From: Lytechinus pictus
Lineage: Eukaryota
Direction of reading: 5' to 3'
Assembly: GCF_037042905.1 (NCBI RefSeq)
Contig: NC_087250.1
Coordinates: forward strand, 26,600,001-26,664,000
Length of the DNA stretch: 64,000 nucleotides
Within the stretch, counting starts at the first letter, position 1. Each line of letters begins with the position of its first letter. The notes under the pieces were generated by a model. The model was not told the DNA's origin and searched no databases. It saw nothing but the letters and a program-made list of their open reading frames with translations. This document shows positions 1-64,000 of the stretch, piece after piece. The position numbers were made by a program, and so were the translations under genes.

Positions 1-1349
1 CCCCCCCCCTTTTTTTAGAATGTACAATTGGTGCCGCTGTTTCTTTCCTTTTCTCTCTTCCATGTGCAGTTATTTGGAGTCTCAACGTGGGTTGTGTCAG
101 CATTCCACGGAATCGTACGAGAGGAAGGGGACAATTCACGTTTCGCTGACGCAGGCAGTCCCGCTCTAGTTGGGGGCGGGCCCTCACCACTCGGCACGTG
201 GCCGGGTCCTAAAACTCAATACATCCGCGAACAGGAGAACACTTGATTTCTTTGTCGCGGAGCGAAATCACTATAGTAACAGCTGTTTTACCTCCGTCGA
301 GTACTCGCTGGCTCGGACGTCGCGAACGGTTGGAACTTTTTTATGAGCAGATGTTATGACCTGAATACCTTATCCAGAACTCACACGTGGTATCATCAGA
401 TCTCAAGTCCTTACTACAAACTTCACTATTTAGTTACCAAGCCCCGCTCCCCCCCCCCCCGCCTCTCCTTTATCTTAGGGCACTAGACTCTTCGCAAGTG
501 GACTGAATGAGCATGAATCATCCTAGATGGTTTAATTGTGCGTCCCTGTTCGTTTAATGCACCCCCCCTTTACCCAGCTTCTTAGCGTGGACCTTGTAAA
601 TACAGCATGGTTTGAACTATTGGCATCATATTGTGTTGTGGCGGCGGGCTGACGATGAGTCATCCCGTTTGGCGGCATTCCATTTTTTGCCACAACACAT
701 TATGATTCTTCACTTATTTTGGGCTTCCTGAGATAATATTTTTCATTTATTTAGACCAATTTCGTATATTCCACTCCTCCTGTTATAATGTGAACGGGGT
801 TTGGTTCGTCACCCGATTTGGACGAGGCCACCGGCGAATTCCATTTCGGACCGAACATTAACGTTGCCTCGTTCACATTCTAGTTCAGGGCCGTTGGTGG
901 GGCTTCTGAGCACTAGTTTATGGTTTAAAAGTTTTCCTGCATAAGCTCGTGTTGCAAACGGGAATCTTTGCTTCGTAGCTTTGCAGATGGAATTTTACGT
1001 TGCCCACATTTGGCCAACATGACAAACTGGTGTCTTTGTCATGAATGTGGATGGACTGTTTTAATTGTCAATTGAGGAGATTGGTTTAATAACTTTAATT
1101 TTTCGCATATGACACATCTCAGGAGGCTTTACGTTTATGTTATGTTTTGATTGTTGCATTATATTATGTTGGCTTTATTTGACAACACATCATTTTACAT
1201 TTTGGTATACATCATTTGGAAGATGCTTTTCAGAAACAATTTTTATTAAACTCCACGGAAAATGCATTAACTCGCCTCTCGTGTATTTGTATTTGTATTA
1301 TCTGGGTTGAGATAATGTTCCATTAAACAAATGTATTCAGAATGCCCAG

Positions 1350-2149
1350 ATTCTAGGTCTAAATCTAAAACATGCGCGATAGCCTGCATCACGGTTCTTT
1401 ATTTAAAATGTACTTAAATTATCCAGTTTCACATCAGAATATCAATAATTGTCTGCTCACGCTTCACGATCGCATTATTAATGATACCCAATTAACTATA
1501 TCCTATTTATGATTACAAAAATGAATAGAGTGTCCTGCTTTTAGGTCTAAAATCTCAATTTTCTTCCTCTCGCGCTTCGCGCTCGCATCAATTGTTTAGT
1601 TACATACCTATCCCATTTATTAATACAAAAAGTGCTTAGAATGACAATTTTTTAGATCGGAATGTCAAAAATTGCTCGCGCTTCGCGCTCGCATTATTGA
1701 AATATATACCGTCTTCGTGGGTAACTGAAAGTTAGTCCTTAACAGGTCCCTTTTCGATAATGCTAGAACAGTTAATACAAATTTCTGCTCTTGCTTGGCG
1801 TTTGCAGTAACCATCTAGTTACATACGAATCTTGTTCAAGATCACACATACCATCGCCCATAATATTTTTTTTTTAAATCGCTCGCGCTTCGCGCTCACA
1901 CTTTTTATAAGGCTTATGAGATTATTTCATGTCTATGGTGTTTTATAAGAATAAAACTAAGAAGTGAGTGATGGGGGAAAATATAGGTAAATATAATTTC
2001 GGGCCCCGTCCCCTATTGGCGAAAGTCCGATCCGCCCTTTTGACACATACACACACACCGGAAAAAATGGCCGGTGCCCCCCCCCCCTGAAAAAGCAAGG
2101 ACCCCCCAGTCCCCCCCCCCCAGGAAAAAAAATCCTAGCTACGCCACTG
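1350..2149. mobile_element. Right part of a CAGTGGCG-type (hAT-like) element with GCTCGCGCTTCGCGCTCG periodic repeats
   Basis: Motif recurs about every 100 bp (1450, 1570, 1675, 1790, 1880); ends GCTACGCCACTG. Confidence 0.6.
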
Positions 2150-2925
2150 CAGTGCATGGAACGTATTCTAACGTCAGTGATCTTGATCCCCGTCTTCACC
2201 CCAAATTAAGGATTTCTTAGCTGAAAAAAATTTGACAAGCAAAAAAAAAAGAAAAGAAAAGATCTTCACGTTTAAAAGAGGGGACATAAGTCTTTTTTGT
2301 TGCATTTTGACATTACAAAGTATTAATTTGGCTTATCAAAGGGGGGGGGCGCACGTCCCCTGGATCAGTTGTAAATCGTCAGGGGGCAGTCTGCCCCACC
2401 CCCCTTTGGTACACTAGTTGTTCCATGCTGATACAGCGTAGATCAGAGTCTAGATCTAGAGACTAGACTAGAACTAAGATATGTTTTTTTTTTCTAGGAC
2501 TGGTTCTGTTTACGGACTAGACATATATTAAACCATGGTAAATAAAATCAAACATACAGTTGGGAATTGACCCGTTCGAAGTTAACCATGGCATTAGTCG
2601 GCTATTACTATTAGTATTAGGCATTAGACAGGTCCAGATTTGAGGTAAAGTTAATGCGCTAGCCTAAGCTAGCCCTAGCCTAGCACATGTCTTGCCATTA
2701 ATGGCAGCTAGTTTGATAAGTGTTTAAATAGATCTAAGCATATAAGGCCTATGTAACTATACAGGGTACCGGTAATTTGACGATGCTAATTCATTCTGAG
2801 CATGCAACGTGAATGCTTACGACCGGCACTGGTCGAGGCCACGCGCATGCGTACTCTTAATCCGAAGACACAATCATGAATATTCATATGTTGGTCCAGA
2901 ACTCGGTGGGAAAAATAATTTCGCG

Positions 2926-3180
2926 CCCGGGGGGGGGGGGGCACTTCCATTGACGAGTGGATACCAGGCGCGACCACGCTTAAAAATGGATAGAGCGGGC
3001 AAGTAAAATACTGAAAAGGGGGATACATTTCCAATACTTGTACGGTTTCACAAGCCAATACTTGTTAAGGGATGCATTTTCATAATCTGGAAAAGACTTG
3101 CTTCCCTTGTTTAGGGTGCTTTTCGAAACCCTATGGTCGCGCCTGGTATCCACTCGTCAATGAAAGTGGTCTCCCCTCCG
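2926..3180. mobile_element. MITE with CCCGGGG end and 35-bp inverted repeats
   Basis: CACTTCCATTGACGAGTGGATACCAGGCGCGACCA mirrored at 3134-3168. Confidence 0.75.
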
Positions 3181-3707
3181 AAAATTTGAATTTTATCACC
3201 CATTTCGGGGGAAAGTAAAACATAATGCCCATTACATTGTGTTCTAGAGACATATCGTTTGTGTAGGAGAAGCAGGTAAAAGAAAAAAAAACGCAAATTC
3301 GGATGGTGTTCAGACGAATAGGCCTATTGCATATGCTGTGTACATAATTATCAACGCATGCGAAATTGTTTCGGCTTGAGAGGTGATCTGACCCATGGAA
3401 TCAATTGTCAGTGATCCACCAATAATCCACATTAAATGCAATATCGATTCGATGGACTGTAATGAATATACATGTAAGCCTTAATTCAGTAAGTTTTTCC
3501 TCGCTCAATATGTACTCGATTTGTTAGAAAAAAAACCCTTTCTTATCCATGTCATTATCTATTGTAGGCCCAGCATTTCGAATATCTCCAGCCAGCTGTC
3601 ATAGTAGAGGCATGCCGCCGGCTCAGGGGGCATACGCCCATGACCAGTTGTACATGCATTAAAGCGGGATTTAATCTCGCAGCATGATGAGGGTGTCGCG
3701 TGAAAGA

Positions 3708-4559
3708 ATTTTGAAAGTCAAAATACAATATTTAACACAAAATATGAAACTCAAATAATATATTTCGTTGCAAATTATATTTGAAGACAGTATTCCACTA
3801 ATTTACCACAAAAATATGTTTTAGTGCTCACCTTGTGATTGTTTTTGTCCTCTCTCACATCGTAGATCATAATTTTAGGGCCTTTGGCGGCCATATTAAA
3901 TATCAAAATACAGGGTTTATCACATACATGGCATGTTAAATAATAAATTTTTTTAACAATAATGTTTTTAGTCAGTATTCCACTCGTTTATCTTAACAAA
4001 ATGCATTTTAGTGCTCACTCTTGTGATTTTTTGGTGCCACCATTCACATTGAACATAATGGTGTTAGGGCTTTTGGAGGCCATTTTGAATATCAAAATAC
4101 AGGAGTTATCACATAACTGACATAACAAATGATATATATCGTTAGCAATCATGTTTTCAGACATTGCTTCACTCATAGATCATAATTACTTGCATTTCAG
4201 TGCTCAATTTTGTAAAAATTAATTTTCCCCATTCATATTGTACAGGGGTCTATGATGGCGGCCATTTTGATATCAAGAAAATAGATATTTTGACAAAAAT
4301 CATTTTTTCAGATATTATTTTACTCCGGCAGCACAATTGCAAGTTCTTTATAGCCAATGTGTGGACAATTTTATGATTTTCATGGGTAATTTGAATATTT
4401 TGGCGGCCATATTGGATTTTGCCAATTTGCAGAAAATGCTCAAGGTTACACGAGTGGCATCATTCAGATTCGGAATCAGCATCCTCGAATTGACAAGAAA
4501 CCATCAAAAAACATTGTATATATAAAAAAACAAGGTTCGACCCCTTCTATCCTGGACTA
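3708..4559. mobile_element. Inverted near-identical copy of the left 850 bp of the 7144-10905 element
   Basis: Reverse complement of 7144-7995 with about 10 substitutions by eye; mirrored ORFs 4337-4525(+) and 7178-7366(-). Confidence 0.92.
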
Positions 4560-5626
4560 TACGGGGAAACTCTTTACAACATATCGATACCTTTGAAAAT
4601 GCAATTACCATCACATTGGAGAGCTGAGAGACCCTTATCAAAAGTTGGTGTACTTGGACAGCAAATCATCCGAAAATTTGCAGCGGAAGAAGAATTGCAA
4701 ATATGTCGTTGTCCAGACTCAAGAGATTCCGATGCCGTCCCGGTCCACCAACTTTCGTCAAAAGCCTCTCAGCTCTACACTGTGATTTCATTTTTTGATT
4801 TATGATGATAAAATTCACGCTTTATGGGGAGGAAGTTATGAACAATGTTTCTGTAACTTTCACATATATATTCCCTGAGCGAAGTTGGGTTCTTAAAAAA
4901 AAGAAACTTGTGTAAGAAGTATTTTCGTTTGCAGATTTTCTTAATATCAGCATTAAACTATGAGTTCTTGGCAGAAACCCTTTTTATTTCATAATTTGGT
5001 GTTAGAAACTCTCAATGTATACATGTAAGTTTTGTGTAAATATCTAAAGTCTATCCTTAAACAATGCCATGATACGTGAGAAAATTCTGACTTTTCGCAT
5101 CCACGTTTTTAAAATAATTATTCAAGCATATTTATTAACCACACTGTAATTTTATACAAAATGTTATGTTTTTTAAACAAATGTCTCTTATTGTGTAATT
5201 GATATTTTAAATCATTAGTGATCAAATGAATATGGATTTTTACAAAAGTAGTTTGCTAATCACTTACATCTGTTGTAATCATATCAGCTTTCAAGACAGT
5301 TTCAGGCTGTTTATTAAAATCCTTTCTAATATTATTGACAAGTTATTTGTTATCTTTCTGGGTTTATTCATTAATAAGCATATACGAAACTCGTATATCT
5401 GTAAATATACGTATAAATCATATACAAAGTCGTGAGTAAATGTCTTAGAATCTAAGTCCACCAAGTCAACATTTACGTCCCCATAGTGATTATATGTATG
5501 GGTGTGTACTTTGGAATTTGTTATTGGTATAATAGAATGCATGCTAGTTTGAAATTTTCATGTTTTTGGTCTTCAATAAAAGAATTAAAAAAAATATGTT
5601 GTGAGAGAAGGAAAATGCAGTGAGAG

Positions 5627-6510
5627 TGTACATTTTAATAAACATGTCAGTCTTCTGTGATTTATTCATATTCAAGAGTGAAATAGAAATATTTTTTTTT
5701 TTATTGTGTACATGTAATCTTAATTCGTGACCACGATATTGTAATATTTTTAAGTATTTAAATAAAGAAAACACACTAACATGATATGTCATGCGATTAA
5801 CAATCGGTGTATGTACCGGTCACAACTCCCCGACCAACTACTACCTGTCAAAGAACCAGAGAACAACAGATTCGGTCCACCGAGTCTATTGTTCCCTGGC
5901 TCCAAAATGCAACATTGACACTAACAATTGCGTCTGGTAGGCAATTGTTATAATTGATAATTATATGCAAATCAAACGTGCAAATCAACCTGAAGTAGAT
6001 TTGAAACCCCCCCCAAAAAAAAAAAAAAAAAAAAAAATAAAATAAAATAAAATAATTTTTTTTCCCAACAAAATTTACATCATATTGGTCGAGGAACTTG
6101 TAAAGCGCCCCGCTTCCCAGGGCCATTTTTTATTCAATTATTATTTTTTTTTTTTTCGGGGGGACATTACAAAGAGCAGTGAACATGTACATTTTTTAAT
6201 AAAATTTAACTCATGAAGTTTGTATGCTAATTTTGTGTGATTCATTGATATTTAAAAGTGAATTAAAGATACACCCTGTACATATTTAAATGTGATAAAT
6301 GTAATCTTAATTCACAACCACAATATCTAAATATTTACAAATAGTTTAACAACACACCGACAGAATGTGTCGAGTGATTATCAGTTGGTGTATATACACT
6401 TCCAATTATAACAGCCCACTACCTGCCAAAACCAGATAAAAATCGATTCGGTCCATCGAATCGATTGTTCTCCGGCTCAAACAGGCAACAGTGAGACATT
6501 AACAATACGA
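5627..6510 (+). repeat. Old diverged local tandem duplication (5627-5932 vs 6187-6510)
   Basis: Shared anchors TGTAATCTTAATTC, CTACCTG, GATTCGGTCCA and TAACAAT in the same order. Confidence 0.7.
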
Positions 6511-7143
6511 CCAACTACAATGCCTTACGTCCCATGATGCAAGATAAGGGAAAATTATTTGGAAAAAATATGCGTGTTTGAAAAAAAATGCTTGCCTATT
6601 GGTATTTTTTGCATACCCCCTTCTATAAGGAAATGTTTTCATTTATCGTTTTTATATTATAAATTAATATATGAAATTTACATTACATAACATTTGAGGG
6701 AGCTTAAATATGACGTCACAGGTTAAATAAAATGAAATCTATCATTCTTTGATGGATTTTATCAAACCTTCACCGGCATTTTTGTCTAATTCTTCTGTTT
6801 ACATTAACAACTTAGTGTCAGGGTGAAGTTTCCTTTTAGGAGTTAATAATAATAATAACGTTTAATTTACCCAGGGACCAGGGTAGCCACTTCAGTTAGG
6901 AAACTGCTCTACCAGGGGTCCTGCATAACATAATATGTTATTATAACTACTTCACCAATTTCAAAATTCATGGCACTGGCAGATCCAGAGAGGGAGGGGG
7001 GGGGGGGGAATCCGGCCGCGAGTTTTCGCAAACCTCTGGAACGCGACATTAGGGTCCAGTAACACAAAAATTAACGATTAATCATTGACTCGATTTTTGA
7101 GATTGATTGTACATAACTGCTCTACAATCATAGCTAAGCTTTG

Positions 7144-10100
7144 TAGTCCAGGATAGAAGGGGTCGAACCTTGTTTTTTTATATATACAATGTTTTTTGAT
7201 GGTTTCTTGTCAATTCGAGGATGCTGATTCCGAATCTGAATGATGCCACTCGTGTAACCTTGAGCATTTTCTGCAAATTGGCAAAATCCAATATGGCCGC
7301 CAAAATATTCAAATTACCCATGAAAATCATAAAATTGTCCACACATTGGCTATAAAGAACATGCAATTGTGCTGCCGGAGTAAAATAATATCTGAAAAAA
7401 TGATTTTTGTCAAAATATATATTTTCTTGATATCAAAATGGCCGCCATCATAGACCCCTCTACAATATGAATGGGGATAATTAATTTTTACAAAATTGAG
7501 CACTGAAATGCAAGTAATTATGATCTATGAGTGAAGCAATGTCTGAAAACATGATTGCTAACGATATATATCATTTGTTATGTCAGTTATGTGCTAAATC
7601 CTGTATTTTGATATTCAAAATGGCCTCCAAAAGCCCTAACACCATTATGTTCAATGTGAATGGTGGCACCAAAAAATCACAAGAGTGAGCACTAAAATGC
7701 ATTTTGTTAAGATAAACGAGTGGAATACTGACTAAAAACATTATTGTTAAAGAAATTTATTATTTAACATGCCATGTATGTGATAAACCCTGTATTTTGA
7801 TATTTAATATGGCCGCCAAAGGCCCTAAAATTATGATCTACGATGTGAGAGAGGACAAAAACAATCACAAGGTGAGCACTAAAACATATTTTTGTGGTAA
7901 ATTAGTGGAATACTGTCTTCAAATATAATATGCAACGAAATATATTATTCGGGTTTCATATTTTGTGTTAAATATTGTATTTTGACTTTCAAAATGGCCG
8001 CCAATAGACATTGACTGTATAATGTAGTCGATCTGGGAAACAAATTTTCACAGGAGTCAGCACCATAACATGCATATAATTGTGATTTAAGAGTAAAATA
8101 TTGTCTGAAAACATAATTTCTAACAAGATATATCATTCATTCGGCCAGGTAGGTGATAAATAATGTATTTTGAAAGTCAAAATGGCCGCTACAGGCCCTA
8201 ACGGTAGGCCTATTATGTACTTTGTGAATGGGAACATGTGATTTTAACAGAATTTGGCTTTGCTTGACTATAAAATGGTGTTGCATGTATGAGTAAAATT
8301 TCGTCTAAAAATATGATTTCTAACCAAATAGATAATTTCTTATGTTATTTAGGTGATAAATGCTATATTTAGATTTCAAAATGGCTGCAATGTTTTTTTG
8401 TGGAAATTATCTTTCCCCATTCAAATTTTACATATTAAGATAAGGGACTATGGCGGCCATTTTTCATTTTACAGGCATGAAAATTCTCCGCGTTTCCGCG
8501 GATTTCCGCGTTTTTTGTTTGCTGAATTTCCATTTTTTTTTACTCCTAAAATCCGCATTTTAATTTCCGATTTTTAGCGCTAAAATGTTTTAGCATATCT
8601 TACGTGTTATATGACGTTCGGCCTTTACAACGATTGCGCAGGAATCTCTTATCTACCACATCTCAACTCTACACGTGTATTTCGCGGTGTGTTTTACGTT
8701 TCTGTGCATGCAGTGCAGCAGTGGTGTGCTTGCAATCGCTGGGGGCAACCCGGCGCGCCGGGCATGCAGCGACCGGGCGTGCATATCATATCGGACCGGT
8801 GGAAGACCGATAAAGAAGCTGAATGTGCTCGCAGAGATTTGTGACGTGACATGGAATTTTCATGACGCATTTATAATTCGCGAATATTAATTTGCTGGAA
8901 ATTCAAGAATTTTGTTTTTTCTTGTTGTTGTAATAACGAATAAAAAAAAATGGCATTTTGTGGGGGACTAACTTGTGACCGCACAGATGTTGTGGATAGA
9001 CTTTCAAAAGATGTTCATAAAATTGACCGTGGACTTGCTAATATGTGGCGATGGAGTTGGTTAGAGGTGGGGGTGAGAGGACCCGACAATTCTTCGTACA
9101 ACCTGCTTGAAGTGATCAGGAAACTTGATAAACCAGGGAAGTGCTATTGCTATTTTTTAGTATTTTTTAGTTTTTTTTAATTGAATTTTGGACAAAAAAA
9201 TCCATATAAATACTTCATTACAATCATTCAACTCAAACAGGTTTTTGGAGTTGTAAAATTGATAAAACCCAGGAGCTTCAGGGGGCGTTGCCCCCTGGAC
9301 CCCCACCGGGGCGTTGCCCCTGGACCCCACCAGTTAGCAGCGAGCGGCAAGCCGCTCGCCCGGTGGGCTTCGCCCACCGTCTTGTCAACGCATTTCCAAA
9401 ACCCTTTCAGCTTTTTTTTTCATGCCTGTTTTTAAAAGGCTACATTCATCACCTTTATGACACAAGCTATATATGATATATTTCGTTTAATAGAAATCAT
9501 TGGGTTTAGACAATACTTAACACTTACATCAAAATTAAGCCATTTTCATAGTAAAAATTTTGTCAAAATTATCTGTCCCCAGTTACAATGTACATACTAC
9601 TTTGGGCTATGGCAGCAATTTTGAATTTCAAAGTAAGGCCTTGATTACCTTCTCAACCATTATGTGATGTATTTAGTCAGAAATCATGTTCAAGACCAAA
9701 TTTTACCTATACATCACATACATGTAGTTACGTGCGTTTTTGGTTCTCATTCTGGTGATTATTAGTTTCCCTATACGCATGTTACATAATTTGTAGGGGC
9801 TTGTGCGGCTGTTTTGAAAGTCAAAATACAGTTTTTATCACCTACATGGGAGAGGAAATGTTATATTTCATTTAAAAAAAATCACGTTTTCATACAATAT
9901 TTTCCTTATACAACAGAATTATATGGATTTCATAGTCAGGCAAATCCTAATTCTTTCAAAAGTATTTGTCCCCATTTACATTGTAGATAATACTGTAAGG
10001 GCCCATAGGGGCCATTTTGAATTTTACAATACAGCATTTATCTCATGCATGAAAAAGGAAATGATACGTTTCGCCAGAAAACATGTTTTTAGACAATATT

Positions 10101-10905
10101 TCACTCGTAGATTACAATTACATTCCTTTTATTGTTTTTACTCTTGTGAAAATAAGTTTCTTCATTCGCTTTGTTCATAATACAGATAGGGCCTATGGCA
10201 GCCATTTTGAATGTCAACATGCAGCATAATTACCGAAATTGCAAGGGAAATGATATGTTTCGTTAGAAATCCTTGTTGTCAGACAGTGTTACACCAATAT
10301 TTCGCAGTTATTGGCATTTTAAAGTCAAACAAATTCAAAGGTTGTGTAAATTATTTGTCCCCTTTTATAGTATTGTACACAGTATAAGGGGTCTATGACA
10401 GCCATTTTGAATATCATAATACAGCATTTATCACATTAGATAGTATACAAATGACATAGTTTTGTTAATAGTCATGTTTTCAGACAGTAGTCCACTCGCA
10501 GGTCACAATCACATGCAATAATAGTGCTCTTGTTTGAAAAAAAATATTTTCCCCATTCATATTCTACATAATAAAGTATACAGGGGTTATGGCGGCCATT
10601 TTGAATATCAATAAAATAAATATTTTGTCAAATATCGCTTTTCCAATTGGTTTTTCACTTCTGCACATCAACTACATACATTTTATAGCTAATGTGTGGG
10701 CAATTTTATGATTTTCATGGGTAATTTGCATATTTTGGCGGCCATATTGGATTTTGCCAGTTTGCGGAAAATGCTCAAGGTTACAAGAGTGGCATCATTC
10801 AGATTCGGAATCAGCACCCTCGAATTGACAAGAAACCATAAAAAAAAATTGTATATCTAAAAAAACAAGGTTCGACCCCTTGTCTATGGGGCCTATCCTG
10901 GACTA
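7144..10905. mobile_element. Non-autonomous DNA transposon with long TIRs and TAG termini (possibly Academ-like)
   Basis: TAGTCCAGGATAG...CTATCCTGGACTA ends, several hundred bp of inverted similarity, and internal GGCGGCCATTTTGAA-anchored repeats in mirrored orientation. No clear TSD. Confidence 0.8.
8472..9428 (+). mobile_element. Internally deleted hAT-like transposon nested in the 7144-10905 element
   Basis: TIR CAGGCATGAAAA / TTTTCATGCCTG; transposase-like N-terminal stub at 8950-9150 (NMWRWSWLE...IRKLDKPGKCYC); GGGGCGTTGCCCC subterminal repeats. Confidence 0.7.
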
Positions 10906-10970
10906 GTAGTGAAAGCGAAAAGTACCCAATGTGATATTTAATGTCCAAGAGTTTCTCTCTTGAATTGGAG

Positions 10971-11442
10971 GGTTACACTTCGTAATTCCGAAGGTTCTTT
11001 ATTACGAAGGTTCGTAATTCCGAAACACGTAAATTGCCTATACCTCGATGTTCGTTAATCCGAAAAAGTAAAGGGTTAGTTAATCCGAGCATTTGTGGCG
11101 TTGTTCCGAAGGTTCATTATTCCGAAGGTTTGATATTCCGAAAACGAAATAAGGTTCGATGTTCCGAAGGTTCGTTAATCCGAAAACGAAATAAGGTTCG
11201 TTGTTCCGAAGTTCGTTAGTCCGAAAACGAAATAAGGTTCGTTAATCATTTAGTTTTCGGACTAACGAACCTTAGGAATTACGAACCATATTTCGTTTTC
11301 GGATTAACGAACCTTCGGAATTACGAACCTCATTTCGTTTTCGGACTAACGAACCTTCGGAAATACGAACCTTCGGAATATCGAACCTTCGGAATATCTG
11401 AACCTTCGGAATAACGAAGCTTCGGAATTGCGAATGTATGCG
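10971..11442 (+). mobile_element. Foldback MITE of TTCCGAAGGTTCG repeats, copy 1 (Mutator-like, 9-bp TSD)
   Basis: GGTTACACTTCG...GTATGCG ends, perfect TSD GAATTGGAG and mirrored short tandem repeats. Confidence 0.88.
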
Positions 11443-11637
11443 GAATTGGAGTACAAAGCCCTAGTCAAAAAGACGACAAGGATTATAGCTCGCCAGTGAT
11501 TATCCATGGATTCCAGTGGTATGCACTCAAGAGGAAACATGCATTAGACATGTAGTTACATGTAGCTGTATAAATTGAATCCAATTTCAGTGATCCGAAT
11601 CAAGAAATGAAGATATATTTTTACTTAAATTGATATA

Positions 11638-12280
11638 CAGTGCGTCCCACAAAAACGAAACCGAGATTTATAGATGATTTATCATAACTTAATCACAAAT
11701 AAAATAGACAAATGACCTACCATTTTAAAGCCTAGATTTACTTCTTTCATCTGAAATTACTTAGATTATTTTCTATTCACGCACGAGTGAGCAAAAACAA
11801 TTTGAAGAGAGGAAACAAGAAAGTCACATGGCGGGATGTATCTGGGTTAAAAAGAATACATTTTAAAAAAGTTCAATATGTGTCTTTAATTTGATACCTC
11901 AATTACAGAAAATGGTCAAGAAATAACAAAGTTCTGGTTATTTGAAATAAGGCTTGAATTTCAATAATTTCATAAAATAAAGGGTTTTACAGGCTAGCAT
12001 TCAGATTCATTCGACACTCCGTTTTGTTGCCGATCAGCCATGCATTCAGTCTCTTGTTAACCATGCGGTAGCTTTTGTGGGAAACCGGTCAAAACACGTT
12101 TTTAATGAAATTATGAAAATACATGCTCACTTATGTGTGAATGAGGGATAATCTAAATATTTTCGGATGAAAAAGGAGATTCTAAGCTTTACATTGGTAG
12201 GTCATTTGTCTATTTTATTTATGATTAAGTTATGATAAATCATCGTTAAATATCGGTTTCATTTTTTGTGGGACGCACTG
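11638..12280. mobile_element. Tc1/mariner-type MITE
   Basis: TA|CAGTGCGTCCCACAAAAA...TTTTTGTGGGACGCACTG|TA. A fragment of the same family lies inverted at about 58810-59040. Confidence 0.9.
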
Positions 12281-12630
12281 TATAATGGATAAATGACGTA
12301 AACGAAAATAATTTTATGTCCACCAGATCATTGAAAATTCCTCTTCAAACTAATGCAAACCATAGGAAATTGATTATGTAATTCTCATAGATAGTTTTGT
12401 AAGTTATTCATTGTATTCAGTATGTGATATACGAGTACTTTTTCAATATCCAAATAATTCCACTGCCATGAAACTGTACATCTTTTAATGTGTGCAATAT
12501 CTGCAAAACAGTCTTTGTAACTGCGATGCATGATATAATATATACTCTACCACACCATATCATACCAATTCTCCTAATAGCTATGGGTCTACAAACGCGA
12601 CGCAGATCAAACACAGAAGTTGAAAATTAA

Positions 12631-12800
12631 CAAGTTCAAGTTCAAGTTTATTTAAACCAATCAAAACAAGAGACATATTACATAGTTTAACAAGAAATGA
12701 GAATACATGATAGGTTTGGGACCACATAGAAGCAGAGCTTGTGAGAGGGGCCCCTTATACAATACAGTACAGCAAGAATGAGATGAAAAATATATACAAT
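12631..12800 (-). mobile_element. LINE 3' end fragment
   Basis: Minus strand ends AATAAA-(CTTGAA)n; upstream sequence resembles a LINE 3' UTR. Confidence 0.55.
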
Positions 12801-12809
12801 GATAATATA

Positions 12810-13026
12810 TCCACATTGTGCTGCACTCAACCCAGGTGAGGTGAATGGGTACCTGGCAGGAATTTATTCCTTGAAATGCGTGTGCGCTGTAATCTTAGTA
12901 ATTACGGCTGCCAAGCTACAGTTGGGGTAATAATATCCAAGTCCTTTGGAAGCGCATAGAGACATTATTCATAATCGTGATATGCGCTATACAAGAACTG
13001 TTTATTATTATTATTATTATTATTAT
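12810..13026 (+). mobile_element. 5'-truncated SINE with (TTA)n tail
   Basis: SINE-type core CACTCAACCCAGGTG...AATGGGTACC, 3' segment AAGCGC...GCGCTATACAAGAAC and a TTA microsatellite tail. Confidence 0.7.
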
Positions 13027-13089
13027 CTAGAGAGTAAATAAGAAAAATACATACAAAAATACACACACACACACACACCCTCACGCACA

Positions 13090-14060
13090 CATATTTCAGT
13101 TTGTCAGGGACAATACCGTGAAACAAAGACTTATTAAAAATATCGCACAAGGGATCAACAATGCATTGAATACAAATTTTTATTACCTTGGGAGAAATAT
13201 CATCTGACCCACATGCCTTCGATGGTTTTAAAGTCGAAACCAAATTAGAAATTTCACGAACAGATGTTGGTCGAAAATACAAGGATCAGGAGTGATTTTG
13301 GACGGACATAAAATCTTTGTATGATGTTTGGACAGGAGGAATTTACTTGCTTATTTTAGAAGGTAGATCAATAAAATATTTATTGAAATATTCTGCTTTA
13401 TGTAAATCCGAATTTAACAATAATTCGTTATGATACATGTCATTTGGGAGTGGCATTTTCTTCCCCCTCCCCAGCAATGCATTGATATGTGACCAAGTCT
13501 TTCTCATATCATTTTGTTTTGTTCGAAAAACATTATCATAATAATTTTTCTTACTTTGACGAACAAGATTTGTAAATATATTTTTGTAATCAATATACTT
13601 TTTTCCGATTAATCTCACTTTTATTTTTTGTATGTGCATAATAAAGCTTATGTTTTTCATGAATGGGTTTTAGAAGAACTGGAGTGATCCATGGTTTCCT
13701 GCATTTATTCTTACCACTACATTTAATTAAAGGGAAATGTTCATTATATAACTTAGAAAAAAGGTCACTAAAATAGTTAAATGACACATTAGCGTCAAAC
13801 AAATCATACAAAGTAGACCAATCTGGGTTATGTAAATCTTGTCTAAAGTTATTCATTCTTACATCAGTAATTACACGTCTAAACACTTTTCTATTTGCTT
13901 TACTAGAAATAATGGCATTGCCTTTGTTAATGCTACAAATCGGCATATGATCAGAAAAATCAGAACAAAATATTTTAGAACAGAATTAGTAAATATATTA
14001 TTTACATGCAAACATATCTTATTTTTCATTGATAATTTTGAATATTTTTCACTGTAAAAA
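13090..14060 (-). mobile_element. Internal LINE ORF2 fragment (endonuclease end to pre-RT region)
   Basis: SDHMPI, KPWIT, KTWSHIN and LKPSKACGSDDI motifs in ORFs 12965-13946. Confidence 0.85.
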
Positions 14061-15093
14061 TTATTGAGCGATTGAATAGTTTAATGAACATAAGTAGTAG
14101 CTAAAATAAGGTATAAAATCCTTACGATTATTTGATAATGTCGATAAAAGACACTCACAAAAATGTTATAAACAATGCATTGAAACATACAAAGAATAAT
14201 AACCTGAATTTGATGTTTGGAAAGCACTTGGATATGTGTGCCAACAAAATGTTTTATACTAATTAGGAAGGAAATACTATATATACAATGTAGGACTTAT
14301 TTGGGCATTAATGAATGCATTTACATGTGTGTTAACAAGAGAGAGAGAGAGAGAGAAAGAGAGATGCATGATTAATACAATAAGAAAAAGTTATAATCAG
14401 AAGATGACACATCACGAACTATTTTACACATAAAAAAATACTTGATAGAAAATAACATCATGTTATCTTTTTTGTCAATCACGGACAAACTATTAAAAAG
14501 AGAATAAAAGAAACTAAACTATAATACAGAGTATAAGTTAGAGGTCTAATATCATTATTATAATTGTGGACATATTTATGACCTTCGCTTAAACATGATT
14601 TTAGAAATGTACAAAACTATTAAGTATCTAATACCATCATTATCACTAAAGACAAAAACGATCTGATATTCAACAACAAAAGTAAAATATCCGTTATGTC
14701 AAAATACTGTCTGATACAAAATATGGACATATCTTGATTAAATACAGCATGAACTATCTTGAAAGTATTATTTTCCATCCAGGCAGGCTGTTTGTTTGAT
14801 ATATCATGAACTGGTAGTCAATGTGATAAGATGATGTTATTAAATTGACCTCATTAATGATGTAGGTGAACATCAATGAACGAAGAAAGTACCAAGATAC
14901 CATCATTGGTATCTACCAATTGTTATCATTGACTACTGAATGTTATAATTTCTACTAAATGTCATCATTAGACTACTGGATATTATAATTTCTGTCGAAT
15001 GCATGTTATCATTTTAATAGACTCGTCTATGACTGGATGTGTACTTAAAGGCATTACTCTTTACCTATTAGAGATTGAAAAGGAAAATAAAAC

Positions 15094-15099
15094 TTTATT
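15094..15099 (-). promoter_or_regulatory. Candidate polyadenylation signal of the death-domain gene
   Basis: AATAAA on the minus strand about 130 nt downstream of the stop codon. Confidence 0.4.
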
Positions 15100-15227
15100 G
15101 AAAATCAATGAAGAACTTTCATTGGCCATCACATTTCGTACTCCGCAATCAACTTGTCACAAAGCCAAGAGTTATTGACATTATTAAGAAAATACATCCA
15201 AGTACTGTTGTCCAAATGTTAGTTAAC

Positions 15228-15520
15228 TTAGTCCTGCAGTGTTTCTATATAATTTGCAAGATCTGCCCTGTTGCATCTTGTCAGTGCACTACATAGATCC
15301 TTCACCATCTGTATCTTATTTCCCTCACAAGATGATTGTTGGTTCCACAGTTCTAGCATTGCAATTATACGATTTACCGCCGTTGGATTGTCCTCCTTGA
15401 TATGAAAAATATTTTCTGGATTTAACCCGAGCCTGATACCAAGGTGTTGCCACTCCGATCCGATCTTCACCGCTAGATCACTGAAGTCCACGTTGCACAG
15501 TACAATGGTCTCTTTACAAG
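15228..15520 (-). CDS. Terminal exon E encoding a death domain
   Basis: Acceptor tttctttatcgcccttaacag|CT, phase 1. Encodes DFSDLAVKIGSEWQHLGIRLGL...IAMLELW...LCSALTRCNRADLANYI, a canonical death-domain pattern, then TAA. Confidence 0.88.
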
Positions 15521-15871
15521 CTGTTAAGGGCGATAAAGAAATATGAGGTAAATCACTGTATTACTTTAAAAGGTCGAAGATAACTCACTCTTTGAATTGA
15601 TATGTTTAAACTTCTACCCATTATATGATTTGAATTTTTTTTTTTTTTTATTAATCACAAGTAAAAATTATTAAATGAAATAAAAATCTATAAATTTTGA
15701 ACCCTTAATATTGAACAAAGGTTTGAAATCTAGCAATAAAGTGTAAAGTGATTAGCTTTAATCAGGTAGGGTAATATATTCTTAACATTTGGTACTACAC
15801 CAATCGCTCTTTGCTTGAATGATAACAATATTGTGAATAATTGTGAATAATGAGAGGCAATATTTTTTTAA

Positions 15872-16455
15872 AGGAGAATGAAACCTTTGGAACAAGATAG
15901 CTTGTGTGAAAACAGAAAAATAACAGAAACAGACCAACGGAATTTTGAGAAAAATCGGACAAATAATGAAAAAGTTATGAGCATTTGAATATTGCGATTA
16001 CTAATGCAATGGAGATCCTCACATTGGCAATGCGACAAAGATGTGTGATGTCACTTGTGAACAACTCTCCCCATTACTTTAGTATATTTCACTTAAACTG
16101 CCTCTTTTATCACATCTATCAGTAGATCATGTGTTCTTTCTATAGGAGGGCATGTAATACAGATTTTTAAAGAATAGATCATGGATAAAGAGTTTGTATC
16201 ACCATAAGAAAAAGCAAAGCGAAACATTTTGGGGGGTATTTTACAGTCCATCAAAGGGAAAGTTGTTCAAATGTGACATTACACATCCTTGTTGCATTGC
16301 CGATGGGAGGATCTCCATAGCATTAGCGATTGCAATATTCAAATGCTCATAACTTTCTCATTATTTGCCCAATTTTTCTCAAACTTTCTTTATTCTTATT
16401 CTTAGATTTTTCTGTTTCGACACCAGCCTAATTGTTCCAAATGTTTCATTCCCCT
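15872..16455. mobile_element. Palindromic TTAA-flanked MITE (Kolobok-like) in the last intron
   Basis: TTAA|AGGAGAATGAAAC...GTTTCATTCCCCT|TTAA with about 200-bp inverted arms. Confidence 0.85.
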
Positions 16456-16489
16456 TTAATAACACAATAGAGAACGATTGAACCCTTAC

Positions 16490-16549
16490 TTGATCTTCTT
16501 GACATCATTAGACTCTTAGCTCCTGATTCTTCTTCCTCTTCAGTAATAC
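16490..16549 (-). CDS. Exon D, acidic linker mini-exon
   Basis: Acceptor after a T-run (...ctttatgaatttggaatgcag|) and donor CAA|gtaagg; 60 nt, symmetric phase 1-1. Encodes ITEEEEESGAKSLMMSRRS. Confidence 0.75.
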
Positions 16550-17094
16550 CTGCATTCCAAATTCATAAAGAAAAAAAAAACATTGATATATGGGGATAAT
16601 TGGAAAGTGATGCATTTAAATTGTCATTAATGGATTTCTATCGCTCTTGAATGTTAATTGTGAGGATAGAATAGTTGTTTATATTTTTTTTCGCTAATTT
16701 ACTTTAATTTTATTGCTTTTCTTATTTCATCACATGTTATTCTTCTTCTCTTCCCTTTCCCTCTTTTGTCTTTGATCATCTATTATCAAAATATTCGTCG
16801 CCAGTCCGTTGTTACAATGATTGTTCTATATGTTTTATATGAAACTGCATGGATGTGTTGGCGCGCCGATTGTGTTGGCCTCTCGGCCGTGGTGTCGTAA
16901 TGAAGACACACGAAACCTCGAAGTGGCTTTGTTAAATCATTCTTTTATAATAAGTTGGTCCCCATGTCGCTTGTTACTATATTTCATATTGTATGCACGA
17001 ATTACATACAGTATTTTATAATGAAAACTTTTATTTTAGGCAGTTGGATTGGACGATGTTTATTTCAATAAATAACATTCCCCTATTAATATAT

Positions 17095-17985
17095 AACAAG
17101 TGGAATGCCTCTCGCGGTCTCACCTGCATCACGCGATTCAATATAGCAGCAGTGCTGATTTGAAAACTACTATAAAATAATTATTCACAAAAAACACCAT
17201 TCATACAATGATACAATACTACGTTCATTGATATTTAACCTTAATCATGTGACCTAAAACTTGTCAGTGATACTTGATTACCCCTATATCCACATTTTAT
17301 ACACTATATCTATAAACTTTTGAAGTTATGACAGCAATCTAATAATTACCTCTAAAATGGCTAAAGTTCAATTACTTTAAATTACCTTTGACTTTGGTCA
17401 TGTGACCTGAAACACAGATGTTCCGTGATTCTTAGTTACTTTTATGTCCAAGTTTCATGAGTCAGATCCATAAAAAAATTCAGTTATGAGGGTAATTCAA
17501 CAGATACCCCCATTATGGCCAAAGTTCATTGACCTTTGACCTTGGTCATGTGACCTGAAATGCGCACATGATGTTCAGTGATACTTGATTACTCTTATGT
17601 CCACGTTTTATGAACTAGACCAATACACTTACAGAAATATGATGGTATTTCAACAAATAACCACAATCCGGCTAAAGTTCATTGACCCTAAATGACCTTT
17701 GACCTTAGTTACGTGACGTCAAACTTATGCAGAATGTTCAGTAATACTTGATTAACTTTATGTCCAAATTTCATGAGCTAGGCCCATATATTTTCTAAGT
17801 TATGATGACATTTAAAAAACTTAACCTTAGGTTAAGATTTGATGCTGATTTCCCAAACATGGTCTAAGTTCATTGACCCTAAGTGGCCTTTTGACCTTAG
17901 TTATGTGACCTGAAACTCAGACAGAATGCTCATTAATACTTGATTAACCTTATGGCCAAGTTTCATGAACTAGGTCCATACAATC
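17095..17985 (+). mobile_element. Helentron/HINE-like element with internal tandem repeats (3' end lost)
   Basis: AACAAGTGGAATGCCTCT head shared with 23815; tandem units of about 170 bp containing TGACCTTTGACCTT. Confidence 0.7.
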
Positions 17986-18480
17986 GCTAGAGGGTATTCA
18001 TTTGCCTCGCAATCTACTATGGTCAACAAGGAAATTCGTGATCACTCTCGCAAAAAGTGTTCACTAGCTTACAAGTTCACGAGCTTCCGAGTGCCGCCGC
18101 AACTCTTTATCAAGTGACGAAAATTATCTGATAACGTAGTCTATTTATACCAATCCCCAGGACCGTACGCACGAACGCGGGAACAATAGGTGGGCACTGA
18201 TCCGCTGTGTGATTGGTCGGGCGTTTCACCAATCAGTGCGTCGACGTACGGTGCGGCCGGTGATCCGTATATGCAAATAATCCCGAGGTATATGCAAATA
18301 CGCCGCGAGTCGGCAATATGCAAATAAGACAAAATTGGCGGGCTCGCTAGTTTCCCGTGGATGGGGGTTGACTAGCTGAGCACTGCCAGGTAAGGGGGTA
18401 TTGTGCTGTCGGAGGGTTCGCATCCAGAAATCTGGGATGTCGATCCCGCTGTCTCTGTTGAAGTTGTTAGGACAAAGACA
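17985..18480 (-). mobile_element. Penelope-like element 3' fragment
   Basis: PNNFNRDSGIDIPDFW, typical of the C-terminus of a Penelope GIY-YIG domain, followed by a hammerhead-like motif. Confidence 0.75.
18077..18117 (-). ncRNA. Minimal type-I hammerhead ribozyme variant (Penelope-associated)
   Basis: TCAC-TTGATAA-A-GAGT[loop]ACTC-GGAA-GC-TC-GTGA: stem I TCAC/GTGA, stem II GAGT/ACTC and palindromic AGCT stem III. Confidence 0.65.
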
Positions 18481-20997
18481 TATACTAATAGCCATGAAAT
18501 ATGTTTCTGCAGAATCAAGGATGCGTTAGTCAGTAGTTAAATTAAACGTGTTAACACATACAAATAGACGTTTTGACAAATACTTATGCAGAAACACTTT
18601 TAAAAAGTCCGAATAAACAAATTAGTCATTTGAATCATGAATGAAAATGAAAATCCATAATTTATTGTTCGAAATAGACATGAAATGAAATACTCCGAAA
18701 ATTTGCTTTGCCCAATTGATCGTGGGCCCGGCAGCCGCTGTGCAGCGCCAGATCGACGAGTGTTAAGGTCTTAAACTGTAAACTCCTGCTATAGCGTAAC
18801 TCGCTCCCTAGCTTATTGAAAATATGTCCAGTGTGTGCGCGCACTGCCTCTGTGTTGTTTGGTACCATTTGTTTGTACACCAACGCACCGGATGCACGCA
18901 TAGGATCCACTGCATGTACACGTACACGATCGATCACCTATGATTTTCTCTAAATGAAAAATATGCGGCACTTTTTTTTAATCTCTTATTTTGTGATGAG
19001 AAAGATGTTTTTTTTTAATGGACTACAACCCCCCCCCCCCAAAAAAAAAAAAAAAAAACTTAACCAGTTGAAAAAGCATAAGCCATACAGAGTGTTTGTG
19101 CGTGAATATTTTACAAATTAGATTAACATGCATTTAAAAAGTAAAAGCAGGGGCGGCTCTGAACATATTTTCGTTTGGAGGGGGTGGGGGGGGCAAAGAC
19201 AACAAGAGTACTTAGTATGACAAGATTTGTATTTTGGTGCAAACGTACATGTTACCATGAAACTACCCTCTGCATGAAGTAGTTGGATGTTTTGTAGTGA
19301 TTTATAGGTTGAGGAGTCTTTTGAACTCAGTGATTTCTGAGATATATAGGCTCTTTTCCGCGAGAGAGTATAGCATGCAAGCACTTTGGAAACATTTCAA
19401 ATCTGAAGTTGCAAAATCTGCTTCATGGTGCTAATCAGTTTAAAAATAAAAGGGCATTATTTCGAGTTATTTAAGTGCGAATCGCGACCTAAAATTTTTT
19501 TGTCACCAGAAACATGAATACCTTTGATGCTATCGCGAAAAATTGTAAATAATAGAAACTTAGACACTGGACATTCTAAACATTTTGAAAACCGTTAACA
19601 GGATAAGTACTACCTTACTGAATAATGATAATTGATGGAGCGCGAAGCACGAGCCAAAAATTTAGTGATTTTTTAACCTAAAATGTATTATTTTACTTCT
19701 TAAAAAGTATATTGTTAGAAAAAGACATATTTCATTTAAAAAAGGCCTCCATTTTGGAAAAAAAAAATAGTTTCCTATGGTTATTTTTTGGGGGACAAGG
19801 CGGAGGGGGGGGGGGGGCAATTGGGGGCATGTGCCTCCTTTTCCCTGTGAGACTAAATGATCAACATAAAACACTGAATTATCAATAAAAATATGAATTG
19901 TCCAATATATAGATTATTTTATGAAAATAACAAGTGATAAGGATAAGGAAGTATTAAAGAGGAGAAAATTATCCAATTATTTTCTTTGTGTAACTTAACG
20001 ATGAAATTACAATATCTTTTTGCAAATAAGATATTTTTGTTAATTAGGATTAAATTCTGGATTTCATTAGATGATAGTTTAAAGGTTCCCCAAAGCTTGC
20101 ATAGCTTTACACAAAAATTGAAAAGCACATTGTTTTCCAAATACATAAACCTCAACAGTGACTGACTTGAAGAATCATTCTCTCTCTCTCTCTCCCTCTT
20201 TCTTTTACTCTTACATCAGCTTTTTTCATTTTATTTATTTTAGCACTAATATGCACAATAATATAATTCAATATGTGCGTGTCATTTGTATTTACATCCT
20301 ATATGTAACATTGTAAGTGTTCAATGTATGCAGTCATGAAAACAGTGTTTGGCTAATTATGTATTTTACTTTACGGAAAACAAATTATAGGCCTACTATT
20401 CGTCATGTTCATATTTTCGGGATCTAGGGACCTTCCCCGACCTACTGCACTTAGTTATTCAATACTTTGCTAATTATCTATACAATGATCACTTTTTAAA
20501 ATTGACATTTTAATCCAATTGTTCTTTGTTTATCATGTATGTATGTATGTATTATTGTGAATTATAATTATTCTCCAGTTATTACTATGAATTTGTAAAT
20601 GAAACAATGCAAATCAAATCAAAGTATGGTACCAATAAAGATATTGTACATCTTTCCTCCTGCGTTGTGCTCGCTTGTTTTATTTTTAGATACATGCAGG
20701 TAAGTTTTGTAAAGAAAATGATTTGGCACATTTGGCGAGTACGATGACAAAATTGTAATTCTGATACCCCATGGCCCATTCTACATTCGATTACAAAAAT
20801 AAAAAGATACCCCCCAAAAAGAAAACAATCCTGGACTCGCACTTTAGTATACAACTTGTTTCAAAATTGAAAGTTTCCTTTTTGCAAAATGACATATGCA
20901 GCCATTTTCTGTTCTCTTGATTTTCGCAAAACTTACAAGATACTTACATATTTTAAAATATCAAATGCATATTTCAGTAAGCAACAAATATCACTCC

Positions 20998-21032
<35 letters not shown>

Positions 21033-22016
21033 CTGTATTCATGAGTGCCTATACAAAAGATACAAGACATTTCATTTTACAAATGGCCTCGAAATGGAGG
21101 AGTCGCCTTTAATAGTTTTCTGAAATTCCGAACAGATGACCTCGCACCAAGATATGTTGCTACCTTGGGCATGTTAACATTACATCAACAAAACCTACAT
21201 CCAGTCACAGCAAAGTGTCAAATCAAGTGGTGGGCGGACTTGAACCTGGGGCGGATTAGCCCCACTCTTCCCTATCCGATTTGTTAGATGTATCCTATTC
21301 ATCAGTCACTAAATGCTCGCGCTTCGCGCTTGTGTAAATTCTTTAGGTAATTTGATACACATAGCAAAAACTGGTAGTAATTTTTAATTTTCTTGTCTTA
21401 TTACATAAAATATCCAAAAGTTTGAGATGGTGATTCGCGCCTGTAACATCTCGCAAGGATGCTCTTTTGACAGTAATCACCACAATTGACCAAAAATCGA
21501 ATTTCACATATTCAGGTTTTTAATTTTTCCTGACCATTTGCTCGCGGAAAAAATAAAGCCTACATAAAATTATGTAATCAATCACTAGTCCTGAAGGCTT
21601 TGCTCAACTTTAGTACCACAAAACTCACAACTACTTCACGCAGATGATAATCTCATGGTGAAAATATCCGTTTGCACCAAATGCCCATTTTGACATATAA
21701 GTTCCCTTTTTTACTCCCCCTCCAACTTTCATGGGGTGCACGCCTTTCCCCTGTGTACTGCACTTGTACCAAGTGGTAGCCAGCGCATATATAAAAAAGG
21801 AAATGACTCATTGAACCCTTTCCCTTCTCAATATCTTTCTTATTTTATTTCTTTTATTTTATATCTCCAATTTTGGAACTTTTGAGGGACTAGAGCCAGA
21901 GTCCCCTTCTTTACGACAGTGGTTTTAATTGTTAAAGGACAAGTCCACCCCAACAAAAAGTTGATTTGAATAAAAAGAGTAACTAGGTTAAAACTGACAC
22001 ATGGTCAACGTAACCT

Positions 22017-22236
22017 GGGGGGTGTTTCACATAGATTTAAGTATGACTTAAATCGCACTTAAATGCCAACACGTATCTGAAATGCAACGCGCAATCTAAT
22101 TCATCAATACGCAATAGTGCGTGTACTCTTTGCATGATCTGACCAGTGCGCAATGCGGTCATGGCTTTTATACCGCGCAAAACTAGGCATTTAAGTGCGA
22201 CTCTAAGTCATAATTAAATCTTTGTGAAACACCCCC
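22017..22236. mobile_element. Harbinger-like MITE; further copies at about 22925-23105 and partial 22645-22785, set in TGTAACCTGG minisatellite
   Basis: GGGGTGTTTCAC...GTGAAACACCCC TIRs with about 50-bp inverted arms and CTG flanks. Confidence 0.75.
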
Positions 22237-23814
22237 TGGCCTATATAATGTAACCTGGAATTCAAAAGTAATCTGGCTTTGATAGGCTTTAAAGTGTGAT
22301 ACCTGTGCTTATTGTGTAACCTGGCCTCATAGTTTAACCTGCAAAGAGTTAACTTCTTAAAACAATAACCTTGCTTTAAACCTGGCTTTGAAATGTATCC
22401 TGATCTTTTAGTGTAATCTAAGCTGAGTTGCCTGATAATGTGATACCTGTGCTTATTGTGTAACCTTGCCTTATAATGTAACCTGCAAATGAAAAGTCAA
22501 GTGGCTTCCATAGACCTTTTAAGTGTGATTCATGTGCCTATTGTGTAACCTCTCCTAATAATTTAACCTGCTTTAAAGAGTTACCTTCTTTAAAGCGTAA
22601 CCAGGCTTTAGAAGGTATCCTGATCTAAAAGTGTAATCTGGGCCTACTTGCATGCAGTATAAAAGACATCACTGCATTGGTCAGATCATGCTGAGAGGAC
22701 TCGCACTTCTGCGTACGGTATTGATAAAAGAGATTCATGTTGCATATCATGTAAGAGTCATATTAAAATCTTTGTGAAACACCACTGACCTTATAGTGTA
22801 ACCTGACTACAAGTGTAACATGGCCTGATAATGTAGTCTTGCCTTGTAATGTAACCCAACATTAAATAGTAACTTGGCTTAAAATTGAAACTTATAGTGT
22901 AACCTGGCTTTACAATGTAACCATGGTGGTGTTTCACAACGATTTAAGTATGACTTAGGTAGCACTTAAATGCCAACGCAAATAGGCAGTAGTGCGCTGC
23001 CTCTACTCATGACCTGACCAATGCGGTCATGCCTTTTATATCGCACGCAATGAGGAATTTAAGTGCGACTCTAAGTCATACTTAAATCTTTGTGAAACAC
23101 CCCCTGGCCTTATACTGCATGCGTGAGTAGCAGACAGCATGGTAGTCGGATCGCAAGGTGTGCAGTGTCGAAGCTTAAATCGCATGGTAGTCATAAGCCT
23201 CGACACCGCACACCTTGCGATCCGACTTTCATGCTATGCTGTCTTTGACTCACGCATGCTGCGCTTTTTGCCATAGCAACTGACAAAATAGCGCTTACTA
23301 CGTACAGCGTAAGCATGTTGTATATCATATACGCGTCGTGCAACTCTGCTGTCTGATTGGTTGGAAGTTGGATTGAGCCTAAAATCCTTACGGTTTTCCT
23401 TGCGACTTGTCTCTGACCGGTCTGCGACTCTCAAGCTGACAAGAGCTGTGACGCCGGATCGGGCCGTAAGGTGTGCGCTTGCCTTAAAAGACATCACCGC
23501 ATTGGTCAGATCATGCTGAGAGGATCTACCTTTTCCTCATCTAAAAATGGGCGGATATGTTTCCATATGTCCTCTTCCCTCTTCTTGGAAAGTTCCATTG
23601 TTGACTTAACTGGGGGCATCTGAAAAAGTATTGGGATGTCCGCAGAGTTCACCATAAAAGATAATTTTTCTTCCTCTGCATTGCTTGCCTTCATGTTCCA
23701 GTCATAATGCCTTGTTCTGATAACTTAAATCTACATGTTGGATGAAAGCAAATGAAAAGTGTTATAAAAATACTTACATTGCTCATGATTTGGAGAGCGT
23801 ATCGAGATTAGAGT

Positions 23815-24626
23815 AACAAGTGGAATGCCTCTGGCGGTCTTACCTGCATCACGCGATTCAATATAGCAGCAGTGCTGACTTTCAAAACTACTATAACTCG
23901 CACAAGATGTTCAGTGATGATAATTCAACAAATACCCCCAACATGGCCAAAGTTCATTGACCTTACATGACCTTTGACCTTGAACATGTGACCTAAAACT
24001 TGCACAGGATATTCAGTGATACCTGATTACTCTTATGTCCAAGTTTCATGAGTCAGATCCATAAACTTTCAAAGTTATGATGAAACAAATTCGTATATTT
24101 AATGAGATGTGACCTTTGAACAGCGGTCTCCGGATTCAAACTTTGCCTATATTTTGGTGTCATCTACCTACAGACCAAAAAAATGTAATCCATTAAATAT
24201 TTTTCGAGTGTTGGCGCGGAAACCAACTCCCATACTTAACGAGCTGTGACCTTTGACCTGCAGACTCCGAATTCAAACTAATCCTGTATTTTGGTGTCAT
24301 CTGCCTATACACCAAACATTTTTAAAATCCATTAAATATTGTTCAAGTTTTTGTGCGGAAACCAACTCGCATATTTAATGAGATGTGACCTTTGACCTAA
24401 ATGTAGACTCCAACTTGCATATTTAATGAGCTGGAAACCAACTTGCATATTTAATGAGCTGCGACCTTTGACCTGCAGACTCCGAATTCGAACTTAGCCT
24501 GTATTTTAGTGTCATCTACCTACACACCAAACAGTTTTGAGTTATTGCTAGGAAACCAAGTTGGGGGGGGCGGACAAGGGCAACGCTTAATGCCCCCTAC
24601 GGACTTCGTCTGCGGGGGCATAAAAA
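23815..24626 (+). mobile_element. HINE-like element: head, tandem repeats and 3' stem-loop
   Basis: Same head as 17095; ends ATGCCCCC...GGGGGCAT-AAAAA hairpin. Confidence 0.7.
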
Positions 24627-24690
24627 CCTGAAATTGTCATGTATCACGGGTGCACCATCTCACTATTAATTTTGTATTTTCAACTTGCTA

Positions 24691-24911
24691 CACTGTAAAA
24701 ACTGTGATGTTAAACCTGACACCAGTAGTTGTCTATAGAGGACCACACACTGAAGTGCTAAAATTACACACTAGAGATTGAATGTAACACCACTTTAAAT
24801 GTAACAACCAAAAATGTTGTAATAACACCTAATACTGTCAATTTAACACCGGGGTAAAATGACTGGTGTTTTCATCTATGTACACCAGTTAACACCACAG
24901 TTTTTGCTGTG
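24691..24911. mobile_element. CACTG-terminated MITE with TA flanks; second copy at about 27162-27384
   Basis: TA|CACTGTAAAAACTGTG...CACAGTTTTTGCTGTG|TA. Confidence 0.75.
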
Positions 24912-24929
24912 TATCAACCAATTAACAAA

Positions 24930-27095
24930 TTGAGACCTTTGAACCAACTTGCATATATAATGAGCTGTGACCTTTGACCTTTGAATTTGAACTTAGCCTG
25001 TATTTTGGTGTCATCTACCTACACACCCAATTTTTTTTTAATCTGTTGAATATTCCATAAGTTATCATGCGGAAACAAACTCGTCTATTTAATGAGATGT
25101 GACCTTTGAACAGTGGACTCTGAATTCAAACTTAGCCTGTATTTTTGTGTCATCTACCTACACACCAAATACTTTTAAAATTCATTAGATATTTTTTGAG
25201 ATATTGCGTGGAAAAAAAACTCGCATATTTAATGAGCTGTGACCTTTTGACTCCAATTTTGAACTTAGCCTGTATTTTGGTGTCATCTACCTACACACCA
25301 AATATTTTTAAAATTCATTAGATGTGACCTTTGACCTGCGAAATTCTCCGTGCATTATTATTTTGTTCTTTCAAAATTCTATTTCGTTCCCACGAAATAC
25401 TCTTTCGTTCCCACGCAATATTATTTCGTTCCCATGCAATATTATCCCCCCTCTCTCTCCGATCCGCACCGGCCGTGTATAACACGCGCAGCATAGCAAC
25501 ATGCTTTGGTATGGTATGCGCTGATGTCTGAGGCTGATGATGATGGGGGTGATGATGACGGGGGTGATGATGATAGGGATGATGGGGTGATGATGATGGG
25601 GGTGTATAATGATAATGGGGGTGATGATGATGTTGGGGGGATGATGATGGGGGTGATAATGATGATGGGGGTGATGATGATGATGGGGGTGATGATGATG
25701 GGGGTGATGATGATGGTGGTGATGATGATGGGGATGATGATGATGATGGGATCATCACCCCTATCATCATCATCATCACCCGTATCATCATCATTCCCAT
25801 CATCATCACTCCCATCATCATCACCCCAATCATCATCACCCCCATCATCATCATCACCCCATCATCATAATCATCCCCATCATCATCACCCCCATCATCA
25901 TCACCCCCATTATCATCCATCCCATCATAATCATCACCCCCATCATCATCACCCCCATCATCATCATCACCCCCATCATCATCATCCCCATCATCATCAC
26001 CCCCATCATCACCCCCATCATCATCACCCCCATCATCATCACCCCCATCATTATCACCCCCAACATCATCATCACCCCCATCATCATCATCCTCAGACAT
26101 CAGCGCATACCATACCAAAGCATGATGCTATGCTGCATGTGTTATACACGGCCCGTGCAGATTGGAGAGGGGGGATAATATTGCGTGGGAACGAAATAAC
26201 ATTTCGTGGAAAAGAAATATTTTGTTGGAACGAAATAATATTGCGTGGGAACAAAATAATATTGCGTGGGAACGAAATGATATTGCGTGGGAACGAAATA
26301 GTAGTGCGTTGGAACGAAATAGTATTTCGAGGGAACGAAATAGTGTTTCGAGGGAACGAAATAGTATTTCGAGGGAACGAAATAATGCACGGAGATTTTT
26401 TTCTCCTTCATGTCACCTGGCGGGCTCTGTACATCTGCCTACACCTAATGAGCTGTGAACTTTGACCTACAGCAGACTCCGAATTCAAACGTAGCCTGTA
26501 TTTTGGTGTCATCTGCCTACACACCAAACATTTTAAAAATCCATTAAATATTTTTTTAGTTTTTGGGCGGAAACCAACTCGCATATTTAATGAGATGTGA
26601 TATTTGGACTCCAATTTCGAACATAGCCTGCATTTTGGTGTCATCTACCTACACACCGAATATTTTTAAAATTCATTAAATATTTTTCAAGTTATTGTGC
26701 GGAAACCAACTTGCATATCTAATGAGCTGTGACCTTTGACCTACATGCGGACTCCGAATTCAAACTTAGCCTGTATTTTGGTGTCATCTACCTACACACC
26801 AAACATTTTTAAAATCCATTAAATATTTTTCGAGTTATTGCGCGGAAACCAACTCGCATATTTAATGAGCTGGAAACCACCTTGCATATTTAATGAGCTG
26901 TGACCTTTGACCTGCAGACTCTGAATTCGAGCTTAGCCTGTATTTTAGTGTCATCTACCTACACACCAAATATTTTTGAAATCCATTAAATATTTTTCGA
27001 GTTATTGCTTGGAAACCACGTGGGGGGACAGACAGATGGACGGACAAGGGCAACGCTTAATGCCCCCTCCGGACTTCGTCTGTGGGGCATACAAA
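24930..27095 (+). mobile_element. HINE-like array of about 120-bp repeats with GACA/GACG microsatellite and 3' hairpin
   Basis: Repeated unit containing TATTTTGGTGTCATCTACCTACACACCAAA; same terminal hairpin as 24590-24621. Confidence 0.7.
25343..26430. mobile_element. Foldback element forming a spacer-less 1-kb palindrome with (GAT)nGGGG / CCCC(CAT)n core
   Basis: Arms mirror from TCTCCGTGCATTATT to AATAATGCACGGAGA, with 21-bp outer repeats, a unique segment and a microsatellite inverting at about 25750. Right end is GGGCTCTG|TA. Confidence 0.85.
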
Positions 27096-28409
27096 TCCTG
27101 AATTGTCATGTATCACGGGTGTACCAACTCACTATTACTTTTTTTTTTTTTCAACTGGCTACACTGTAAAAACTGTGGTGTTAAAACTGATACCAGTAGG
27201 TGTCTATAGAGGACCACACCCTGAAGTGCTAAAATTACACACTAGAGATTGAATGTCACACCAGCTAGTGTAAGTGTAACAACCAAGTGTTGTAATAACA
27301 CCTAACACTGTCAATTTAACACCGGTGTAAAATGACTGGTGTGTTCCTCTATGTACACCGGTTAACACCACAGTTTTTGTTGTGTATCAACCACTGCCCC
27401 CCTCCCTCAGGTCAACTATAATTGTTCCAGAATCTAGTTAAAGATTCCACATTTAAGTATGGAAATTGGTAGGTTCATGAGCTCCAAACCCATATTGTTA
27501 AGCTGAAGGTAAGCCAGCAAATCCAGCTTAATTATCCCAGCCCCATCACTGGTTTTGCCCCATTAAAAAAGGATTTAAAAAAATCCTTTAAAAAATTAAA
27601 AGGAGGGAAAAACAGTGACTTACTTCGGCTGTCACGCAACTCCCACTTCCCTGGTTTATTCAACTTAATAAATAAACATATGGCCATTGAGTTCCTGTAC
27701 AGATTAAATTAGAACTTCGGTCTCTGTATTTGGTGAGTGGAGACACAACGGAGTTCAGTGGAACAACCAATATAAGTTACAGGGACCAAAACTTTTGGTC
27801 TAGAGCCAGAGGTACACAGTCAATTAATTACACTGCTATAACAAGATCTATTCTCGAATAACAGAAGTGAGTCAATTTGACAGTCAGCATGCATGTATTA
27901 AACAATGTCGAGGATAGAACTTGCAACCCAAACACCGTAACACAGTTAATCCATGGCGATATGACCCGTTCCGCCTATTTGGAAACCGTATAAACCTAAA
28001 CGAAATTTAGGTTAGTCATTCGCCGGAACTCTCCGCATGCACTGTCAGCGTCACACCGCTAGAGACAGATAGAGCAGCCAAGGCAAGAGTATTCAAAGCA
28101 ATCACCGCAATATTTGTTGGCGATGTTATTACATACAAATATCGAATGAAGTGCATTAGATTGTAAATTCACGCCCGCAGTTATATAATTACTCCCTAAC
28201 ATTACATAACTGATATAGTACGATTCTTTCAATAATACTCACGTATTTTATGGAAAATTGATGGTACCGTGTACGGTACTGAATTGATTTTCTCGCACAA
28301 ACTCCCCATTCAGTGAGCGCGCGTACATTATATTTGCAATAGAACACTTTTTTTCGCGAACTTACCCGGCGAGTTACACGTTAAGCCCGAGTCGCTTTTA
28401 AGACCTTAA

Positions 28410-28563
28410 CAGACGAGGCTCTATCCCTTTAATCGTTGAACGCCAAACAGGGTAGCAGCAACTCCCATCTTTTAACGTCTTTTGGTCTGACGCAGCCGGG
28501 GTTTGAACCCCCAACCTCCCGGTTGTGAGACGGACGCTCTACCAACTGAGCCAACACATCGGT
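28410..28563 (-). mobile_element. tRNA-derived SINE (MetaSINE-like core), 3'-truncated
   Basis: A box TGGCTCAGTTGG and B box GGTTCAAACCC, then ACCAAAAGACGTTAAAAGATGGGAGTTGCTGCT...TTGGCGTTCA core. Confidence 0.8.
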
Positions 28564-28922
28564 TGTGTCTATATTGTCCGGGTGTCTTTTGCAATTCAAA
28601 TCTGCGTGCTATTTTTCTGAATTTTTGTGGGATAAGTTCGAGTCTGATGAGACACCGGGGTATTTATACCAAAGATTGCTTGCTTTTGTTGAATAAATAT
28701 TGTGTTTCCAGCTGGTAGGGGTATTAACCGGCGGTGATCTCGTCCTGAATGATGAAGACCTTTGTGCGACAATTGATTATTTCCTTGCTTTACAGCGTCT
28801 CTTAAACCTTAGATTTCGCAGGCTCATTGGTGTTATGAAATCAGGTGAAAGCTCTTGGGATGAGTATAGCAGACTTTAAACCTCATGGTTGTAGTCACAA
28901 TGCTACCCGGCGCAGTTCCGCC

Positions 28923-29119
28923 TGTGGTGATAACTGATAAAGGTCTGCAATCGTAGACTATACTATGCTATTACCTGTGACCACTTGTTCTGAGAAAGCT
29001 ATGGCTGCTACTAAGATGACGGAGTAGTGATGTAGCTCACCTAATAAATGTCTGTTGTAAATACGTTACAAAGAACTGCCTACTGGACTTTGTTTTATAT
29101 TCAACATAAGTTCTAACCA
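28923..29119 (+). repeat. Gypsy 5' LTR
   Basis: Direct repeat of 37293-37491 (4 substitutions and one 2-bp indel by eye); contains AATAAA. Confidence 0.97.
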
Positions 29120-29584
29120 TGGTGTCAGATCCTGCATTATTATGCTGAGTAACCCACCGAGCATTGAGATGGAGGAATCATTGAAATCAGGCCAGTTCAT
29201 TCCATTTTCTCCCTAACCCTCGTGAGGAGAGAGATGGTGAAAGACAAAGAGCTTAGTGTATTGTGTATCAGTGAATGACCATTGCAGTGTATGTTATGTC
29301 CATATAAGTTGGCTATGTCGTTGTATGGATTTGGAGTGCATGAATGTGCCTGGCCAAACTCCAGTATGACGGGCAGTTACCGTGACGTTTATTGGACATG
29401 AACTTTCTATCTCAGTGAGAGTAGTAATAATTGAGCGAACATAATTGTTGAAAAGATACAAATATGCTAATTATTATACTGTTCATGAGTATATGCACAT
29501 GTGATATGGTTTGTTAAAGTTAATAAAGTAAGACAAAGTTACTAACATTAACGATACACAGAGACAAAGAAAACAACAGACAAA

Positions 29585-30373
29585 ATGACAAATCTAAGTC
29601 AACCTCCTCCGCTTGACTTAAAGAGAAATATTTCTGAGAATTGGAAAAGATTCAAACAAAAATTCACTCCATACAATGTTGCCTCGGGAATGTCTGAAAA
29701 AGATGACAAGTCACAAACATTAATGCTTCTACACGTAATTGGTGATGCTGCCTTGGAATTGTATGATACATTTGTATTTGCCGAGGATGAGAGCATGGAG
29801 CTTGAGAAAGTGTTGAACAAATTTGAGGAATATTGCATGCCAAAACGTAATCTAACGTATGAGAGACATAGATTTTTCACAAGATCACAATTGGAGCATG
29901 AGAGTGTTGATCAGTATGCAACTGAATTGCGAAGTCGTGCACAGTCATGTGAGTTTTCTTCGTTGAAAGAGAGTCTTATACGGGACAGAATTATCTGTGG
30001 TATCTTTAATAGATGATGGTCTAAGAGAGCATTTGTTGAGGCTAGATGATCTCACATTGGATAAAACATTGCAAGAGTGTCGGGTGGCTGAACAAACTCG
30101 AAAGCAGGCCCAAGCGTTGAGTTCCACCGGTGAAAATGCCTCAATTCCGGTTAATTCTCTTAGCAAGAATAAGAAATCTCCTGGTAAAAAAGTCAAACCA
30201 AACAAGACAAACAAAACCTCAAGATCGTACTAACAATAAGACATGTACAAGATGTGGTAATAGACATACCAAAGAAAAGTGTCCTGCACAAGGTAAAACA
30301 TGTAAAAAGTGCGGTTAGCAAAATCGTTTTGTGTTGTCGTACCCCAGTAGCAAAAGTCAATGAATTGCAACAC
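29585..30373 (+). pseudogene. gag: Gypsy gag (frameshifted) with CCHC zinc-knuckle region
   Basis: ORFs 29585-30016, 29997-30233 and 30130-30318: ENWKRFKQKF, YERHRFFTRSQ, LIRDRIICG, CTRCGNRH...CPAQGKTCKKCG. Confidence 0.9.
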
Positions 30374-30377
30374 TAAA

Positions 30378-33300
30378 AATATACACACAAAGAAAATTCA
30401 CGAAAGTGATGATTATAGACAAATTATATATGAATGGAAAGGTCTTGTCTTTTTATACACAAATCTGTCACTAAAAAGTCTTATTGATGTCGTGGAAATG
30501 CAAGAAATGAAATTATTAGAGACCCTTCTCAGCCCCCCAGCCGCCCCCAGACAGACAATCACGCGATCGAAAACAGTCGAGAATAATGACGTCACATGAT
30601 CGACTCACTCAGCTCTCTGTACTGTGCAAGCCAACAGTACTCTGATAGCTGATTCACCTTCCTGGTCTCTATTTTTCTTCGAATTTACCGTTTTCTTTAT
30701 GTATTGTGATATCCGAATTCTGTTTTCGACAACTTCAGACTATAAGGGAACCAGAACTGTGTTACTTTGCCCGTTTTTTATTGAATTGTGAACTGGAAAG
30801 ATCGACTTTGTCCACTCGACAGTCTTCGTTGTGTTGCTCTACTAACTATTGAAAAACTCCAAGCTGCACGGTCCCATTCACTTGCTGCCGATGCATGTTG
30901 CAGGTTACGCTGTTTGATCCAGTCAAAAGTCAAGGTAAGCATGTTTGGAAACTGTACTTGTTTTGACGATGCATTCAGGTCAGATGACAGATAAAGGTCT
31001 GATATAAGTTTAGAATCATGCATTTTGGCATAACTACAATTGAAATTTAAAAGTCTTTATTTTAGAAATAATGTTTTTGCACAATTCCAGCAGATTTTTT
31101 CTTCAGATTTCTAAAACTGGTCAGGACTCAGGCAGGCGATTAAATTATTTAGGAGCACTGGTATGGACCATGGCTGAAAATCTGCTGTTTCAGAGGAATG
31201 TTTAAGTTTTTATTATACACAGAATTATATCACCATGATGCTGATGTCATGAAGCCAGACAAATTTTCAGCAGTGATTACCCTGATTCTTGGCCAAAATT
31301 AGAGTCTGGTGTTTCTTTCTGATTAGAGTGTTGCTGCATATATGTATGCATAATGCCTTCAACAATGAAGATAAATGCAATATTTGTAATGAAACAGAGA
31401 GCACCGTACACCTCAAGTGATGTTCGTGTAGTCTCCACTTCACTACTGCTACAGCCTACACTACGCTACACACCTACCCGGGTAGGTGTGGCGTACATGT
31501 ACGGTAGTGTAGCGGTAGTGAAGTGGAGTGGGGCCTACACAAACATCACTTGAGGTAGAGCACCAGTGTTCTGAGTGGAACTTTTCAGGTGTCTAAACCT
31601 ACTATAATTTGTTGTTGACCGGGAATTACATGCCACCGCACGTCATCAATCATCACGATAATTAAATTCATACTTTGATTTGATTATTTAAACTATTTCT
31701 TTTTTTCTCTCTTCTACACACAGATCTGCACACTTGCTGACTCTGGTGACTTCTGGTATCTGCTTGCTACCTCAATCTGGGAGATTCCATCATGTCCTTT
31801 TACTATGATTTGGATATAGCCATTTTTTTCTTCACTCTTTCCAGGACCTACGGTTTGCAAGTTGTGGACTGATTATGATACAAAAGAAAAAATTTCTTTA
31901 TCAATCTTGGAAAAAAATTTGAGCACAGTTTTGGAGAGAACTAAGAAATTTGACTTGGACAGGAATACAGCTTGTCAAAAATAATAACACACAATTTAAA
32001 ACAAAGGAACAATTTTAATGTTACTAGGGCATTTTGCGAGAAATTTTATACTCAATCACACGTCCAAAATCAAGTTCTTTGATTAAACACAAACATGTAG
32101 TTGAATTGCGATTGCAACTCGACCTTATTACGCTTGAATTTGAATTTAAGACTTACGCTTGATTTGCAATTGAACATAAGTTTCTTGCAGTGCCCCATAA
32201 TTATGTTTTGTTATCAGATATTTAACGTGCTGATTTTTCTCGAAAGGTATAATATATTTGTCCTTTTAAACGGTATTTGAATATGGGTACGCCTTTTATT
32301 TGTTTTCCACAATATTTATTGCATGTATGAACAGAAGTGAAATATTTTTTGTGAAGCACTGTGAATGTTGTGTGCTGTTGTGTGATGGTTTATCATTTTT
32401 GTTATAAGACTGAAAGCCTGGTGGATGTGAGGAAGTGGCCTGGATGAAAGAAAAGTGAACGTTTGTCCAATTACTGATTTGCATATTATAAGACAATTTT
32501 GTTTCTGGATAAATTTTGCTATGCATTCCCTACATTAAGAGTAAAGGAGAAGTCCACGCAATCAAAAATTCATTTGAATTTAAAGAAAAATAACAAGATA
32601 TATTGCAGGAAATTTCATAAAAACTTTGATTCAAATTTATATAATTACTATTTTAACAGTTCCGTAAATATAACCTATTGTGATCAGATGAAGAGTTTCC
32701 TATCGTCAAATCTGCAAAGAATAAAAAACAAAATGCCACAAAAAATAGAAACGAATGTGATGTGAGTGACAACTCTAATTTGCATATCATTGTTTTGTGT
32801 ATATGACTGTTTTGAGTAAAAACAACAAGGGAAATTACTCTATTCAAATAATTTTTAGTTGATGTGGACTTGACTTTTAACTCTACCCCTCCCATCCCAA
32901 ATAAGAGTAGAAATAATCTAATCAAGAACTTGAAAATCAAAAGCAGCAATTAGGAAGCAAGATTTGATAAATACGGGTCTGAATAGAATTTCACAAGAAA
33001 ATAAAAAGAGAAAAAAAGATGGGTAGGGACGGGGAAGGAATAAAAAAAAAATACCCAGAAAAAAAAATCCGAGTTTTGAACCAGGTTCCTCGCACATGAC
33101 AAAAAAATGGCCAAAGCATTTGGCCACAGACCATTACCCTATCGGAACGGCATTTTTAAGATATATGAAATAAAGTCCGCTCGCCGCTGTTGCCTAATAA
33201 TGATACGGCAATTCAACTGCAATTTCAGTCATTTCGCGATGGATATTGCCGTGTTTTTTTGTGGTTCCTGACTTTGCCTCTTAATGAAATTTCATAATTT

Positions 33301-33823
33301 TTGTTCAGTCATAAAGAAGAATGTCTATGCTTTATATTGATTATAATATTAATGTGACGCAAGTGTGATTTCTACGTGAAAATATGCTTTGTTTATTCAC
33401 ATATATTTCTTGAAGAAAAAAAAATTATAAGCTAAATATCGGTTACCAAAATACGTTAATTGAACACTTTTTTTCACTGTTCAATAAATGCAAACTTTTA
33501 TCTATATAACAAGACCAATCTTAAGAGGAATAAACAATTCTAAGAGCAAAAAACGCTGATTGGAAAGATCGTCTCCAATGGGCTGCTGTCAGCTCAGCTG
33601 CTTACTGCTCATTGTGTGACGTCACTCAGCTGGAGCTCGCAAGAGGACCGGTGGAAGGCAGAAATATGGCATGAAAATAAATCATTTTTGAGAGCTGATT
33701 TCTGCAAACTCTGATCACTATTTTGAAAAGTGAAGTTATATATCTGATTAGTAATACTTTCCCTTTACAATGATGACCACATAAAGTCATTATAAAATAC
33801 TTTTGATTCTTCGGGTGTATACT
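30378..33823. mobile_element. Non-autonomous TTAA-flanked DNA transposon (Kolobok-like) nested in the Gypsy element
   Basis: Imperfect TIRs AATATACACACAAAGAA / TTCTTCGGGTGTATACT, flanked by TAAA and TTAA. Removing it rejoins the gag-pol linker (KVNELQH-LKVDSDG). Confidence 0.75.
31410..31556. mobile_element. Palindromic MITE nested in the Kolobok-like element
   Basis: ACCTCAAGTGATGTT...AACATCACTTGAGGT ends and an almost fully self-complementary body; AGAGCACC occurs on both sides. Confidence 0.7.
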
Positions 33824-36800
33824 TTAAAGGTAGATTCAGATGGTTTCATGATTTGTTCAGTTGATTCACAGGAACATGAATCAAAGGAAGAGTGGAAAGT
33901 CAATTTGAGAGTAAATAATGAGCCAGTTGAGTTCAAGATAGATACTGGAGCTCAGGCTAATATCCTCCCTGAAACAATCTATCACAAATTGAAACCGAAA
34001 CCAAAACTACAAAAAGCCAAAGTGAAGTTAACAGGTTACTATGAGACAAACATTCCAGTAAAAGGTCGTTGTAATGTCTAAATGGAGTGTTCGATGCTTA
34101 ATCATTCCTGGAAATCGTCAACCATTGCTAGGTCTCAGGACGAGTGAAGAGTGGTATCTAGTAAAACGCGTCTATCATGTTGATAAACAAACAGAGATAA
34201 AAACAGAAAAAAAAACTGTAGTGCAAGATTATGACAATGTTTTTGTAGGATTGGGATGTCTTCCAGGCAAACACCACATCACATTGAAAGACAATGCACA
34301 ACCAGTTCAACATGCATGTCGCAAAGTTCCATTTCCAATTCAAAAGAAACTAAAAGAGGAGCTAGATAAGATGGAAAACATGGATGTAATCAAACAGGTT
34401 GATGAACCGACAGATTGGGTGTCTTCTCTTGGTGTAGTCAAGAAAAAGAATGGTCAACTCAGAGTCTGTCTAGATCCGCGTGATCTAAATCGAGCAATCA
34501 AAAGAGAACACTATAAATTGCCTTCTAGAGCTGAAATAACCTCTCAGTTTGCTGGAGCCAAGTATTTCAGTAAATTAGATGCATCAAGTGGTTTTTGGCA
34601 AATCCAACTTGATGAAGATAGTTCGAAGCTTGTACATTTATCACTCCATACGGAAGATATAGATTCTTGAGACTACCTTTTGGTATCTGTAGTGCTCCTG
34701 AAGTTTTTCACAAGATAATACATAACTTGTTCGTAATGTACCTGGTGTCAATACCATGATGGATGACATATTGGTATGATGAAGCACACAAGAAGAGCAT
34801 GACGATCGTCTGAGAAAAGTTCTAGACATCGCACAAAAATCAAACCTGAAACTCAATCGAGACAAGTGTGAGTTCAATGTGAACCAGATGACTTTCATTG
34901 GTGACTTGATCAGCCAAGATGGAGTCAGACCAGATCCTAAAAAGGTGGCTGCCATCAGAAACATGGCAAGACCAACCTGTAAACAGGACATACAAATGTT
35001 CTTGGGGATGATAAACTACCAAGCAAAATTCATTCCAAACCTGTCAACAAGGTCTGCACCTCTACACATATTGCTTGAAAAGAAAGTAGAGTGGATGTGG
35101 GGAAAATGAACAAGAAAAAGCGTGGTGCGAGCTGAAAGAAGCTCTAATGAGTCAACCAGTGCTTCATTTCTATGATTGCACAAAATCCACAAAGATATCA
35201 GCTGACGCTTCAAAAAATGGACTAGGAGCACTTCTTCTACAGCAACATGAGCAAAATTGGCATCCAGTAGCTTACGCATCAAGAGCTATGACTGATGCAG
35301 AAACACGTTACGCTCAAATAGAAAAAGAACTCTTAGCTATCACGTACGGATGTGAAAAATTTCATCAATATATCTATGATCAAAAGATAGAAGTTGAAAC
35401 AGATCACAAGCCACTTATTCCATTGTTTGTTAAGTCATTGGCAGATTGTCCTCTACGCATTCAAAGATTACTAATCAGAGTACAGAGATATGATCTCAAA
35501 GTGTCATATACACCTGGAAAGTACATGTTCACTGCTGATACACTGTCACGAGCAGTAGATCCAAAAGCAGAACTGAATGTTGAAACTAAAGAAAATATCA
35601 GAGTCTATGTAGATATGATAATACAAGCAATGCCAGTAACATCAAACAAAAGACAATAACTTGTTGAAGAGACCAAAAAAGATGTAGAACTTCAAGAGTT
35701 GCTAGCCACCATCAGAAATGGTTGGCCAGAAAGTAAGCAACAATGTCCAGCAAGAATAAAACAGTACTGGAACATTAGAAGTGAACTCTCTGAAGCAGAT
35801 GGAATCATCTTCAAAGGTTCTAAAATAGTAGTTCCAAATTCCATGAGACGATACATACTAAACCAAGTACACGAAGGTCACTTAGGCATTGAGAAATGTA
35901 AGGAACGTGCTAGGGAAGTAATCTATTGGCCCAGAATCAATGCAGGCATAACTGAAATGGTCCAAAATTGTACTTCATGCCTAATGTACAAACCAAAACA
36001 ACAGGCTGAAAGCCTAAATCCTCATGCCGTACCCAATCGTTCTTGGGAAAAAGTTGCCGTAGATCTATTCACTTTGAACAAAAGAGAATATATGGTCGTC
36101 GTCGACTACTACTCACAATACATTGAAGTATGTACTATGACTTCAACTACAAGCAAGGCCGTGATTAATCACATGAAAGCAATATTTGCTCGTCATGGTA
36201 CACCATGTGAACTGATGTCGGATAATGGTCCTCAATTTGCAAGCCAAGAATTCAAAAGCTTTGCAAAGGAATGGGATTTTCACCATACCACATCAAGTCT
36301 ACATTATCCACAATCAAATGGCCTCGCAGAAAATGCTGTGAAGATTGTCAAAAATATCATACTGAAGTCACAGCACAGTGGACAATATATCCACAGAGCT
36401 TTATAAGTCTATCGAAGTTCACCAATAGCATGCAGGAAATCTCCAGCAGAACTTCTGTACAATCGTCAGATTTAATAGGTCAAACCTTCCCATGCTTGAC
36501 ACATTGCTCAATAACCAACAGATTGATACTAAATCTGTGAGGGGAAGAAAGGATGAGCAGAAGGTGAAGCAAAAAGAGCGATTCGATAAACATGCTCGAG
36601 ACTTGCCAAAGCTAAAACCTGAGATCATGTGATACTCCAAGACATGAAAACTAATATCTGGTCACAACGTGGTATCATAAAGTCTGTCAATAATCATAAA
36701 GATCATACCGAATTGAAACAGCTACAAGCGAGATACGTCGCAGAAACAGACGTCACCTAAGGCCAGATCCGAGACACCAAGCCGAGTCTATTCCACTACC

Positions 36801-36933
36801 AACACAGGATGACTTCGAGCTAGATGACAGCACAGAAGGGGAACCAGCATCTGATGTTCGCGTATCTTTGTCATCATCCCGAATAACCAGAAGCGGACGA
36901 GTCGTTAAACCGCCAGATCGTTTAAACTTGTAA
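33824..36933 (+). pseudogene. pol: Gypsy pol: protease, reverse transcriptase, RNase H and integrase, with stops and frameshifts
   Basis: FKIDTGAQ (protease); LRVCLDPRDLN, KLDASSGFWQ and MMDD at 34756 (RT); ADASKNGLG, YAQIEKELLA, TDHKPL (RNase H); HEGHLG...CTSC, VAVDLF, SDNGPQF, SNGLAE (integrase). Confidence 0.95.
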
Positions 36934-37292
36934 ATAGAGGAAAGCGAACTAAACATAAAAACTTTCGCGTTTCGTTTTTTAAATAGCCATATTAGTTCAA
37001 AGATAAATTTAAAACTGTAAATGGTTTGAACTCTAATACAACCACATGATAACTGCATGGTTGCATGTGCATGATATAAATTTGCATGTTAAATTCAATC
37101 AGCAATACAGCATTGAATTTATCGCTATCATAGAAATATATATGAACTGTATTTGAAAGCGACAGTACTCCAGCTTTAAGGGGCAGAATAACCCCCTAGT
37201 ACTGTTGTATGTGTACAGGTAGTCCACCCTGTCACTGTGTAGTTTAAGAAGTATTATATATGTGTATATAAACCTCTTTAAAGAAAGGGAGG

Positions 37293-37491
37293 TGTGGTGA
37301 TAACTGATAAAGGTCTGCAAGCGTAGACTATACTATGTTATTACCCGTGACCACTTGTTCTGAGAAAGCTATGGCTGCTACTAAGATGACGGAGTAGTGA
37401 TGTAGCTCACCTAATAAATGTATGTTGTAAATACGTTACAAAGAACTGCCTACTGGACTTTGTTTTATATTCAACATATTAGTTCTAACCA
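37293..37491 (+). repeat. Gypsy 3' LTR
   Basis: Preceded by a polypurine tract and followed by TSD CCGCC. Confidence 0.97.
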
Positions 37492-37579
37492 CCGCCCAAA
37501 CCCTTCCAAGTCTCGGCCCCTCCATGTTCACGCCAGTCATCCTAATGACCATTTCTTTGAGTGTCTGTCCCTACCTCCT

Positions 37580-37720
37580 GTGGAGCGTTTCATGAAAGGA
37601 CTTGTCAGACGTTTTATCCGACAAGTCCTATTTCATCCGACAGTTACCATAGTAACATTGCTTATCTGCCAATCGAAATCAAGGAAAGATGTCAGATCTG
37701 ACAACATGTCGGACAAAAAT
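37580..37720. mobile_element. Small Harbinger-like MITE; related inverted copy at 60287-60420
   Basis: GGAGCGTTTCAT...ATGAAACGTTCC TIRs and shared TGTCAGATCTGACA palindrome. Confidence 0.65.
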
Positions 37721-37799
37721 GTTGATGAAACGTTCCCCCGGACTCCGACAGGCAATGCATGGCAAAGTACAGGCAAGTTGCTAATATTTTTTTTTATAG

Positions 37800-39365
37800 T
37801 GATAGAGCTTGGAATTTCAACGTTGACGACCTCAGGAGTCTATTGAAGAATCTAGTTTGTCTCCAGAGCCCGAGTGTGAAGGAACCTCGTTCATGCTGCG
37901 CATCCAGGTGTTTCGTCAATCACCATATTCTGATAAATTCTATTTCGCATTATTACCCTTGACAGCAGTGCTGCTGAAAATATGCTCGCTTCTACAGCCA
38001 AAAGCTTATGCTTTAGCGTGTCCTCCACCACCCAGTCAGCTATTCAGGCCGACGGGTCTTCACCGCTCAAGGTTTCTGGTGAAAATCGCTTCACTATTTG
38101 TCGTGGTAGTCAACTAAAGGATTAGTTTTGAGAACACTTACGTTAATGTCCTTGCTGGTACGCCATTTATGTAGACGAATGATGTGGCTATAAGGCGAGC
38201 ACACAAGGAAATTTCCTGGGCTGATGTTCCTGTGTTTAGTCATGGTTCCAATGGTAACCATAAGACTAATCATGCAAGAACTACACATTTGTCTTTTTGT
38301 GTGGATTCTTAAACTACATCCATTTGGCCAGGTAAATTCATTGAGCTGACCCTCCTACCAGAGTTTTCTGATGAAGAGACCTTATATTGAAACTCGCTCA
38401 GATTCCCTCCTACACCAACAGTAACATAATTCTTCTTGGCCCCCAATATTGTCTCGAGTGTAGCCTTGGAGGAGAGGATTCTAACAGGATCCACTATGTT
38501 CAGCTACAGCGATGCTTCTGGACCATTCAAGGCAGTTGTTTACGCCACAGCCCTCAGTTATGCATCTTCTTGATTCCGTTCAGTGTAAAAATGACAGTTC
38601 TAGTAAAAATGACAGGGGTAATAGTGGCAGATGTAAAATTGGCAGAGGTAATAACTCGTTTAGGGGGTGTTTGGAAATAATTTGGTCAGATCGACGGGGT
38701 AGAGTGACGATACGAGTGGACTTAATACCAGACCGAGCTTTGTTGAAGGCATAATGAAACTCATCTGTCCAGTGAATGCGGTCTTGAAACTACATACCTG
38801 CTCGAGATTCATCAAGGGGACTTGGAACTTGAAAGGAAGAACGGGGGCAGGAAATGTGTAGGCCCCAATGAAAGACCCCGTCCCCTTCACAGTTGACTGT
38901 GTTCCTACACTTTGAGGACTCGCCTTGAGGGCCCATTCAACCCAACCTAAAATAGTTGCAGTCTTTCGACAAACAGTAGTCTTTTATAGAGAAAGGTGAA
39001 TTCAATTGGAGTCTGGTGCATGTAGCACCTTGTACCAATTCTGTAAAAGAGCCCGCCAGGTGTCCACACCACAATACAAGTCATATGCAAGCTTGACAGC
39101 AATGCCTTCAGGCTATAGATCTCCAGTCTCTGACCCTGGCATACCCATAGCACATCATGTGTCCACCTTGATACCGCGGAAATGTGCGGCAACACCACAA
39201 CAATTCATTGAATTTCAACGGAGAGGTATTCGGTAAAGAAAAAAATGTCCTTCCAAAGTTCCAAGGTCAGATATAAATATGTGTTCCACTGCTCTTTCTT
39301 TCCCAGAGTTTAATCAACGGTGCCAGGGTCGTTGCTTACAACCGGGAAGAACCCTGGTTTGAAGA
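37800..39365 (+). mobile_element. Old degenerate Gypsy pol fragment (protease and downstream region) from a second family
   Basis: Reading across frameshifts gives ITLDSSAAENM...QSAIQADGSSPLKVSGE...VLAGTPFM.TNDVAIR, a retropepsin-like pattern. No LTRs found. Confidence 0.55.
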
Positions 39366-39369
39366 CTAT

Positions 39370-41087
39370 TTACATAATCGACAACAATACGTACATTTCC
39401 AATCTCAAAACTCACAAAAACAAAATATCAAGTGCGGCGTACCACAGGGATCAATTATGGGACCCCTACTTTTTTATTATCTATATTAATGATATCATAA
39501 ATTCATCCCCAATTCTAAATTTCATAATTTTTGCCGACGATACCAGTATTTTCTATTCCCATGCTAATTTAGATACTCTAACTCATATTCTTAATTCAGA
39601 ACTCTCTAAAATATCCCAATGGTTTAAAACAAACAAACTTTCACTTAACATAAGCAAAACCAATTTTATACACTTTCGAGAAGCTAATCCACACTTACCA
39701 GCTCCCAATTTATCAATTGACGGTTTACCTCTTACTGAAAAGCACTCTACCAAATTCTTGGGAGTAACAATTGACTCCAATCTAACGTGGAATGAACACA
39801 TACACAATGTACATACATCTATATCAAGAAACATAGGAATAATTTACAAATTAAAAGACTTTCTTTCTGAAAAATCATTATTGGTTCTATACAACTCCCT
39901 AGTACTTTCACATATGATGTATTGCAATATTGTATGGGGTAACTGTAGTATAACGAAAATAAACTCTCTTCTACTTCTCCAAAAACGAGCAATTCGTAAC
40001 GTTACTCATTCGCATTATATTTCCCACACAGAACCTCTATTTCAGCGTTTAAATGCACTTAAAATACAGGATATTCACACTCTACAAACAGGTATATTTA
40101 TGTTTAGATACACTTACAATAATCTTCCATCATTATTCCAAAATCTATTCAATTTAAATTCAAATATACATGCATATCCAACCCGCCACTCTTCTGATTA
40201 TCATCTACACAACCCCAAACTTATTCTTGCTCAAAAATCAGTTCGCCATCATGGACCAGATACCTGGAATTCCTTACCACAATACTTAAAACAATGTCCC
40301 TCTCTTAACTCATTCAAATCAGCCTTTAAAAAATTTATGACACGCAAATACAATTCTGAATAATTTATGCATATATATAAAAAGAGTTCTACGGGTCTTG
40401 GTCAATTTTCAATTTTCTTGGTAAATTTTTAATTTCTATCTGATCTCATAAACTGTTACATCAGAAAATGAAAAAAATTAAGTCATAGTATCAAACTTTT
40501 CTATCATTTCAAGCTGTATCCTGGAACCATTCAATAATTCCTAATTAATACTACCCCCACACCCTCATATACCGACACACATACACGCACACCCACTCTC
40601 AACACACACATACACTTATACATACACATACAATTTTAAATATACATTTGCACACGCGCACACGTTTGCACATGCACAAACACATGCAAATACGTCAAAT
40701 GTGCACATAATATCAGGCATACAAGGTTCTTGCATGTAAATATCGTATTAATAATATCTGTTTATAATTAATTTAAGTCAATGCTTGATTTGTACTTCGT
40801 TCTTTTTTGTCTATTTCGCTAATACGTTTTGAGGCCGCTACCCTAGTCAAGCACTGCTTATGGTAGCGGTCTCCAGCATTTTTTTTTTTGGTCTACTCAA
40901 CAAAGTACAACTTATAATATTGCAAACTAATACTATCTATATACATTTTTGCAAATGAATGATTATTTGTATTTTTTTTTTGTAAAAAGAAATGTATCAC
41001 TATTTTTTTCTTTATGTTGTACTTTATGTTTGTTAATTATTTCTGTTGGAAAAATGCTGAAATAAAATCAAATCAAATCAAATCAAA
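39370..41087 (+). mobile_element. 5'-truncated CR1/L2-group LINE (RT C-terminal half and 3' UTR)
   Basis: GVPQGS (frameshifted), FIIYINDI, FADDT and KFLGVTID in ORF 39320-40363; ends with AATAAA and an (AAATC)n tail. Confidence 0.92.
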
Positions 41088-42499
41088 ACCCAAACACTTT
41101 TCGGAAACGAGGAGGAAAAAGCTCCGGGAAAAGGGTCTAGGGAAAAGCATACCCTAAGCAAGTTTGCCTAGTCTTAAAAAAAGATGGGAAACACATACCC
41201 TAAAGACGTTTGACCCTGCGAGTGACCATCGACCAGTCTTTCAAAACCACCCTTAAAAAAGCAATCTGTGTTTTTGATACCCTTAACAAGTGCACGCGCG
41301 GCCAACGTCTAAAACTGCAAAAAAAACCTGTTTAAACGCTTTTTTGGGGGTCATGCATGTGAACAGCAAAATATTTGACTGACCCCCTCGGAATTATAAC
41401 TGATGGATAACTGTCCCTCTTATCCAGCTTGGTAACTATACGCCACTCAACTTTATTATAAAAGCAGGTGGTGTCACGGTATTCCTATGCATTGGATATT
41501 GATGCAGCTATTCAACAATATCTGTCGGCTACAAAAGCTGTCACTCCCTTCAGAATGTTCCTCGTGTTGCCATTCCTTAGTCTACAGGTGACCATTGGTG
41601 TGTAAACGGTGTATTTTGCTGTGAAGCGTTCCCTTCAACTTATTTTCGTCATCAAGTCAACTGGTCAAAAACGCAAAAACACCCCCAATAAAAATAAATG
41701 AGTATCTTGTTCATGTTGGTTATCAGTGGCGAAACAGGCAGGGCAGGGGACAGTCTTTGTGATGGACACAGGTAAAGAAATTGACAAGCAAAAAAAAAAG
41801 AAGAAAAAAAAAGTTTATCAACAAAAAATTTAGGGGGGAGGGGACCATCTATGGCAGAGCGTCTTGAGCTTTCGGTACGCAAAAAAGTGCAATACCACGG
41901 AAGTAGTGCAATACTGGTATCACAGGCCTAATTAATTTCCCATAGACTCGTGTGTAAAAATGGCACTTTAAAAAAATCATAAAAATAAGGAGGAAATTCG
42001 AGGGTTGAATGTTTACTACCAGTGGACAGGATATATGTCTGAGATTCCATATTTGACCAGAAAAGGGTATCTCGACCGGCTCACTTTAAAAATAAATCGG
42101 CATTTATGAAGACTACACCCGACAGGATCAAATTTATCACTTGAGAGAGTAAAATGGCCCTAATTCTTCCGCCAGTAAAAAAATAGTTCCAAAGTAGTGA
42201 TATATCTTTCCAATTTGGAAAAAGGAGGTTCAGTAGGTACCCTCCCTAAAATCAGTGTTAGATTGTCAATCATATTCATTCATTTTTGTCAATCAGCAAT
42301 ATCAAATTTCAAAATTGAGCAATGGGTTGGCTCGAATGAATATCTTTGGGCTGCCAGTTGTAGTTAGGCCCGTGTGACCTACTACAGAAGTAGAATTGTG
42401 CAATACGCATGCGCGTGGACTTCGCCTCGTTGTTAGTGATTTCAGTCACTATATTGACATGAGTACACATGTAGAATAATTAAATTAATATTCATATCG

Positions 42500-42600
42500 A
42501 GGTTTTTACCTGACTGAATAAAGCACGAATGCCTGTGAGCAAGCAACCAGGGGACCAACGGCTTAAGGTCCTCTCCGAGGGACCTGATAATGAGGATAAC
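42500..42600 (-). mobile_element. SINE fragment with Deu/Nin-like core
   Basis: Minus strand GTCCCTCGGAGAGGACCTTAAGCCGTTGGTCCCC resembles the DeuSINE/Nin central domain. Confidence 0.5.
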
Positions 42601-45600
42601 TTGGGGTGTATTGTAATGGCAACAAGCCCTTCCAAACCTCCAAATTCGTGCAGATTTATTCTATGAAAATACTTAGAAACAAAAACTAAACTACCTATAG
42701 TAAATAATCTGCTCTATGTATTGTCTCAGATCTCATAATTTAAAGGGGTAGATCGGAAGTGGTTTTGATTGTTCAACCATATTCAAACATCATGCTAACA
42801 TTGCATTTATGAAGTGGAATATTATTTAGCAATTTAGAAACCATTGAAAAATTGATTGCTTCAATGCACTATTAGAGATGAAGTTGATTAAATCAATTAA
42901 CAATCGATTATTATTATAATCGGTTTAAAAAAATATCCCAAAATAAGGATGATAGCTAGTCCATTAAAAATGTAAGTTATTGATTGCTAATGACAAATTA
43001 ACATATTTCTAACATATGCATTACCCCAAAATAGGCCAATCAGCGCATAGCATGTAAATAATGGTTATTTTCAAATTGTAATTATTGTCGGGTATACCCA
43101 ACTGTTAATTACATTAGTTTTTTCTTCATATTCCAACCATTTCTAAACAGATTTTCTTCAAACCAAAGGCATATTTCTTCATAGATGATAATTCTGCCTC
43201 TATACTCATGGTAGTTTTTATCCTCCCTCCCGAAGTAGTTATCAACCTGATACACCCTCTACCCTTCCCCTTTAAGGACAGTGTTATACTAATTTCAATA
43301 TCAATTCAGGAATAGAGAGGAATGTATCTATGACGCAATTAAGTCATACAAATTGTCGTGATTGTATGCAGTTGAACTGTATCTCTGTAAGTTACTCGAT
43401 CCAATCACTCTCATCTCCCTGGTCCATCCAATAACGTGTACGTAGGTATGGGTACCTATATCTACAAAGTGGGTATTGTCTTAAGGTCAGGTCCCCCCCC
43501 CCTCCAAAAAAAAAATCTAAATGCATGATGGTCACCTCTTATGATCTGTGTATGATTAATTTTTAGAAGAAAAGAAAAACAAATCTTCAATAAGCCACCC
43601 CTTAAGAAAACTCAGATTCTGCTTATATATACCTACTTACATGTACTAGCTATTAGATCGCGATAACATTAGCATTGAATGTTTCCTAAAATATCCCATC
43701 ATAGCTGTGGTTTCCCTGATGTTGCATGGGAATTTCTGACAGCAAAAAAAATGTTAATTGTACTTGCATAATTGTGAGTTGACATTGTATAAAAAAGCAA
43801 TATGATATCGTCAACAGGTTGCCAGTTTATTATTTTATTCATGTTACCTGACAGATGATTGACAAATGTCATCCCTATACTCTCAGTGGAAGTTTGTTTA
43901 AGGGATGGGGTTATTTAAAAAATATTCTAAAATTTATGACACAAATTTATCACAATGTCAAAAGATATGTCATGTGTATATACATATTAATAAAAATCAA
44001 CATGTATTCCATCTTACCACCATCATTTCTATATCAATAATTATCACCATCAGCATTATCACTATCATATCACACACAAATGTATGGTATAGAATAATCA
44101 CATTACCACAACTGCCTTTATAAATATCATCACCCACACCATCCTTTATATCAAATTATCACCATAACAAACCTCTCAATTTCATTTCGTAATTCTCCTG
44201 GAGAAATTACAGGAGATCCCGCCCGCGCATGCGCAGTCATTACGTTCGCAGCATTGATTTGGCAGTCATTTTCCGCCATTTGGGGTAAGATAAAAATTGT
44301 TTTTTCTTCCCCTTCTTCGAGTTGGTTGCTGGAATTTATGCGCTAGAACCCTTTTCTATAACAACCTCCTTCTGACATCGACATTGGGTCCCGAGTTGGA
44401 GTACTTCCTGACGAAAATACGATTATGAATCGTGATCTCTTGAATGTGGATACCAGCCCGCCGGCGACTCAGTCGCAGCGGAGTGCGGTTTCTCCACCGG
44501 GCCAGACGCCGGCGAAGCCGGCCGCAGGGACCAGTTCCGCGAGCCAGCAACCAGCTTCGCATCAACAGTCTACGTCTTCGTCGAATAAACTTCATGATAA
44601 AGCCGGAGATATGATTAAATCTCCGTCGGGCTTTTCGGGCATAGGTACCGATATGGCACTATTGCAAGCCAAGCCCAATAAAATTGTCAAAAAACATAAG
44701 CATACTGATAAAGGAGATATAAATCTCCGTCGGGCTCTTCGGGCATAGGAACCGATATGACACCATCAATAGCCAAGCCCAAAAAGAATAATTTTCCCCC
44801 ACAACTTTAAACTCTGAGTTTGAGGAGAGACTCACTATTAAATTAGAATCGCTTTTGACTAAAGCACTGGAGAACCAGGCTTTTCAGAACCAGTCAGGGA
44901 GCCAGTTACTCCCCAGGCATAGGTCAGCCATTATCAAGATAATATTCCGTCTGAGGCTAAGTCTTTACGATGATAGTAATTTATGCCTTGGTTATGAAGA
45001 TCAGAATTTTCAGTTCTACGCAACTAGCTAGGTCAGGTCCATGTGACCAATGTCAGTGATGACAATTCACAAGCACCAGATTACGAGAGTGGGGAAGGTG
45101 AATGTGATGTGGGCCAATTAAGGCCCAGGCATACCGGCATTAGCCGCTAAGTTTTCCCAGCCCCAAGAGATGGGGCAAGCAATTGATGATAACCTTGGTC
45201 GATGTGCCAAGAGTTAATGCTCCCATTTGGGACAAACTAAAACAAGTAACTAGATATAGAGACCTGTAACTACAAAAAAAAAAAATCAACGTTCACTATA
45301 ACGAGAGGTTTGACAGCATTCATGCAATCTTGAGACCCAGTGAATATTTCTGAAGCTCAACAAGATTGCCTCGCTTTGCTCAGCAATGTCAATTTTGAGC
45401 TAAATTGCACAAGGAAACGTCTTATCAGACCTGATATGAATATGAACTTTTCACCATTGTGCAAATCTTCCCAAGTGGGCAAGTTCTTGTTTAGAGATGA
45501 TGTTGCTAAGCAAGTGAAAGACCTGAGTGAGCAACAAAAGGCAGCTACAGGGATGATGACAGGCCAATATTATTGAGGACAAGCAATTCAAGTCTCACAC

Positions 45601-45879
45601 ATATCACCCATATGCCAGGAGTAAAACCAGTACTCGTGAATCTGGATGGGCTCAATCAGCCCCACATGATTTGTGGTCAGGCAACCGAGAGGGTGCTTTT
45701 TTAGGGCAGCCCCAGTGGAAACGACGCAAGAACAAGGGTCAAGACCAGTGGCAGAACCCAGGCTCAAAGAGCAGAATGCCTTCCCACAGCCCCTTTCCCC
45801 TAAAGTAGGGTGCACCTTCGAATAAAACAAAGAAACTACTTCTGCTGAAGAGGCAAGTTTACTTAATGATTATTCAAAG

Positions 45880-47680
45880 TTTCCTATTGGTGGCCGACTG
45901 AGGCATTTTGTAAACAATTGGAAAAAAATATTACTTCTGATCACGTCATCTTGTTGAAGGGTATAAAATTTAAGTTTGAAATTTTATCTATTAAACCATA
46001 CCGTTCACTACCCCCACGCTGTTTTCATATCAGAACAGCTGAAGTAATGAAAGTCAAGAAATTATACACTTGAGAAAAAGGTGATTGAACAATGCTCCCA
46101 TGAGAAGGGAGAGTTCGTGTCCAACATTTTTACTCGGCCCAAGAAAAATGGTGGGCTAAGAGTTATTCTGGATCTTTCTGACCTGAACAAGTATATGGGT
46201 TGTCAGCATTTTAAGATGGATAGCATACATACAGCAACACAATTAATGTCAGAAAATTGTTTTCTTGCCTCAGTGGACCTCCGGGATGCTTACTTTTCGG
46301 TCCCAGTTTACCCTTCAGATCGAAAGTACTTAAGATTTATTTGGCAAGACACTCTTTCAATTTACGTGTTTACCAAATGGTTTGAGTACTGCACCACGGC
46401 TCTTTACCAAAATTTTGAAACCAGTGTTCGCCACACTGCACCAAGCAAATCACATCTTAGTGGGTTATCTTGATGACACCATCATTATTGGTAACAATAA
46501 GGCCAAGTACAGAAGGCAATAATTGATGCCACGGTTGGCCTTTTATCAGAGCTTGGGTTTATTATTTACCCTGATAAGTCGGTACTCAAACCATTACAGG
46601 AAATTACTTTCCTTGGATTTGTCCTTAATTCAGTGAATATGTCCATGACACTCCCTTCTGACAAGGTAAATGAAGTTAAAAAGTGTTGCTTAGACCTCCT
46701 CCAAACTAACTTGCCTAGTATTAGAGCAGTCTCCAGAACAATTGGGAATATTGTAGCAACATTCCCTGCTGCCCAATATGGCCCTCTTTCTATCGGGCTT
46801 TGGAATTGGACAAAATTGTAGCACCGAAAATTAAGAAAAGCCATTTTGATAGACCCATGCAACTCTCGCAGGCAGCTCGGTACGATCTTGAATGGTGGAT
46901 AGCAAACCTACACATTGTATACTCGTCTATTCAGAGATAAGAACCGGACCTGGAGTTGTACTCCGATGCAAGTGGTTCGGGATGGGGAGCTCCATGTTTA
47001 GAGCTAAATTCTAGCACATGTGGGCGATGGAATGCTGAGGAGCTTGTCAAGGCTAAGAATAATGAGATTAATTATCTTGAATTACTGGCAGCCTTTTTCG
47101 GACTAAATTCCTTTTGTACATCTATGAAAAAATGCCATATCCTACTACGCATAGATCATGTAGTTGCAAGGAAATTGCTAATACAATCTAGAAATGGTGT
47201 TTAAAGAGACATATTTGGCTGTCTATTTCTTATATTCCAGGCAAGCTAAATGTAGAAGCTGACAAGCTGTCTCGGAAATTCAATGATAGTACAGAGTGGA
47301 CACTGCATAAGCAAGCTTTTAACCAATTTACTCATTACTTTGGCTGACCAGATATTGACTTATTTGCATCTCGACTAAATAATCAATTGCCTAGGTATGT
47401 CTCTTTGCAACCCGATCCTAGTGCATTCTTGGTTGATGCATTCTCCCTAAACTGGGCCAAGTTGAATTTTTATGCCTTCCCACCATTTTGTCTCATACCA
47501 AGTTGCTTGCAGAAAATTCTGAATGACAAGGCTACGGGATATAGTTGTCCCAAATTGGCCCTCACAGTCTCGGTTTCCCTTGCTCCAAATTATGACAATG
47601 GGGAAACCTGTAGAATTCTAGAGGAGGAAAGGGTTATTAACTTTACCTTTCTCAAATGTCACTCATCCCTGTTGGGATCA
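45880..47680 (+). pseudogene. DIRS RT-RNase H-methyltransferase-like ORF, disrupted
   Basis: FTRPKKNGGLRVILDLSDLN, SVDLRDAYF, GYLDD, EINYLELLAAF, PDIDLFASRLNNQLPRYVS, FYAFPPF. Confidence 0.9.
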
Positions 47681-47699
47681 CATTGATCTATTATGTTGC

Positions 47700-48610
47700 A
47701 GGATCTCCGGAAAAGAGACTGAATAAAAAGACTACGGAGATCATAATGTCTTCATGGAGAGACTCTACTAAAATTCAATACTGTATCTACATCAGAAAAT
47801 GGAAAAAGTTTTGTTTGGACAAAGGTTGGAGTTATGTTCAATCATCAGTAGACATTTATTGGAGTTCCTTACAAGTTGTGTGAACACAGCTGGTTATAGT
47901 ACCTTGAACACTACAAGAAGTGCCTTGTCTAAAATTTTAGTTTTAGATGGTCCTTTTACAGTGGGAACTCATCCCTTAGTGCACCGCTTTATGAAAGGAA
48001 CCTTTCAACTTCGACCACCCAAACCCAGGTACACTCATATCTGGGACGTTAGTGTTGAACCACTTAAGGAAGCTAGAACCTGCGAAAACCCTTAGCTTCA
48101 AGCTCTTAAGCCTGAAAATTATTGTCACCCTCTTTGCACTAACCTCAGCGCAGCGGGTGCAGTCGCTTCATCGGTTAAACATTGAGCATACGACTCTTAA
48201 AGATACTAGTAGTGGAGCTACGTTTTGGTTTGGTCAACTACTAAACAAGACAGACCAGGGCATATCACTGGAGATATGACATTGGAAGCTTACCCTCTAG
48301 TTAAACGACTGTGTGTTCTTCATTATCTAAAACATTATATTCGAAGAACAGAACGTGTGAGGGGATCAGAAAAGTTCCTTTTTATCAGCTATCAGAAGCA
48401 TCATGGGAGGATAAGTAAACGAACCATCTCCCTTTGGAAACGAGTAAATCTAGCTGCAGCTGGGGTAGACACTGATATCTACAAGGCGTAATCCACGAGG
48501 GCTGCGTCGGTGTCAGCAGCTGAGAGGTCCCATCGCTGCTATTCTCAGACAGGCTGGATGGACTAGTGAGAAAACTTTTCAACAATTCTACCATAAGGCT
48601 TTGGATCAGA
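47700..48610 (+). pseudogene. DIRS tyrosine recombinase, disrupted
   Basis: GYSTLNTTRSALS, HPLVHRFMKG...PKPRYTHIWDV, ALTSAQRVQSL, STRAAS and AGW.SEKTF..FY motifs across frameshifts. Confidence 0.88.
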
Positions 48611-49629
48611 AAAGTTACTTCTCAGCCCCCTTGTTAGGCAGTACCTCATTCTCGGTTGTATGAGGTATTATGTTGTGTTTACACCAGGGTTGTGACTTGG
48701 TGTAATTTTGGTATCAAATATGCCTCCTGAGCTTTAAAATCTCCTGTAATTTCTCCAGGAGAATTACGAAATAAAATAGAAAGATTAAATGAGAACAAAG
48801 TTTGAAATTTAATATTTATTTTATGAGTAATTCGGAGGGAGAGATTACAGGCCCCCCACTCCCTCCCATTACTCAAGGGCGAATTTAGCTCTAACTTGTT
48901 CTCGTCTTAGTTTAATCTTTCTTGCTGTTTTATCAGGAGTCATATTTGATGCTTTGAATGATGACTGCGCATGCGCGGGCGGGATCTCCTGTAATCTCTC
49001 CCTCCGAATTACTCATAAAATAAATATTAAATTTCAAACTTTGTTCTCATTTAATCTTTCTATTATATCGTTTTTCCAACACCATCTTCATCAATCTGTA
49101 ACAAACACAACACTGGTGATATTATTCACATCCCTGTTATGCCCAATGTAAATCAATGCAATCAAATGATGAGAAACTATTGAGTATCATTATTGGTGTA
49201 CATGCTTATTTATTGTAATGGTAATAGTAAAATATTTGTTAACATTATCAACAAAAGTAGAGAAGAAGTATGTTCCAACCAGTTTGGCTGCCGGAATTGT
49301 TACCCCTAAGGTACTTTTGTATAGCACGCGCGCGGGATCGAGATAGCTGAGGCATTCGTAGACAAATTACGGCCTCTGCTCAAGTCGCTCTATCTTTAAA
49401 TTACAGAATGTGACGCGTTAGCGGTACGGAAAAAAAAACGCACCCCGCGCGTGGTGTGACTACTATTTTTTTGCGCCACGAAATATAGTATGCACTGCCA
49501 TGGCACGGCTATATTGCAGACGAATTTGTAATGCGTGCGAAAATGTCAACATGTTAAATTATTGACCGCATTTTACCTCTAGACCGCGACGCCCTCACAT
49601 AAGGTACATTTATCAGTTAATCAACCTAC

Positions 49630-49819
49630 CAAATTTTGACTTGACTTCAGATGTGGTGACTACATGACTTCCGCATAGGAGTTCCTCCTGCTTGAAACAT
49701 TCTTGGAGGCGAAGTTTCATCTCTGTACAAATTGGGCAGAGCACACAGATGTCATACCGGATTCCCTTCGCCCATTGTTCACAAAGACTATCGAGTGTCC
49801 GTATCACAAAATCCATTAC
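49630..49819 (-). CDS. Exon C of the ROCO/COR-death-domain gene; end of the COR-like region with CxxC
   Basis: Acceptor ttatttttttgcag| and donor TTTG|gtaggt; 190 nt, phase 0 to 1. Encodes VMDFVIRTLDSLCEQWAKGIRYDICVLCPIC...SKF, with the W-x-x-G...CxxC pattern seen at COR C-termini. Confidence 0.82.
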
Positions 49820-51690
49820 CTGCAAAAAAATAACAAGGTCATTAAAGGAGTGAGTGTACTCCAGGCAGACCAGGCTGAAATTATTTTGAAATAAAATATG
49901 ATAATCCTTTCATAATCAATTTGGCGTTATACAGCTTGCCCCTACGCCTTTCTGCCACGGAAATAGATCAGTGGTTTAGCGGGATTATTCAGACTAGCGC
50001 AGATTTTCCGTCGACGGGGTAGTATCGGCATCGCGGCAGTCTTAGAAATTGATCATGATTTGAACTAATAAACATGATAAAGTAACATCAGACAAAGATT
50101 TCATCAATATCATACAAGGAAAAGCAAAGTTATGAAATTTTATTTCCATGCAATTTCCAATGAAAATGCAATGCCAATGGCGTACCGTAGATCACAGCAT
50201 GTGGGAGGGGGCACGTGGAACATTTTTATGTACGTATAACTGACTGCTTCGCGTGCTTAAGACCAGGTATGCCTTTTCTCACTTTAAAATATACATGTCA
50301 AGGACTGTTGCTAGGAATTCATGAAGAGCTTACCTAATCTCACCATTGTCTAGTAATGCGAGTGCGGAGCTTGCGGTGCATTTTTTTTAAGATTTACACC
50401 TTAACACAGAAAAATACTAAGCACTTTTTTGTAATACGTATATGAACATCACACTAATCTCATTAATCAAATATTGCGAGAGAAAAGCCCAACCTATTTG
50501 CTTTTATATCGAGACGTGAAAATCGACATTTAAGGACTGTTTGTAGTACTTCGTAAATAGAATACACATTTCTCCAGTCAAATAATGCCAGCGTGAAGCG
50601 CTAGCTGAAAATGTTGATATTAAGATCAGAAAAAGGGATTATTTTTTTCTAATTTATGAAGAGAATACCTATCTCACAAATCCTCTAATGCAAACGCACA
50701 TGTGGACTGTTTTTTTTATTTTTTATTCAGACTTTGAAATGGGGCAATCAATTTAAGTAATTATATCAATGATAATTACATCACTTGATAAAATAATGAA
50801 AGCTAGAAGCGCAAAAAAGGATTTGGTGTATATTGACTTGAAAGTTGAATATTTTTATGGTCATCTAATCATCCTGAAAGGGTTTATGTATCTCATTAAC
50901 CAGACAATGTGAGCCCCAGGATTAATTAACACCTAGATAGGCACTAAGCAAATTAAGGGGGGGGGTTATATTTTCCTCCCCTCCCCCACTGCGGAATGAA
51001 CAAGCTTATGGTGTAATATCCCCAACTATTCTTGTACACTTTATTGCAAGAAAATATTTTTCTATTATAAAAATGGATTAACAACTGATTTAATACATAT
51101 TGATTGTTGCAACTTATTTTGTGTACTAGAGACACACATCATACTGTATGCAAAATATCACATAATAATGATTTCATGTAATAACATACGAAGCCAGGAA
51201 AGTGGGAACCTGACGTCATTAGCCTACCTAATAAATATGTTTTATCACAGAGTGCATGCAACTGTTTTCCAAAAGTATTAAGTTTAAACTTCGTTATTTC
51301 TTATCCGATTTTGATGAACCTTCAAGCGTTTTACTTAGTGAATTTTTACGCTTTTTATTCAGATGTGATTATTCCAGCCCTGAGTAATCCTTTAAAAATC
51401 AATATCCAAATTCTGTCTAAGGACAAATGCGACCAGCCACTCAAAACGCACCTTCTTACTCAAAACAAATTTTGAGATTTTTCGGGTCGTACTAAGCTTT
51501 AAAATAATATATGACTTGTCCAAATTGATCAGCGATAGCCAACACAAGTACTTGATTGAATGTAGAAGAAAGTCAGCGAGAGCTTTAATTAAGAAATAAG
51601 AAGACAATGTATAGAAGTCAGGGTTTAATCAAGCATGAAGTTTGTGTACTTTCAATGAAACCTCCCAAAAATCTTCTTTTCTATTCTTAT

Positions 51691-53974
51691 CAGTGGCGTT
51701 ACAGGCGGGGGGGGGGGCAAGCTGCCCCCCCCCCCCCCTGGCGGATTTCACCAGAAAAAAAAAAAACGGGAAAAAGAAAAAAAATGAGGGAGAAAGAAAA
51801 GGAAAGGGGAACAGGAAAAGAGGAAAAGGAAAGGGAAGGGAAGGGGAAAGGGGGAACGAAAACGAAGATTTTTTTTATGGAAAAGGAAAAAAAAGCGGGA
51901 AAAGGTACAAGAGAAGAACATTATTTTGACAAAGAACAAATCATTTCGAAATAGGCTTATGTAATGCAATTGCATGATGGGAAATTAATTAAAAGATGAC
52001 AAAGTGGCAAAAATAGCGGAACACGAAGGCAGAATGGAATTAGTCAAAAGTTAAATTAAAAAACAAAGAAAAGGGACAAGAAAAAAAAAGATAATAAGAC
52101 GACCGGGCTGCCGAGGATTGAAAATAAAGAGCGGGAAGAAAGATGGACTGCATACAACATTGTGCTATAAGCTTGCTTGTAATTTTGTAATGAAACTAAG
52201 TTAGGGGCTTGCCTTTTGTACAAGCTTTGTTTCTCGGCAAGACCCTCCGTTTTGCTTTTGAATACAAATGTCATCTTTGGTAACTTTATTTATTGAATTG
52301 TGTTCCTTAAATCTAAGATTTTGTTATATATATTTTATTATGTCTCGCATTATATTCGACCTTGTTATATTATATTTATCATAATTATGTTGTGGAAACA
52401 GAAATCAATAAATCAAATCAAATCAAACAGGGGGGGGGGTCTTGGTACCACACCCAAGAGGAAATAACAGTATTTATAGGAGACAACGTAGAATGACATG
52501 AATGGAAACAATAAAATATATCGCATACTTTCGTAATTCCGAAGCTTCGTTAATCCGAAGGTTCGGTTATTCCGAAGGTTCGTATTTCCGAAGGCTCGTA
52601 ATTCCGAAGGTTCGTTAATCCGAAAACGAAATAAGGTTCGTAATCCCGAAGGTTCGTTAGTCCGAAAACGAAATGAGGTTCGTAATTCCGAAGGTTCGTT
52701 AATCTGAAAACGAAATGAGGTTCGTAATTCCGCAGGTTCGTTAGTCCGAAAACGAAATGATTAACGAACCTTATTTCGTTTTCGGACTAACGAACCTTCG
52801 AAACAACGAACCTTATTTCGTTTTCGGATTAACGAACCTTCGGAACAACGAACCTTATTTCGTTTTCGGATTAATGAACCTTCCGAACATCGAACCTTAT
52901 TTCGTTTTCGGATTATCGAACCTTCGGAATGACGCCACAAATGTTCGGATTAACGAAACCTTTTACGTTTTTGGATTAACGAACATCGAGGTATAGGCAA
53001 TTTACGTGTTTCGGAATTACGAACCTTCGGAACTACGATCCTTCGGAATTACGAAGTGTAACCAAAATATGTTATTTGCTGAATATAAAGGAAAAATCTA
53101 TCACATAATTAGAAACTAATTTCAATAGGCAATTTTAATTCCCAGCTCGCTTTGCACGCTGGCGACTTTTAAAAATTAAATTCAATTCAATTCACTTTAT
53201 TCACATCCATTAAAAGGTACAAAATACAATATCATATAAACAATAAAAAACCATACATACACAAATCAATGACAAATAGAAAGAGTAGAACCAGCATGCA
53301 GTGGATGTAGGATGTAAATTTTCCCACATTGCTATGTTTTGCCCCCTCAAATATATTTGGTTCATTACACAACTGGGTTGAATAAATGCGTTGTGTAAAA
53401 GCTATATTCTGTATATTCCCACAATTTGATGAAATTAGCGGCAATCTGAGAGGTTTAAATGGCCGTATAGGAGTATGGAAGGGTTGCGTTATTGGCCCCC
53501 AAAAGTTCTACAAACAAGAAAAACAAAAAAGGAGTAAAGAAAAGCAAAGGAAAAGTGTAGGATAGCATTTTATTTACTGAATATAATTTCAAAAATATCT
53601 GAAAGTTAGATTCACGGGACTTATATTAAGCAGCTTTTTAGCACATGTGTCATACTGCGCCCCACGGTTTTTTTTTACTCTACTGCCGCTAAGAATCCTG
53701 TTCACAGTGGCGTACAGACCATAAAAATATATTCTTTTCTGGATATCATGTCAAAATCTATCACAAAATTTGATTTTTGTATTAAAAAGGTCAAAATTTG
53801 TGCTTCGCTCGCAACTGTTTTTTAAAGATAAATTCTGCCCTTTACGCAATATCTGGCCCTCTCAAAATGGTCGCCTCATTACACCACTACGCTTGTTCAT
53901 ACCATGATATGACCGGGAAATTGTTGGCTCTTGCCTCCCCCCCCCCCTGGCCACCAACCCCTGTTACGCCGCTG
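51691..53974. mobile_element. hAT-like non-autonomous element with 8-bp TSD carrying nested insertions
   Basis: CAGTGGCGTTACAGG...CCTGTTACGCCGCTG ends and perfect TSD ATTCTTAT. Contains LINE tails (about 52165-52427 and 53175-53330) and foldback copy 2. Confidence 0.85.
52522..53063 (-). mobile_element. Same foldback MITE, copy 2 (inverted)
   Basis: CGCATAC...GTGTAACC ends; TSD AAAATATAT/AAAATATGT. Confidence 0.88.
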
Positions 53975-54349
53975 ATTCTTATTTACAACTTGAAATTGTT
54001 AACAGTATGAAGAAGAGGTACATGTATTACCCTTTTAAATTTCGCTTTATGAATACCAACTTGCTTTTTGGCTATTTACAGATAACCTTACCTCACGACT
54101 TATTGTTGGTTTTAGGGTGGTTGGTCACAAATGGTCACTCAAAATTATTAGTAAGATATCAGGGTAGCAACTCATTAAAAAAAGGTCAGTACTTTTCATT
54201 AAAAACTGATACAAGCTACCGAAATCGTTATTTAGATTGATTCAGAGCAAATCAATGACAAGAGGGTTAATAAAACACTTCTTCTCATACAAATCTTCCA
54301 ATGAAATTGTATTTCTTACAACTGAACGTTATCGTTACGAAGTACTCAC

Positions 54350-54421
54350 ATCTTTGACGGCACTTGGAGCGGGAAGTTGATGATTATCACTTTCTTTTCC
54401 AGAATATTGGTATACAGTCAC
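54350..54421 (-). CDS. Exon B of the ROCO/COR-death-domain gene
   Basis: Acceptor ttttctttgatcttggatgttttag| and donor GAT|gtgagt; 72 nt, phase 0-0. Encodes VTVYQYSGKESDNHQLPAPSAVKD and links exons A and C in frame. Too short for the ORF track. Confidence 0.8.
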
Positions 54422-55381
54422 CTAAAACATCCAAGATCAAAGAAAATAGACATTAGTCAAACCTGTACTACCGGCCACCTGTCCGAAGATGCTATTTATT
54501 GGCTACTTTTTTGCATTGGAAAGGAATATGACTTATGTCAATAAAGTTCACCTGTCTACATTGGTGAGTGGTAACGTTTTCGATGTCCTTTTTGGTGGCT
54601 CTAATAGACAGGCACGTCCAATGGCTAACGATAAGGAGATATACAAGGCTGCTTGATTGTACCATACACGTTTATGGGTGCTATCGTTCTGAACATGAGC
54701 GTGCAACTTGATCTAAATTTAGCCTTTTAGTTTGCTTCACATTATTTTTACTTCCGCGTTATGAAAATGTCAATGAATTTATTTGACCCATTAGTCAGTC
54801 GGCAGGTCCTCAAAATAGCAGCTTCTTTTATCCAGGTGATATTCACGACTAAAGGGTTTCTGCATTGTTAATGAACGATAATGATTATGATAAAGCTGTA
54901 GATCTAAGATTTAACATGACATAGGTTTTAGAAGAGGTACATGTATTTTAAGTGTGTCAGCAGCCAGCTTTTCATAGGCTAAGTACATTTAGCAGCTAAA
55001 AAAAACAAGAATACTTCGCTTTGTTAGGTCATAGAGACCACACACCCATAAAAATCTCAATGCTTCCACACTCTGCAAGGCTACACTCACCATGTCGTTA
55101 TGTCTTCAAATTACCTGTTGTTTTGAAAACATATTCAGCCAATCATAACTCTTGACATTATGCTACTCAGAAATGTTAGAAAATCTCGTATTGTATCCTT
55201 ATGGAAAAAAAATATGGCTGCTGACCCATCTAAGATGTGCCTCATATCGAGAGGGACATTGTAAGAAAGTATAGAGTTTGAGTTTTTATTTGTGCTCAAA
55301 ACAAAAGCTTTTGCACAATTTGCAATATTATACGGAGGAAGAAAACTCCGTATGAGGCATGTTTTCAGGCCTGAAAATCAC

Positions 55382-58300
55382 TTATTTATTTATTTATTTT
55401 TATTTATTAACAATATTTCAACAGGATACCCAATCAACATAAGAATTGCTCTCCCTTGGGGTCCTGCATATTAAAAAACAATCACAATATATCTTATTAT
55501 ACACAGTAAAATTAACAGAAAATATACATACATTGTAATAGAACATAATATATAGAAGTAAGATATAAATGAAACTATAAATCACTATTAACTACGCACA
55601 TCATTGGAAAGAAGGGAATATACATACATAGAACATAATAATCGAAATTGACATCGGAGATATCTACTATTGGAGAAAAAAAACTGCAACTGAGGTTATC
55701 GTTTGAATATTTCTTAAAAATTGAGAGGGAATTTATGTTTTGAGGTTTAGGTTGAAGACTATTCCATAATGAGACGGCTTGATAATGAAATGAGTGTTTG
55801 AATGATTCAATGTGACATTTTGGGAAGTGTAACTTATTTTGTGAGGAACTTCTTGCACAGTGTGAATGAATTTCTTTCCTAAAAGTAAATAGTTTGGACA
55901 GACAAGTGGGAGCAATACATTTCATACATTCGAACATTAAAATAAATCTGAAAATGCGAACTCTATCTTCAAATCTTTTCCAGTCTAAGAGGGCAAATAA
56001 ATTTTCAGAAGGCGTCAAGAAATGGGCATTTAAAATTATCCTTGCAGCTCTTTTCTGTAACTTATTCAATCTTTCGGTATCTTTTTTTAATTTACCCCCC
56101 CCCCCTCCCCCAGACAATACAACAATAATCTAGAATTGGCAAAACCATAGCATTATTTAAAGTTAGTAAAGTATTTTCATTTGACACAACCTTTTAACCT
56201 TCGTAGGATACCTAACTTCCTGCTAACATTATTGGCTACTTTAGATACATGTTCTTTCCATGATAATTCATTATCAATAAGTATACCTAAACATTCAGAG
56301 GATTGAACTTGTATAATCTCGTGACCATTACAAATTATTTTTAACCGAGATTCATTGGAATGAATAGAGTTTGCAAGTCGAACACGTGTACCAATAATCA
56401 TACATTTTTTTTTCATAATTCATCATCATACGGTTTTCTTCTAACCAGCAGGCTATATTTTCTCAATCCAATTGTAATTTATTTTGTATTTCAGCTAAAC
56501 TATCACCTTCAGCATAAATAGATGTGTCGTCTGCGTACATAACTATTTTAGAGTGTTTCATTACATTAGGCATATCATTTATAAATATGGAAAATAATTT
56601 TGGGCCCAATATGGATCCCTGCGGTACTCCTTTCCGCATCTCTTTAGTTTCAGAAAGTACCCCATTTATATTAACACGTTGTGATCTATTAAATAGATAA
56701 GAATTAAACCATTTGATTGAGTCTGATGAGAAACCATATTTTTTGCAATTTTAATAACAGCAAATCCAAATCTACCGAATTGAAGGCCTTTTTCAAATCA
56801 ATGAAAATTACCCCGACCATTTTCCCATTATTAATACTTGTATACCAATCATAAACCATATATACTAATGCAGTTTCAGTTGAATGGTATTTTCTAAACC
56901 CGAATTGGCTTTCACATAATAATCCAGAAACATTCAGAAACGAATCTAGTTCTGTATTAACAATCTTTTCTACAATCTTGGAAACAATACTTAACACTGA
57001 AATCGGCCTATAATTACTAATTTCTTCAGTACTACCCTTTTTATGAAGGGGAAAATTTCAGCTTCCTTCCATTCCAATGGAAAAGAGCAGGATGAAAAAG
57101 AATTGTTTATCAAAGATACTAAAGAAGGAATCAAAACGTGACAACATAATTTAATCATTTTACAACTTATTCCATCAAGGCCACAAGACGAATTTGTATT
57201 TAAAGTTTTAATAGCCTTTGTGACTTGATCGGAATTTACTATCGGTAAGTTAAAAAGAAAATTTTATTGGGATGAGTTTGGATAATCAGTTTGATGTGGT
57301 GAAGAATTAATATCAGTGACATGACTAAAATCGTCAATCAAGTCTTTAGTAACTGACACAAAATAATCATTAAAATGGTTGGCAATATTCAGTGGATCAT
57401 CATATTCATTTCCATCAAAAACAATCTTATTCAAGGAAGATTTATGTTTTGAAGGTAATAATTCTTTAATACATTTCCATAATTCGCTGCTGTTATTTTT
57501 ACAATAAAAACATTTATTATGAAAATATTTCTTTTTATTAGATTTGACCATAATATTAACTGTATTTATACTTTGTTTATACATGGCCCAGTGTTCTTCT
57601 GATTTTGATTTCATAAATTTCTTTATTTTTTTATCTCGTTGTATCATAACATCTCGTATATCACTTGTTATCCATGGTGTATGTTTTTCTTTAACTCTCC
57701 GTGACTTAATAGGCAAATGAGCATTTACGACATTCAATAAGGATTGCTTCCATTTTTTGCCATAAAAATTCAACACCTTCGTCACTATTTAGAAAACTCC
57801 AATCTGCATAAATCATGCTTAAAACTATTCTCATTGAACTTTTTAAATGATCTATAAGTGATACATTTGGATTCTTTTTTAAAATTTTTACCACACAAAA
57901 TTCCAAAAATCATAAAATGATCACTGATAGATAAGGTTATCACACCATATTCCGTAAATAATTATGGTTTCGTACACTGTTAGTACATCAATAATACTAC
58001 TTGTTGATTGCGTCACCCTTGTAGGAGTGTTAATCATTTGAACAAATTGATAAGTTTCATTCAGTGCTTCCAGAGCGCGTGTTTCTGGTAATGATCTATC
58101 TTTATCAAAATTGCAATTTAAATCACCCATAAAAACTACTTCATTATTGTCTGGCATTTTATTAAGAACATTGTCAAGTTTGTAGAAAAAGTCCTTTGTA
58201 GCATTTGGCGGTCGATATAAACAAGTGTACATAAAAGGTGAAGAAAATTTTGGTCGGACTTCAAGGCAAATCATTTCTAAGTCTTCACATTCAAGATCAA

Positions 58301-58800
58301 CTTTACGAGATACCGATAGTGCGGCTGACACGTAAACTAATACACCACCGCCTCGACTGTTGCGATCCTTGCGAAAGATTTGAAAATCCTTTAAGGAAAT
58401 ATGTCATATATATCGTCACTGCAGAAGGTTTCATTGAGTCCGATTATTCCAACATCAGACAGCGCCCTTGAAAAAACATATTTAGAATCATCAAATTTAT
58501 TTACAAGACCTCTAACGTTTAAAAAACACAGTGGAATGCCTTTGTTAAAGTTTGGGATTAATCCATGCTGCAAGGATATTACTTTACTCTTAATAAATGT
58601 ATTCTGATCATTTTCCACCGATCTCGCATCAACAGGGGAAACGCTGGGGGGAATAGGGAAATCTAAGACGGATTCATGAGACAACTCTTTTACATTTCTA
58701 TCATTTCTTTCACAAGTGGCACTCTCTTCTTGGCCTAATAGAAAGGACACGATTTCAATTTGTGTCCTAGTTGACCACAATGGTGACATTTAAGTTCGAA
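55382..58800 (-). mobile_element. Decayed CR1/L2-group LINE ORF2 (APE endonuclease and RT)
   Basis: FLNVRGL, IGLNET, LYRPPN, MGDLN (endonuclease); YRPISVL, QFGFR, FIDLKKAF, GVPQGSILGP, YADDT (RT); (AAAT)n tail at about 55382. Confidence 0.93.
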
Positions 58801-59186
58801 TCCATGTCGGCTATCGCACGGTTAGCAAACGACTTAATGCATGGCTGACTGTAAGAGTCGGAGTGTCGAGTGAGTTTGAACGGTAGCCTGTAAAACATCT
58901 TCGTTTCATGAAATGATCGAAATTCAAGCCATATTTCAAATAACCAGAACTTTTTATTTCTTGACCATTTTTTTTTAAATTGAGGTATCAAATTAAGAGC
59001 AGATATTGAACTTTTTTTTTAAATGTGGTTTTCTTTTTGAAACCCAGATACAGCCCGCCAAGTGACTTTTTGGTATTGCCTCTTCAAATCGTTTTTGCTC
59101 ACTCATGCGTGAATGAAAAAAAAAAAATCGATAAATCTCAGGGTTTTTTTTTTTTTTTTTTTTTTTTTTTGGGGGGGGGAGGGGGG

Positions 59187-62100
59187 TGTTACACCCACAA
59201 ATGTAATAATCGCCCACAAATGTAATAACGCCCACAAATGTAATAACACTTTACCCACAAATGTGATAATTTCACCCACAAATGTAATAATGCACTTTAC
59301 CCACAAATGTAATAATTTTTGATCGCCCACAAATGTAATAATGACTTTACCCACAAATTTGAAGGGATTTTTGGCGAATCTGTTCTAAACTAAAATCCTA
59401 TAGTAATGCGTTCATGAAGCACAAAAGTGCAAAGTCTTCTTTCCAGACCCGGTTAATAAAAAATTATAGTACAATTCCAAAGTCTTTTTCCAGACCCGCT
59501 TGTTTCAAAATTATAATATACGTCCAAAGTCTTTTTTCCAGACCCGGTTAATTAAGAAATTATAATGCAAGTCCAAAGTCTTTTTTCCAGACCCGGTTTT
59601 TAAAAAAAATCATAATATACGTCCAAAGTCTTTATTCCAGACCCGGTTGTTTCAAAAATTATAATATACGTCCAAAGTCTTTTTTCCAGACCCAGTTGTT
59701 TCAAAAATCGTAATATAAATCCAAAGTCTTTTTTCCAGACCCAGTTAATAAAACATTATAGTACAATTCCAAATCTTTTTTCCAGACCCGGTTGTTTCAA
59801 AAATTATTATACACGTCCAAAGTCTTTTTTCCAGACCCGGTTGTTTCAAAAATTATAATATTAGTCCAAAGTCTTTTTTCAGACCCGTTTATTTCAAAAA
59901 TTATAATATAAGTCCATACTAAGATACTATAATGATATTCTAGTGGTATAAAATGAGAATCGAGCTTAGTCTTTTTTCCAAACCCAGTTAATTAAAACTG
60001 GTGGAAAAGTAACAAAGACCCCAACTCTCTTGTAAATGTTAAATAACATGGAAATATAGCGTAGTCTTTCCTCCAGACCCAATTATTTCAAAATAACCAA
60101 AATCATTAAAAAAGAATAACAGAATCTAAGGCCCAACTATCCTTCAAACTAAGAACCTTCAATCAATAAAATTTAGAGAGTTTTCTTTATTCCAGACCTT
60201 GTCATTTAAAAAATAAGATAAATGAAATCCTCATAACTAAGACTCAATCATATTCTTGTACCTGTTCAACATGAATAAGATGATTGGGGGAGTATTTCAT
60301 CAACATTTATGTCAGACAAGTTGTCAGATCTGACAAGTGTTCTTGATGTTGATTGGCTAAGAAGCAGTGCTACCAGGGTCGGATAAAACGTCAGACAACT
60401 CCTTTCATGAAATGCTCCCCGGACTCTAAGTTTTGATGTTGTTTTTTTTTATTATAAATTTCTTTGCCTGGAAGAAAAAATGAATGTTTAATTACATCAT
60501 TTATTACAGGATGTTAGGCTGGAAGAGGGTTAATCTTTTTTAGTTCTGTTTTTTTTTTTATAAACTGGTCTGGTCAAAGTAAATATGCGTTATCACAAGG
60601 GTTTTATACTTTGGAAGATGCTGGGGCCTAAGTTTTAAGATTAATGTTTCACTTAATTTGTATTTTAAAGAGAACTGGGTGAGGGGTAAAGACAACACTC
60701 TAAGCCCAAGCATTTTAAGTGGGTTTAATTTTGAAGATTGGTCTTAGCTGTGATTTTTTTTTCAATATTTGTTTATCTTTTAAATAACCGGGTCTAGACG
60801 AAAGACTAAGCATAATACTCGTGTTATTCCACAAAAATAAGAATATGACAAAGTCTTATGTTTTTAAGATTGTTTAAATCGTTTTTAAACTACTGGGTCT
60901 GGAATAAAGACAACGCTCTAAACATGTGCTTTTCTACATGCATGGTCTTAATTTGGAGGATTGTTGGTTCTAAGATTCGTTTTGGGGGGTTGGGTTTTAT
61001 TGATTTTTTTTCTTTAAATAATTGTGTCTGGAGGAAAGTCGATCTTCGACAATCGGTCTTCATGTTATTCCACAGTAATTAGATTATTGGGTATTCGTTT
61101 TAGAATATTTGTAAAAAATATTTTATTTTTTTCAAATAATAACCAAGTCTGGAGAAAGGATGTTTGCTTTACCCATGCATTATTACAATGTTTTGTAGGG
61201 GTCCTAGTATTATAAAAAAAAATGGGTGTGGGGTAAAGACATATTTTTTTTACTGGGTGAAACTTTGGAAAATTGGTCTTAGATTTGAAGTTTTTTAATT
61301 CATTTTTAATAGCCGGGTCTACAGGAAAGACTTTGGACTTATATTGTAATTGTTTAATTATCCGGGTCTGGAATAAAGACTTTGTACTTTTGTGCTATAT
61401 GAACGCATTGCTATAGGGTTAAGTTTTTAGTTTTAAGTAACCGGGTCTGGAGAAAAGACTACGCTTGATTCTCAATTTACTCTTAGTGCATATATTCACA
61501 ATATACGCCGTATAAGTCGAAACAACAACAAAGACATTAATTCCACTAGTTTTAATTAACTGGGTCTGGAGAAAAGACTAAGCTCGATTCTCAATTTTAT
61601 TCCACTGGAATATCATTATCGTATCTTAGTATGGACTTATATTATAATTTTTGAAATAAACGGGTCTGGAAAAAGACTTTGGACTTTTATTAAAATTTTT
61701 GGAACAAACGGGTCTGAAAAAAAAGACTTTGGACTTATATTATAATTTTTGAAACAACCGGGTCTGGAAAAAAGACTTTGGACGTATATTATAATTTTTG
61801 AAACAACCGGGTATGGAAAAAAGACTTTGGACGTATATAATAATTTTTTAAACAACCGGGTCTGGAAAAAAGACTTTGGAAGCATATTATAATTTCTTAA
61901 ACAACCGGGTCTGGAAAAAAGCCTTTTGACTTATATTATAAGTTTTGAAACAACCGGGTCTGAAAAAAAGACTTTGGACTTGCATTATAATTTTTTAATT
62001 AACCGGGTCTGGAAAAAGACTTTGGACGTATATTATAATTTTGAAACAACCGGGTTTGGAAAAAAGACTTTGGACTTGTACTATATGAACGCATTACTAT

Positions 62101-62341
62101 AGGATTTTAGTTTAGAACGAATTCGCAAAAAATCCCTTCAAATTTATTACATTTGTGGGTAAAGTCATTATTACATTTGTGGGAGATCAAAAATTATTAC
62201 TTTTGTGGGTAAAGTGCATTATTACATTTGTGGGTAAAGTGTTATTACATTTGTGGGCGTTATTACATTTGCGGGTAAAGTGTTATTACATTTGTGGGCG
62301 TTATTACATTTGTGGGCGTTATTACATTTGTGGATGCAACA
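59187..62341. mobile_element. 3.15-kb foldback transposon with modular 800-bp TIRs and TG...CA ends
   Basis: TGTTACACCC...GGATGCAACA ends in G-runs. Outer CCCACAAATGTAATAA repeats, a unique spacer and inner 50-bp GTCCAAAGTCTTTTTTCCAGACCCGG repeats are all mirrored. Confidence 0.88.
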
Positions 62342-62513
62342 GGGGGACGCACTTTACAGTGTATAATATAATCATAATGAATGTTAATGTGTGCAATAGA
62401 AAGAATACTTTATGAGGTGAAATAATTTATGAATTTGGATGCAAATACAAATGCAGTATGAGCGATGTATGTTGATCGTTGTACACATGCACGGTGTAAA
62501 CTTTTTTTTTCTT

Positions 62514-63070
62514 GGTTACACTTCGTAATTCCGAAGGTTCGTAATTCCGAAACACGCAAATTGCCTATACCTCGATGTTCGTTAATCCGAAAACGTAAAA
62601 GGGTTCATTAATCAGAACATTTGTGGTGTTATTCCGAAGGTTCGTTATTCCAAAGGTTCGATAATCCGAAAACGAAATAAGGTTCGATGTTCCGAAGGTT
62701 CGTTAATCCGAAAACGAAATAAGGTACGTTATTTCGAAGGTTCGTTAATTCGAAAACGAAATAAGGTTCGTTGTTCCGAAGGTTTGTTAGTCCGAAAACG
62801 AAATAAGGTTAGTTAATCATTTAGTTTTCGGACTAACAAACCTTCGGAATTATGAACCTCATTTCTTTTTCGGATTAACGAACCTTCGGAATTACGAACC
62901 TCACTTCGTTTTCGGACTAAGAACCTTCGGAATTACGAACCTAATTTCGTTTTCGGACTAACAAACCTTCGGAATTAAGAACCTTAGGAAATACGAACCT
63001 TCGGAATAACGACCCTTCGGAATATCCGAACCTTCGGAATAACGAAGCTTCGAAATTACGATTGTATGCG
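62514..63070 (+). mobile_element. Same foldback MITE, copy 3
   Basis: GGTTACAC...GTATGCG ends; TSD TTTTTTCTT/TTTTTTTTT. Confidence 0.85.
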
Positions 63071-63259
63071 TTTTTTTTTTACGTGTAGCCCTGGAGCACC
63101 TCGGCGATCTTAAGGCCCGTGCAATGTACAGATTTGTATGGGTGCAAAATCGCACAAATGATGTAATTGCAAAATGGGCTGTAAAATCGATATCAAACCA
63201 CCAATGAAATGTCAAAGGTCTATCTAGGGGTCATATCAGAGTCAATTAAAGTAATATAC

Positions 63260-63420
63260 CTTGATAGTAGCTTCGTGAGGTGGCAACATCTCCAGTTTTG
63301 CAAGATGTTGTTTACCAATCATGATAGTGATCTGACGATAGAATAAGCTATTAACTGATTGATTATACGTCTCCATCATCCATCGCACTGCTCTAGTCAT
63401 TAGACGATGAAACAAACCAT
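63260..63420 (-). CDS. Exon A (first in window) of a ROCO/COR-death-domain gene; COR-like region
   Basis: Acceptor tttttgctgtccacag|AT and donor AAG|gtatat; 161 nt, phase 1 in and phase 0 out. Encodes GLFHRLMTRAVRW...EATIK, resembling the G-L/F-F-x-R-L motif of COR domains. Confidence 0.8.
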
Positions 63421-63599
63421 CTGTGGACAGCAAAAATCATATTCATACTAACAAGAACAATAATAGTTATAACAATAATGACAATAGTTAAAATAATAAT
63501 AATAAATAACAGATGATTTATTTTTTTGCTCATCACATAAGAAAAACAATCTCGAATAGTCACCTTGATTTTTTTTCGGCTACTGACCGCAGCCGTCCT

Positions 63600-63800
63600 C
63601 AAATATATGCTCTATATTGGAAAGGGTGTGCACAGTCCTTTGAGGGAATTGTGAAAGGATCAATCTACATCCGGGCATTTAAACTTTTTTTCAATAAGGA
63701 CGAAGGGCAATACAAGTGTCCGAATGTTTATGACCCGATTATCGATTTGTCACTATATCATGTCACATAGCTGCTGAAGGCTGAAGTCAGCCGAAAATGC
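63600..63800 (+). mobile_element. Degenerate Penelope-like 3' fragment with hammerhead remnant
   Basis: FEGIVKGSIYIRA...NKDEGQYKCPNVYDPII resembles a GIY-YIG C-terminus; CTGCTGA-A-GGCTG-AAGT-CAGCC-GAAA at 63771-63796. Confidence 0.65.
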
Positions 63801-64000
63801 TGATGTAACTTTGAAAAAAAATCTTCAGTTGAGAGCAAGAAATTGGTAATTTGTGTTATTTCAACCAACACAGATACACTTTCATAATAATGATAACATG
63901 TTAGTGTCAGGCAAATCTTTTTGAAGTTACAAATATATTGAAAATCAAAAATGAATATAATTTTAGGAGAAAAATAAAATGTTTCCAACAATAGAGATAT

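Follow-up and report, generated by a model that had tools for sequence, protein, structure and literature searches.

The window, a 64,000-nt stretch of Lytechinus pictus DNA, carries five exons on its minus strand, designated A to E (Table 1), which had been proposed from the letters alone as five GT-AG segments with intron phases 0, 0, 1, and 1 and one frame of 257 amino acids. We reproduced this structure exactly: the joined exons measure 776 nt (2 nt of a split codon, 257 codons, and a stop codon), and the splice borders read as canonical AG/GT at all junctions. Position 63420 is the first base of exon A, which runs from phase 1 to phase 0; the G of the split GAT codon sits in the preceding exon, and the upstream intron divides an LP-DGLFHRL motif between these two exons. 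Because exon A begins in phase 1, the joined frame represents the 3' portion of a larger gene. Exon B, a variable loop of COR-B, is in phase 0 at both ends and has a homologous exon at the same position in a paralogue on contig C9 (described below), exon C goes from phase 0 at its start to phase 1 at its end, and exon D is bordered by phase 1 on both sides, so that its skipping would preserve the frame. Two exons had been said to be missing from the list of open reading frames (ORFs), and these are B and D, which are too short (24 and 20 aa) to appear there. In intron 3, 1165 open segments of 27-120 nt are bounded by AG and GT and compatible with phase 1/1; borders and phase alone therefore do not single out exon D, which was selected by homology. 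A tblastn search with the L. variegatus linker peptide matched 16550-16491 (E 3e-7, 65% identity), and the next match had an E value of 0.15.

Table 1. Features of the locus in window numbering (a slash marks an exon border).
Feature	Position	Strand	Description
Exon A	63260..63420	-	161 nt; start of COR-B; cacag/AT ... AAG/gtatat; 100% identity to P0001 residues 409-463
Exon B	54350..54421	-	72 nt, 24 aa; ttttag/GTG ... GAT/gtgagt; P0001 residues 463-486
Exon C	49630..49819	-	190 nt; tttgcag/GTA ... TTTG/gtaggt; 100% identity to P0001 residues 487-549
Exon C donor read-through	49616..49629	-	Supplies RLIN and the stop of the 554-aa P0001
Intron 3	16550..49629	-	33.1 kb, phase 1; enlarged by transposable elements and satellite repeats
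Reverse transcriptase (Pfam) in intron 3	46051..46470	+	
Reverse transcriptase (Pfam) in intron 3	39314..40360	+	
LTR-retrotransposon domains (Pfam) in intron 3	33785..36403	+	Protease, reverse transcriptase, RNase H, integrase
Tandem repeats in intron 3	24082..27018		
P0152 first exon, coding part	23391..23494	-	Within a dispersed repeat; located in the DNA from the P0152 sequence
Exon D	16490..16549	-	60 nt, 20 aa; atgcag/GT ... TCAA/gtaagg; acidic, serine-rich linker
Exon E, coding part	15231..15520	-	ttaacag/CT ... TAA; death domain; with the stop, 15520-15228
TAA stop codon	15228..15230	-	Read in the sequence
3' UTR	14500..15227	-	At least 645 nt in the X1 contig; about 555 nt beyond 14500 in the X5 contig

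The window exons are identical to NCBI L. pictus proteins, which split the locus into two models. P0001, a 554-aa 'roco4' model, holds exons A-C, is colinear with 49819-49616, and ends in ...KSKFGRLIN; P0152, a 151-aa 'uncharacterized LOC135154574', holds exons D and E. The gene had been called hidden, which is half right, as both sets of exons are annotated by NCBI, though in separate models. This division is also the scenario (A-C and D-E on separate transcripts) that the sequence-only reading had named as speaking against itself. When the protein collection was searched for an L. pictus protein of transcript origin that joins exons C, D, and E, only NCBI models came up.

BLASTP of the joined frame gave a single alignment of residues 1-252, across all four junctions, to P0015, encoded by L. 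pictus LOC129268896 (the C9 paralogue; 62.5% identity, E 6.6e-114), and to P0154, encoded, like P0153, by L. variegatus LOC121420992 (64% identity, E 3.2e-108). Judged by sequence comparison, a single alignment across all junctions is far beyond chance. P0015 and P0154 are automatically annotated 'uncharacterized' Roc-COR-Death proteins, and Pfam found Roc, COR-A, COR-B, and Death in P0154; common to both genes and the one studied here are Roc, COR-A, COR-B, the linker, Death, and a four-cysteine motif, and the C9 paralogue has the same five terminal exons and intron positions. P0015 and P0154 are 90% identical to each other, whereas the copy described here, on contig C6, is only 62-64% identical to either. 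The nearest L. variegatus model with exon C, P0002, is 56% identical and has an unrelated N-terminus; this value, set against the 90% of the other pair, indicates that the C6 copy evolves fast. A C-terminal Death domain was found in 17 of the 26 closest family representatives scanned. The suggestion that the gene is lineage-specific agrees with the names of its relatives, which are those of invertebrate deuterostomes.

Most of COR-B is encoded by exons A-C; a disordered linker follows in exon D and the death domain in exon E. The COR-B profile (PF25497) matched P0001 at residues 397-533, which include exons A-C, with 28.7 bits (cut-off 27), and the Death profile (PF00531) matched exon E with 39 bits (cut-off 22.6; E 8.8e-10). 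The death-domain signature read earlier in the last exon is thus confirmed above the Pfam cut-off. Exon C by itself scored 13.8 bits for COR-B (E 0.053), and exon A by itself had no meaningful Pfam match. A COR-B profile search of the L. pictus genome found two other loci, on contig C5, and missed this one because single exon-sized pieces are too weak. The COR-B end in exon C contains the four-cysteine motif (CPxC ... C ... C), whose cysteines are conserved in 42/42, 40/42, 33/42, and 41/42 relatives and probably form a zinc-binding knuckle. GLFxRL and CxxC had both been taken as general marks of COR; the GLFxRL-type motif is shared with L001, the other COR-B locus of this genome that was examined, but CxxC is absent from L001 and belongs to the family-specific four-cysteine motif.

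The AlphaFold model of P0015, which is 62% identical to this tail, has a mean pLDDT of 86.7, with values of 49-60 at the residues equivalent to the exon D linker. The top Foldseek matches of P0015 were the COR domain of CtRoco from Chlorobium tepidum (E 9.5e-7), LRRK2, and LRRK1, followed by the death domains of ankyrin, RIPK1, FADD, and PIDD (target TM-scores 0.6-0.8). The COR matches, which are the best structural matches to the COR-B of P0015 (E 9.5e-7 to 1e-5, probability 1.00), have only 11-17% sequence identity and stand in LRR and kinase contexts with no death domain. Residues 260-345 of P0015 form five helices of at least four residues, the six-helix death fold having been examined on the paralogue only.

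We consider it probable that the five exons form the 3' end of a single minus-strand ROCO gene and that the two NCBI models are one gene. From the sequence evidence, the split is most likely an annotation artefact, which would have arisen because the transposon-filled 33-kb intron 3 was not bridged. Alternatively, there may be two transcription units as annotated by NCBI, a death-domain-less ROCO and a 151-aa death-domain-only protein starting from about 23.4 kb, possibly as isoforms beside the fused form. In keeping with this alternative, P0001 and P0152 were modelled separately, the alternative first exon of P0152 ends on a plausible phase 1 donor (C/gtaagg) compatible with exon D, exon D contains in-frame ATG codons, and AATAAA/ATTAAA signals lie 400-800 nt past the exon C donor. 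However, this first exon is in a high-copy repeat (23300-23600 gave 693 first-look candidates in the genome, 40 of which were scored and yielded 47 matches of 75-100% identity), so read mapping there is unreliable, and exon D probably has its true 5' partner elsewhere. Moreover, the part of exon D before its ATG codons shows in-frame conservation in the paralogue and in L. variegatus, and the relatives carry COR-B, linker, and Death in a single protein.

RNA contigs, aligned over 14500-24050, a range that includes the P0152 first exon and has exon C outside, bear on the same alternative. The matches of two contigs from two studies end exactly at 15520, the exon E acceptor. The first (X1 record 1, 2117 nt) covers 14583-15520 with 0 differences and has 1179 further letters, for which no other piece was listed within 14500-24050, the P0152 first exon included; a contig that ends at this acceptor with no listed piece on the alternative exon argues against two units. 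The second (X5 record 8) matches 14500-15520, and a further 555 letters of the record run past 14500. Runs X1 and X5 are labelled RNA by guess only, and we treated their contigs as RNA because they stop at the acceptor and because the depth, 15-17 over exon E and the 3' UTR, is zero, from bin means, in the adjoining intron. The matches listed include no joint between D and E and no loose end at either 16549 or 15520. Of the junction reads that had been called for, the exon E acceptor is thus documented by two RNA contigs, but the C-to-D junction was not seen directly, as exon C lies outside the aligned range, which leaves some room for two transcription units. On balance, we regard that arrangement as unlikely.

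The single ROCO gene favoured here extends well beyond the window. Tblastn with P0154, a 1332-aa protein, gave 18 matches, 16 of which are colinear from 117075 down to 15246 (window numbering); the remaining two are degenerate extra copies, and degenerate duplicate exon copies with stops occur in the upstream introns. The P0001 exons map at 100% directly upstream of exon A, the last of them making up COR-B together with exons A-C. In P0001, Pfam found Roc (PF08477, E 2.6e-9) and, directly after it, COR-A (PF16095, residues 204-344; 66.9 bits, cut-off 35.3; E 2.3e-18). The exon with the P-loop lies at the window equivalent of 116970-116740 and begins in phase 1, and the GTPase motifs of Roc are intact (P-loop GQERVGKTS, DFAGQ, THRD). 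As had been anticipated, the N-terminal domains are outside the window: Roc and COR-A exons were found past 64000, up to about 117 kb, and the frame in the window codes for the C-terminal portion of a Roc-COR-Death protein. The gene probably covers at least the stretch between about 117,000 and about 14,000 and so exceeds 100 kb. Between 64 and 114 kb, the search was by tblastn with relatives only; between 114 and 164 kb, Pfam found no kinase or ankyrin domain in 123 minus-strand ORFs (at least 56 aa), only LINE-type and THAP pieces. One ORF of 248 aa in that stretch had no Pfam match. Of the N-terminal leucine-rich repeats that mark the MFHAS1 / LRR-Roc-COR group, Pfam found none in the relatives P0154, P0005, and P0003, the 5' end of the gene itself lying beyond the phase 1 P-loop exon.

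The introns between exons A and E are 8.8, 4.5, 33.1, and 0.97 kb long, compared to 2.05, 1.46, 1.84, and 0.45 kb in the C9 paralogue. The homologous tail occupies 10.5 kb in the C9 paralogue and the L. variegatus counterpart, compared to 48 kb here. Introns that are 2-18 times longer and transposon-filled, together with the 62% identity to the C9 paralogue (compared to 90% between that paralogue and its L. variegatus counterpart) and the stop-bearing exon copies upstream, could also reflect a fast-diverging duplicate that is becoming a pseudogene, its exons open but yielding no full-length Roc-COR-Death protein. Exon E and the 3' UTR likewise had zero depth in two raw L. pictus RNA-seq runs (X9 and X10), of which about 6% each was sampled, making the result uninformative. 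Against decay, every mapped exon is open, the splice sites and GTPase motifs are intact, and the Nei-Gojobori omega relative to the C9 paralogue is 0.37, below 1 (0.25 for exons A-C and 0.57 for exons D-E). Contigs of two studies, with spliced RNA over both exon E and the 3' UTR, also speak for a working gene, and we regard decay as very improbable.

The locus is an ordinary member of an uncharacterised echinoderm and amphioxus ROCO-Death family, not a new kind of gene. The earlier label 'ROCO/DAPK-like' holds for ROCO, by the Roc, COR-A, and COR-B profiles, but not for DAPK. According to Wauters et al. (2019; PMC6337361), DAPK1 alone among the three ROCO groups of the standard classification has a death domain, and its Roc-COR is followed by a C-terminal death domain, as here. 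However, neither a kinase nor an ankyrin domain was found by Pfam in P0001, in its full-length relatives P0154 and P0005, or in P0003, and BLASTP against L001, a locus not identified as DAPK1, matched the LPxGLFxR motif only (E 1.6); on these results, we rejected a DAPK1 derivative. In a PDB sequence search with P0154, bacterial and archaeal Roco, LRRK2, and LRRK1 were matched and DAPK1 was not. The LRRK / Dictyostelium Roco kinase group, from which the NCBI name 'roco4' derives, was also rejected: P0001 and P0154 both lack a Pfam match to LRR or kinase, COR-B is followed by the linker, the death domain, and the stop, and the RNA enters the 3' UTR.

The amphioxus protein P0011 (Branchiostoma belcheri LOC109482588) has the order Neuralized-Roc-COR-Death-TIR. 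The amphioxus Roc-COR core is homologous (44-46% identity to P0001, E about 1e-110) and is followed by Death, but the amphioxus proteins add an N-terminal Neuralized domain and a TIR after Death, a MyD88-like tail. The amphioxus-type Death-TIR architecture does not apply here: the TAA codon comes directly after the death domain, and between 15520 and a point below 14500 the RNA contigs follow the genomic sequence colinearly, leaving no further (TIR) exon. Two papers describe ROCO-containing MyD88-like and TLR-like proteins in Aplysia (PMC9334734) and ROCOs carrying CARD and death domains in Trichoplax (PMC11378527). Set alongside by description only, these mollusc and placozoan proteins likewise appear to combine a non-DAPK Roc-COR with innate-immunity adaptor domains, but in other phyla and with other partner domains. 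The portions of PMC7075850 and PMC2575513 consulted held no relevant content, and we found no description of echinoderm ROCO-Death proteins in the open full-text literature, outside which the subscription Roco phylogenies lie.

The predicted protein would consist of an undefined N-terminal region, Roc, COR-A, COR-B, an acidic, disordered linker of about 20 residues, and the C-terminal death domain. By analogy with CtRoco and LRRK2, Roc-COR may work as a switch that dimerises in a nucleotide-dependent manner; the death domain tethered to it, as in known death-domain assemblies, could recruit other death-fold proteins into a signalling complex, which may act in cell death or innate immunity. More tentatively, the Roc-COR(four-Cys knuckle)-Death(-TIR) proteins of echinoderms and amphioxus, whose N-termini are swappable (Neuralized, DED, Macro, CARD, and TAZ domains), might be a GTPase-switched counterpart of NLRs, with the ROCO switch in place of the NACHT ATPase and evolutionary continuity with bacterial Roc-COR-Zn ribbon-TIR conflict proteins, and the fast-evolving copy described here might be a diversifying member; if so, a ROCO switch would control death-fold and TIR assemblies.

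For the public annotation, the analysis implies a correction, as the two L. pictus models probably represent a single Roc-COR-Death gene that exceeds 100 kb. Beyond this locus, it points to a sizeable family of deuterostome invertebrates, named by automatic annotation and apparently undescribed in the open literature, in which a ROCO GTPase switch is coupled to adaptor domains of the death and TIR types. A second lineage of ROCO-Death proteins, this one kinase-less, would be of use to comparative immunology and to the study of Roc-COR control beyond kinases.

The window (G000:C6:26600001-26664000, within the 812-Mb assembly) is AT-rich animal DNA with a GC content of 0.31-0.41, and transposon remains are abundant across this sea urchin sequence. 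A motif scan of the minus-strand open frames placed a GLFHRL segment at 63245-63436 and a W..G...C..C segment at 49616-49909, and Pfam recognises a death domain in the 110-aa frame at 15231-15560 (PF00531, E 8.8e-10). A search with exon C retrieved two proteins: P0001, NCBI's L. pictus 'probable serine/threonine-protein kinase roco4' (554 aa; domains Roc, COR-A and COR-B), to which exon C is 100% identical, and P0002, L. variegatus LOC121416731 (271 aa), which carries the exon C sequence and a death domain in one protein. By tblastn of P0001 and P0002, and of an L. variegatus linker peptide, five exons (A-E) were located. All their borders are AG/GT with good pyrimidine tracts, the intron phases are 0, 0, 1, 1, and the total of 776 nt comprises 2 bases completing a split codon, 257 codons and TAA. 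The five-exon, 257-aa minus-strand frame with these phases, as proposed in the sequence-only reading, is exactly what the mapped exons give. Exon D was singled out by homology, because splice signals alone are not selective: 1165 open AG...GT segments fit its slot in intron 3.

Features of the probable single gene and of its third intron (positions past 64000 are window-equivalent)
Feature	Position	Strand	Basis or remark
P-loop exon (GQERVGKTS)	116970-116740	-	relatives P0003, P0005, P0154
Switch-I exon	114939-114808	-	relatives P0003, P0005, P0154
Exon A	63420-63260	-	tblastn, AG/GT borders
Exon B	54421-54350	-	tblastn, AG/GT borders
Exon C	49819-49630	-	tblastn, AG/GT borders
RT fragment	46051-46470	+	intron 3
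RT fragment	39314-40360	+	intron 3
LTR-retrotransposon pol in pieces (aspartyl protease, RT, RNase H, integrase)	33785-36403	+	intron 3, antisense to gene
Satellite block	24082-27018		tandem units of 132-167 bp flanking two long trinucleotide-type arrays
CAT-rich trinucleotide-type array	25765-26091		strand sense opposite to TGA-rich array
TGA-rich trinucleotide-type array	25535-25750		strand sense opposite to CAT-rich array
Exon D	16549-16490	-	tblastn with L. variegatus linker peptide, AG/GT borders
Exon E	15520-15228	-	tblastn, AG/GT borders, ends in TAA

The joined A-E frame gave one BLASTP alignment over residues 1-252 with the L. pictus paralogue P0015 (LOC129268896; 62.5% identity, E 6.6e-114), and a single alignment over the same residues with P0154 (L. 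variegatus LOC121420992 isoform X1; 64%, E 3.2e-108), in which Pfam finds Roc, COR-A, COR-B and Death. Contig C9 of this assembly carries the P0015 gene, which has five matching exons with identical intron positions, its introns measuring 2.05, 1.46, 1.84 and 0.45 kb versus 8.8, 4.5, 33.1 and 0.97 kb in the window gene. Comparing the two copies by the Nei-Gojobori method gave an omega of 0.37 for the whole frame, 0.25 for exons A-C and 0.57 for D-E (dS 0.68), and both halves have therefore been under coding constraint, averaged across the two lineages.

NCBI assigns exons D and E to a distinct L. pictus model, P0152 (LOC135154574, 151 aa), in which an exon at about 23391-23494 supplies the first 35 residues; P0001, in turn, ends where the exon C donor is read through, with RLIN and a stop added after ...KSKFG. 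These models split the locus just as in the scenario of separate A-C and D-E transcripts that the sequence-only reading named as refuting it; however, the alternative first exon of P0152 sits in a dispersed repeat, and the exon D linker residues before its ATG codons are kept in frame in the paralogue and in L. variegatus. Moreover, intron 3, at 33 kb and with an LTR-retrotransposon pol, two further RT fragments and arrays of satellite repeats inside it, is one that a pipeline might plausibly fail to bridge. We consider it unlikely that there are two units as annotated, and the two NCBI models should probably be merged into one gene. The repeat (23300-23600), in which LOC135154574 has its start codon and first exon, has 693 first-look candidates genome-wide; 40 of these were scored and yielded 47 matches at 75-100% identity. 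On both strands, the TGA-rich and CAT-rich arrays produce long pseudo-ORFs rich in His, Asp and Gly.

Two contig runs from two studies (X1 and X5, treated as RNA) and two raw RNA-seq runs were aligned to 14500-24050. X1 record 1 (2117 nt) matches 14583-15520 with 0 differences over its first 938 letters and breaks off precisely at the exon E acceptor; the matches listed for 14500-24050, the NCBI alternative exon included, contain no further part of this record, so its other 1179 letters lie elsewhere. X5 record 8 (1665 nt) lies on 14500-15520, with 555 letters below 14500 and 89 beyond 15520. In both contig runs, bin 15457-15775 has a mean depth equal to exon depth x 64/319 (computed from bin means), and the intron adjoining the acceptor is therefore uncovered. 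Taken together, the matches ending at the acceptor and the uncovered intron indicate that the contigs are spliced transcripts. They confirm the exon E acceptor; exon E is the terminal exon, with a 3' UTR that spans at least 0.65 kb and has a probable length of about 1.3 kb. The two raw runs, sampled at 6% each, had zero depth at exon E and the 3' UTR, and no D-E or C-D joint is among the matches listed for 14500-24050, a stretch outside which exon C lies. One strand showed very high RNA depth at 17052-18008 and 23751-24050, and a joint going back 6336 (23905 to 17570) was carried by 279 (276 + 3) and 303 raw reads in the two RNA-seq runs. Since both places carry related tandem units of ~140-150 bp, this depth probably reflects a satellite family transcribed elsewhere in the genome.

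The remaining P0001 exons lie at window-equivalent 64999-85934 (tblastn), and the relatives P0003, P0005 and P0154 revealed two additional exons upstream. P0154 gave 18 tblastn matches, 16 of them colinear from 117075 to 15246 and 2 on degenerate extra copies. The Roc domain, whose absence upstream the sequence-only reading had named as counting against it, was found there. Because the P-loop exon starts in phase 1, the gene's true 5' end lies beyond it, further upstream; Pfam searches of 123 minus-strand ORFs at 114-164 kb returned LINE and THAP pieces only. Just downstream of the real COR-A exon is a degenerate second copy with stops (window-equivalent 66028-66168, minus strand; 40% identical to P0001 residues 299-345), and a weaker extra match lies at 67166-67237.

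COR-B (PF25497) matches P0001 residues 397-533 at 28.7 bits (Pfam cut-off 27), spanning the last upstream exon, A, B and most of C. An AlphaFold model was made for the paralogue P0015, rather than the window protein, with 42 relatives (mean pLDDT 86.7). Foldseek ranked the C. tepidum Roco COR domain top (E 9.5e-7), followed by LRRK2 and LRRK1, and gave target TM-scores of 0.6-0.8 against the ankyrin, RIPK1, FADD, RAIDD and PIDD death domains; by sequence, exon E is nearest the ankyrin-1, RIPK1 and CRADD death domains, weakly (E about 3e-3). In the P0015 model, the exon D-equivalent linker is disordered (pLDDT 49-60). At the very end of COR-B, exon C carries four cysteines (C-x2-C, as CPxC, then C after ~8-9 residues and C after 7); the aligned relatives, which range from echinoderms to amphioxus, retain them in 42/42, 40/42, 33/42 and 41/42 cases, and this pattern probably marks a zinc knuckle. 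The protein retains intact GTPase motifs, and CtRoco and LRRK2 dimerise through COR-B. In the most likely working model, Roc-COR would form a dimer, switched by nucleotide, that presents or frees the death domains on their flexible linkers and so could nucleate a death-fold signalling complex.

Searching 1.84 billion cluster representatives with P0001 gave 6375 matches at E <= 1e-3, 226 of them at E <= 1e-30. Among 26 top representatives scanned with Pfam, Death was present in 17, TIR in 10 (after Death in 9) and an N-terminal Neuralized domain in 8; others had DED, Macro, CARD, TAZ, or kinase plus ZU5. Ten clusters looked up came from sea urchins (Strongylocentrotus, Diadema, Lytechinus), a brittle star, a feather star and amphioxus, all with automatic or 'uncharacterized' names. 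The window gene has the features of both ROCO (Roc, COR-A, COR-B) and death-domain proteins, but not those of DAPK1, LRRK or ROCO-Death-TIR. The interpretation as Roc-COR-Death was largely right, whereas 'DAPK-like' does not hold, nor does 'hidden', as NCBI models cover the exons. A 2019 review sorts Roco proteins into three groups, with a death domain in the DAPK1 group only (PMC6337361); other papers mention ROCOs carrying CARD and death domains in Trichoplax (PMC11378527) and ROCO-containing MyD88-like and TLR-like proteins in Aplysia (PMC9334734). We found no description of an echinoderm ROCO-Death family in the open-access literature. We regard the window gene as one ordinary representative of this unstudied group.

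Three close copies were seen in the L. pictus genome, on C6, C9 and C11. The compact C9 paralogue (LOC129268896; G000:C9:3923435-3956794), with the same exon structure as the window gene, is ~90% identical to L. variegatus LOC121420992, and its NCBI L. pictus protein (349 aa) covers the C-terminal part only. A single 409-aa open frame at C5:30906212-30909577 (G000), with a COR-B match of 32.6 bits and a GLFSRI motif but without CxxC, belongs to another, distinct ROCO gene in the assembly.
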